A stretch of DNA of 64,000 nucleotides from Tubulanus polymorphus (lineage: Eukaryota; Animalia; Nemertea), in contig NC_134027.1 of the NCBI RefSeq assembly GCF_964204645.1, forward strand, positions 22,840,560 to 22,904,559, read 5' to 3'. Numbering within the stretch: position 1 is the stretch's first letter; each line of letters starts with the position of its first letter. The position numbers were made by a program, and so were the translations under genes. A model generated the notes under the pieces. That model was not told where the DNA came from. It ran no database searches and worked only from the letters and a program-made list of their open reading frames with translations. Below, in pieces: positions 1 through 64,000 of this stretch.

Positions 1-19
1 TAAATAGGTGGTATTTTAC

Positions 20-667
20 CTGTTGTATATTCAAATGTGAGGATAACAATCGCAAACACGATCCACACTACATTCTGAATAGAACAAAATTAAAACCGTT
101 TTACATCATCAGGTTTGCTTTATTTCTAAATTAATTCTCCAATCGACGTCTAAATTGTTCGTATCCATTCCATCAAGGAAAAGACCTGGGGCCGGTTTCT
201 CAAATGTTGTTTAAGTCTTAAACAGTCGTTAAATTGCTAAACGGGTCGCTAAAAATTAACCAGTCGTTAGTCTTAACGACTGGTTAAAATTAAACAACCT
301 TTGAGCAACCGGCCCCTGATTTTATCATGGACCCTAAAACGAGAACTTAATTTCAGAGTCCATGTTTTAATCAAGTCGTCTATAGGAATTCGTTTTTATT
401 GACTTGTGAATCTGAATATTGATCATTTTGAATAGAAGAAGACAATTTGTGTATGGATCTATTATAGACGGGTACTTGAAATCCAAAATCCTTCTAAAAA
501 GGGTTTCGTTTAACCCAAATACCTTATGGATAAGTTTGGTATTATTAACATTTCTTCGGTTATGAGAAGGCTGCTGTGGTTATACGTTGGCAACCCTTGT
601 ATACCTACGACATTATGGATAAAAATATGCACTAGTATATACTCACTTGGACGCGTTGAAATTTCAT
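20..667 (-). CDS. G0: 5' coding exons (start exon + signal-peptide exon) of an IgSF receptor gene running off the left edge; paralog of G3
   Basis: Exon 667..647 (MKFQRVQ, then gtgagt) and 55-nt exon 74..20 (NVVWIVFAIVILTFEYTTG, ag/gt bounded). Both are homologous to G3 exons 33416..33393 and 33082..33028, and the flanking DNA 1-1160 matches ~33020-33895. Confidence 0.75.
189..315. mobile_element. MITE, PIF/Harbinger-like (GGGCC termini, CTG target duplication)
   Basis: TIRs gggccggtttctcaaa / tttgagcaaccggccc, flanked by ctg on both sides. Absent from the paralogous site near 33186. Confidence 0.65.
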
Positions 668-1238
668 TGTTTTCCGAGTAGTCTCGAATAGTTTAAAAAA
701 GAGATGTCGTTTCGATAGTTTTTTTTTTTACAATAATCGTCAATCAATCCCTTGAAACACCTTGTTGAAACAGAATATAATATGCCAAATCTAAATCTTA
801 GCTAAAACAATCCTGTCTTCGAGAAGGTATTGCGTAACATATTAATGCGTCGCAGAAATTCAATCCAAATTGAGATTTCTTTAAACTTCACTTCCTCGTC
901 GCATTACACGGTGCATTAAGGCACTGCTTATGTTGAAATTCTTTCAATTTGCGATACTATACGATCTATACCTAGTTCTAGTATATTTCATAAAGGCTAT
1001 TCAAACCATACTATTGTTTGGAAAATGGGAAATACCCGCGCAGTAGGTTTTATTTTCGAGAATAGCTGAATTACGAAATAACCAAATTCCGATAATGGAC
1101 ATGAATTTATTGTTTAACCCTCTATTGACCTCCGAAACCGGTATCTTCGGGAACCATTCGCTTATACACTGAGGTCTGCAGAACCACTTATCAAATAATT
1201 GTCGATTCGATTCCGTTCTGAGGTCTTGTCGATTGTTT

Positions 1239-1715
1239 GCTGATGTCATAGGGGGATTTATGTAAGTAATTCCCTAACTCGGTACCGATTCAATCACCAC
1301 GTCAATCACTGATGATGTCATAGGGGGATTCATCCATACACTCATACTTCCTGGGAGTGTCTACATATCACTTCGATGATGTCATAGGAAGGTCTATGGG
1401 GACAGCCAACTTTTCTAGCAAGGAGTCTAGATCAATCTGATGATGTCATAGGGGGGTTTATGGGAGCAGCCATATTTACTAGCAAGGCGTCTAGATCAAT
1501 CTGATGATCTCATAGGGGGATTTATGGAAACAGTCCCCTTAACTACAACTGGTTCAATCACCACGCCAATCAATTTGATGATGTCATAGGGGGATTTATG
1601 AAATCAGCCATCTCCTCTTGAAGTGTCTTCTGTGTCATTTTCTGATGTCATGGGGTGGTTTATAGAGGCAGCCATCTTTTAGATTAGTTTGCTGATGTCG
1701 TAGGGGGATCTTATC
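1239..1715. repeat. Degenerate tandem array, ~8 units of 50-75 bp with core TGATGTCATAGGGGGATTTATG
   Basis: Core copies at ~1239, 1310, 1375, 1438, 1502, 1576, 1642 and 1691. The intervening sequences are related to each other (cagcca, tctagatcaat). Confidence 0.8.
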
Positions 1716-2817
1716 TAGAAATGCCACTCGATGTTATTCCTTTTGATCACTATTGCTTTTAATATGGCTGACTGGCAGCCATCTTTGATTTTCAAAATCA
1801 ACTATCCTCATCATCACTTTTTCAAGTAGAATCTCACTTTTCACAGGAACAATGTGAAGGTCATATTTTACTGGTTGGAACTTTGTTGTTTTGATTTCTC
1901 TCATTTTACCACTAGAACTGTTTATATCACGAAATCTGAAATATCCAGTTCCTAAGCAACACGACAATGTTCGCGTGAGATATTCGGTAAAATATTTTTT
2001 TTCGAACGCTTTTTTCGCACCCGGAAGGAATTCTCAACGGTGGTTTTTATCGTGTTATTGGATTCTCTGGCTACGGTTGTGCTGCCGTGTGAGTGTGTGA
2101 GTAAGGACCCCCCACCTCTCCCCTTTAGACCGTCATGAAACGAGTATCGACTCGAAAGTCGTTAGATTCGGTTTTCTGTAGTTTTTTTCTCCATTTTCTT
2201 CGTTTGTTGTTGCTTGGAGCAGACGACCTTGATCTCACAGACAAGAGAAAACAGAAGTTCCTACATCACAGCGGCAATATTTGACCGATTCGTTGAGAGG
2301 CTACGAAATTTGCATTCATGAAAAAAAAAAAAATCGAAAATGAGATATCACGCGTGAAATGATATATCTCACAATGAAATATACACGTGATATTTGAGAT
2401 GATAACACAGTTTTAGAGTCGGAAAACTGGCAATTGGCGGCAGCAATTTGATATTTCGATACTATCTCACTCTCTCATCCCGAAGACGTCAAACGGCGAT
2501 AAATCGGGAGAAATCGCGAGACTTATTAACAAGAAACACTTTGTTTATATCACCAACGTTAACTTGGTCCAGCTTACGAGATTGCCAGTCCTAAAATCTG
2601 ACTATATAATTCCAGGGATCTGAATGACCAGACGATTTTATGACCTTACTGGCGGACGAAATATCGATTGCTTTCTAGGAACGAAATACTACGGTATTCA
2701 TACGCTCGCTAATACCCTTACTCTTAAGAAGTGCATAGCGAACCAACTATATAGTGAGACTAGATGATACAATCGGGCGTGTAATTGTGGTATTTTTGAT
2801 GATGACTTAACCTCCTG

Positions 2818-2925
2818 GACCCAGTTCCACAGTTGTGAGTTAGAGTTAACTCTGAGTTAAAGTTAGTTCATATTCAATGAGTTAACTCTGAGTTAAATCT
2901 TAACTTGGAACTGCGGAACTGAACC
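2818..2925. mobile_element. Palindromic MITE with CTG target duplication
   Basis: TIRs gacccagttccacagtt / aactgcggaactgaacc, internal gagttaactc palindromes, and ctg on both sides. The empty site (cctcctggtaagga) is seen in the related copy near 3080. Confidence 0.6.
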
Positions 2926-3059
2926 CTGGTGAGGAGGGCTTCAAAAATCAGTATATAGACTCATTGGTTGTTCCTCTCCACGGAAATCTTTTTTTTTAAA
3001 TCTTAACGCAGGGACTTCTTTGGCCGGTAGGTTGTGATTGAATTACAGTACATCTCTTA

Positions 3060-6000
3060 TATTATTGTTTTAAGCTACCCTCCTGGTAAGGAGGGATTCA
3101 AAAATTACTGTTTAGACTCATCGATTGTTCCTCTCCACGGAAATCTTTAGTAAAAGGCGAAAGATTTAAACGCAGTTGAAGAGAAACCAGAGTGCTCAAG
3201 CTGACATTCCTCGAGATACTTATACCCCGAAACCATTGCCTTTACACACGGTGTTTTACTTTCGACAAAATTTAGATTTTTTTCCGCCACAAAATCAGTC
3301 TTTTAGCCAGAAGTTTCCACAGATTTTAGTCAGAATTTTATCCAAATTTAAATTACACTTAATTAGATCAATCAACAAGCAATGATGCTAAAGTTACAAA
3401 TTTATGATTATATTCATGATGATGGTATCTCGTTTTCCGTGAGTGCTCGGTAAATTCCGTCAATCTCCGACTAGGTGCACCACTCACACTCGACTCTAAA
3501 TAACAATATATTAATTAAACTCGCTAGATTTGTAAATGCTGGTCTCAAGCTACTCTAATATTAGACACGAGCCAAATTTGACTCGCACCAAAATAATCGT
3601 TTCCGTGTGTTCGCGGCTAAACATTAGTTAAACTGCCTTACTTTGGGGTAAACAGTGTTGTCATTGGTTCGAACCTAGTTACTACTGCTTTTTAACAGCA
3701 CTGAATATTTTTTATCTTAAAATATGTATTGACCCCGTTATATATTTGATTGGTAGATTCCGTTTGATTTTCGATCTTGGTGTCCAATACAAACCCATCA
3801 CACCTGCCGGTATCGGAACAGGGGGTTTGTTATCGGCCCCAAATGACAACACAAACACATTTAAACTGAGAACTCCCGTATTCATGTATATGGTTTGTGT
3901 GAAAGCGATGCGCGATTATTTCAATAAAATATTCCAGAAAGTTTTACCTATATCTACATAAATATGTATGAATAGAGAAAGAATTTAGGACCGAAGGCTA
4001 AACAGAAACTTTATTCAATAAGGTATGAGAATTAGATTCAATTTATTCCTCTCCGACCGATGTAGAACACATTTATTCAAATGTTCCAATATGGTTAATG
4101 AGATGAACTGCATTCAACGGAGATAAAATAATGATCCTGGTGAAACGTGACTTGATTGGTCGGATATACTCGGCAGGAGTCTAATGTAACCAGGGTCCAA
4201 TTTACTTCAATTTATCATTTAACAGATCGTCCAACATGATTCGTACAATAGAACGCTTACGATAGACACAGCACTCAAAATGTTCACTCCTAGTGACAAT
4301 ACGACACGTGGCCCGGTCCCGCAGCTCCGCTGGTGTCAGAGCGTCCAAACTCGTCCGGTTAATGTCAAATTAAAATTCAATGTTCTAATGTATTTAGGAT
4401 GTTATCTACCGGCGTCAGTACTGGGTATAACATTCAACGCATTCACGTTGTTAGTTCTAAAACGGTTTAAATCTGATGTTTATTTTCTCATCAAAATTCT
4501 CGCTATAAACGATCTGTTGTTTATGATCGCTACATTCATTCTTTATCCGCTGAGAACTGCGTACATTTACGCCGTTTTGGGAGATATGTTGTTCCGCGTA
4601 GATGACTGGAATCTCGGGTGGATTTTTATTTCAATATCTATGCCGTTTTTCTATATATTTCAGATGACGCGTAACTGGTGCACTGTACTGCTCAGTCTAG
4701 AGCGGTTAATCGTCGTATTGTTTCCAATAAAATCTCGTAGAATTCCCAGAAAGCTGATCTCACAGGGCGCAATGTTATTTATTTCTTTGTTGGGTTTTTG
4801 TGGTCATTTAGGTCAATTTATACCCCGCCAACATCTTGGATTCATCAACTGTCCTGACTATTGGCCTTATATCACAAGACGGCGTGGAGTGATCCGGTAC
4901 AATTTTAACATACGTTTCTGGATTTTTGCAGTTTCTGAGCAGGCTTTTTTCTTCTTTCTCACTGTCACGTTTCCACTTTTCATGCTTGTTTTCATGAATG
5001 TAATTCTTATTTCGGCGACATTTTACCGTCGGGTTACTCGACGTTCACAGCTCGGTGTAACTGATGAATCGTCTAGAAGGGAAATGAGGGTTTTAAGGAT
5101 GGTTTTATCAGTTGTTTTATTGTTTATTATTTGCGAAGGTTTGGGATTTGTGGATCGTAGAAGAAATTGGTTCCGCATAAAGGAAATCGGTTTTTCTTTT
5201 AGATTAATCGCATTGGCATTTTCTATTGTTGATTCATCAGTAAATTTCATTATATATTGTGTGACAAACGACAAATTCAGAAAATCGTCCGTTGACATTC
5301 TCAGGAAAGCTTGTTCTAGAAAAGTTTCTTGTTATCGATGAATAGCTGGCGTGAGTTGAGATCAGACAATTCTACAGTGGAACTCGCTCCGGATTTCCTT
5401 CTAGTTCGGATGAAATATAATATTCGGTCCATCTGAACAGGAACCATCATCTAAACTATTATTTATAATCCGGGTTTAATTTAATTCGGGTGAATCTGGA
5501 CGCCGTCCTTAGCTTTCCGTGTTGTAGTGATATCTACTGCGATCTTATTCAATTACCGGTATACATTGAACTCGCGCGGTCTTGCGAAGTTATTCACTTC
5601 TGAAAGTTAACAAAGATCATACTGTTTATATTAGTAAAAAAAACTGATTGAATATAAAATAGTTTGAACGTAAAGTAAGAAAAAACTCACAATTAAATTT
5701 TAAAGAAAATCTCGATGAGAATCTAATACAGAGGCATCAAAACTGTCCGAACATTTCTCAAACTGGAAAAGAAAGGACAAAAAGGACGATGATATTTTAA
5801 CAATGTTTTTACAACGGATGAATTCATAAAACTGACACCAAAACTGGGAGGGGGTTAGTTTTTTGCAAAATAGGTTAATCTGCATTTCTTTTCTGTTTGA
5901 ATTATCAGGTTGTAAAAATGCTACAGCAAATCACCCGCCCTAATGATAAAGCCTTATAAGTAGTCCAAGTGTTATCTTAATCCATTAGATCGATAGTAAA

Positions 6001-8212
6001 ATGTTACATCGACTATATATTCAAAATAGTCTTAGACTGGAGCTAATTCTAAGCTAGGCCACCGGCTGAATGGCATTTTACATTATCGTTGTAAATTACC
6101 CTCCCGGCAAGGTGGGCTTCAATAATCAGTCTATACACTCATTGATTGTTCCTCTCCACGGAAATCTTTAGTAAAAGGCGAAAGATTTAGACGCGGTTGA
6201 AGAGAAACCAGAGTGCTCAGGTTGTCATTCCTCGAGATACTTATACCCCGAAACCGTTGCCTTTAAACTCGGTGTTTTACTTTCGACAAAATTCTGATTT
6301 TTTTTCCGCCAAAAAATCGGTCTTTTAGCCAGAAGTTTCCACAGATTTCAGTCAGAATTTTATCCAAATACATATTACACTTAATTAGATCAATCATAAA
6401 GCAATGATGCTACAGTTACAAATATATGATTATATTCATGATAATGGTATCTCGTTTTCCGTGAGTACTCGGTAAATTCCGTCAATCTCCGACTAGGTGC
6501 ACGACTCACACTCAACACCCTCTAATGTGACTCGGACCAAATCGTTTCCGTATGATCGCGGCTAAACATTACATAAAATGCCTAACTTTGGAGTGTCATA
6601 GGTTCGAACCCAGTTATTACTGAACTAGGTTTCTTTAACAGCACAGAATATTTTTTATCTTAAAATAAGAATTGACCCCGTTATCTATTTGATTGGTAAA
6701 TCCGTTTGATTTTCGATCTTGGTGTCCCTTACAAACCCACGACACCTGCCGGTATCGGAACAGGGGGTTTGTTATCGGCCCCGAATGACCACACAAACTG
6801 TGAAGTGAGAACTCTCGTATTCTTGTGTGTGGTTTGTGTGAAAGCGATGCGCGATTATTTCAGTAAAATATTCCAGAAAGTTTCACCTATATCTACATAA
6901 ATATGTATGAATAGAGGAAGAATTTAGGACCGAAGGCTTAACAGAAACTTTATCTAATAAGATATGAAAATTAGATTCAATTCACTCCTCTGCGACCGAT
7001 GTAGAACACATTTATTCAAATGTTCCGCGATGGTCTATAAGCTGAACTGCATTCAACAGAGATAAAATAATGATAACTTGGTGAAACGTGACTTGATTGG
7101 TCGGGTATATTCGGCAGGAGTCTGATGTAACCAGGGTCCAATTTACTTCAATTTTTCATTTAACAGATCGTTCAACAAGTTTCGTACAATAGAACGCTAA
7201 CGATAGACTTATTACAGCGGCCGAAAATGTTCGCTCCTAGCGACAATACGACACGTGGCCCGGTCCCGCAGCTCAGCTGGTGTCAGAGCGTCCAAACTAG
7301 TCCGGTTAATGTAAAATTTAAATTCAGTGTTCTAATGTATTTAGGATGTTATCTACCGGCGTCAGTATTGGGTATAACATTCAACGCATTCACGTTGTTA
7401 GTTCTAAAACGGTTTAAATCTGATGTTTATTTCCTCATCAAAATTCTCGCTATAAACGATATTTTGTTTATGGTCGCTACATTCATTCTTTATCCGCTGA
7501 GAGTTGCGTACCTTTACGCCGTTTTGGGAGATATTTTGTTCCGCGTAGATGACTGGAATTTCGGGTGGATTTTTGCTTCAATATCTATGCCGTTTTTCTA
7601 TATATTTCAGATGACGCGTAACTGGTGCACTGTACTGCTCAGTCTAGAGCGGTTAATCGTCGTATTGTTTCCAATAAAATCTCGTAGAATTCCCAGAAAG
7701 CTGATCGCACAGGGTGCAATGTTGTTTATTTCATCGTTGGGTTTTTGTGGTCATTTAGGTCAACTTATACCCCGCAAACATCTTGGATTCATGAACTGTC
7801 CTGACTATTGGCCTTATATCACAAGAAGGCTTCGAATGATCCGGTACAATTTTAAAATAAGTGTCTGGGTTTATACAGTTTCTGAGCGTATTCTTTTCTT
7901 CTATCTTACCGTCTCGATTCCACTTTTCATGCTGGTTTTCGTCAATGTTATTCTTATTTCGGTGACATTTTACCGACGGGTTACTCGACGTTCAGAGCTC
8001 GGTGTAACTGATGATTCGTCTAGAAGGGAAATGAGGGTTTTAAGGATGGTTTTATCAGTAGTTTTATTGTTTATTATTTGCGAAGGTTTGGGATTTGTGG
8101 ATCGTAGAAAACAATGGTTCCTCATAAAGGAAATCGGTTTTTCTTTTAGATTAATCGCATTGGCATTTCCTATTGTTGATTCGTCAGTAAATTTCATTAT
8201 ATATTGTGTGAC
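3060..8212 (+). repeat. Tandem duplication (~2.95 kb period) carrying the two GPCR genes
   Basis: ~3060-5265 aligns to ~6020-8212, including upstream non-coding DNA. Similarity ends abruptly after ...tattgtgtgaca in the second copy. Confidence 0.85.
4280..5341 (+). CDS. Rhodopsin-family (class A) GPCR, peptide/chemoreceptor-like (FMRFamide-receptor-like group), intronless CDS
   Basis: 353-aa ORF with seven hydrophobic segments, TM1 GITFN, TM2 LAIND, TM3 SLERLIVVLFP (DRY variant), ECL2 Cys, TM7 SSVNFIIYC and helix-8 KFR. Confidence 0.9.
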   Translation: MFTPSDNTTRGPVPQLRWCQSVQTRPVNVKLKFNVLMYLGCYLPASVLGITFNAFTLLVLKRFKSDVYFLIKILAINDLLFMIATFILYPLRTAYIYAVLGDMLFRVDDWNLGWIFISISMPFFYIFQMTRNWCTVLLSLERLIVVLFPIKSRRIPRKLISQGAMLFISLLGFCGHLGQFIPRQHLGFINCPDYWPYITRRRGVIRYNFNIRFWIFAVSEQAFFFFLTVTFPLFMLVFMNVILISATFYRRVTRRSQLGVTDESSRREMRVLRMVLSVVLLFIICEGLGFVDRRRNWFRIKEIGFSFRLIALAFSIVDSSVNFIIYCVTNDKFRKSSVDILRKACSRKVSCYR

Positions 8213-8243
8213 ATATGCTGGTAAAAATGAACAATGTCTGTAG
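7227..8243 (+). CDS. Second GPCR paralog, C-terminally truncated (no helix 8); may be functional or a young pseudogene
   Basis: 338-aa ORF closely similar to 4280..5341. After NFIIYCVT it runs into unrelated sequence (YAGKNEQCL*). Confidence 0.8.
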   Translation: MFAPSDNTTRGPVPQLSWCQSVQTSPVNVKFKFSVLMYLGCYLPASVLGITFNAFTLLVLKRFKSDVYFLIKILAINDILFMVATFILYPLRVAYLYAVLGDILFRVDDWNFGWIFASISMPFFYIFQMTRNWCTVLLSLERLIVVLFPIKSRRIPRKLIAQGAMLFISSLGFCGHLGQLIPRKHLGFMNCPDYWPYITRRLRMIRYNFKISVWVYTVSERILFFYLTVSIPLFMLVFVNVILISVTFYRRVTRRSELGVTDDSSRREMRVLRMVLSVVLLFIICEGLGFVDRRKQWFLIKEIGFSFRLIALAFPIVDSSVNFIIYCVTYAGKNEQCL

Positions 8244-8489
8244 TTAATTTTCAATCCAAAGATCCGTTGCATGTCTAACATGATTTAACCTTTCTATGAC
8301 GAAATACAAAATACTTTTGATGATTATGTTGTTAACCCAGAAGCTAACCTCCAATTCACCGTTGTACTGTGAATCTCGTAGAATCATTTTTCTATAATCT
8401 ATTTGCTGATAATTTCAGTTTGTAGTCCAAATTATGAACACACATTTATACCTATGCAGCTGTCATGATTCGACATTTTTACAACGGTG

Positions 8490-8825
8490 GGCAAAAGTGA
8501 CGTTCTCAAAGCCAATCTCAAAGCGCGCAATAGGTGACAGGGCATTCCAATTTACAGCACCTGCCCTTTTGAACCAGCTGCCCCTAAGTATTAGACAACG
8601 TCCATGACCAGTGCAGTTTTAAGAAGAACTTGAAAACTTAATTTTTTAGAAAAGTTTATGACTACAGTTTATCTTAGTCACCTTTAAATTCTAACGAATA
8701 TTTAGTCTCCAAGCGTTTTAAAATTACAACTTTATCAGCTCATATTTATCGTATACTGATGTAAAGCGCACTGATTACACTTTGTAGGTGTGCGCTAAGA
8801 AAATGAATGTATTATTATCATTATG
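8490..8825 (+). mobile_element. 3' fragment of an L2/CR1-type LINE
   Basis: Degenerate RAF..APAL.NQLP.SIR....FKK.LKT-like C-terminal coding sequence, then a gtaaagcgcactg...gtgcgcta stem and a tattattatcattat tail. Absent from the paralogous promoter near 34035. Confidence 0.55.
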
Positions 8826-9102
8826 TTTTGGTGGTATGAAAGTGTTGTGATAAAAGTCATAAAATGCTGTTGTTTTTAGTTCAATTGGTAAATATGATTT
8901 TAAAAATAGTATGATATCTACATGTCGGCGGGGCTACATCCATAGGCAGCATATCATTTCATACATTCATTTAATAAGGTTGTTTTCTAAAGGTTGTGAA
9001 TACAGCACCCGGTCACAATTCAACAACCCTGCATATCACTTAGAAATACCGGATTCACGTTTTCTTAAACACCACGCACCTGAGTCGCTTTTACGTATAT
9101 AA

Positions 9103-9119
9103 TACTTCCTGGTTGGAAT
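9103..9119 (+). promoter_or_regulatory. Conserved promoter motif TACTTCCTGGTTGGAAT (ETS core) upstream of G1
   Basis: The identical 17-mer occurs at 18897 (G2) and 34359 (G4). It contains the ETS core (CAGGAAGT on the - strand) and is preceded by a TA-rich stretch. Confidence 0.45.
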
Positions 9120-9491
9120 AGACAGATGTTTTTAAGATATTCATTCGAGGGGAAATCTAAGGGTTCGATTTTTTAGTAGTGTTGATTTGCGTATCGTAAA
9201 TTTTACTTCAGTCGCTTTACTTTAAAATTTATTTTCGTCATTTCTACTTTCGCTTTGCTGTTATTTCTTATTTACGTCATGATGATCACAAAACTCGATT
9301 TCCAAAGGTCAGAATAACACTTTCTATTTATCGTTTTTCAGTATTACTTTCTACTATTATTATAGTATGTATTCTGATTCAGTATAACACTTCAGCCTTT
9401 TCGTGCAGCACTTGGAGAGGGCACGATGTGATAGTCCATGATATGTCTATGCCTATTTAAAGATATTCCATGGTTCTTTGAGGTATACAGC

Positions 9492-12400
9492 ATGTATAGG
9501 AAGGTAATTATCTGAGCTATATGTTGTCATGCATTATGATATCTAAAATAACTCTGGATGTGGTTCCATTGTTGGTTAACATTTGACCTTGTGACTGATA
9601 CGCACGCATTCAATCATAATCTTGGACCATATTATGCTATAGTAATATTTCTCACGTCCTACGTTTTCGGGCCCAGCTTCACAGATTTTATCAGAAACAG
9701 TACAAACGGACTATTCATAGCTTATCTGGCTCAAACACATGCATAGCTACCTGTGATATTCTAATATCAACTAGATCTAATGAATGAATAAATTTATTTT
9801 CTAATTAATTTATCGCATCAATGATGTTATGAATTAAAAGCATATACGATATTCTATGAATTTTAACACGGTGAAGGACCCCGGCAAGCCAATAGCTGTA
9901 AACAAATTGTGGCCGAGTCCTCTAATAAATGAGAATGAACAAGAAAAAAAGACTAACAGAAGCAAAAGAAAAGAAGGAAAAATAAAATTAAAAGCAAAAG
10001 AAAAAAAGACGGGAAATATAATGAAGTAGAGTAAAACCATAATGCTAAATCAATACAGTATCTTCATTACAGAATTGTTTAACATTGACTGTAGTGTTAT
10101 TACTGATGATGTGCACAGGAATAAACGGTAAGGGAAAATATAACAGTCACGTAGCTTCGAACTTTCCAAACTCATCTTTATTGAACTTTTACCGTGGTAA
10201 AATCAATGACGATCCATTCAGGAATTCCAATCACATGAAATATTATGCTTATTACTCCTAGCTATTCTAAAAGAGGAAAAATGTATTTTTTTCATAACCT
10301 ATATTTCATTCTGATTAACTTGGTGGCCGTTTATTTCAGCCCATATTTCTAAGGTGATTAACATTGCAACGTATTTGATGATGTCGTTGGGGAGATGGCG
10401 ACGGTAGTTTTTCAAAGATGGGAGAAATTAGTTGATCATTGATGAAATTTCATTTCCACTTGTTAGTTGGTAATAAGAAACTCGTTGTTAAATATTTCTA
10501 GGGCAGCAGCAGAACTGTATAGACGCAGCGGATACGACGATCACGGCAGTTGCTACACCAGCAGTTGTAAAACTAGGTGGCACCACTGTCGTACAATGTC
10601 AGGTTTCACCAACCAGTAAAGATTTCTGCGGGCACGGAATAACACTGAGTAGCCCCTCACGGCAGTTTGCGCTTGATAAGACCGACTGTCCTCGTGGAAC
10701 TATCACTGAAAACAACGCTGTAGAATGTGACGTCACAGCTGGACGTTATGGTTTACGTATCACTAACGTACAGATGACTGATGCTGGAGAATGGTCATGT
10801 GACTACATGAACTCTTTCCCCAATACTAAAACAGTTATTACCGTAGTAGGTGAGAATGACGAATAATAAAGAATATCATAGAAAATACGTGTATTTTTGA
10901 TAACTTCCGAAAAATGTTTAGGTGACAAAAGATTTTTATTTGAATTTTCTGCGAGTTTTTCCTTCATTCTTCTTACAAAAATTGATTAATAATAAGATAA
11001 TCATTTTCGCTGCCTTTTATGGTGGGATGTTTTACTGAGAAAAAAACACGCAAAAATAGCGTCTGATTTTATGTTACGTCCCCAGGACGCTTTCGAACAT
11101 TTTCGATTGAGAATCACCGAGTCTGATGCATAGTTTAAGTCATTCTAATTTGAAACCCTTCACGAATAAACACTGTTTTCTACTATCCCGACGTGTCATA
11201 TTTTGCTTGTAGTCCATTTATCCATTGTGTCAGATAAGCTTGGGTGGCTTTACATTTACAGCGCCCCCGAGTGGACCAGTTCTAAGATCTCAACCAAACA
11301 CCACCAACAACAACATCGTCGCAGTACAGGAGAATTCACCATTAACAATCACATGTGACGGTTCACAGCCTGGAGCTACAGGACTGGCGTATATATGGAG
11401 TGGTGTCAATCTATCAGGACAGTCTAATAATAAACTCAGTTTTACAGCTGTCAGTAAAACTGATTCAGGTGTTTATACGTGTACAGTATCGAATACATAT
11501 GGAACAGTTACTGGTAGAATCACTATCAATGTTCAGTGTAAGTGAACACTTGTCATTTTATTCTTCATTTTAATCCATACATCCACATCAAATACTAATA
11601 TAACGAATTGGTTTTCATAGACAAGCGACTGTAGTAAATTGAAGAAAAAGCCAAACAAAAGTTTCTGCTAAAGAAAAAACTATGTAGTTTTGTTAACTAT
11701 GTAATGAGAAGACGTATATGTTTCTCTGATGGCTGATTAGGACGGCAAAAGAAATGTTTATGCTGCTCAATATTTCCAATTCAATATTTACGCAAACGTT
11801 CGAAACTGTGCGTTTTTTGATTTCTGTAGACCGTTGATCTACCAAATCTATTTCATGTAATCACCGTATCATTGAGTCAGCTATAATTTTACCAAAAATT
11901 CTGATTTTGCGAATTCGATACTCGCTGATAACATTTCTAGCCTCTGTCCAGTTTCACCAACTTCGATAACGGCGATTTAAGATTCTGGCAGCATACCGAG
12001 TTCGGTGGCATATCGGGGGTTAAATCTGATTCGTTGCAGATGTTCCGTTCTCTGAAAAAAGCTGGCGTTAGGGGGGTGGGGGGTGGTGATTTTTCAGGGG
12101 GTTGTAGTAACCGTGTCGCTTATTATACTTTCACAAATGCTCTTGTATGCTACGTCCATTTTGATTGGCTCAGAATTCAGTCCCTCTACGTCACTACTCG
12201 CATAGGTCTTCCTTGTAATCGTTACTTTTCTTCAGTCTTTTTTTTCAATTTTAAGCATTACTTGTTTTGTCAGTTTAGGTCCGAGATTTCATAGTTAAAT
12301 TCCGGGATTGAATGTTGACAAAAAACTCTCTCACGTAGTCTTATGATGGAATGTATCTATAAGGTCACCAAATATCGAAGTAACTTACAGATTTATCAAT

Positions 12401-15400
12401 ATCAAAAGATAAAACTGTTTTTCTTATCAGTCGATATTCAACAGATTCTCGTCTACATATAGATGAATTCAATTCGACACGATGATTATCGGGTTCTGTC
12501 CGGCTTTCGAAATCTTCCAGCATTTGAATCATGAACTGCAACAATCAAAATCTTAGATATTGATTGTGATTATGTTTGCAATTCCTCGGATACCAAATCA
12601 AATGTTTTAGCTTGTTGTTCATGTTGATTTGTTTCCCTGAAAGCCTATGAAATTAGAAGCGCAGATTTTGATATTTATTTACAGTTCCACCAGACGCGAT
12701 AACACTGACTGAAATTCCAAACGGTCCAGTTGTTCGAGGTACATCAAAAACTCTGACGTGTACAACTGACTCCAGTAACCCGGTTTCTACAATTATGTGG
12801 GCGTACAGCTCTGGGACGATAACATGGACAAATTTTTCACCCAACCCAGCATCCAATCATAAACCCGGATCTCACAGTGGACAGATATCTACCAGTAGTC
12901 TTGTAGTTCCAACTGATAAGGGTAAAAATGGAAGACAATATAGATGTACAGCTTATCAGAACAGTCAACCTGTTGATGGTGTCACCAACTCCACAACATT
13001 GTCGATATTGTGTAAGTGTTGGACATGTACCGTTTTTACGATGATCCATCATTTCATCCAAAACAACAGTTGTTTCAGTAGAAGTAATCATTATTTGCAT
13101 TTCCATGGTTCATTTCATATAATCAAAAATTGCTCCTCGTTTTTTTCGAAAACAGCCACATCAATAGAAATAAATTATTTTTAGTTCCAGCAACAAAACT
13201 GACAAATGTTAAGAAACCGGCAGATTATGTATTAGTAAACGATAATCAACAGATAGAGTGTAAAACTGACTCGTCAAACCCGGCTGTACAGATTCAGTGG
13301 TTCACATATTCCTCTACAACATGGACACTACTTGACCCTCAACCAGCTACGAGTCAAACTAGTGCAGCCTATCACGGGTTTGTGGCTAATAGTACATTAT
13401 CTATTACTGCAACTAAAACTATGAATCAGGCTCGATACAGATGTCAAACTGGAAATCTTTATAATGACACAACAATTACCGTTCACTGTAAGTAAATAAT
13501 CGCATTTTCATCCCTTTCACATCGACCGTTTAGTGAAGCATTAATCATGGCTTTCAATGTTCATTTACAGTTCCACCCGAGTCAATTACACTGACTGAAA
13601 TTCCAAACGGTCCAGTTGTTCAAGGTACATCAAAAACTCTGACGTGTACAACTGACTCCAGTAACCCGGTGTCTTCAATTATGTGGGCGTACAACTCTGG
13701 GACGAAAACGTGGACAAATATTTCACTCAATCCAGCAGTTAATCATAAACCTGGATCTCACAGTGGGCAGATATCTACTAGTAGTCTGGCAGTACCAACT
13801 GATAAGGATAAAAATCGAAGACAATATAGATGTACAGCTTATCAGAACAGTCAACCTGTTAATAGTGTCACCAAATCCATGACATTGTCTATATTGTGTG
13901 AGTGTGGAATTTAGTGATTCGTTGATTATTATAATTTGACCTGTACTCATTACAAATGTTCATGGTTGAATTGAAAATTATCCATTTTTGATTTGGTAAT
14001 AGTGAGATATTTTCCAACAAATCTTTCTTTTAATGCTTTTTTGAAAAAATGAAAAGTCTCTTGTTTTACAGATGCGGCTGATTCTGTTTCGCTGACTCCT
14101 TTTAAGTCTGTTATTAAAGAAGGCGATTCAGTTCGGTTGAACTGTGAAGCAACTGGTGGAAATCTTGGTAGTTACACTTACACCTGGCAATACTTAACTG
14201 TATCGGGTGTCTGGAAATCAATCGCATCCACAAATAAATATCTTGCCATAGAGAATTTATCAAGAGTTAATTCAGGACAATACAGATGTCAAATGACAAA
14301 TACAGTCGGTTTTACTATCAGTAATATCGCTATAGTCGATGTCCAATGTAAGTAATCAGTCATATACCCAATAGTTTTCAAATTCATGCGCCATTAACCT
14401 ATCCATTCATATTGAATCCCAGTTGAGGGATGAATATATGGCGATTGAAAATGATTCCGATGATCAGTGCCATCGGGATCCAAATCCGATGATAGTCAAA
14501 TATTTGGCATTACGCCTACGAAATCGATTTCGAGAATCAGATATATCTCGAGACTGTGGAACCTAAATCCTATGTAGATTACTAAAATGCTTTTATACGC
14601 AAGATACAATTTTTGCTTTTAAAATATAATTCATTCTCATTTCGTATGCTAAGCGCGAGTGTTTTTAAATGGAGAAATATAAGATAATACAAACAGTATG
14701 TTGAATGTGTTTAAACAAGATACCCCCAATCATGTTTTCCATTTTCCATAGATGCACCGCAGCTTTCTTCACAAATCGAACCCGTTGCCGCAAAAATAGG
14801 AGAAAGTGGTAGATTTACGATCAACTACGATGCGAATCCGCGAGCGACAACTTTAGATTGCAACCACGAGTTAGGATACAAAGCTATTTTGCCCACGCCG
14901 GTAAAAATGTATTGGATCGTTACTATCAGATCAGTTCAGGCGGCTGATTACGGATCTCATTACTGTCAACTGAAGAATTTAGTTGGTAGCCTAAAAATAA
15001 CATTGGATATCCTAGACATTGGTAAGCACTGCAGTGTGCAGAGATTTTCCATTTCAGGAATGAAACTATAAAACATAGTACGCATATAAACATATTTTGC
15101 CCAATTCCTAGAATTCTGAAGCCTACATGAAATGCAGATATTGATTATTTGGCAGCCATGGAACTTCCCTTTACTCATTCGCAGTATTGATAAATGTTCG
15201 AGGTCTTTTATCAGTTTGTTATTTATACTTATCAACTTATTTCTACAATAGACAGTTTAGCAATAGAAAATGATTTCGAAACTGTATCGATGAACTTTCC
15301 GATATGAGGTCTGGTTTCTATCAAGATAAGTAGAAGTTGTGAACAGACGATTAAAATTTGGAGAATGGTCATTTCCAATGTTCGCCCGATATATTAGGAC

Positions 15401-17677
15401 TGGATCCTGGATACAGATTGATTTTTGCAAACGTCTGTGTCACTACAATATGCTGTATGATTTTGCAGTAAAATGCTAAACAATCTGTGCAACATTCATA
15501 TTCTCATTTCCGTTCATTCTAGGACCGCCAAAACTCCCCTCAAATCTGACAATTGTCACAAAAACGGCTGTGTCTGTGACACTGACTTGGATATCTGAAT
15601 TTGCATGTGGCTCCGTACAAACGTTCACTGTCAGTTACAGGGCATCACATTCCACTGAATTCGTGAATAAAGCTGAAATACCCGACCCCGGTTATAGAAA
15701 ACTGGTACAAACAAAAATAACCGGATTAAAACCAGCAACTGATTATCAGTTCAAAGTGAAAAGTGTCAACTCAAATCCTGGTGATAATACAAGTTCATTC
15801 ACTGATATAGTTACAACTAGAACAGATGGTGAGTTATATACACAGGTCTCTCCTTGGGTCACGGCTGTAGTATTGATTGTTACTGGAGACCTTCCTTGAA
15901 TACTTTTTCGATTAGAATATTCTCGTCACTTAACGTCGAACTTTTCATCCATCTATGGCTGGTTGAAGCCCAGATGAAGGCCTCGGCTAACCCGTTCATG
16001 CGAGTTATAACCACTGTATTTTGGCTTTAAAATTCACCCTGGTGGGGGCCTTTGATGATTGCACGGATTAAATACTCAAATCGTAAACCCCTTTAAACTC
16101 CATATTGAAGCAAGTCGGATAACAAGAGAACGAAATCTTGTTCTGGTAAAATTGTCGTCCTTTCAGTCGAAGCGTCTACGTTATAATAGCAGAATATTGT
16201 ATGTTTTTGTGCGACGCAGAAACGGGAATTTTATTTTGAACTCAAGATAGTGATTGATAGTTCAAAACAAAGATAATGAAGATTTTATATGCCGCAGCTT
16301 TTGCGACGTTTCAGCAAACCCATCTTATACTTCTACAGATTTGATTTGATTTGATTTGAACACTTTATTTTTCAAATATAATTTACAGCATAGTGTACAA
16401 AGCATAATACAAAATACAGTAAATTAGACCTGGAGGGGCCTGTAGAAACTAAGGAATAGTTTGTATAAAACAGGTCCCTCAAAAGAGAAAAAAAAGAGAA
16501 ACGCAATAAAGAAAATAATATGCTCACAGTCAACCCTTAACACACAAAATGCAATCAAAGTAAAGTAATTCAAAAAATTCAAATTATATTGAAATTACAA
16601 TTACGCATTTTAAACGCCATTTCTTCATTCAGCTGATGACAAGTCAACGTCTCCGCTGATAATTGTCGGCGTTGTTTTTGGTATCATAGCGTTTGTTCTG
16701 ATCGTGATATTATTGATTGCACTTTTAATAAAACAACTCAGAAACGGAGGTCTCGTCTTCATGAACAGATCAAGTGGAATGTGAGTGTTCATTAATTAAA
16801 TCATTTGCTGTCCATTTGTTTTGCACCAAGGCCCCCTCTCTTTGGATAGGATGTTATAAACAAATCATTGTCTCCTGCTCATTTATACTAGATACGGACC
16901 ATCAAGAAATGACTGAGATATAGTCATATGGGTTAATTGCAAAACAAGTGGATTTATTATTGTCTTCAAGCCACGAAATGGTAGGTTAAAAGGCTATTTA
17001 AAAAGGCACAATACCTAAACATGGGCTCTGAAAATATTCGTACTTAGTTACTCTTATCTCAATCGGTTCGAATCCCATTATTACGCCGTAGTTTGAATTT
17101 GTGAAAATATCTTTCTTTCATTTCAGGACAAATAAAACTAAAGATTCAACAACAGGTAAAATTGTTCAAAAATACATGTACGAGAAATATGAATTCGTTC
17201 TCCCCTGCTTCCGAAAACTGTATATAATTGATAATATAATACTGCAATTGGATATTGTTGATAATTTGTGTTTTCATCATTTCAGTATATTCTAACAGCA
17301 ACGAACTCAAGGACACAGATTCACGTATGTACATCCGGTACATTTTGAACTTATCGCGGCTTTCTGTCAATCATTTTACACATATATTGAAAAAAAAATA
17401 TTTCAGGTGATTACGCCGCGGCGACGCCGTATGTAAATGTAGCTTTTTGTGGTAAGTATTCACAAAAATTCGAGCGTATATAGTTCTATAAACATCTTTT
17501 AAAATTGTGTTGATGTGATCGTAAATTTTCTCAGCTCCGCACGCATCCCTTTCGGGAAAGTAACTGAACATATATCGCGTTCCATTCATTTACTACGTAA
17601 TATTGAACCTATTTTTATCTTCATTTAAAGCAGAGATCGAGCCCGAACCAAACAACTATGAAGAAGTCAGGAACTAA
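9492..17677 (+). CDS. G1: IgSF type I membrane receptor (SP - V - 6 Ig - FN3 - TM - short Tyr-motif tail), nephrin/echinoid-like architecture, ~935 aa
   Basis: Manual exons: 9492-9503, 10073-10127 (signal), 10502-10849 (V), 11262-11537, 12685-13011, 13185-13487, 13571-13897, 14072-14347, 14752-15021 (Ig), 15523-15828 (FN3), 16633-16780 (TM PLIIVGVVFGIIAFVLIVILLIALLI), 17127-17155, 17286-17324, 17407-17451, 17631-17677. All are GT-AG with consistent phases; total 2808 nt, open frame. Confidence 0.8.
16080..16200 (+). pseudogene. Decayed second FN3-like exon in a G1 intron
   Basis: RERNLVLVKLSSFQSK matches REGNLVLVKLSSFPSK of the intact G3 exon 28463..28185. The frame breaks afterwards. Confidence 0.6.
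16338..16480 (-). mobile_element. Retroposon (LINE/SINE) 3' end with (AAATC)n tail
   Basis: The minus strand reads ...aataaagtgttcaaatcaaatcaaatcaaatc, with a stem-loop (gagggg...ccctc) upstream. Confidence 0.4.
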
Positions 17678-17835
17678 AAGATGCTAGACTATTGACCAGC
17701 TGGGCCTAGATACTTAATGCTCAGCTGGGACTTCTTACTGACTGAAAGATGTGTAATAGTAATAAAAACCCGTACAGATTAAAAGAATTTTAGAATCGAA
17801 AATTTATTTATTCAAAAAATCTAATAGGTGAAATA

Positions 17836-17875
17836 CACGACGTTTCGATTTCGCCCTAGAGATCATCGTCAGGTG
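17836..17875 (-). ncRNA. Minimal type-I hammerhead ribozyme motif (Penelope-like element derived)
   Basis: Minus strand: cac-CTGACGA-tgatc...aatc-GAAAC-GTC-gtg. It has the conserved core boxes, a palindromic stem III, a GUC cleavage triplet and stem I acac/gtgt. Confidence 0.6.
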
Positions 17876-19789
17876 TGACATTAATGTATAATAGTGTATG
17901 AATCAACCATGATGTGCCTTTGTACATCCTTGGAGTAATCATCTAACAAAAATGATTACTCCAAGGTACATCGTTTATTTCTCTTCCACCTCGGTTTTAA
18001 CGCTTCGGATCAGAGATCTAGTTATAACGGAAATAATGGGTCTGATAACATTCAAATTATAGATTAATACCTCGAGGAAAGTAGAGTAGCTCCGATCTGT
18101 GATAGGTGTCTCACTAAAGTGATATTTTGTTCTAAATAATTGAACCATTTTCTTTGTTATGTTTTGTATGAATTTTACTGTATCGGCATGCGTACCTATA
18201 TCTATATGCTTTTCCATTGTTTTATATGACGATAAGATTTATGTAAATTATTTTATCAAGGCTCTGCCTTACTCTGTAAAGTCGACCTGATACCAAGATG
18301 AAAATCATGGGAAATTGATGTTTTCCGTAATACATGTTAATTGTGTACAATCGATCATCCTTCTCTCTCTTATGCAATCTACGAAGAACCTTGATATTAT
18401 GTCATTTGTTCGTTCATTGTCGAAACGTCTTAGGTGATCTTCGCAACGCGAAAAGTGACACTCAGAAGATAACCATTGCGCTGGTAAGATCTCTAATGTC
18501 TGTCGTGTTTCATTAATAACTAATGCCTTTGTTAAAGTTCCGATCGAAAATCGGGAACATGGAGATAAAGGGTCGAATGAATGATGGTTCGATTTAGAAT
18601 ATTCCAGGTCAATTAGTCCCTGAAATGACCAGCATTTCAGATGCAGCTACGTGTATGTTATTTCTGTTTGTTCATTTAAACAAGTTTATAGTGTTATTGA
18701 AGTTGTACATTTTCAACAGTGTAATAAAATCTGTAAATTTAATGTTGTCCCTCTAATACCTGTAATGGGTTTGAGTGTAAATGAAATTGAATTGAAAATA
18801 TTGTTCAAACGTTCATTTTTGATTTCTAAATGCCTGGATAATGTCTCAGGTACATATGAATTGAAACTCGCTTTCTCTATAGCCGTAAAAACATATTACT
18901 TCCTGGTTGGAATTTCTACGAACACAATATAGAGAGATCAACAAAGTGAAATCTGTGTTACAAGTAGTTTCTTTTAGCAATCTCCTTACTTTCGGTAAGT
19001 TGTTCCAGTTCTCGTATTCATTTTCGCCTCCGCATTTTTTTGTCTATGAAGGCCGTAAAGTCTTTCGTTTTCAGTGTTGTCATACTTGACACAATTTTGG
19101 CTTGTGTCGTGATATTTGGTGCTGTAACCACAATAGAAAGCGGGAAACTAGCTCCTTAAACTAAGTAACTCACGTCTTTCTGCTATTACACGATATATAA
19201 CGTGATTATAATCATACAATATACGTAATCTCTTTGTTGATACTTTCTTACAACGAATATCAAATCAACTATGATAAACATTAACAAGTCTGCAACCTTA
19301 CTGCTCTTACAGCAAGATACCTTAAAAGTATTTAGCTATAATTTTGAATACTAAATCCGAAAAATTAGTTATTTCCTAGTTAAGATGAGCATTGCATGCG
19401 CCGTGTAAAAACAGAACATCAAAAATGGGAAAAAAGAAAAAAAAAGAAAAAGGAAAAAAGAGAAAAAAACAGAACATAATAGTAAGCAGCAAAGTCAGAT
19501 GCGTTTACCCTCTACTTTCTTTTATAAATCATGTGACTTAACTGCACCATTTAGTATGATCATGTTCATATTCTTTATTAAGAGGAGCAGCCGGATTCCG
19601 CATCTTGATTGTGTCGAGTATCGCTCGAGATTGGAAAGGAAGAAAACATCCCTCTCATCTGACTCGTGACTGGAAAACGTTGATGAATGATTCAGAGGCA
19701 AATGTTTGGAAATGAACTTTCTTAAATTCTTGAATATCATTAATCGCGTGTTATTTCGATTAGAGGAGTTTTGAATCTATATGCAAAAC

Positions 19790-22700
19790 ATGCACAGACA
19801 CGTAAGAATACAGCTACATGTATTTCATCCACAATCAAATATCAGTACATAATTAAAGTCAAGGACATTTTACGATGAGTAACTTCTTTGTATTTTGTAA
19901 AAATGTCTATGAACATAGAATCATCTCATTAGTATAAATATCTCCCAAAGACTTGCACGATATATCTCAACTAAAACAAGATTTTTTGAAATATGAGTCG
20001 AGAAGATACACACTATCCGTATATGATGGATAACGAGAGAAATCCCACAATGATTCAGTCAAAGATGAACAATTCTTGAATAGAAGAGTATACATTTTGA
20101 GCAACGTTTCGGCTTAACACTATTCATCATCAGGCGTACTATTCAAGAATTGTTCATCTTTGACTAAATTATTGTGGGATTTCTCTCGTTTTTGAAATAT
20201 CTTTAAAATTTATGATACAGAAGGGTTTGTTAGTGATTGTGGTGTCATGTCTAATGATGTGCAGTGGAATTATCGGTAAGTCAACACCTGTATAACTACA
20301 GAAACAATGTAACATCATTAATAAAACCAGGTTTGTAACTGTGTCACGGGAAGAAAGTGACATTTTATTGATTTAAACTTATCATCCTGAAATGATATCG
20401 TGATGATGAGACATTCTAAAATATCATGTAAACTTTATTGAAGAATAGCATGTTGGCTGATTCGAACCAAATTAAGAAAAATAAATTCCGTGCAATACGC
20501 CATGCTAAAATTGCCAAAAACGAACATTGACGCCAGAAACGTGCCAAAACTAGCGCAGAAACGCGTTTAATTTCCAAAGCGAAAACATTGACGCAGATAC
20601 GAAGCAATACGATTTTCGCATGGCGTTTTGCACGGAATGTTTTTTTTCCTTACTTGGCCCGAATCAGCCGCCTTACGTAAGGATATTGAAAACTTACGAA
20701 ACAAAAAGAGAAAAGCGAGTAATTGGATATCTAGGACTAAAACCTTGGATGTGAGTAATATGGGGTTTTCATAAACTTTGCAACCGTATTTATATTGGGG
20801 TGTAGAAATATATGTAAGTAGGTAGTGCATGTCTTTCTTTGCTGTAGAAGGGACACGCAGAATAATACTTTAATTTGTAATACAATAAAATGACAATAGA
20901 TTAATAAACTCTGCTATAAGCTAGCTGGTAATTCTATATACCGAATATAGGCAACAAAATGCTCAACACTTTTTATGTTCTGGTTAGAAGTAACTAAAAT
21001 CATTTTTAATATATGCGAATTATAAACGTCTTAATGACAACCATTTAAGTACTGTCTGTTTCATACATTCAAGAATTGTTCTGACTTATGAGATTGAAAA
21101 TTCATGAATGGAAAATCATTTTGTAGGAGAGCAGCAGAACTGTATAGACGCAGCAGATACGACACTCACGGCGGTTGCAACACCAGTTGATGTAAAACTA
21201 GGTGGCACCACTGTCGTACAATGTCAGGTTTCCCCAACCAGTAAAGATTTCTGCGGTCACAGAATAACATTGAGTAGCCCTTCAGGACAGTTTGAGTATG
21301 ATAAGACAAACTGTCCTCATGGAACTATTACTGCTCCCCGGTACACTGGACAATGTGACGTCACAGCTGGACGTTATGGTTTGCGTATCAATAATGTACA
21401 AATTGCTGATGCTGGAGAATGGTCATGTGACTATAAAAGCGTTTTTGCAAATAGTAAACAGTAATAACGGTATTAGGTGATAAACGATTTAATGATAGAT
21501 CATTTCCAATCGTGTTCAGTAGTTAAGAATCATTTTCTAATCACTATGTATTCGAATATATCGCGAAGAATTACTTTGAAGTTTAATCCCGATGATGAAA
21601 CGTATACCACATTTTACTCATAGTCCATTCATCGTGCCATTGTGGTGTATTGATTCATAAACTGTGATGTATGTTGATGATTCGTTTCAAACAGTGCCAA
21701 ATACTATACGTGAATCAAGGAAATACATTAGAAAATACGCTATCAAATATACATTGCATGGTTTCACATTTACAGCACCCCCGAGTGGACCAGTTTTAAC
21801 ATCTCAACCAAACACCACCACAAACAACATCGTCAGAGTACAGGAGAATTCACAATTAACAATCACATGTGACGGTTCACAGTCTGGAGCTACAGGACTG
21901 ACGTATAAATGGAGTGGTGTCAATCTATCTGGACAGTCTAATAATAAACTCAGTTTTACACGAATCAGTAAAACTGATTCAGGTGTTTATACGTGTACAG
22001 TATCGAATATAGCAGGATCAGTTACTGGAAGAATTACTATCAATGTTTTATGTGAGTATTACATAAAAATTAAATAAATAATTAATAAACCTTTAATATT
22101 AACAGCTTCATCAGAATTGTCCCCGCACTGATCACAATTATCACATTTCAAATTTTCATCAATTCACCACTGATCGCCAAATTTGAAATTTTTTCGCACT
22201 GATCAACATTATCACATTTCAAATCTTCGTCAATTCACCACTGATTGTCACATTTGAAATTTTTGTCCCCTGCCACATGATTTATGTTTACGATAAAACA
22301 TCAGACACCTTTAAACAAACATTGATAATAGATAATAATGTTGTGTAAAATGTATAATTCTATTTTGTCTAACGTCAGAAAAACATTACATACTAGGCGT
22401 TTTCATATCACGCAGTTCGTAATTGCAATTTGTTAAAAATAGAGTTCATTTATCAAATCTAAGGGTTATCGATTTTGGTAGAAGGACACATAACGCAGGC
22501 ATTGCCGTTATTACGAAGTGCACCAATATCGAAGTTGAAGTCTTAGTATTTATCCTCATCAAAAGATGTTTTTTGGCGACAATCATGATCAGGCGCAAAG
22601 ACGATCCAGACATATATATTCCATTTAACTGACGGTCTTTTAACCGTTCGCTATTCATCTGATTCTACTCTGCATCTAGTCTATTCGTCACGATGATGAT

Positions 22701-24530
22701 TGGCTGGGGTGCTCATCCGTTGACTTAACGTGTGCAGCTACAGGGGGTAACCCGGAACCAAACCTCGCCATAACTAGAACACCAGGGGCAGCACTGTAAA
22801 ACAGGGAGTTAGTCTTCTAACATATTCAACATCCGTCACTAAAACAGATAACCAGGCAGAATATCAATGTACATCTACTGGGGCTGGTATACCAACACCA
22901 ATGATTTCTGATAAACTTAGATTAACTGTCAACTGTAAGTATTGTAGATAGATACATTACTCCTTATACTCATGAAGTTAATGTGATTCTGGTTTTGACT
23001 AAATTTTGTTTCGCCAATATCCACAGATTTTAACAATATTGACAACAATAGTTAAATCTTTTAGTTCAAGCAACATCACTGACAATGGTGAAGAAACCGG
23101 CAGATTATGTATTAGTAAACGATAATCAACAGGTAGAGTGTAAAACTGACTCGTCAAACCCGGCTGTACAGATTCAGTGGTTCAAATATTCTTCTACAAC
23201 ATGGACACTACTTGACCCTCAACCAGCTACGAGTCAAACTAGTGCAGCCTATCACGGGTTTATGGCTACTAGTACATTATCTGTTACTGCAGCTAAAACC
23301 ATGAATCAAGCTCGATACAGATGTCAAACTGGTAATCTTTACAATGATACAACAATTACCGTTTATTGTAAGTATAGATAACTTCTTCCTTGGATACGAA
23401 ATCACGTTTCAGATTTTTTTATATTCGTTTGTTTTCCCTGAAAGTCTTATGAAACAAGAAGCGCATATTACAATGTTTTTTTTTTTTAATAGTTCCACCA
23501 GAGTCAATGACACTGACTGAAATTCCAAACGGTCCAGTTGTTCAAGGTACATCAAAAACTCTTACGTGTACAACTGACTCCAGTAACCCGGTGTCTGTAA
23601 TTGTCTGGGCGTGCAGCTCCGGGGCGACAACGTGGATACATATTTCACCCAACCCAGCAGTAAATCATAAACCCGGATCTCACAGTGGACAGATATCTAC
23701 TAGTAGTCTAGTAGTACCAACTGATAAGAATAAAAATGGAAGACAATATAGATGTACAGCTTATCAGAGCAGTCAACCTGTCAATGGTGTCACCAACTCC
23801 ACGACATTGTCTATATCGTGTAAGTGTAAAATAGCGCACGTTATGTTTTGTTAAAAAGTCGGAAAGTCTGCATTTCCATGGTTCATATGATTGGGTCTTG
23901 ACCAATTTTGCTGAAGGAATTATCAATAATAGCAACATCATTGGGAATGAATTAATCGTTTTAGTTCAAGCAACAACTCTAACAATGGCGAAGAAACCAG
24001 CAGATCATGTATCAGTAAACGATATTCAACAGATAGAGTGTAAAACTGACTCGTCAAACCCGGCTGTACAGATTCAGTGGTTCACATATTCCTCTACAAC
24101 ATGGACACTACTTGACTCTCAACCAGCTACGAGTCAAACTAGTTCAGCCAATCACGGGTTTGTGGCTACTAGTACATTATCTATTACTGCAACTAAAACT
24201 ATGAATCAAGCTCGATACAAATGTCAAACTGGAAATCTTTACAATGATACAGCGATTACTGTTCACTGTAAGTATAAATTACTTCCTCCTCGGATACGAA
24301 ATCACGTTTCAGATTTTTTTTTTCACCTTCATTCGTTTTCCCTGAAAGTCTTATGAAATAAGAAGCGCATATTTCAATGTTTATTTGAAGTTCCACCAAA
24401 GTCAATGACACCGACTGAAATTCCAAACGGTCCAGTTGTTCAAGGTACATCAAAAACTCTGACGTCTACAACTGACCCCAGAAACCCGGTGTCAAGCATT
24501 GTCTGGACAAACAGCTCTGGGGCAATGATA
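19790..24530 (+). pseudogene. G2: IgSF paralog, disrupted and 3'-truncated (or encoding only a secreted V domain)
   Basis: Exons 19790-19801, 20221-20275 (signal), 21127-21476 (V, 350 nt, 1-bp deletion giving TAA at 21462), 21776-22051, a broken exon ~22716-22934 (acceptor deleted, frameshift), 23065-23367, 23493-23819, 23965-24267 and truncated 24391-~24530 (Cys>Ser). No FN3 or TM exon found. Confidence 0.75.
20032..20190. mobile_element. Foldback element (~52-bp inverted arms) enclosing a hammerhead-like motif; Penelope-like derivative
   Basis: Arms aacgagagaaatcccacaa...cttgaatag / ctattcaag...ttgtgggatttctctcgtt. The loop on the - strand reads cgc-CTGATGA-tgaatagtgttaagcc-GAAAC-gttgc. 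Confidence 0.55.
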
Positions 24531-25869
24531 TGCTTCGTATTTATTTGCGTTTCGGTCTCAGTTTACTTATTTAGTGGTATTTATTGATATTCATAACATC
24601 ATCAATGAAAAAGTACACAAAAGTACAGAATGTGTAACCGTTACAACAGTTATCAAAGCCAGATGGATCCAGGTTGGAACTGCGAGGCTTGAATAGCGAT
24701 AAGAATGATGTATATATGTTTCTGTTCATAATCTAGTGGAAAAATCAGAAAAGAAACAAACACGCACGTGTGCAGTACAGAATATAAATGTAGAATAGTA
24801 GTTCATTAGAATTTATTATGTATTGTCAATAGAAAACTCTACGTAACGTTGACATTGCAAATGATACTTGTTCATTAACCGGTGAAATGTATTGTAATAT
24901 TCATCATTTACCGGTAAAATGTTTTGTAATATTCATCATTTACCGATAAAATGTATTGTAATATTGTGAGTAATTAGAAATGTCCATTTAGAACTGCTAC
25001 AACAATATAATCTGCCGCCTAAATCCCAGTATAAATGACATCTTCAGAACTGACGTTGAATATATATCACGTCGTCATCAAATTTGAGCTGTTTATCACC
25101 GAATCACTTGAAAATACACGCTTTGAGATTACGTCATCAGAGGGTATTAAGTGGATGAAAGATGTTAATTGATGGCACTTCCCTTATAAGAGTAGCGCAG
25201 TTTCACTAGGGTTCGAACCCATCACCTCGCTGCTTCGAGTCAATCACCTTCTAAGTCAATGAGACAGGGAAAATAGCAATATTCGTACACGAGAAAATTC
25301 ATTACAAACTAATTTTGTTTGAAAAAAATGTAAAATATTCAAGGGTAAGCTTATGCGGCAATAGATTGAGCAACGCGTCCTTCAAAGTGGGTTAAACACT
25401 AATATTAGACCAATGTAACATACAAATTACTCGTACAGAATACACTTATACAATTTACATAACGGCATAAATAATTGTGAAAAACAACGATAGCCATATA
25501 AAAAACCTCCACCAAATGTTTACCTTGATAGGACGTACATTAGTAAATAAACTTCTTCGACACGATTAATTTCGGTTTAATTTTGAGCTTATTATTTGAA
25601 ATGAGAACTGTAGAGCCGGATCCGGAAATCGCTCTGTTAGATATTGAGATTATGCTAGGGACAGATTGAGCATGGGATCAAGGTTGGTTCTGAGAACGAA
25701 GCATGTGATCGAGGCCTGAGAAAAACCCCTGCCGTAACCTCGTCAGTCTTATGATATCAGTGATAGCATGGTTATACCTACAATCCACAGACCTCACTTA
25801 ACTAAACCTCGGATAAATCTGATGAATTACTCCCAGACTGAACACAGTGGAAAGGACAATAATCGACGA

Positions 25870-28800
25870 TCAGTAACTCTTTTTCTGCTTCTCGAGTTCT
25901 TCGCGTTGTTTGCGTCGTTCGGCCTCTTCTGCTTCCAAACGAGCGACGAGTTCAGCTTGAACTTGCGGCTCAACGACGCGACCGAGTTCTGAGTACGTCG
26001 AAAAATCATCGAAATCACCGATGAATACACTAGGGGGCGCTTGATGTCCGATGTTGTTAACGACGTGTAGATAGATCGGTTCTTTTTTCTAAATTGAATA
26101 TGATAAGAAATGAATTGGCTTTTTAGCATTTTCTGAATAATGCAGATTTTGCTACAAGTTTGGTTTTAACTAATGTATTCCAAGTAGAACTACTTTGTTG
26201 GTTTTTGGCGATAGTAAAATGCCGTTTCAAAAATGGAGTCGTCAAGGACTGAATGTTTTAATCAACAAGTCAAAAAATCAAAGAAGTTTCTTTTACTGCT
26301 GTTTGATATGTACTGCAAGGATCCAGTTCTACATGATTTGACTACTGAGCAAAAATCTAACTAAAAACTACGAAACTGGAGTCAATGTTGCAAAAAATAA
26401 AACTGTATGAAATAGAAATAGCCGTGAATAATAAGATATTGATTAATATCTACCTCATCAACAATATAAGCTGGATTGTCGACAACACAGATTGCGAACT
26501 TCTGGATTTCCTCATCGTTATCGTCATCGACGTCTGGGTGATAAGGATTCTCTTCGTCACCGACTATTTGATAGGGATTTACGTCTGGAAATATGCGAAA
26601 ACATTCTGCGAATTCAATATACAACCCGTGTAACGATCCATAAAACATGCAGTTCGCTTAATTCCTTCTCTGAAAATCAAAGCTCGTCGTTCAAAGATCA
26701 TTATATATATTTTGTAACGGAAATTTAACCAAGTTGTTTGAAAATGAATATATCAAACGATCAATCATACGTATACATCCTTGCACGGAAATGGGTTCTG
26801 CCCAACGGCTACTACAGATTGGATCATCGTTTTGAAGCATAATTTCCTGAGTGTACATTCAAACGCTAGAAAACGATTGATGACGACATGAAGGAATTTG
26901 GATGTTGTCACTGTATGCATTGGGAAATCGGGAACCGCAGGCACAATATGCCTGGAACATTTGAGTATATATTTCCAATTACGATTTTAGAAACATAATT
27001 TACGGTTTAATCGCGCATCGGGGATATAACGAAGTACCTATCTTTCTCATTTGAATCGGTTTCGAACTCTGGTGGCGACAGAGTTTCTTGGTCGCAGATT
27101 CTTCTCTGGTCTCTCCCCATTGGAAAAACAAACATCGAACCCGTTGATGATGCACTGCATGGCGCTCAGTGGGTCGAGGGAATAAAAGTTTCGAACTCAC
27201 CATTTTCGAATAGGATATTCTTCTGGGGGTTTTTCGCCTTCTTGCCATCACGTTTTTTATTTTTATCGACTTGCGCGTACAAAGGTTCTGCATTATCCAC
27301 CGAACCTGATGAAAAAATACGGCACGTAAAAATCTAAGGAACGTAATCTGTGTTGTCATTTTCGCGTAACCGGGCAAGCGATCGAATTTGAACCAAGCAC
27401 AGTAAATTGTTATCGGAATATTCATCTACAACCTAGACCTACCCTCCTCGCTCAAACATTTGAAACTTTACACAGCTTCACACTCCAAAAATACAGAAGG
27501 CGGGTGACTCCAGGCCGCACATGAATACCCTAACGAGTGAACAACATTGTAATATTACCGTCATTGGTAGTGACGTGATTATCGTTAGCTGTCGGTCGAC
27601 TTTTAGGTTTTTTGTTGACTTGCGCGTATACGTCGCCTAACACGGAAAAAAAAACAAAATATTGGAAAAATTTCATATGGAAAATGCATTAGTAGAGGTG
27701 AGAGCTATTCGAAATGGCAAATCTTACCTGCAGGCCCGAATATATGTCCATCGGTATCGGTATTTGGAGAAGGGACTGAAGCCGAACTGTAAACAAATAT
27801 GGCGGATCAGATTGGAATCTACTGACATTAAGTTTAGCAGATCGAATAGGAAAGGAAATTACTAGTAATTTTATGAAATATCAACCTTTGCGCGCGATTT
27901 TTTGTCCAGATCCATTGACCGTCTCGACGCCATTTCACGAACAGGAACACGAACACAATGACGATGATGGTGACCAACAATACACCCACAACAACACCTC
28001 CGATCAATCCAATATTGGTGATAGTAGGAGTAACTTAGAGGATAGACAAAAAATGAGGAATTAGACCACGATTTCATCCAAGACATTTTTATGAGAAAAA
28101 AACCAAAACGATCTAACAATCATCGGGTCAGGGTCTAGTAGACACGAAAAGGATCGCTCGACACTAACCACAGCCTACATATACCTGGAATTTCAATCTG
28201 CTGGCTCGCAATGACGTCACTTCCCTCAGACACAATCAGTTTGTAACTGTATGCTTGATCGGGTTCAATTTTAATCGTTATAGCAATTGCGCCGCCAGTA
28301 GTTTCTATCGCTTTGGTAGATGTACATTGGTTCGTATCTTTCGTACAGTATTCCACGTAGACGCTGTACTTCGACGGAAACGAGGATAATTTCACCAGGA
28401 CAAGATTTCCTTCTCGAAATATCGTGGCTTGTTTCAACGCCGTATTTATAGCACTTGGAATAGCTGGAAATGAGATAAATATATGGGTTTGACAGTATTT
28501 TTCTTATAACACTCACGAATGCCTATCATTTATTTAGATAAGACGAATCGAGATGCGGCCAATGCTAATCCTGTTTCGGCTATAGGTCTATAACACCGGT
28601 CTTTCGAAGTAATAACTAACAACAGCTACCATTATAAATATCCGAGTGAAATTATCATCAAGCATTATAGTAGGATAAGGCTTGGACGTGTCGCAATGAA
28701 TACCGAATCCTAATTCAGTTTCCTATAACCGGGATCGGACATTTCAGCTTAATTCGCGAATCGCGTAGAATCAGAAGCCCTGTAAATGACGGTGAACGTT

Positions 28801-31800
28801 TGTTCGGAGCCACCCGCAAATTCAGACACCCAACTCAGCGTCACAGATACCGCTGTTTTTGCAATAACCGTCAGATTTGACGGAGTTTTCGGAGGTCCCT
28901 AAACAACCAGAATACACAAGAACGGTTAATAGGAATAGCGTGATTGGTTGGGATGGACGTTGCATTTTCCAGTTGGTAGCAAAACACATAGTAACTGGAA
29001 AGCAACAGGAATTCCTTCTGGGTGGGGCCCTTTTCCAAAAACCGATCGTGATGAAAATGAATTAACAAATGGACGAAAAATTAATCAAATATAATATACT
29101 CTACCAGAAATAGGCATTCTATCAACTCATTTCAAGAAGGGACTTTGTTTCAATTTTAATATTGGCCGGTATCATATGCTTCATATAGACATTGATAAGC
29201 AATCACTAAGAATGTTCGAAAAAAATAGGAACTTCGTATTTAAAAAAAAAGTTTTGTTTTGGTTATATACCGCGGGACTTACCAGCCCGTGTGAGTTTCA
29301 GTGTAATCTTTATGCTACCAATTGTATTATTGAGTTTACACGAAAAGGATCCATAATCAGACGCCTGAACTGATTGTATGATGACATCCCACTGCGTTAA
29401 ACTGGTATTGTTGATCACATATTCCGCATTTGTTGAATTATGGCTGCAATTTAAAGTTGTCGCTGATGGATTCGCATTGTAGTTTATCGCAAATTCAGCA
29501 TTTTCTCCCACTTTTGCGGCGACGGTTTCGATTTGCCCGATAAGACTTGGAGCATCTATTAAAAAGAAGAAAATGTTAGGTGATACTTAGTCTAGTGTTT
29601 ACAATTTCTTGAAATCTTATATTTCTTTTTTTCATCTTCGAATAAACAATGGCATATAAAAATCGTTGGAGCAAAAAACCTGCGAAAAGAAGGCACTTAT
29701 TATGAATTTCGATTCAGTTCCGCATTAGCGATCTGATGCCAAAAATTGCGTAAGCCTACAGTTCGCCACGTCAAATTTTTGATCGGAATATGTGAAACTG
29801 GATTCAGATGAGGCGGAAATATATCAAACAACTGTGCATTCAACCGACCAGCGTGTCGAATACAATACAGGTGTGGCACTGTGTAGGTTGGTTACTTACA
29901 TTGGACATCGACAATTGAGATATTACTGAGAGTAGAACCCCCTACATTTGTCGCATTACATCTGTATCGTCCTGAATCAGCTTTTGATAAATTGTCTAGA
30001 GCAAGAATGCCATTCGTAGATCCTATGGATTTCCAGACACCCGAAACAGTCGAGAATTTCCAGATGTAATTGTATCTAGTAGGGTTTCCACCAGTTGCTG
30101 TACAGTTTAACCGAATTGAATTGCCTTCTGTAACTACAGACTTTACTGGAATCAGTGAAACAGAATCGGCGGGGTCTGTAAAACAATTACATTGAAAATC
30201 TTTCTTTCAGTGCTACATTCACATTGCATGAAAGTAATGATTTGATGGACATCAATGTTATCATCTCAAATATATTATCAAATTGTCTATATACGTTGTC
30301 TTCCGTTTTAATCCATCAGTTAGAACTATTAATTTGACTTCTTGAAAAACTATCATTTCATGAGAATAATGAGTAATTAGTAAACTATCTGCAATACTTA
30401 CAGTTGACGGTTAATTTAACTTTATTAGAAATCATTGGTGTTGGTATACCAGCCCCAGTAGCTGTACATTGATATTCTGCCTGGTTATCTGTTTTAGTGG
30501 CGGATGTTGAATATGTTAGAGGACTAACTCCCTGTTTCACAGTGCTGCCCCCTGCTGTTTTAGTTATGGCGAGGTTCGGTACCGGGTTACCCCCTGTAGC
30601 TGTACACGTTAAGTCAACAGATGTTGATTCCTGAACGGGTGACGTCGGTCCTTGTAATATAACACTACTTGGTGGGTCTGAAATAAATAAGTACTAGTTC
30701 TATTATTGCAATTGTACTATTTATCATTTATCTATTCTATTCAACTGAATATGAGACATCAATATACAAGTAAAATGTATAAATAATGTCCAAATGAAAA
30801 AAATGAATTTGTGAGACAAATTTCCTGTAAGTGTTCATCATTTCGGTAATGCCGCATTATTTCGAAAGCCGCCCCACCCGATCATCATCGTTACGAATAT
30901 ACTTCAAGCAGAGGCAAACTAGATCATGAACTCTAAAAGGAAAATTTGCTTTGAAGTCCATGATCAGATGAATATCGACTGTTAAGAAAGACAGAGAATT
31001 GAAGTGAATATGTATGGGGGGTCTTAAGGTCATTATGTATCAGCGCCCGGTGATTTCCAGTAGGGAGCAGCTGTTCGAAGGTTGGTGTGAGTCGAAACCC
31101 GGAGATAACTGACATGGCGATAACCAAAACTACAGTGGGTAATTTATTCATCCGCTTTTTGACTTAACCAACCTTTGAGCATCTGCCCCGCCATGATTCA
31201 AATATTACCCGCGTGATATTTTAACTGCCACATCTTTTTATTCAGTCATAGAATTTACAGCGGTTGAATTTCTGTTCAACGCGTTTAAATTCACATTTTC
31301 TCGTATTCTAACTATATATAATCGATCCTCATCATGACCGCGACCATAATCTAGCTCCAAGTCACAAAAATATATTTTGATAAGGAGAGAATCTGAAATT
31401 TTAACATCAGTCGACCTAATGTGCAGACTTCCTAAGTCTAGCAAACTACGTACAAAGCGTTTTCTTCGGCATTCGACACAGAAATTCAGGTACAAACATT
31501 TTTTATATCTAAATTTATATACACGCCTTGATTTGATAAATGAATTCTTTCGTGCTCAAATTTCTATTACAAACTGATATGACTCGTATGAATAGTAAAA
31601 TATAATCCATAGGTTAAAATTAAAGGATTATAAAAATAACGCGTGTTTATGAAGTACTTACATAGAACATCGATAGTAATATTACCAGTAACTGATCCAT
31701 ATGTATTCAATACGTTACACGTATAAACACCTGAATCAGTTTTACTGATTCTTCTAAAACTGAGTTTATTATTAGACTGTCCTGATGGATTGACACCACT

Positions 31801-33416
31801 CCATTTATACGTCAGTCCTGTAGCTCCAGGCTGTGAACCGTCACATGTGATTGTTAATGGTGAATTCTCCTGTACTGCGACGATGTTGTTGATGGCGGTG
31901 TTTGGTTGAGATGTCAGAACTGGTCCACTCGGGGGTGCTGTAAATGTGAAACCACATAGTTAAATGGGAGATTTTGATGGCGCTTTTTAACATTTGTTTC
32001 ATAGATTCATTTATATATTTTGGCAATAAGTTGAAATAAATTATCAACAGATATCACGGATAATGAGACAATGTGCCACTGCAGCACGGATGAATTGACT
32101 ACGTATTAGGGAAAAGTGGTTCTTTCAACATCTCAATAGATTAAACTTTGAAGTGATCATTCTTGAAATAGAACACACATTGATTACAGAATAACTCAAG
32201 AACAAACGGCGAATACAGTTTTACAAGCATTTTTTAATAAGTGATTACGATTAGATAAACGAGATATTCTTATACGATTATTTTTCATTCTCACCTACTA
32301 CAGTAATTTCTGTTTTACTATTTGGGAAAGCGTTCATGTAGTCACATGACCATGTCCCAGCATCAGACATCTGTACACTTTCGATACGTAAACCATAACG
32401 TCCAGCTGTGACGTCACATAGTCCAGTGTACCGGGGTTCACTGATAGTTCCACGATGACAGTTTGTCTTGTCAAACGATTGCTGTTTCGAACGGCTACCC
32501 AATGTTATTCTGAAATCGCAGAAATTTTTACTGGGTGGTGCAACCTGACATTGAACGACAGTGGTGCCACCTAGTTTTACTACTGCCGGTGTTACAACCA
32601 CCGTGAGTCTCGTATCCGCTGCGACTATACAGTTCAGCTGCTGCCCTGAAAATATTTCAATTACCGTTAAATCCAATAATAGCGCAATTAAAATCTTCCA
32701 TTTGATTTTTTTTTATGCACAAAATTTTCTTCAAATTCCATTTCAAACTCGATCACCGAATGGCATCATCAAATTTCATGAAAATATTTTCTTGAAAATA
32801 TTGGCCGTTATGGTCAATCTGTCAAGGGATTTATCGGAAAACCCCCTATAAATAGTGGAAAGGTCCCAACACATAAAATGATCAATTAAGTAATTGAAAT
32901 GTATGTACAACTTAATTAAATGAACATTAACTCGTCGAAAACATTTTCATTGGCTAAAAGCAGAGACGAACTACAATTCTATAAAAATTTCATTAATTTC
33001 ATGTCTTGGTTTAAATGAGTTTTTTACCTGCTACACATTTAAATGTGAGGATAACAATCGCAAACACGAACCACAATACATTCTGAAAAAACAAAATTAC
33101 AACCGTTTTACGTCACCGTTTTTGTTTTATTTCCGAATTAATTCATTGACGTCTGATTTGTTCGTTTCCATTACATCGTAGAAAACCTCTAGTTTTTATC
33201 ATGGACTCTAAAACGAAGAGAGTCTGATCGTCATTTAGAGTGCTCTTTGATAAAATCAAATATATTAGGGATGTATCCAGAAATACGAGCAGAGTGGGCC
33301 AAGTGCAGTGTTTTCCCAGATATAATTTCATCCATAGAGATACGTGCATTTCCTACAGTAATTTCAGAAAATATGTACATGTTCGTACTCACTTTGTTGA
33401 CGCGTTGAATGTTCAT
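25870..33416 (-). CDS. G3: IgSF type I membrane receptor (SP - V - 4 Ig - FN3-like - TM - long Tyr-motif tail), ~849 aa
   Basis: Manual exons (- strand): 33416-33393, 33082-33028 (signal), 32645-32295 (V), 31937-31662, 30677-30402, 30175-29900, 29555-29283 (Ig), 28463-28185 (FN3-like), 28033-27886 (TM IGLIGGVVVGVLLVTIIVIVFVFLFV), 27786-27728, 27636-27559, 27305-27201, 26584-26454, 26088-25870. Total 2550 nt, open if the damaged exon at ~28898-28715 is skipped. Confidence 0.7.
28715..28898 (-). pseudogene. Damaged first FN3 exon inside G3
   Basis: PPKTPSNLTVIAKTAVSVTLSWVSEFAGGSEQTFTVIY matches the G1 FN3 exon. It has an extra G after the acceptor, an in-frame TAA (AAT TAA GCT versus G1 AAT AAA GCT) and has lost its 3' part. 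Confidence 0.7.
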
Positions 33417-34765
33417 TTTTTTCCAAATTTCCTCGTGGTCAAACGAAGTCGATTGCTTGAAAAGGAGAAGTCGTTGTTGAGTTTTTCAATGATCGCCAAT
33501 CACTCCCTTGGAACACGGAGACTATGCCTTTTTAAAAGCTTATGCCAAATCTAAGCCTTAGCTAAAACAATATCTATCTTGGAAGGAATTGCGTAACCTA
33601 TCAATACGTCGGAGAAATTCAATCCAAATTGAGATTTCTAAAACTCTTTCACTTCCTGGTCACATTATACGGTGCATTAAGGTACTGCTAGTGTTGAAAT
33701 TCTTTCAATTTGCGATACTATACGATCTATACCTAGTTCTAGTATATTTCATAAAGGCTATTCAAACTGCACTATTGTTTGAAAAATGGGAAATACCCGC
33801 GCAATAGGTTTATTTTGTGTAAAAGCTGAATTTCGAAATAAATGAATTTCGATACTAAACATGATTGTTTATACCGGTTTCTGCGGGAACCATTCTTGTT
33901 ACAAAAAAGACTTTCGTTCATGAGCACTATTCTATTTTCCATCTGGGAGGCATCCTGCCATTCACCGTCGTTCCTACAGTGATGTTTGTAGAATCATTTT
34001 TGGAAGTGTGCTGATGATTTCAGTTTATAGCAAAAGTGATTTTTGGTGGTACGAAAGTGTAATGAGAAAGCTTCATAAAATGTTGGTGTTTTAAATTCAG
34101 TTTCAGGTCAATTTCATCTCAATTGGTAAATATGATTTTAATAATGGTATGATATCTACAGGTCAGTGGTAATGCATCCAGGCAGCATATTTATACATTA
34201 ATTACGTACATATCGTTGTTTTCTTTGAGTTACGTACGAATACAGCGCCCGGTCACAAATTCATACTCATATCTCAACTGCATATTACTTCATAACCGGA
34301 TTCGTGTTTTCACAATATATATACCACCCTACTTAGTCAATTATACGTACGTGTATATTACTTCCTGGTTGGAATAGAAAGATGTTTTCTTTTCAAATGT
34401 TCCTCTGAAAGTAAATCTAAAGGTTCAACTTAATAGTAGTGTTGGTTTGCATTTCGTGAGTAAATCGTTTTACTTTGAAATTCGTTTTCGTAATTTTACT
34501 TTTACTTTACCGTTGTTTTAATTCACGCAATGATGTTCATTATAAAACTCGATTGCTAAAGGTCAGAAAAACACTTTCTCTTTGTCGTTTTTCAGTATTA
34601 CTTTCTACTATAGTTGTTAATTATATTTCACGCTAACATAGATTCGGTAATATTTCACCCTTTTCGTGCAGCACTTGGAGAGGGCACTGTGGTATCGTTT
34701 ATGCTCTTTCGTGCCTATTTTCTTAAAGATATTCTGTGGTGTTTCGAGAAGCAATTATAAACAGC
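33417..34765. promoter_or_regulatory. Probable bidirectional promoter / 5'UTR region between divergent G3 and G4
   Basis: The start codons at 33416 (-) and 34766 (+) are 1.35 kb apart. ACTTCCTGG motifs lie at ~33651 and 34360. The region is conserved with 668-1160 plus ~8340-9491. Confidence 0.5.
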
Positions 34766-35784
34766 ATGTATAGACAGGTAAAGATCAGGAGCCACATTAC
34801 TTCATCCAAAGTGATTACTATGAATGCAGTTTCCGTTAGTCCAAAGACAAAAGATTTTGTCGGAAAGAGTCAAGCATGCAGCCTCGCTGATATTCCAACT
34901 TTAAGCGGACCGTGGTTTATGCTAAACCAGTTCACGATTACAGAAGGGTTTGTTAGTGATTGCGGTGTCATGTTTAATGATGTGCACAGAAATAAACGGT
35001 AAGTCGACATCTATTTAACTACAGAAACAATGTAAAATTCACGTAGCTTAGAGCGTGAATTTATCTTACTTAACTTTTCATCTAGGTAGAACATTGCAAC
35101 ACAAGATTGCAACTGGGTTATTCGTAGTGAAAATCACTTCATTTTCAACGGAATTTGAGCTTGATTTTTAGACTTCAAAATCCGAATATTATTAAACACG
35201 TCATCGCTTAGATATAAGATTCCCTTTCCCATTCAGTGAATGGTATTAATTTCACTGAAAATGGATTTACAAACGGGAAAAGTTGACTAGAATTTAATTG
35301 AAATATGGAAAAAATCGCAGTGCGGTAACCGAGTGCGGCTAGCGACACCTGGCGGATTATCACTGAATCCTCGCATCCTTCAGTAGTATCGCCGGTATCC
35401 CATTAAATGAGTTGGTTACTTCAGTGAATGAAATGTTTTTTTTTATGACTCATCACTGATTAACTCGGTGGTAGTCTATCTAAGCTTTTGTTTTTAACTA
35501 AATGAAAATCGAAACGTATTCGATATCATCATATGGGGAAATGATGGCTGGAAAAAGTTGACAATCGATAAACTTCCATTTTCACTTGTTAGTTGGTAAT
35601 GAGGAACTTGCTAAATATTTCAGGACAGCAGCAGAACTGTACAGACGCAGAGGATACGACAATCACGACGGTTGCAACACCAGTAGATGTAAAACTAGGT
35701 GGCACCACTGTCGTACAATGTCAGGTTTCACCACCCAGTAGCAATTTCTGCGGACTCAGAATAACATTGAGCTATCAATTTTAA
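34766..35784 (+). pseudogene. G4: IgSF paralog remnant (start exon, signal exon, 5' half of V exon)
   Basis: Exons 34766-34777 (MYRQ), 34944-34998 (KGLLVIAVSCLMMCTEING) and 35624-~35772 (V up to FCGLRITLS), followed by unrelated sequence and a stop. Confidence 0.75.
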
Positions 35785-38454
35785 ATGGCTCAAAGCATGA
35801 CTGTCATATATGTAATATCCATTCCCTTTTGGGTAGTTGAAGCTCATTCGATTTTACCTTCATCGACGTAGTCATTAAAATTACAATCGTGAATCGATGA
35901 CGTCATTTTCGTGTCACCTATAATAACTCGTTGGTTGGAGTTCAAATGAAAAAATATTCAAACCTCGAATATGTAAAATCGAAAAATAATCAAACCGTAA
36001 TTTTAACTAATGTTATTTTGTCCAAACCGTATAGTATTTTCCTATTGAAAAATTCAAACCATGTTTTTTCAAAATTGAAAATTGTTAGAACCTTGTTTAG
36101 TGAAAATAAAGAATTTAGTAAACTATAAATTGCGTGCACTGTATTTTCTAAAATATCGAGAACCATAATTCTGAATAAAAGTGTTATCATTCGATAGTAA
36201 AGCAGTAAAACACCTAAGCAGTAAAGGTATGAGTCGTTGACGTGTATCGAAGCACTAATGTATACACAAATGAAGGAACTTTGGTCCTGTAGCTCGCTAA
36301 CATTAACGTTAGAACAGTAAAACTCTTGGGTTATTTGTAAATTAATGTTTTTCAATACTGGAATTCAGCGTCACAGTGATTCTAATTGAAATTTATACCA
36401 AAGTTTAGATTTTAAGTTTTAAACATTTCTCGATTACACACGCGTGTAATGTAGTTTCACTTTTATAGTCAAAAGCGCGAAAATGGGATGAGAAATATAC
36501 GAAAATCGAGCGATCGTCGGGAATAGAATGGAATTCCCCTAACGAAACATTGGCACATAGAGGTTACAAAAATCTATAAAAATTCCTAATTTACTACATT
36601 TAGAAAATAAACGAACGTGCATAGGGGATACGATAATAATGGATATAGCGAATATGGGCATAAATCTCAGTAGCGCCACCATCCGGGTGGTAGAACAAAG
36701 AGTGTCGACAAGCTCAATTTATACTACACTGTTGTCCCTGGTATGTCCAAAGTGTGAGAGTCCACCGTTTTATCAATAGAAGTATACATATAATGCGCAT
36801 CCTAGTGTTTTAGTATTTAAGTGATTTTAGTGTTTTTTAGTATCTTGGTATTTTGTGCCGCCGAATAAGTTTATTTCGTTAATTCGCTGGGGATATATTT
36901 CTTCATTATCCATTCAATGTGGGGGAATTAATTTTGGCCTTTATTGTCATATGATTTCTATGTAAAGTTCGATACATTTCCAGTGTAGAGACCCTCCTAA
37001 AACCAATATCTGTTATGAAGCTAATAGGTATCTTTACCAGAAAATGTTAGTTATAAAAAGTTTGGACCTACGGGTGCAAGGTAGGACCCCCCAAAACCTG
37101 AGGTCAAGTTGAGGTCACGCAACCAAAAAAGTCGACGACAACCAGTACATACTGCCTGTGTGTGTAGAGTATATACAATCGCTTGTGAGCTCTCTATAGA
37201 GCATGCTGACTCAGTGTCAGCAGCCAGGCTCGACTAGTTTGCCATCTATCGGGGGTAATAGGAACCGTCACTTGAGGCGTGACCACGACCTAGTCTATAT
37301 ATTCGAAATGTACATTATACTTTGAGATGTAGTATATTGAAAAACCTTTGACAAATAATTAATTTAAATCGTAGAAATGGCTCGTATTTATTTTGCTTAA
37401 TCTGTACTAGATTTTCGGTTCATTTACTTAAATATAACATGCTGGCACAGTCAGCGCAAAACCAGAAACATATGTAGGTAGTCATACCGTGTGACTAGTG
37501 TCATTGGCTGGTTCACCGAGTGGGAGCCAGTTTTAGTTTTCCTCAGGTTCTGAACAATCGGAATAACCGTTCCAATTTTATGTATGTTCACGAAATCGCG
37601 ACACCGAAACAAATGGAGTCATCTCTGCTACAGGCTTTCGAAGATTTTTGGGTTAACCTCATTGATATTCAATACAGTACGGTAAATGTAAAACGCAATT
37701 CATTTTCAACAACTTATTATTGTCTAAGTAATATCCAGGCATTTACGTATTTGTAAGGTGTATACAAGGTACGGGTTGTATGACAACTTCGGGGATGCGG
37801 GGAATTGAAAGTCACCTTCCGTCTGTTAATCCATGAAAAATCACCTGTCCCCCAAAGATACGAGTTAAGCAGAGTTGACTGTGATACGAAGGAAATTTTC
37901 AGCTGGATCCGCGTAGTCTCTTGTTTAATACTTTTCCAATAACCTATATTAAGTCCGCTACACAAATAGTTACGTAGCCACTTCACTTATTTACGCGTGA
38001 TCTTAATCTCTTATTTATTTGACTGGTAATTGTTAAAACTTTTGCGATTAAATTTCGTTTGATTTGGTGTCCCTTACAGACCCACCACACCTGCCGGGAA
38101 CGAAACAGGGGGTTTGATTTTGAAATCGGAAATCGAAGTACGTGATCTTAGAGCGTGATTCTTTTCAAAACTGTAATGTTGAGTACTGATAAAGAATTAG
38201 TAAGTTCCTAGTTGAACCACTTCAAAACAGAACATGATACAATGCGCGGGTCTAGGGTTTATACGTCCCTCTGCCTTCCTAAAAGTCATGCGGATATTCT
38301 TTTTCTTACTTGCTATCATTTTAGTATGATTATGTTCATATTCTTGATGGACAGGAGCTGATAGATCGATTTTCACAAGTATTTCTGCGGATCGTGTCTT
38401 ATTTCGATAAAAAGATAGTTTTGAAACTTGAAGAGTTTTGAAACTATATGCAGC

Positions 38455-39983
38455 ATGTATAGAAAGGTAAGAATACTGGGCTATTTCATAACCTTAATCA
38501 AATATCCTTATACATGTATACACCATTAAAGTCTTGGTGATCTTTTTCGATTAGCTATAACTATCGTTGTATTTTGCAAGAATTGTATAAACATGGAAAT
38601 ATGCCATGAGTGTCATTACCTCACATGTATCCTCAGCGGCTTTTCAGTTCAGGATATTTGAAAAAAAAAATTGTTCTATTTAAGATACAGATGGGTTTGG
38701 CAGCGATTGTGGTGTTATGTCTAATGATGTGCAGGGGATTAAACGGTAAATAACTGAATATAGATATATAACTACGGAAATAATATAACGTCGTGAATGT
38801 AGGTTTGTAGGTGATGATGAGAAGATCTAAATAATATACAAACTTTATTGTCAAAGTGTTACAATATCTAAATTTGATATAGCACAACACTTTAATCAAG
38901 GATACGCATATACCAGTTAGGTTTCTCAAATCACGTGGGTTGAAATGAGGGGAAAATTGATTCGAGGAAATAAAAGAAAACTGAACTGAAAAGGGAGTAA
39001 TCGGATATCTCGGCCCAAATCCGATTTTTCTCAAAACTTGGAAAAAATATTCAAAATGAGGATTTTTCTTTTGTTCAAAGAATTTTTCCAATGTCCAAAT
39101 GAGGCAGGCTTCTGTACATATTTACGATTCATAAGAGAAATGGTATGGAAAATAATTATTGAATATTTTCAGGAGAGCTGCAGAATTGTATAGACGCAGC
39201 GGATACGACGATCACGACAGTTGCAACACCGGCAGTTGTAGAACAGGGTGGCGCAACTCACGTACAATGTCAGGTCTCGCCACCCAGTAAAGCTTTCTGC
39301 AGTCACAGAATGACATTCAGTAGCCCTTCAGTACAGTTCCATTTCGATAAGACAAACTGTCCACGCGGAGCCATCTCTGAATCCCGGTACACTGCGCAAT
39401 GCAACGTCACAGCTGGACGTTATGGTATACGTATCACTAATGTAAGGATAGCTGATGCTGGACGGTGGGAATGTAACTACATGAACATGTTCCAAGGAAG
39501 TGGAACAGTATTAGATGTAGTAGGTGAGAATGACAAATAATTCAACAAAATTTCATTTTTGAAGGAACCGCTGAAAGTGAAACATTTGCCATCAACATAT
39601 GTTGTTTACTTTATAAACGTATCTGCTTGATATCTATTCAACTATGTTTTCAAATAAGACGTAAAATCTCATTGTTTTTAAACGTAGTTTCTCATTTACA
39701 GTACATCTCAGTGGACCAGTTCTTACATTTCGAGCAACCACTGCCTACAAAAACATCGTCACAGTACATGAGAATTCACCATTAACAATCGCATGTGACG
39801 GTTCATACTTTGGTGCTACAGGACTGACGTATAGATGTAGTGGTGTCAATCTATCAGGACAGTCTAATAATAAACTCAGTTTTACACAAATCAGGAGAAC
39901 TGATTCGGGTGTTTATACATGTTACGTAACGTACAGTAATCTAAACGGAACAAAGACTGGTAGTATTACTATCAATGTTCAAT
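38455..39983 (+). CDS. G5, 5' part: start exon, signal exon, intact V exon and second Ig exon; interrupted downstream by the Gypsy element
   Basis: Exons 38455-38466, 38691-38745, 39173-39523 and 39702-39983 are all open. The conserved Trp of Ig2 is replaced by Cys (YRCSG versus YKWSG). No further Ig, FN3 or TM exons were found. Confidence 0.7.
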
Positions 39984-40279
39984 GTAAGTATATATTGTGT
40001 TGTCTAAAAAATTAATTTACACATGCGTTTTATCTATCTTAGCAAAAAACTTTGTTAGATTTCTGCATTGAATGATACTTACATGAGTTAAATTCAGTAG
40101 TATATACCTTCAAAGACCACTAATTATAAGTGACAGAAGAGGGTCAATTGATTATAAAATTTTAAAAATACCGGCAGTGAAAGGGGTGAATTGCTGCTAG
40201 TCGTCACAACGCATAATTAGATAGATGAAATAAAACAGTTAAGGGATTGAATGCTGAACAAAACTCATTAGCTTCTCCG

Positions 40280-40480
40280 GGGTCGGTTGCATAGTCAGGG
40301 CTTAGACTTAAGGCCAGTCTAAGACCAACTTAGTTCTATAGCCAATCTAACAACCTAAGACCAGTCTTAAAATTTAAGACCATTTGTTGACTTAAGTCTC
40401 ACCTGAGGAACCAGCCCCAGGGGCTAGTTGCACAGTCGTAGACTGGTCTTAAGTCTAAGCCATGACTGTGCAACGGGCCC
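40280..40480. mobile_element. Two adjacent related MITEs (GGGYC/GGGCT termini, CNG target sites)
   Basis: gggtcggttgcatagtc...aaccagccc, then cag, then gggctagttgcacagtc...gactgtgcaacgggccc, then ctg. Internal agacttaag palindromes. Confidence 0.55.
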
Positions 40481-40803
40481 CTGTAGTTTAAAATGGAGTT
40501 CATCTAAAATGTCGCTTTTTAATTTTCAGATTTTATCCTAATCAGAAGATATTGCTATCACTTTGAGCTATTCTGTGTTCGTTAACCAGAGATCCGAAGA
40601 ATATCTTTGAAATTCCGAAAATAAAAAAGCAGATTTGTTTTAGCCATGACTTTACTGCCGTAGATTCTGTGATTGAAATCGAGGCAGAAGGGTAGACAGA
40701 ATCTTGGAAATAAACGAACGCTTTACAAATGCCCTTAAACACCTATTTAACAAACGCTTTACAAACGCCCTAAAATCGATTTCATTTAAAAGGCTATCTT
40801 TCG

Positions 40804-41412
40804 TGTAACAACTGTCTTTTTCTTGTTGTCCCTTTCACATCTGATCAACACCAAGTGCAAGTTTAATCTATCATGAATTTTATTGATGACTTCTTTTCTT
40901 TTTGCGGCAGCTTACAAAATATATTTCTATCCAGAGAGTTTGGTCAGAACTCTTCTCCCAAGTGTAAAATTTTTGGCCTATTTATACTAATCTATCTTCC
41001 TGGTATCTAAGTTATGATTCAGTATTTCCCAGAAAACAATTATTTTTAATAGACAACGTCCGGATGGGGAAAACCAAAGTTCGATGGGGAAAACCCAACT
41101 TCGATGGGGAAAACCAATTTTCGATGGGGAAAACCAATCTTCGATGGGGAAAACCAGAACAATTATTTTTTGATAGACAACTCTACCCGGAAAACCCGAG
41201 AGTAAAGTTACAATTTTTTGAGAGAACTAATTTTTGTGAGCATGATTTATGATAGGGAAGTTGATAATATTTAAGAGCTTTATATTTTTGTGAACATGAT
41301 TTATGATAGGGAAGTTAATAGTCTTTGACAGAATATCTAAGATATTTAATTATTTAATGAATTTATACCAGGATGATAGATTTAGTAATGTGACGATGAC
41401 CGCGTCGTCACA
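40804..41412 (-). repeat. Putative 3' LTR of the Gypsy element
   Basis: On the - strand a PPT (gaagaggggagcca) is followed directly by TGTGAC (41412) and the segment ends ...GTTACA (40804). It contains TATAAATA (~40985), AATAAA (~40880) and five ~20-bp repeats (gatggggaaaacca, 41063-41157). There is no second LTR to confirm the ends. Confidence 0.5.
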
Positions 41413-41861
41413 TGGCTCCCCTCTTCACGAAAAAAAAATCTTGATTTTTTTTCAGTCAAAAGTTTACATAATATTAAAATAAATGCAGCAGATTTTGTTT
41501 CTGTTACAATATAATGAATCACATAATCAGAGTAAAGTCCAAATTTTTCTTTCACATCAGGTTAAAGTTCACATTCTTTCCTTCACATCGGATAAGAGTT
41601 AATATTTGTTCTTCACATCGGATAAAAGTTCATATTAATTTTTCTATCTTCACGTCGGATAAAAGTTCATTTCGTAAAAACTCGAGTATACATATCATAT
41701 ATATAGTCCAATAAAAAAGTTTAGTGTGGCATTCGACGATTTTGTCTTCGTATTATGCGGAACGATCAATCCTTACGATAGCGAAAGTAGATACAACTAG
41801 ATAATCATATCTCTTTTCACTTTTCTAACAATGTGGTAATCGAGTACCATCATATCACACG

Positions 41862-43348
41862 GGTAGGGTCTGAAACACGGCCCCGGCCCCGGCCGCGGCG
41901 GCACACGTCTTAAACACGGCCGCGGCCGCTCTTTTATTCGCTTAAATGGTCAAATGAAAGAAAAAAGAGATTTTCTACTATCTATCAAAAGTCCAAATAT
42001 AGACTATTTCAACTTTGAACGGTTTAAGCTTCAATCGACTCTGTCATTTTGCCCCAAACCAGATGCTTATCTGCTATGATTTTCAGAAAATGGACAAACA
42101 AACAATAGTGTTCATTTTATCCCACAATGATCAACTAGTGATCAATACATAATATTCAACAACAAAAGAAAAAACAGGCAACAAAACATACTCTCACCCA
42201 AATTAGAATCACCAGTCGAAGGAGGTTAATAATTCAGTTTCCCCAAAGTAAATTATCCATACGAGCTTTTCGGGTATTGTGTGGGTGACACATTTAAGGT
42301 AGAAAAGTTGATTTGTTGGCACAAAGTAATGCACTCTCAATGCAGGTCTTTACTTAACCTAAGAACCAAAAAAGCCTAAGGCCCCTGAAATATTGAGCCG
42401 CTTCTTCGTGCGGTCTGTCAACTACCATGGTCAGATTAACATAAATACTGCATGTATGCATAAAAAATTTGAAAAATTAATGAAAGGAGCCTGTAAATTA
42501 CGTGTGGAACTTGTAATGCTATAACGCGGAGCGTTATCTCAGGGGTTTCTTAGTTGAATAAAATCGATTAAAAGAGACTGTTGTCTTGGCGAATCAAGAG
42601 TGGTCACCTGGAGATAGATAAAACTAACTTTAGAGAAAATCAACAATCTTGATTTTAAGGCGACTTGTTAATTTGTAAACTATGAAACATTTCATAGAAA
42701 TGCATTCAAACCTTTTAGGGTGATTTTGCTAAAATCTTACTTTCACGCAAACAAACCCAAAAGACTGCAAAACATCTCCGCCAGTCTGGCAAACGTAATA
42801 TTAAGGATTCATTCAAGTATGATAAAATAACTATAGGCCCTATTTGGGGATCTTAAGTTTATGGATCTTAGGTTTAGCATGTTATGTCAATATATAGCCT
42901 CTTGTCTATAGTGTCATCTGATTCTCCATGAAACCTTTTTTCCTGTGGCAGATTTAGGGGGTGGTCTTGGGGTCCAGATTCCTGCCTTCCCACTGATATT
43001 ATAGCCACTACATAAAAAACTCATACTAACTAAATGTATTATCTTATCAAAATTTGATTATAGCTCATCGCAAAGCAAAAGGGTAGATAGATAGGCATCT
43101 GGTTTGGGCCAAAATGACTGAGTCGATTGAAGCTTAACCGTTCAAAAGTAAAATAGTCTATATAGAGAGAGAGATAGATAGTAGAAAATCTCTTTTTTTC
43201 TTTCATTTGACCATTTAAACGAAAACAAAGAGCGGCCGCGGCCGTGTTTAAGACGTGTGCGGCCGCGGCCGGGACCGGGGCCGGGACCGTGTTTCAGACG
43301 TGTGGCCGCGGCCGCGGCCGGGGCCGGGGCCGTGTTTCAGACCCTACC
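41862..43348. mobile_element. Non-autonomous Mutator (MULE)-like DNA transposon, ~1.49 kb, inside the Gypsy 3' UTR
   Basis: ~215-bp imperfect TIRs (GGTAGGGTCTGAAACACGG... / ...CCGTGTTTCAGACCCTACC) and an exact 9-bp TSD, TATCACACG, at 41853-41861 and 43349-43357. Confidence 0.8.
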
Positions 43349-43842
43349 TATCACACGCGCATACATTACACACGCGAACAAAGAAATTCTCGCGACGCGC
43401 GATCACGATTCCAGTGACGTGTCTCACCTTCCAGTGATGCGTTACGCCACGAGCCGATTATGCATGAGGTGTTGCATTCCCAAGAACTCGGAATAGTGGA
43501 AATTACCTTATAATTATATCTTTATTAAATTTATTAAAAGAAAAAAAAAACCCATAGCCACGATAAAGAAAATTGCAAGACACAAGTTATAAAAAAAAAA
43601 TCCTTCCCACTAAATTGCTGTAATGATCAACTGCTACCATATACATACATATTCATAACATATCAAATAAAGTCAATTAAAAGTATATACCATCAATATA
43701 TTCTGGGAATTAAGTCCCTCTTTGTCCGTAAGAATAGAATATTTAGCACTAGAGACTAACATAAGTTTATCCATTCTACTCTACTATAGTGACTACTACG
43801 GATTGAACACACGACGCAATGAAATTAGTCGCTAGAATTTGT

Positions 43843-44304
43843 TTAAGGAACTAACTGAGGGTATTCTTCGTTACACATTTGTGGAAAATTAGAAAGCATG
43901 GGGGCACTGTTAGAGGTACTTTGGGACTGTGGAAGACCCCCCATTCTCAACGCATTCCCCAGCCAAGGTTCCCTGCGTTCATATCTCCCGCCCGGAATTG
44001 GAATTAATAGATCATTATATTTTATCCATAGAAACATCCCAAAAGGCCTACGAAGTAGGTATCGAACAGCCCATAATTGGCAAAATGGCAGATATATACG
44101 CTCGGGTGCATCTGCTACAATTTCGTCATTCATCCGTATATAAGCAAAATTTCTATTCCACGTGATTCTTAGGAAATGAAGGAACCCCTCTCTTTCTAAC
44201 TCTATTGCCGGATATATTATCTGGGTCAGATCCATGGCTAGAGGATGACCCTGCGTGGTATACAACGAAATAAAAGTACTCACATCCCCACTAACTAATT
44301 CCAA
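43843..44304 (-). CDS. Gypsy accessory ORF downstream of pol (unknown function, possible env-like remnant)
   Basis: 153-aa open frame on the element's sense strand between the chromodomain and the 3' UTR. Its 5' end abuts an (AT)n microsatellite. Confidence 0.45.
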   Translation of the reverse strand: MELVSGDVSTFISLYTTQGHPLAMDLTQIIYPAIELEREGFLHFLRITWNRNFAYIRMNDEIVADAPERIYLPFCQLWAVRYLLRRPFGMFLWIKYNDLLIPIPGGRYERREPWLGNALRMGGLPQSQSTSNSAPMLSNFPQMCNEEYPQLVP

Positions 44305-44325
44305 AGTGACTTCTTTTATTTCTCG

Positions 44326-44374
<49 letters not shown>

Positions 44375-44450
44375 TTTCTTTATATATTATTTACTCAATT
44401 AATGGTTATTGGTAATAAATTAGTGAACTTTCTTTTTACCCTAATGTAAA

Positions 44451-44675
44451 CTACAGTCTTCTCTTTCGTGTATGTTTGCGTTTTTTCTGAAAGGTTTCTT
44501 CTAAAAGGTGTTTGTCGAAGATATAACATTCAGGTTGCCAAGTGTTTTCAGAGTCCGGATACCCTTTCCATTTTATGAGATATTCCATCTTTTTAGTTGA
44601 CTTATTCAATCTGGAACGGACAAATCTTTCTACTTGATAAATCGGATCTCCATCTTCACTATCACTACTACTCAA
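44451..44675 (-). pseudogene. Gypsy chromodomain (integrase C-terminus)
   Basis: YQVERFVRSR...MEYLIKWKGYPDSENTWQPE is a canonical chromodomain signature. Confidence 0.85.
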
Positions 44676-46130
44676 TTCGTTATTTTTGAATTTTTCTCAT
44701 CAGATTCTAATTCTTGATTTAAATCTTCATTATGTTCTAATTCTAAATTCTCATTAGCCCTTTCAACTTCTAAATTTTCTGATTCCACATCTTTGTCATC
44801 GACATAATCAATATCGATAAGTCTATCATCGGGATGCGTATACGGCTTCATTCGATTAACATTGACTACTTGTTCTGTTGGTTTATTTTCCCTTACATTG
44901 TAAACCTTATAAGTCACATCTGACATCTTCGAAAGGATCACAAAAGGACCGGTAAATTTATGCGCAAACTTTCGCATGACATCTTTCTTTAAATGTGGTG
45001 AAAAGATCCATACATAATCACCAGGGTTTTACGATCTAGGATTGCTTTTCTTGTCATATTTTTCTTTCATTCTCCTTTGTGACCTTTCAAGGTTGTCTAA
45101 TGCTATTCATTGGGCTGTATGAATACTTTCAACAATATGCTCTAAATATTCGCGGTCGGAACTGACTAATTTGGATTGTACTCCTAAAGCAACATCAGCT
45201 GGCAAAACCGGTTCTCTCCCATGCATCAAAAAGTATGGTGAAAATAACGTGGATTAATTACAAGGGCTACATCGATATGCAAAGAGACAACCTGGTATAA
45301 ATTTGTCCCAATCCTTTTGTTTCGTTCCTACATACATAGATAAAGAATTACACAATGTTTTATTAAATCTTTCTACTAATCCGTCACACATGGGATGATA
45401 GGGTGTAGTTCTAACTTTCTGTGTATTAAATAGAGCACAAACTTCCTTTATCAAATTAGACTGAAAGTTCTGACCCTAATCAGTGAGCAACGTTTTAAAA
45501 ACAACCATACCGACAAACTATAATTTCATTATATAGTATCCTAGCAACGGTTACTGCCTCCATATTCTCTAACGCAAAAGCTTCCGGGTATTTCGTCAAA
45601 TAATCAGTACATACCTGGATATAACTCTTCTCAGATGATGTTTTCCTTAGTGGACCTAAGAAATCTAAAGCTATTCTTTCGAATGGACCTTCTACTTTTA
45701 TAGGATTTAATGGTGCTTTAGTCGGATGCGGTAATGGTTTGCGAGTTGCACAGTCTTCACAACTTTTAATCCAATGGGTGGTATCTGCATACATACCCTT
45801 CCAGAAATATCGTTGTTTCATTTTCAAATATGTTTTTGCCTGACCGAAATGTCCTGCTGACAAATCATTATGCGTCCAATATAAGACTTCTGATCTTAAA
45901 GATTTAGGGATTACTGTCCGTTCATAAGCAATTCCTTTGTCTACTTTGAAGTGTTTTAATATATCATCTTTTATGAAATAATCTTCACTTTCAACTATTA
46001 ATCGTCTTGCTTCAACTTCGTTATCAGGTAAAATACCATCAATTAAATAATTCATCATCTTACTTAATTCCTTATCTTCCTTTTGCTTTCTTGAAATTAA
46101 AAGTCTCCTCAAGGAGCTCTGTTGTATCAA
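44672..46130 (-). pseudogene. Gypsy integrase fragments
   Basis: HHCC zinc finger (THNDLSAGHFG...CEDC), ALDFLGP, TPYHPMCDGLVERFN and the GPF motif. Split by frameshifts and a stop (LTD*GQNF). Confidence 0.9.
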
Positions 46131-46582
46131 TATTCAGTAGTTGGCGATTCGTGTTTAGAAAACCAGAGTTTCTATATTGTTCAGTTTCATAACTGTCATC
46201 ATCATTACTTTTCACACTTTAAGAATATCACGACTATCTTCTGGTCGCGTTTCACTAATAATTACCTCTGAGGGTTTAATATTAACCTCCATGTGCTTAC
46301 TATCAGCCACCATGTGATTATCTAATATTCCCTCTCCGGGATATATTGTCACCTCAACAGGGTTTTCTTTAAATACAGCCTCTTTGCGTGAAATAACTAC
46401 CTCTATGGGTTTTTCATTTAACACAGCCTCGTCAGGCGAAATAACTACCTCTATGGGTTTATCATTAAACAAAGCCTCTTTGGGCAAAAAATTGACCTCG
46501 AGTCAGTGGGTCTTATTAAACTGGAGGGTACCTCTCCATTTTCTGGCTTAGTCAGCCGAAACATCCTCCGGTCCTTCCTGGC

Positions 46583-47010
46583 TGTAAGGAATAATTCCTG
46601 AAATTCTGCTTTATTGTATTCTGTATACTGTATTTGATATATTTCTATGGTTGTTATTTCATGGTTTCTGGTCATGGTAATTCTATAGCCTGAGAATTTG
46701 TATAGTTCAATAGATATATCAGATATTGAGATTTTTGGTCACTTGTTATATGGATTTAGACCGGTAAGGTTGTGTTGCTGTATTTGAGTAAAGGGTGAAG
46801 ATTTAAATTGAAGGTTTAGACAGCCAAATATTACGGTAAATTGCTAATATAAAGATATTCTCTTATGTCAATAATTATACAAATTTATTTATGGTAATTT
46901 TCTATTTGTTTGTAGTTAATCGTGCATCCGTGTTTGTGACGTCTGAAAATAAATGTCCTAATGATTTTTTGCCACGGAACATGAATCTTACGTATCGGTT
47001 GATCTTCACA
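46583..47010 (+). repeat. BEL 5' LTR
   Basis: tgtaaggaat...gatcttcaca. Near-identical to 52967-53394; I found one mismatch by eye. Confidence 0.95.
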
Positions 47011-47026
47011 TTTTATTAACGTAATA

Positions 47027-50000
47027 ATGGCTACAGCAGCAACTGGCCAACAAGATGTTAGGCCAAAAGAAACAAGAAATAGGTCGCTGACCGAAAAAGG
47101 TGTCGAATACCAGAAGGAGAATAAACTGAAAGATAGAAAAAGTCTCCTGAAGAAGCTGAACATCTGTCTAGTACTCTTCTGTCAGTTATTGAGCACAGTG
47201 ACTATGATGTTGTCCAGAATTCATACAAAGACTGGATCAAGACGTACGAGAATTTCTTGCAAGTTTCAGATGAGTACTGTCTTCTACTCAGTTCTAAAGA
47301 AAAAGAGAATTTGTCGGTCGAAAGTAACGAGATGAATACATACTTCAACCAAGTCAAAATGGCGGCTGAAAATACTTTGTCGGTACTCGCAAGATCGAAA
47401 CGGTCTGCTGAATCCAGGAAGTCTGTTAGATCAAAAGCTAGTTCAGTACGCTCTGATTTGAGTAAGGGTAGCTCCATAATATCTGCTCGTTTGAAAGAAG
47501 AACAGAGAAAAGCAGAGCTTAATGTCTTGCTGAATAGTATGAAGAAAAAACAGACTCTTGAGCTTGAGAAATTGCGGCTGAAACAACAAGAAGAGTTTTT
47601 AGATTTGAATACGCAGCTGGAAGTTAGTGAAGCGAAGAGTAACGTGATTGAAACACTTTTAGATAGGGAATCGAATAAGTCAATGATTGATGATAAATCG
47701 TTCCTTCCTGAACCATTTCCTACATTTCTGAAAAATGAAATAGCTGAAAATGATGGTTCTTACAGACCTTTGAATCCACGTGCTACTACGTTCATGCCAT
47801 CTGATGTCGGAAGCGTTGTTAATGCGGAACCAAGAGGTCTAGATTCGATTGTGAAGCATATCAAAAGGCCGTTTGTTGAAATAAAAAAATTTGACGGAAA
47901 TCCTCTTGAATACCGGCGTTTCATCCGTCAGTTCAATTCTAGAATTGCTGAGAATACGGACGACGACGATGAACGGCTAAACTTTCTCGAACAATTCACA
48001 ATTGGTGAGGCAAATAGAATTGTAACAGGTCTTAGCTATATTGGTTCAACACGAGGATATCAAGCTGTTCTTACAGAGTTTGAAGAACGATACGGTGACT
48101 CGGCGATCATTGCAAATGCTTTGTTAAAGAAAGCTATAAACTGGCCTATGATTAAGTCAGACAACAGTAAAGGCTTGGACGAATTCTCGATTTTCTTGTT
48201 AGAAGTAGAGAATGCTGTGAAAGATATAGATGCATTGAAACTTCTTGAGTACCCTGACAATCTGAGGAAGTTGGTGGGTAAATTACCATGGTCGCTTCAA
48301 GATAGATGGAGAACTATAGTACAGACAACGCGCTCTGCTGGTAATACTATAAATCTGAATACCTTAGTGAGTTTTGTACGGAAGGAGTCAAAAAAGGTGA
48401 ACGACCCGATTTTTGGTAAAGATATGATGGCTGCTGCGTTAGATCAGAAGAAAGACAAAAAGTCTCTGCGAATATCACAGGGTAGCCGAAATACTGTTGC
48501 TGCACAGACGGGGAGCATTTCTCATACGAATCAACAAAACTCATTTAATCTTGCATTGAAGAAACCATGTATATACTGCGCTGGCGATCATGTATTAAAT
48601 GATTGTAAAGACCTGTCTAATGTGGTCTTTGAAGAAAAAATATCTTTTCTTAAAAGAAAAGGCCTCTGTTGGGGTTGTCTCCGATCTGGACATCAGAAGA
48701 GAAATTGTAGATTGAAGATGAACTGTGATATATGTAAACGGTTGCATCCAAGTGTACTGCATGATGATTCTAGGTCACTTCCTGAAAACCCAGCAATTAT
48801 GACACGAAGAGATCAGAATCAGAACACGATATCAGATGTAAAAGATGGAATTCCCTGTGGCGCCATAAATGATGGTGAAAAGAAGACAGATGGATTCTGT
48901 ACTATGGCTATACTTCCAGTTAGAGTGAAAGTGAAGGGAAGAATTCCAGAAGTGATAACTTTCGCCTTCCTAGATCCTGGAAGTAGTATTTCTTTTTGTA
49001 CTTCGTCGTTGTTGAAGCAGATCGGCGGTATTGGCAAGAAAGTGAGATTGAATCTCGACACTATGGCGAGGTCTACAATGCTTGATACTCAGATTGTTCA
49101 TTGTTTAGAAGTCAGAGGTTTGGAAACTGAAGACGTAGTTTTCATGCCTGCTGTTTATACTACAGAGCAGATGCCAGTTTCACCACTGCATGTGCCAACA
49201 GAAGATGACATCCGTAAATGGTCGCACATGAGTGATGTTAAATTGCCTAAGATAGATGCAGAAATTGGTCTGTTGATTGGCAATAATATTGCGGATGCAT
49301 ACACACCGTTCGAGTTACGGACAGGCCCTGCTGGATCACCACATGCTTCCAGAACTAGACTAGGATGGGTCGCCTGGAATGTTATTAGATCTGGTGATGA
49401 AGACGATGATATAGTTACCGACACTGTTGACAAAATCAGCTGTGCTGTGAGTTCTCTTGATCAATTGGTTCAGGAAGCTATAGATTTTGACTTTCCTGAG
49501 CGAATTGCTGAAGATAAAAAACAATGGTCAGTTGAAGATCATAAATTTATGACGATGATGGAGTCCAATGTAAAAATAGAGAATGGACAGTACCAATTAC
49601 CAATGCCATGGCGTGACAAGAATTTGAGGTTTCCCAATAATATTCGGCATGCTGAGAAACGACTGTCAAATCTGAAAAATAAGCTGTTGAAAAATGACAA
49701 GTTTCGACATGACTATAATGTATTTATGGACAATATATTGGCTAAAGGCTACGCGGAACAGGTTCCTAATGAAGATTTGCGTTTGGAAAATGGTCGTATA
49801 TGGTATATACCTCATCACGGGGTATATCACCCCAAAAAACCTGAAAAAGTCCGTGTCGTTTTCGATTGTCCTGCACTTTATGGTGGAGTGTCTTTGAATT
49901 CTCAATTGTTACAAGGGCCAGATTTGACTAACACTTTGGTTGGTGTGTTGATACGTTTCAGACAAGAAAGAACCGCAATAATGGCAGATATAGAATCTAT

Positions 50001-52857
50001 GTTTTATAGAGTAAGGGTTGCACCGGATGATAAAGACTGCTTGAGATTCTTATGGTGGCCGGATGGTGATTTGAACAAGAAAGCCTTACCATTCCGTATG
50101 TTAGTTCACTTATTTGGGGCAATCTCATCCCCGAGTTGTTCTAACTGGGCTTTACGCCGGACAGCCACTGACAACGTTAGCAAGTATGAAGTAGAAGTTA
50201 CCAATACAGTCTTGAAAAACTTCTATGTTGATGACTGTTTGAAGTCTCGTGTACAACAAGATGGTCAAAATCCAGAATTTGTGATGAAACTGATATCTCT
50301 GTGTAAAGAAGGGGGCTTTCGACTCACCAAGTTTGTAAGTAATGATCGTTCTGTAATTGAAAGTTTGCCAGAGGAAGAGCTTGCTAAATCTTGCAAGGAG
50401 TTGAAGAGTCTGGATTTTGGTTCGCCAACAGAAAGAGCATTGGGCGTCCACTGGAATATAGAGAACGACACTTATGGCTTCAGGATAACTTCTAAGCATC
50501 AACCAAATACACGCAGATGGATTTTGTCAACGGTCAGCACAGTCTATGATCCTTTGGGTATTGCTGCCCCATATGTACTGCCGGTGAAAATTCTGCTACA
50601 GGACTTATGTAGAGAGAAGCTTTCATGGGATGAAGAAATTCCTGAAAAATATCTGAAAGTTTGGGAGAAATGGCAGGAAGGTTTACCTGGCCTTGAAGAG
50701 TTGGCTATATCACGATGCTTCAAACCTCAATGGTTTCATGGTTCTTCGAAATCTTGTCAGCTGCATCATTTTGCGGACGCAAGTGATGTTGGGTACGGCA
50801 CTGTATCATATTTGCGCCTTGAAGATGAAAATGGTCAAGTACATTGTTGTTTTATATTTGCTAAAAGCAGAGTAGCTCCTTTGAAGAAAATGACAGTTCC
50901 TAGGATGGAATTTGCTGCAGCTGCATTACTGATTAAGATGAATAAGATGATGTTGGAAGAATTGGAGTACAGTGTTTCAAATGTATATTTTTGGAGCGAC
51001 AGCACTGCAGTACTGAAATATATTGCTAATGAGACTGCTCGTTATCACACTTTCGTAGCGAATAGAGTGAATTTAATTAGAGATGGTTCAAGTATTCAGC
51101 AGTGGAAGTTTGTAGATGGTCATCTGAACCCAGCAGATTATGCGTCTAGGGGTTTGTCACTGGATTGTATAGAACAAAACTCAGTAGTATGGTTACACGG
51201 CCCGGAGTTCCTTTGGAAGCCAATATCTGAGTGGCCATGTCAACACGGTGTTTTACGGTCCCTGAGTGATGATGATGTTGAGTTGAAGAAGACTTCTAAT
51301 GCTGTACTTTCGGTTTCTGATGATGATCCTATAAGACATCTATTTAACTACTACTCAAGCTGGCATAGACTCAAACGTGCCGTTGCATGGTTTTTAAGGT
51401 TGAAAGATTGTTTGCTGTTGAGAGTAAGTAAACGTCTTTCTGGTGAAAACGCTAATGCTGAACGATTGAATACCAATAAGCTGAGTACTGATGATCTTCA
51501 AAGAGCCGAGCTGGCAATTATTAAATGCGTACAGGAAGATTATTTCAGGAAAGAATTAGTGATTCTCCGTTCAAATGATAGAAAGTTGATTCCCAGAGGT
51601 AGTCAATTGTATCAACTAGATCCTGTTTTAGAAGACGATATAATCCGTGTTGGTGGTCGGCTGAGAAAAGCATATTTTCTTGAATATGAACAACGACATC
51701 CGGTTGTATTGCCTAGATGTTCTCATGTGTCGAAATTGATATTGTTGAGTGTTCATGCATCGGTCGGGCATCTTGGTAAAAGCTCAATGTTAGCCCGATT
51801 GCGCGAGCGTTACTGGATTTTAAGGGCTAATCAACTGGTTAAGGATATAACGAGGAAATGTGTTTTATGTAAAAAGTACCGTGGTCAAGTTTGTAATCAG
51901 AAGATGGCAGATCTTCCTCAAGAGCGATTGTTGCCTGACAATCCGCCATTTACTAATACGGGAACAGATTACTTTGGCCCGTTTGAGGTAAAACGGGGTC
52001 GTTGTATTGAGAAGCGTTATGGTGTTATCTTCACCTGCCTGGTAACTAGGGCTGTTCATTTGGAGGTCTCGCCTACTCTGGACACATCTGGTTGTATTAA
52101 CGCTTATCGCAGATTTATCGCACGACGTGGAAATGTACGTCTAATTCGATCTGATAATGGAACCAATTTTGTTGGAACCAATCGAGAGCTACAGAGGAAT
52201 ATTGATTGTTGGAATAAGGACCAAATCCATGATTTCTTATTGCAGAACAATGTCAAGTGGATTTTTAATCCTCCAGGTGCGAGTCACTTTGGAGGTGTAT
52301 GGGAACGCCTCATTCGTTCCGTCCGTAAAATCTTGTTTTCATTGATGAAAGAACAAGGTTCAAATCTAAATGATGATAATTTATCCACATTGTTCTGTGA
52401 GGTCGAGTCGATTTTGAATAGTCGACCTATATCTACGTTATCAAATGATCCAAATGATCTACAACCTTTAACCCCGAATCACCTATTACTGTTACACAAA
52501 GGATCTACTTTTCCTCCCGGACTATTTGACAAATCCGATTTATATACTCGACGTCGTTGGAGGCAAGTTCAGCATATTGCGAATGTTTTCTGGAAGCGGT
52601 GGACATCTGAGTATTTGCATCTCCTGCAGATTCGCAGTAAATGGAATACTGCGAAACGAAACGTATGTGTTGGAGATATTGTCTTCATCGTCGATGGATC
52701 CATCCGTAACTCGTGGACTCTATCGCGTATTTCAGAAGTCCATCGTGATCGAAAAGGTTTTGTTCGTTCGGCTTCAGTAAGAACGGCAAAGGGTACTATT
52801 TTTCAGCGTCCTATTGATAAGCTGTGCGTTCTCGTCGAAAATGAAATTAAACTTTAG
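47027..52857 (+). CDS. BEL/Pao gag-pol polyprotein (one -1 frameshift near 47158 joins ORF 47027.. to ORF 47257..52857)
   Basis: N-terminal RSLTEKG motif, three Zn knuckles, protease FLDPGS, RT FYVDD, RNase H FADAS, and integrase GTDYFGP / SDNGTNF / GGVWERLI, in BEL domain order. Confidence 0.9.
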
Positions 52858-52966
52858 ATTCTTTTTGTTACTTTAGATTCATCGTGCTTAACAGTCAAGA
52901 ATAGGTTTTTGTTTTTGGACATTATCGTTATTATGTTAATTGAGTTTCTCAATTAGGGGGCGGGTA

Positions 52967-53394
52967 TGTAAGGAATAATTCCTGAAATTCTGCTTTATTG
53001 TATTCTGTATACTGTATTTGATATATTTCTATGGTTGTTATTTCATGGTTTCTGGTCATGGTAATTCTATAGCCTGAGAATTTGTATAGTTCAATAGATA
53101 TATCAGATATTGAGATTTTTGGTCACTTGTTATATGGATTTAGACCTGTAAGGTTGTGTTGCTGTATTTGAGTAAAGGGTGAAGATTTAAATTGAAGGTT
53201 TAGACAGCCAAATATTACGGTAAATTGCTAATATAAAGATATTCTCTTATGTCAATAATTATACAAATTTATTTATGGTAATTTTCTATTTGTTTGTAGT
53301 TAATCGTGCATCCGTGTTTGTGACGTCTGAAAATAAATGTCCTAATGATTTTTTGCCACGGAACATGAATCTTACGTATCGGTTGATCTTCACA
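52967..53394 (+). repeat. BEL 3' LTR
   Basis: Preceded by the PPT and followed by the TSD ctggc. Confidence 0.95.
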
Positions 53395-53399
53395 CTGGC

Positions 53400-54715
53400 C
53401 ATGGCCATTATTGCTGCTAAGCTAGACAAGGATTCCTTGTCCGAAAGTTTAGTTTTCTGGTTTTCTACTACTGTTTCATCTCTCCTTTTCTCACTTTTCT
53501 TAACTTTATCGAATCGAGTTAATCCATCGGCATTTTGATGGATCGCCCCTTTTCTATGAGTGATCGTAAAATCATAAAGATTGTAAATATTGTTGTAATG
53601 TTGATAATTGTAAAGACCACCTAGCCAATTTTCCACTGGGCTCTTTCATATTCATCAACCATTTTAACGCGTGGTGATCGGTGACTACTTCAAATTTATT
53701 GCCATAAATGTATGGTTCATACCTCTTAACTGCCTCAACTACCGCTAGGCATTCTCTCTCAGTCGTGGATAGGTTACGTTCTGCGGCCGAGAGAGTTCGC
53801 GTGCCATAGCAAATCACTCTTTCAGATCCATCATGAATCTGTGCCAGAACAGAACCTATAGCTTCTGAGGATGCATCAGTAAATAAGATAAATGGCATTT
53901 CAAAGTTTGGATACGCCAAAATTGGAGTGGTTGTTAACTTATTCTTCATTGTGTCAAAAGCTAATTGACAAGATTCAGACCAAATAAATGGAACGCTTTT
54001 CTTAGTTAGGTCTATCAATGGCTGAGCTATGCGTGCAAAGTCTTTTATAAATTTCCGATAGTAAGAACACAGATCTAGAAATCCTCTTAGTTTCTTAATG
54101 GTTAATGGTTGGGGATATTCTTGAACAGCGGCTATTTTATCCATATCAACCGAAATTCCTTCCGCCGAAATGATATGTCCTAAATATTTAACAGACTTCA
54201 AACCAAATTTGCATTGAGGATTTCAATCTTAGTCCTGCCTGTCGCAATCTATCAAATACACATCTTAAATTATCTAGATGTTGTTGCCATGTACTACCAA
54301 AGCATATGATATCATCTATATGAACCATACATATGTCATTAGTCAAGCCATGTAAGACCTCATCCATCAGTCTGGAAAAGATTCCTGGACTGTTGGCCAT
54401 GCCTTGAGGCATTACCTTCCATCTATAAAGTCCTCTTTGAGTACAACATGAAGTAATATCTCTACTCCCTTCTTCTAATTCAGTTTGAAAGAATCCTGAT
54501 AATAAATCAAGAGTAGTGAAAATGATTGGTTTGCTTTGACCCAATGAAGATAAAAGTCTTTCGATTCTTGGCAGAGGATATGCATCCTTCCTAATTACGG
54601 CGTTTACTTTTCTATAGTCTACACAAAATCTATAAGAACCATCTGGTTTCTTAATAAGAACCACTGGAGATGCCCACGCGGCATCTGATGGTTCAACTAA
54701 ATCCATATCAACCAT
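53400..54715 (-). pseudogene. Gypsy reverse transcriptase and RNase H fragments
   Basis: WASPVVLIKK, RFCVDYR, MPQG, HIDD (mutated YxDD), YLGH, FTDAS and ERECLA. Frameshifted. Confidence 0.9.
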
Positions 54716-54922
54716 TTTTGATACTTGTCTATCTATTTCTGTCTCAAGAATCGGTGCAGCTCGATAAGGGCGCGACCTAATTGGGGGATGTCCTTCAACA
54801 TCAATTGAGGCTCTTATTAAATTAGTTCTACCTATCTCTTCCGGGGAATTTGCAAAGCAATCCCTATATTCCTTTGATTTCGTTAATTCATTTTTCTGTT
54901 CATTAGTTAAATCAGACTCACT

Positions 54923-56506
54923 TCAATCAACATTTGGAGCTCCCAATAAATCATCATTTTCTATGAATGGGCTTGCAGTTTGGTTAAATGGTGACCTTAT
55001 TCCACTTATTTCTGGTTTATCTTCCGTGTTGGAAGATTCTTCAATAGAAAATATTTCCTTACCCGTATTACTATACTGTGGTAGGAAATAACCTAATGTG
55101 GTTCCTTTACGTATAATTACATCCTCGTCATTTACATTCATTAATCGAACCGGTATATAAAGTTCATTAACAGTTCCTAATGTTTGACCACATAATATTT
55201 TATATTTTGCTGGTAAATTATAATCAGAATTTACTATCCCTTGAGTGCCATTCGATATAGGTGCTTGAACACTACCCATAATAAAATTTCAGAATTTGCT
55301 GGTATTTTCTCACTTTGTCTTGCTGCAATTTTACTAGACCAACAAGTGGTGCTACCACTCCTATTTTTGTTAAAGTCAATAATCTATTCTCAAAATCAAT
55401 AAATGCTTTATATTTTTCTAGATAATCGCTTCCCAAAATAACATCATGAATAAGATTATCAACTATGTAAAAATCATGAGTGGTTGTATCGTCATATATA
55501 TCCAAATTAATCGAGGTCAATCCTAATAATTTGAAATTACTTCCCTGTACTGAAATTGCTTCTTCAAAACTTCCCTTTTTAAATGCGGGCTTTTCATTTA
55601 AACTATTGTATACTTTCAAGCTCAAAACCGAAATTCCAGCACCCGTATCAATAAGGCATTCAACTGATTGACCATTAATTTTAGCGTTTATTGTCATCGC
55701 TAACGATGTCATAAATGGACATAGGGGTAATTTAGTTGCATTGATGGATACACGATTGTTTGACTCTTTTAAATTAAACTTTGTTTTGCTCGAAATAATG
55801 GGTGAACTTTGCTTGCAGAGGAAACCGGGTTTTTGTCAAATGTGATTAGATTTTTTGGAATTACTTTTTGTAATTATATCTTCATCAGAGTTCGTGTATT
55901 CATCATTTTTTTCTAAGCTGATTGTCGGGGTTGTATTCTCTTTGTTAGACCTAGAGTCTACCCCTTGAACCCAGGTCTGTTTTGGTTTTCCGAGTTCGAA
56001 TTTGACCTGCCATTTTGACGTGGGTTATTTCTATTATACTGGTAATTATTGTTAGGATTCTGATAGCGCGTGCACTCATGGTGCCCAGTTTTACCACAAC
56101 GCTGACAAATGATTCGGCCTTGATAGTTTCTTTGGTCTCTTGTAGGCAAATTTTTGTGCATTCTTTCAGTTTGAATTTTGAGACGCAATAATTCTCTCTG
56201 AAAACTATCCATCTGTTTGGTTAAGAGTTTTGTTATTTCCTTCATTTCCGAAACATCTTGCGAAACAGTGTTTAATTTAGAATCAGAAGGTGAAGATATT
56301 CCCGCAATCGGAACTGTGTTTTGAAGTGAATTGACCGATTCATAAAGGCGTGCAAAACCCTCAGCTTCATCAATGGTTGATGGACCTTTAGCGATAACGA
56401 ACATCTTCATGCCATTGTGCATACCCGAAATAAATGGCATTAATCGTTCACTTGACGTTTTTCCCAAGGACGAGCAAATGGCATGAATGTCTGTTATGTA
56501 ATCATC
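54923..56506 (-). pseudogene. Gypsy gag C-terminus (Zn knuckle) and aspartic protease fragments
   Basis: CQRCGKTGH knuckle in 55958..56467; CLIDTGA and ILGSDYL in 55272..55712. Confidence 0.85.
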
Positions 56507-58316
56507 TCTTCCCCTTCACAGCTCGTTTCAGATGAACACCTAGATTCGCTATAGACTAGTTACATTGATAACCATCGCATTGAATGTACCGGTTAATTTT
56601 CGTCAAACTTCATGCATTTCCGACTGGCGTTTTGGAAGTTACTGTCAATAATAATCACATTTGACATCCACCTTTTATATTCCCATTGCGGCAAATTCGG
56701 TTATGATGATGAATGGTTTCGTCTAGTGAGAAAACAACAAAATCAAAACGTACAACAATAATGCTTGTAACAGTTTCACTCGCAATCGAGAATCGCAAAA
56801 GAGATGGAGAGATTTTCTATATGACATTTTCACACAAATACATGTTTGACGAGATAATCGTGAATATTTCTAGACAAAAATCTGCTGTGGATATTAGTCA
56901 ACCATTGATTCCTAGTTTCATTCACTTAATACTACTTAAACCCGTACTGTGGATCGGTAGATGTGACGCACGCACGGACGCATGTATATTTTTTCGAATA
57001 CACTCCTTAAACTATACACATTTAACGCGTAATTCCATTGCAACATTTCTGCAAATAAAGAACGACAGGTTAGATCGAGTTTTCAAATTCATTTCTTAAT
57101 TTCCACTATCAACATTAGATTGATATTCATCAATGAGAAACACAAGTAAGAGTTAATGAGAAACGCAGTAGCAGTTAATGTGCTTTCGTGCACTGGACTC
57201 GACCTTGGGACCTCCGCTATCTGAGAATACTATAGTTTACGGGTAGTAGTTTTCCTGCTTAGCGGTGGGAATTCACTTTGATATCATTCTGACCTCGCTA
57301 CGAACGAACTTTTGAGCAAACATTTCCCAACGTGCTCAGATGCGTTACGTATATTTCACCATTTACAATGAATTCTGCAACAACGAACATTTACATCAAA
57401 TTTAGTTACATTTACATTTAGCACAGCAATAAACTTTCATGAATTTGAGTGTATTTTGTCAGGTTTCAAAGAATTGACTTTTCATTTGGTCCGAACAATA
57501 AATCGTGAACTTCCATTCATAAAACATTATTTCACTTGCGTTACATTATTTCCAGTCAGTCAGTCTACACAAGAGTTTGCCTTCACGTGTGAATCAGACA
57601 TTTAGTATCTTATATCCTCATGAATCATGAATTTAACTCAGATGCAAATCGGTTGACCTTATGCTAGTTACACAGTACTAATGTCACTAATTCACGCACG
57701 GTGAATTTTTTTGGCTGCCTAATTTAATACATCAAGATTTTGGAAGTAGCTAATTACAAGGGTGAAGATCATTTTGTCCATTTTTATATTTTTTTGGTCG
57801 TTTTCTACGTGTAAATAGTCCGATAGTTTATTGTGGTTTTTTCTCGGGTAGATGCTTTTAACGGTAGGTCAATTATCATTGAATTAAGTCACACATTTCT
57901 ATGAGAAAATCTAGAACATCTTGGAGACAATACAGAAACATTCTAACGAAGGGCTAGATATCGTAGACATTTTTTCCAACCATCCTTGACCGAGCCTCCG
58001 CGTCTGCCTTGTCATTTTCGGGAAAGTGAGCATTTCATTTGTCCGCTTGCATTCTTAGTTTTCCTTCGTTAAAATTTAGCTTCTAACGATATTTTACTGT
58101 TTTCTAAAAACACTGTATATTCATACATATCATCTATGTGTTTCTGGATATTATTGATTTTATATTTATTCCTGAACCGAATTTCCATCAATTGCAGTTT
58201 ATTCAAACATTAATGAAGCATAAGGCAAAGACTCGCGTATGGATTATATTCGTTTCATCTGAAACCTTCTTATCTCCCTGTGAAAAGCGTTTACTATTGA
58301 TAAAATTATATTTCAG

Positions 58317-58651
58317 ACTCTTACGCTGCGGAAACACTGTATGTAAATGTGGCTTTTGGCGGTAAGCAAATCATCATTAAATCACTTCATCAATTATCAT
58401 TAACCCATACCATAAAATTCATAAAATCGATAGACATCATTTTAAGCAAACAATTTAGAATCTTCACAAAAGACTTAGATATTGTCGGTTTTTTTTTGTT
58501 TTAACTACTCGTCACCTTAGCTCCGCGACCGCTTTATCATTTTTCTGGGATAGTGATAACTTTTTAAAACTATGTGTTTTGTTTGTTTCCTTCATTAGAA
58601 GCAGAGTCTGCAACTGATGACCAGAACCATTATGAAGAAGTCAGGAACTAG
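58317..58651 (+). CDS. Last two cytoplasmic-tail exons of a short-tail IgSF gene (probably the orphaned 3' end of G5)
   Basis: 58317-58361 (SYAAETLYVNVAFG) and 58599-58651 (EAESATDDQNHYEEVRN*) are homologous to G1 17407-17451 and 17631-17677. Downstream 58900-59210 resembles the G1 3' region 18085-18330. Confidence 0.7.
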
Positions 58652-61600
58652 CAAAAGCGATCTCTTTTCTTCTAGTTAGTTAATTCGGCCACCGTGTTAA
58701 AAACTGTGGATTAGGGATACCGGTTCATTCGTGACGGTGTTACGGTCCCGTTTTGTCTGACGAATCGCAGGTAGTTTGTTTTCAATGAATGAAATCGATC
58801 CTTTTCGGAAGAAATAACATAATTGATAAGAGTTCAAATGTCAAATCAATGCCTCGAGGAAAATAAGAATATTTTCAAATGCAGATAAATCCTAAATACA
58901 GGGATAGTATTTGTACATGTATGTATATTTGTAACATAGATGCAGCTCCGATCTGTGATACGTGTCTCTCGAAAGTGATATTTTGTTCTCAATTGAAACA
59001 TTTTCTTTTGTTATTACATTTTGTACGAATTGCGTTGGATTATTTGTGGGTAAAATATCTTTTTCTTATCTTTATCGATATTAATCTATTTAATCGATTC
59101 GTTTATTCAATTTGTTTATCTAAATCATTTAATCAAGGCTACGCCGTGCTTTGTAAAGTTAACCTGATGTTGAGTTGAAAATAATGAAATATTGCTGTTT
59201 TCCATAACGGAATGTATACAATAGATTCTTCTTACCTCACTCAAGTTTACATCTACCCTTCAAACAACATCTACATTTTTCCTCTCTCAATAATTACACA
59301 TGAAATAATCTTATAGGGAGCCTTGTTCTATCGTTTATATGTATTGGCTATTTTTATGTAAACTTCTTTCAAAATAAAGAATATCTCACGCTCAATTTAG
59401 TTGAATTACAATTTTCTTTTGCGTTTCAAATTTCAGGCTTCATTTCGCAAAGATTTGTTGCTGTTTTCGCAATTTTTTACGAAAATAGGTGACAATCGAA
59501 ACTATTTCAATCAAACTCTCAGGAAGGGGAGAATTCGTGATTTTGTTTATGACATGTTGGAAGATGTCGGAGACATACAGTTGGAACCTCGTTGAAGAAA
59601 GCCACTAAATATTTGGATGGATATATGAAAGCTGTGGGTACTGGAGTGTGTAATGGGTAGTGTAGTGTGATCTGTGTGCATTTGTGGCCAGCACACAGAT
59701 CACATTGTTCAATGGGGTTTGGTCCAGGACTCGTGAGATTTTCTACAACACGGAAGTAACGTGTAATAAATGATGACTTGAATTGCATGACTGCCTACCA
59801 CCCCTCATTATTGTTGGAAAAGTAAACGTTCCGCACTGACTAAAAATTAGTAATAATAATTAATAACATTTTTGAAATGACCAGAATCTTAACTTAGGTT
59901 CTATCTCATTTTTATTTTACAATTGCGATTGGTATAATTTTTTTTAAACGGCCGTTAAGGCTTCATGTTTCGTCTGCAATTCACTGCAAATAGTTACGCA
60001 ACTACGCACATTTCAGTGTTTTTGGCAGCTGTACACTCAATCGGCACCGTTCGTGACTAGCTTCACTGCGGAATTATCATTAATTTACATCGCCATATCA
60101 CATCATCAACTTATATTGTGCCTTAAAACCCTAACAGCCGAAATAATTGAAATGCACACACGATTTCTATCATTGAAAATTGAGAGAGTGGCCGTGTTTG
60201 TGTTCTGCTGCTTCGCGTAAATCCCCATGGGGGCGCAACCGCGCGGAGTGGGGCCGATACGTCTAGCGGGTAGCGCCGATATATCCGTGTTAAACGGGTT
60301 TCTTATTGAACCGAGTCATACTAATACTTAGAAGTCATTTCTTTTGGAACTGTGGAGCCTGATGTAGATTAGAATGAAATAATGTCTCAATTCATATTTA
60401 TGTTTATAGGGGAAAATAGAAAAAAACGCCCATAGATTGCATATATACGAAACTGAATATTTTTTTATTAAAAATTGAAAATTCTGCAAAAGCGTTTGCA
60501 ATGGTGTATTAGATATATTATCATTCATTACATATACATGTATAACAAGCCAAACAAATCGTAATACGAACAATTGAGTATCAAAGCATCAATTTAAAAA
60601 GCCCTAGTGCAAAAAATATCTGCTTCTTAAATCCTAGTATAGCATGAAAAATGCCATTTTCAAAAATACTATGATATCGACATCTTTTTATTTCATTTAG
60701 AGATACGTGCATTGACATTCTCTTATCACAGACGCGCGTCAGAGAAATCCACCACAGTGTCAATGGCTATAGACGTTGAGTAACGGAATAGTTCACATAA
60801 ACATAGGTGAAAACTATCAGGTTTTGTGTAACAAGTAGTACTTAGAAATGATTGAGGTTATTGTGACTGCAAAAAAGCATATAACTAGAGGGGCCAATGG
60901 ACCAAGTAAGCATTCGAGATGAAATCATCTCTTGAGGGAAGAACTATATGAACAACTCAACACTATACAAATCTTAACCAGTTCACCAGATAATCTTTGC
61001 ACCAGGAAGAATCATGGGTTTACGCTGGTATAAGGCTAAACAAAATTGATACCTTGTTTCTCATAATCGACCAGGTCAATTTTGTAAAATATCATGAAAT
61101 TTGTAATCAGTTCATTTCTATAGCTGCCGGGTCTGCAATGGTAAAATTAATCACGATTTTGAAAAAGTAATGTATAGGGAAGATAGGCCTATAGATAGAT
61201 CCCGTTTAAGTTGCTCGAGTTTGAGTTAACTGGAGGACGGAATTGAATGAAATGACTACACGAAGCTTCATGAAGACTGCCGTCTTTTCAAGGGAGGGTA
61301 AAAAATATCACACCAGTTATATCAATAAGATTTTATGAAAATATATGAGACCAATATACACAGTAACTATTTGTAAAGAATATACGCATACATCATTGTT
61401 TAACATAGCTGCATAATTAATTGTTGAATTACAACGTTAGCCATCTATAAAATGTCGAAACAACAAACGCTGTTTGGATGGCTTTGCGATGTGGTTAGGT
61501 CTATTTCTCGCCTGTTGGCTGCCTAGAATGAATTGGCAACTTTGTGATGAAGATGTCAAATGATGCCGAGGAACTTTTGAAATTAACATTGCTTGGACTT

Positions 61601-62331
61601 AAAATTAGCGTTGATAGGAATGAATTCAGAAAGTCAAACCAACACGCAGGTCTTATAGAAAACTATCTACTCTTAATATTACAAATAATTGATAATAAAT
61701 CAGTGAGCTCACAATATAGATATTAGGCATAAGCATTATTGATGATGATATCTTGTAACTGTATTAGTCCTTTTATAGAAAAATATCTGATTGTGCTATG
61801 TTCTTATATAAACAGTTAATGTGCGTTAAGTCAAGTTAAGTTCTTGTATTTCTCTCTGACACCTGTTCCCAAACCCATCGTGGAGATTTTTGTTTTCTTC
61901 CAATTTTAACGTGGCAAATGAGTATTTTACACAGATATTATGCATGCAAATCGAAGGGCTAGATTTAAATCATATTTCAAAATCAACCCTACCACATTGA
62001 AAAAACTGTTAGAAACCAGCAGTGTTTTGTTAAAATACTACAAAATGGACGTCGGATCCAGTTTCACCATGATGTCCGTATGTAACTTTCAAACCTAATA
62101 GAGAACTGTAGAACTAGATCCAGAAATGGCTCTCCTAAATATTGCGATTGTTTCAGGGACGGATTTCGCAAGAGATCACGAAAACCTGTGAGAACGAAAG
62201 GATCTGACCGAGGTCCAGGAATGGCGCCAGACGTATCCTCGACAGTCATATGATATCAGTGATAACATGCTACATAGAATCCTTAGAACCTCGCTCGACT
62301 GAACACAGTGGATGAGACAATAATACAAAAA

Positions 62332-63125
62332 TCAACAACTCTTTTCCTGCTGCTCTTTTTCTTCACGTTGTCTGCGGCGTTCGGCCTCTTCTGCTTCCAA
62401 ACGAGCGACGAGTTCAGCTTGAACTTGCGGCTCAACGACGCGACCGAGTTCTGAGTACGTCGAATAATCATCGAAATCACCGATAAGCACACCAGGGGGC
62501 GCTTGAATTTTGACGTTGTTAACGACGTGTAAATAGATCGGTTCTTTTCTCAGTTCTTCTACATCGTCTGCATTGAATGCAGGGTTGTCGACACCACAGT
62601 TAACGTACTTCACGATATCCCCATCGTCATTGTTGTAAACGTCTTGATAAGGATTCTCTTTGTCGCCAATTGTTTGATAGGGATTTTCTGAAATCATACG
62701 CGTAACAACATTTAGTGAACTCAACAAACAATCCGTCAAACGATTCAGTTGGCCAGTCTACATCTGGGAATTGAAGGTTACAATAAATCTATCAAACCCT
62801 CCCGCATAAAAGTGGCTGCTTTCTGAAATGCCCATGACATCGTCAAGTCTGCCCACTAGTGATTGGATATTTACTTCACGCCCTATTTTCCACAGTAAAC
62901 TCTGCCTTACTTGGACTTCTTTTCTTTTCCCTTTTAGAAACGGTATTTTAGAGTTAGCGTATCGGACATCGCACAAAATTTCGATTCTCTCGTTAGAATC
63001 GGTGTACACGTAGAACTCACCCATTTCGTAGTTTCCATTTGTCTCTGCTTTTTTCGCCTTCTTTCCTTTACGCTTTTTGTTTTTCTCGACTTGCGCGTAC
63101 AATGGTTCTGCACTATCCACCGACC
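62332..63125 (-). CDS. G6: last cytoplasmic-tail exons of a long-tail IgSF gene entering from the right edge; paralog of G3
   Basis: Exon 63125-63021 (SVDSAEPLYAQVEKNKKRK...) and terminal exon 62687-62332 (NPYQ...EPIYLHV...STYSEL...EKSC*) are homologous to the G3 tail exons. Confidence 0.75.
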
Positions 63126-64000
63126 CTGAAGAGAAAACACGGGATGTGAATATTTTAGAAACAAACTTCACGTCATACTTTTTCTCGAATATCTAATTTG
63201 GCATTTCATTTTGTGTAGCCAACACATTTTTTTCTTCGAAAAAGTTTCTGAATGTGCTTTTGCTACAAATAAAATCCCTTTAGTATAGATTTCATTCTAT
63301 GCATTTCACCTTTCGTTTTCTGTTTCTTGCTTTTATCCACATTGGAGTTAATTGGATCAGTACCGCTTGCACCATTTACGACTGAAAATGAGCCACAAGT
63401 TTGAAAAAACAAGCAAAAAAAATTTCATACAATTCTATTCGAGAAAATCATTGTTGCGTCATCTATTATTCCTGACAACATTCGCATTATTTACAACAAC
63501 AACGATTCAGTAGTAATACTAAACTGGGAGTCATGATTTCAATGATTGAGGAAAATCGTGATTACTTTCTTAACAAAGCTTTTTCATCGAAAGTGACTTT
63601 ATTGATTCTGTACAAATTATCACGCATTTCTACGGCAATTGACGGCACTCTTCGTGTTTTCAATGATTTCAAGGAATCGGTAAAATCATGATTAGTTTCT
63701 AATGTAAGCCTCTAATGGAAGGTACCGTAGTCTATGCACTTATGGTGGCATGGAATTGTGCGCGACCAATTTCATTAAGTCTTTAGTCTAATACATCGTA
63801 AATAAAAATCGTAGCGGAAAATGCTTTTTGATTTTTTTTTTCACTTTATCTAGTTGGTTTTCATAAAACGAAATTTGAAAGAGTAAAACTATTGCCATTT
63901 CCTCTATGTAACTATGTGTATCGGTAAGTTCTTCGTGAATATACGGCACATGTAATCCTGCTATTCTAAGAGCATTTCACCAAATACGTTGATCGGTTCC

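Follow-up and report, generated by a model that had tools for sequence, protein, structure and literature searches.

Exon models built across the 64-kb stretch of Tubulanus polymorphus DNA analyzed here (hereafter, the window) place in it seven related immunoglobulin (Ig) receptor genes or gene remnants, G0 to G6. This agrees with the preliminary description, which had claimed at least seven and had seen their leader and tail types divided by strand. The minus strand carries the long type, namely two leader exons of G0 at the left edge, the complete gene G3 and the tail exons of G6, and the plus strand carries the short type, namely the complete gene G1 followed by G2, G4, G5 and orphan short-tail exons at 58317-58651. 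Only G1 and G3 were seen complete among the seven, and snapping the exon models to AG/GT boundaries gave a full frame for each of the two. The V exon of G1 is a 100% match to a RefSeq protein of T. polymorphus, and all 17 matches to this exon belong to the same species.

The leftmost gene, G0 (20..667, minus strand; coding exon 1 at 647-667, leader exon 2 at 20-74), is the 5' end of a gene with the long-type leader that runs off the window. It lies head-to-head with G1 across an interval (668..9491) that, by DNA comparison, is homologous to the interval between the start codons of G3 and G4 (33417..34765): 622-1104 aligns with 33368-33864 at 78% identity, 8348-8425 with 33954-34030 at 71%, and 8826-9507 with 34041-34781 at 71%. 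An insert of about 7.2 kb (1105-8347), which contains two GPCR genes, splits the G0/G1 interval. The start codons of G3 and G4, a long and a short gene, also face away from each other, 1,350 bases apart, and the sequence between them is a candidate two-way promoter common to both genes. Neither head-to-head pair is intact on both sides, given that G4 is dead and G0 leaves the window.

The other members are in various states of decay. G2 (20221..24540, plus strand) is a short-leader pseudogene with a frameshift at the end of V, a damaged Ig3, the last C2 exon cut off and no TM exon, and G4 (34766..35771, plus strand) is a broken gene that retains two short-type leader exons and half a V exon. 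G5 (38455..40585, plus strand; RefSeq models XP_074646846, 47 and 49) joins the short-type leader, V and Ig2 to an unrelated terminal exon and is predicted to encode a secreted protein of 251 aa. The two orphan exons (58317..58651, plus strand) close a short tail with the motifs LYVNV and HYEEV, and their 3' UTR resembles that of G1; they probably form the detached 3' end of G5, on the far side of a retrotransposon block. Of G6 (62332..63124, minus strand), the window contains the final exons of a long tail, which agree with the end of RefSeq XP_074646837; this gene also runs off the window. The window reads as a duplicated triplet, long (minus), short (plus), short (plus), and the strand rule of the tail classes follows from the head-to-head placement of long and short genes. 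Along with this triplet, the young retrotransposons and the duplicated GPCR genes characterize the region as prone to rearrangement.

The complete short-tail receptor G1 (9492..17677, plus strand; RefSeq XP_074646839-42) comprises 15 coding exons and 935 aa, with the domain order signal-V-Ig2-C2b-C2a-C2b-Igc-Igd-FN3-TM-tail and the tail motifs YSN, TPYVNV and NYEEV. Sequence comparison reveals the decayed remnant of a second, FN3-like exon in one of its introns (16104..16181, plus strand). The complete long-tail receptor G3 (25870..33416, minus strand; RefSeq XP_074645938, equal to RefSeq model P0014) is 849 aa long and has the order signal-V-Ig2-Ig3-Igc-Igd-FN3-like-TM-tail; its tail of 213 aa contains DVYAQV, EPLYAQV, two NPY motifs, NPAY, EPIYL and STYSEL. 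The first FN3 exon of G3 (28716..28897, minus strand) is broken, with an in-frame stop and the 3' half missing, and is skipped in the RefSeq model; the skip, which is phase-compatible, is taken from that model and from exon phase. The membrane-proximal exon X of G3 (28185..28463, minus strand) is predicted to adopt an FN3-type fold. Its AlphaFold model is a seven-strand sandwich (pLDDT 91), with fibronectin FN3 domains as the best structure matches (Z 9.5, rmsd 2.4, 84 residues aligned), and in fold score FN3 is tied with glycosidase beta-sandwiches. The Pfam scan recognized Ig in all 10 Ig exons scanned and FN3 in G1, and yielded no family for exon X or for the last tail exon. The equal exon lengths and phases noted in the preliminary description are confirmed, leader exon 2 being 55 nt (phase 0>1) in G0, G1, G3 and G4, and the TM exon 148 nt (phase 1>2) in G1 and G3. 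A V-set domain, further Ig domains, an FN3-like segment and a TM segment are all present, which is the build of the Hydractinia Alr family.

Transcripts of G1 and G3, which had been proposed as a check, are represented by spliced contigs in sequencing run X4. The type of this run is unrecorded, and it is taken as RNA solely on the ground that the contig junctions coincide exactly with predicted GT-AG introns. No contig of a further run, X5, could be placed here, which carries no weight either way. At least 9 of the 14 G1 introns (from 15 of 28 joints listed, along with the listed pieces) and at least 6 of the 13 G3 introns (from 15 of 81 joints listed) are joined, the latter including all five tail introns and the V-Ig2 intron. 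Joints in the shared exons may derive from paralogues; the tail joints fit the respective exon layouts of G3 and G1. The long and short classes are both spliced in this one run. Alleles were compared between contigs of two samples: the second sample differs from G1 at 5 letters in 545, over two exons, and a 385-nt piece across the end of the G5 V exon contains no differences. Contig depth is high over the shared exons and, in the second sample, low over 31.9-34.5 kb, which we do not take as evidence of copy number or polymorphism.

The two complete genes share their ectodomains and differ in their ends. Nucleotide identity between G1 and G3 is 83% in V and 92% in Ig2, compared to 51% in leader exon 2 and 57% in the TM exon, against a background of 52+/-4% for random 100-mers. 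The contrast drawn in the preliminary description between alike V and Ig2 exons and unlike leader and TM exons therefore stands, but the homology is not limited to these two ectodomain exons: later Ig exons are 79% and 68% identical, and the FN3 and the second FN3-like exon are homologous as well. The introns beside the shared exons are 43-62% identical, close to the background, and the similarity extends neither past the exon edges nor into the TM exon. Synonymous divergence forms a mosaic: dS is 0.064 for Ig2, 0.32 for V, 0.33 for Igc, 0.61 for Igd and 2.6 for TM. Within the window, Ig2 is thereby more homogenized (92%) than V (83%). Given this mosaic and the near-background introns, exon-limited gene conversion is likely to keep the long and short ectodomains alike.

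The same relationship holds across the family. Identity between tail classes is indistinguishable from, or close to, that within classes for V (0.714 vs. 0.713), Ig2 (0.793 vs. 0.786), Igd (0.583 vs. 0.563) and FN3 (0.812 vs. 0.807), and is slightly lower between classes for exon X (0.655 vs. 0.699); P0015, P0017 and P0051, which are mis-modelled, truncated or divergent, were left out of the V identity and entropy counts. In the V tree (16 rows), the long label requires 5 changes, no fewer than shuffled labels. A clade of long-tail genes is rejected there (AU p=9.25e-9), and all 5 long genes have a short gene as their closest neighbor in V. Old separate lineages would give ectodomain trees split by tail; the V trees, another check proposed at the outset, show no such split. 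The S1 TM exon (see below for the tail groups) is far from the long-type TM exon (support 100/100, branch 1.59). On a second chromosome, a long and a short gene have 843 of 888 ectodomain residues in common (95% identity) and group together in each of the 5 domain trees (support 99-100/98-100), whereas their leaders, TM segments and tails are unrelated (tail z=3). By direct tests, this family has the genomic and evolutionary signature of paired receptors: the genes are clustered, judging from the window; similar ectodomains are coupled to different signaling parts, with unrelated tails (z 0-4), as the preliminary description had suggested; and the ectodomains evolve in concert across the tail classes.

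The family comprises about 27 RefSeq models, all from T. polymorphus. Of these, 25 lie on a 27.8-Mb contig and 2 on a contig of 16.5 Mb, and some are probably halves of one gene. Models may also be mis-joined in this repetitive region, as exemplified by P0012, an apparent chimera with a short leader, a long-type TM and a short-type tail. The number of Ig domains ranges from 3 to 9 and that of FN3-type domains from 0 to 2. The tails fall into three unrelated groups, the long group (L, with the related L2) and the short groups S1 and S2; leaving the chimera P0012 aside, cross-group z is 4 or less. The link between leader type and tail claimed initially holds in 10 of 10 genes, family-wide, that carry the two leader types of the window, but not beyond them, as a third leader type serves both one long and one short tail. 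The long/short pairing recurs in a subfamily with 3 Ig domains, with another short tail. Gene turnover is rapid and pseudogenes are many, in line with the birth-and-death pattern proposed for the window, where G2 and G4 are broken and G5 is truncated.

Outside this species, relatives are distant. In a full-length profile search, 26 of 33 matches come from Tubulanus, and the remaining 7 are only 22-24% identical. The V profile, compared with 1.84 billion representatives, retrieved 62 matches, 46 of them not named; every one of the 8 that combine a strong score (E <1e-25) with coverage of most of the domain is from Tubulanus. With the end of the long tail as the query, all 8 matches are Tubulanus proteins, which is weak evidence of absence elsewhere. 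These protein and profile searches revealed no 1:1 orthologue, which the preliminary description had listed among refuting results, and no close relative beyond T. polymorphus. The best outside relative is a nematode C2-set/I-set/FN3 protein of nephrin-like build, colinear over about 900 aa (24% identity, E 2e-42); SYG-2 is among the PDB matches (E 1.6e-16, rank 11 of 33), and the structural look-alikes of V+Ig2 are the adhesion proteins A33, VSIG, CAR and lachesin. The colinear relative makes a nephrin/SYG-2-like ancestor plausible without proving descent, so that the nephrin/echinoid-like origin initially suggested is retained in this form. A nephrin/SYG-2 orthologue is defined by a fixed array of about 8-9 Ig domains and one FN3 domain, with a single conserved tail. 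The Tubulanus receptors share with nephrin/SYG-2 the colinear array of V/C2-set Ig domains followed by FN3 and TM, and RefSeq calls several of them nephrin-like or syg-2-like, but the family differs in the variable Ig number, the extra FN3-like domain, the two or three unrelated tails, the expansion to some 27 models in one species and a V domain that is not recognizably orthologous.

The tails differ between the classes in their tyrosine motifs. The motif scan took in 19 tails, 8 long and 11 short (P0110, which was left out, also shows STYSEL). All 11 short tails contain the pattern YE[ED][VIL], ending in YE[ED][VI], and none of the 8 long tails does; conversely, the EPLYA-like pattern [EDG]P[IL]Y[AS] is present in every long tail and in no short one. 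Both patterns were picked after the sequences were seen. The ITIM pattern is likewise found in all 8 long and none of the 11 short tails. Most long tails are near-copies of each other, and shuffling a long tail yields one ITIM match by chance in 13-37% of cases. Enrichment of Yxx[ILV] was observed in each of the 4 long tails tested (p ≤0.004) but not in G1 (p 0.11). The two unrelated short tails, S1 and S2, both terminate in YxN...YEE[VI], and within each class, the tyrosine motifs are conserved on both chromosomes even as the remaining tail sequence drifts. YE[ED][VIL] fits the consensus pY-D/E-D/E-V of the Nck SH2 domain given for CEACAM3 (PMC3308951), and EPLYA of p140Cap binds Csk (PMC3561454). 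At the same time, there is no canonical ITAM in the 19 tails, and none of the 19 TM cores has the charged residue that most activating KIR, LILR and Siglec members use. The ITSM pattern (TPY[VM]NV) marks 6 of the 11 short tails and a loose ITAM-like pair 6 of the 8 long ones; YxN is common to both classes (all 11 short tails and 7 of the 8 long), and two S2 short tails contain EPIYG. Given this mixed polarity, the direction of signaling is a prediction: the long and short tails may signal in opposite directions.

Variation differs between the faces of the V domain. Across 13 V domains, it is 0.91 bits on strands C, C', F and G, compared to 0.39 bits on A, B, D and E (p=0.003), with the strand limits taken from a V+Ig2 model of which only the V strands were used, the Ig2 part being poor (mean pLDDT 52). 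In the near-identical pair on the second chromosome, 5 of 8 V differences map to residues 43-49. All 6 window pairs have a dN/dS under 1 in V (0.38-0.84); in Ig2, the most homogenized exon, the ratio is near 1 (0.65-1.44). Pairwise Nei-Gojobori counts on 4 window sequences, one of them a pseudogene, detected no positive selection on V. The pN/pS ratio of the front face (0.57) is only slightly above that of the back face (0.48) because synonymous change is also higher on the front face; together with dN/dS below 1 in all pairs, this small gap does not amount to a demonstration of diversifying selection. A prediction of the V-V homodimer (score 0.00) gave no answer and counts neither way. With tail motifs that are canonical only in part and no V pair reaching a dN/dS above 1, the immune or self/non-self role of these receptors, proposed in the preliminary description, is put forward as a possibility.

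On balance, we consider it somewhat probable that these are species-restricted Ig/FN3 receptors of nephrin/SYG-2-like descent, the long and short tails of which act in opposition on the same fast-changing, probably foreign ligand. Such a family would derive from a nephrin/SYG-2-like adhesion gene, and its N-terminal V domain would bind the ligand via the GFCC' face. A tyrosine kinase would phosphorylate both tail types. Nck-type adaptors would dock on the short tails at the terminal pY-E-E/D-V/I and trigger actin-based uptake or activation, in the manner of CEACAM3, and the long tails would dampen the signal by recruiting Csk at EPLYA/EPIYA and SHP-type phosphatases at STYSEL. The head-to-head layout could co-express one long and one short gene and favor conversion between inverted copies. 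In its most complete form, which we put forward tentatively and do not hold to be the expected outcome, this would be the first activating/inhibitory Ig pair in a spiralian, of independent origin from the vertebrate pairs, with Csk/SHP-binding long and Nck-binding short tails, expressed from one promoter, duplicated as a unit, kept matched by conversion and driven by an arms race with pathogens.

The nephrin-like nematode relative, SYG-2 among the PDB matches, the adhesion look-alikes of V+Ig2 and V dN/dS below 1 are also compatible with a lineage-specific adhesion or wiring code derived from nephrin/SYG-2, in which the partners of V would be endogenous and displayed by neurons, epithelia or filtration cells, with the two tails coupling the same adhesion to different cytoskeletal or endocytic outputs. 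Adhesion proteins of the Ig superfamily also use the GFCC' face, and nephrin-type tails also use YDxV/Nck signaling for adhesion. We nevertheless consider such a code unlikely: the database searches found no close relative outside T. polymorphus, and the pseudogenes, the range from 3 to 9 Ig domains and the near-identical long and short ectodomains would blur it.

That the tyrosine motifs are kept in each class on two chromosomes despite the drift of the tails, that similarity halts at exon edges and at the TM exon, that both classes are spliced and that the 3-Ig subfamily again pairs long with short genes, using another short tail, all argue against mostly neutral turnover of an unstable inverted tandem array, in which an old long/short duplicate would have been homogenized as a by-product of the layout, with selection for opposing signals absent. 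We regard this scenario as distinctly improbable, although it would fit the presence of only 2 complete genes among the 7 in the window, the duplicated triplet amid young retrotransposons and duplicated GPCRs, and the homogenization of Ig2 rather than V at dN/dS near 1. Ribbon worms are solitary and are not known to fuse, which counts against an Alr- or FcoR-like histocompatibility complex with allele-specific cell-cell binding, a long tail that damps and a short tail that triggers rejection. By our estimate, this is slightly less probable still: the build is shared with Hydractinia Alr (PMC9546547), Alr2 gene clusters rank second by language-model features in two comparisons (0.88 and 0.92, tied with many generic Ig clusters), Botryllus FF/FcoR genes also form head-to-head pairs (PMC12582321) and the nemertean Lineus rejects xenografts (PMC2248247), but the few allele differences seen in the G1 exons and the G5 piece are ordinary, and there is no Alr protein among the named database matches, 46 of the 62 V-profile matches being not named.

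Opposing receptors for a common ligand are the preferred reading. Paired receptors are well described in vertebrates, and a related logic is apparent in a colonial cnidarian and a colonial ascidian (PMC9546547, PMC12582321). New here are the long/short head-to-head layout, with 1.35 kb at G3/G4, and the confinement of similarity to exons. In the open-access literature on this species, nemertean and protostome Ig superfamily proteins, ITIM/ITAM and paired receptors, in the portions accessible, we found no description of this family or of a paired-receptor system in a spiralian. Single oyster Ig receptors with tyrosine motifs (PMC11999971) and polymorphic transmembrane clusters of a snail (PMC10875847) are among the nearest spiralian precedents found, and the accessible text of a study of Lineus ruber immunity lists 16 Ig+TM genes without a paired-receptor analysis (PMC9835746). 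A solitary ribbon worm that bears this signature would imply a renewed origin of the design, from an adhesion gene and apart from colony fusion, and would implicate pathogen pressure as a general driver. With its 95% identity, the second-chromosome pair lends itself to a test of opposing tyrosine signaling as an ancestral feature of bilaterian immunity.

The comparison with known systems reveals parallels to each. As in KIR, LILR and Siglec, the ligand-binding parts are homogenized and the different signaling parts conserved (PMC3210942, PMC2832619), and gene conversion is described for paired leukocyte receptors in general (PMC3210942). Activating members of these vertebrate families, however, mostly employ a charged TM residue and an ITAM adaptor (PMC3210942, PMC2832619), and classic pairs homogenize the ligand-binding exon, whereas the Tubulanus window homogenizes Ig2 more than V.

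In CEACAM pairs, a V-type N domain is followed by constant-type Ig domains (PMC5112662, PMC2832619, PMC3308951), and the activating partner, as predicted for the Tubulanus short-tail receptors, relies on a tail of its own (ITAM-like, with YEEL and Nck) rather than on a charged TM residue. Both systems combine opposite gene orientation, exon-limited conversion (likely in Tubulanus) and variation on the CC'FG face, the Xenopus pairs displaying the first two along with CC'C''FG variation (PMC5112662), and both include secreted members (predicted in Tubulanus) and pseudogenes. Orthology is absent, however, and the Tubulanus receptors add FN3 and FN3-like domains, have long tails with one ITIM pattern plus EPLYA/EPIYA and NPY repeats, and are head-to-head neighbors with whole ectodomains homogenized.

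Botryllus FF/FcoR resemble the Tubulanus genes in head-to-head arrangement, the Botryllus pairs being co-expressed, in the presence of pairs on more than one chromosome, in ITIM along with non-canonical tyrosine motifs and in ectodomain/tail recombination (PMC12582321). According to the same source, FF lacks a tyrosine motif, and FF and FcoR are two distinct families thought to form one heterodimer, whereas both Tubulanus partners have tyrosine tails and belong to one common ectodomain family. Hydractinia Alr differs in the canonical ITAMs among its tails and in the role of Alr1/2, which serve a colonial animal as homophilic allodeterminants of high polymorphism (PMC9546547). Nevertheless, with its clustered Ig superfamily genes, one domain per exon, a V-set domain, further Ig domains, an FN3-like segment and TM, divergent tails with tyrosine motifs and many pseudogenes, Alr is the closest architectural parallel to the Tubulanus receptors (PMC9546547).

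Four RefSeq models encoded outside the window (P0020, P0024, P0051 and P0052) form a subfamily of these receptors with three Ig domains. The leaders of this subfamily are of a third type, and it has tails of its own, namely long L2, related to the long tail L, and short S2, which is unrelated to S1, the short tail of G1, yet has the same kind of end, YxN...YEEI. In P0012/P0011, also outside the window, a short-type leader and a short-type tail are combined with a long-type TM exon, and the nearest relative of the V domain (87%) is that of a long-tail gene. P0012/P0011 is an apparent chimera, which would be either a real recombinant or a mis-joined model.

G5 (38455-40585) encodes a V+Ig2 protein that is predicted to be secreted, and isoforms P0019 and P0027 are splice forms with a truncated tail; all these products could be decoys.

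The insert that separates G0 from G1 contains a tandem duplication of an intronless rhodopsin-class GPCR gene (4223-5341, plus strand, Pfam 7tm_1, E 3e-9; and 7164-8243, plus strand). The copies are 91% identical, and the second is without the first copy's C-terminal end. Imperfect repeats of ~64 nt each are arrayed at the left edge of this insert (1238-1700).

Beyond G5, an LTR retrotransposon (46583-53394, plus strand), presumably of the BEL/Pao type from its features, has 1906 codons in one frame, a pair of 428-nt LTRs with a single difference between them and a flanking 5-nt target duplication, and is very young. It interrupts a fragmented minus-strand element (about 43800-46580 and 53400-56520) that is presumably Gypsy-like with a chromodomain-like end; no LTR pair of this element was found. 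The G+C-rich inverted repeats (87%) between G5 and the retrotransposons (41868-42072 and 43089-43299) are perhaps a small transposon.

The V domains (e.g., 32296-32643, minus strand) have six invariant or nearly invariant cysteines and lack the C-strand tryptophan that is usual in V domains.
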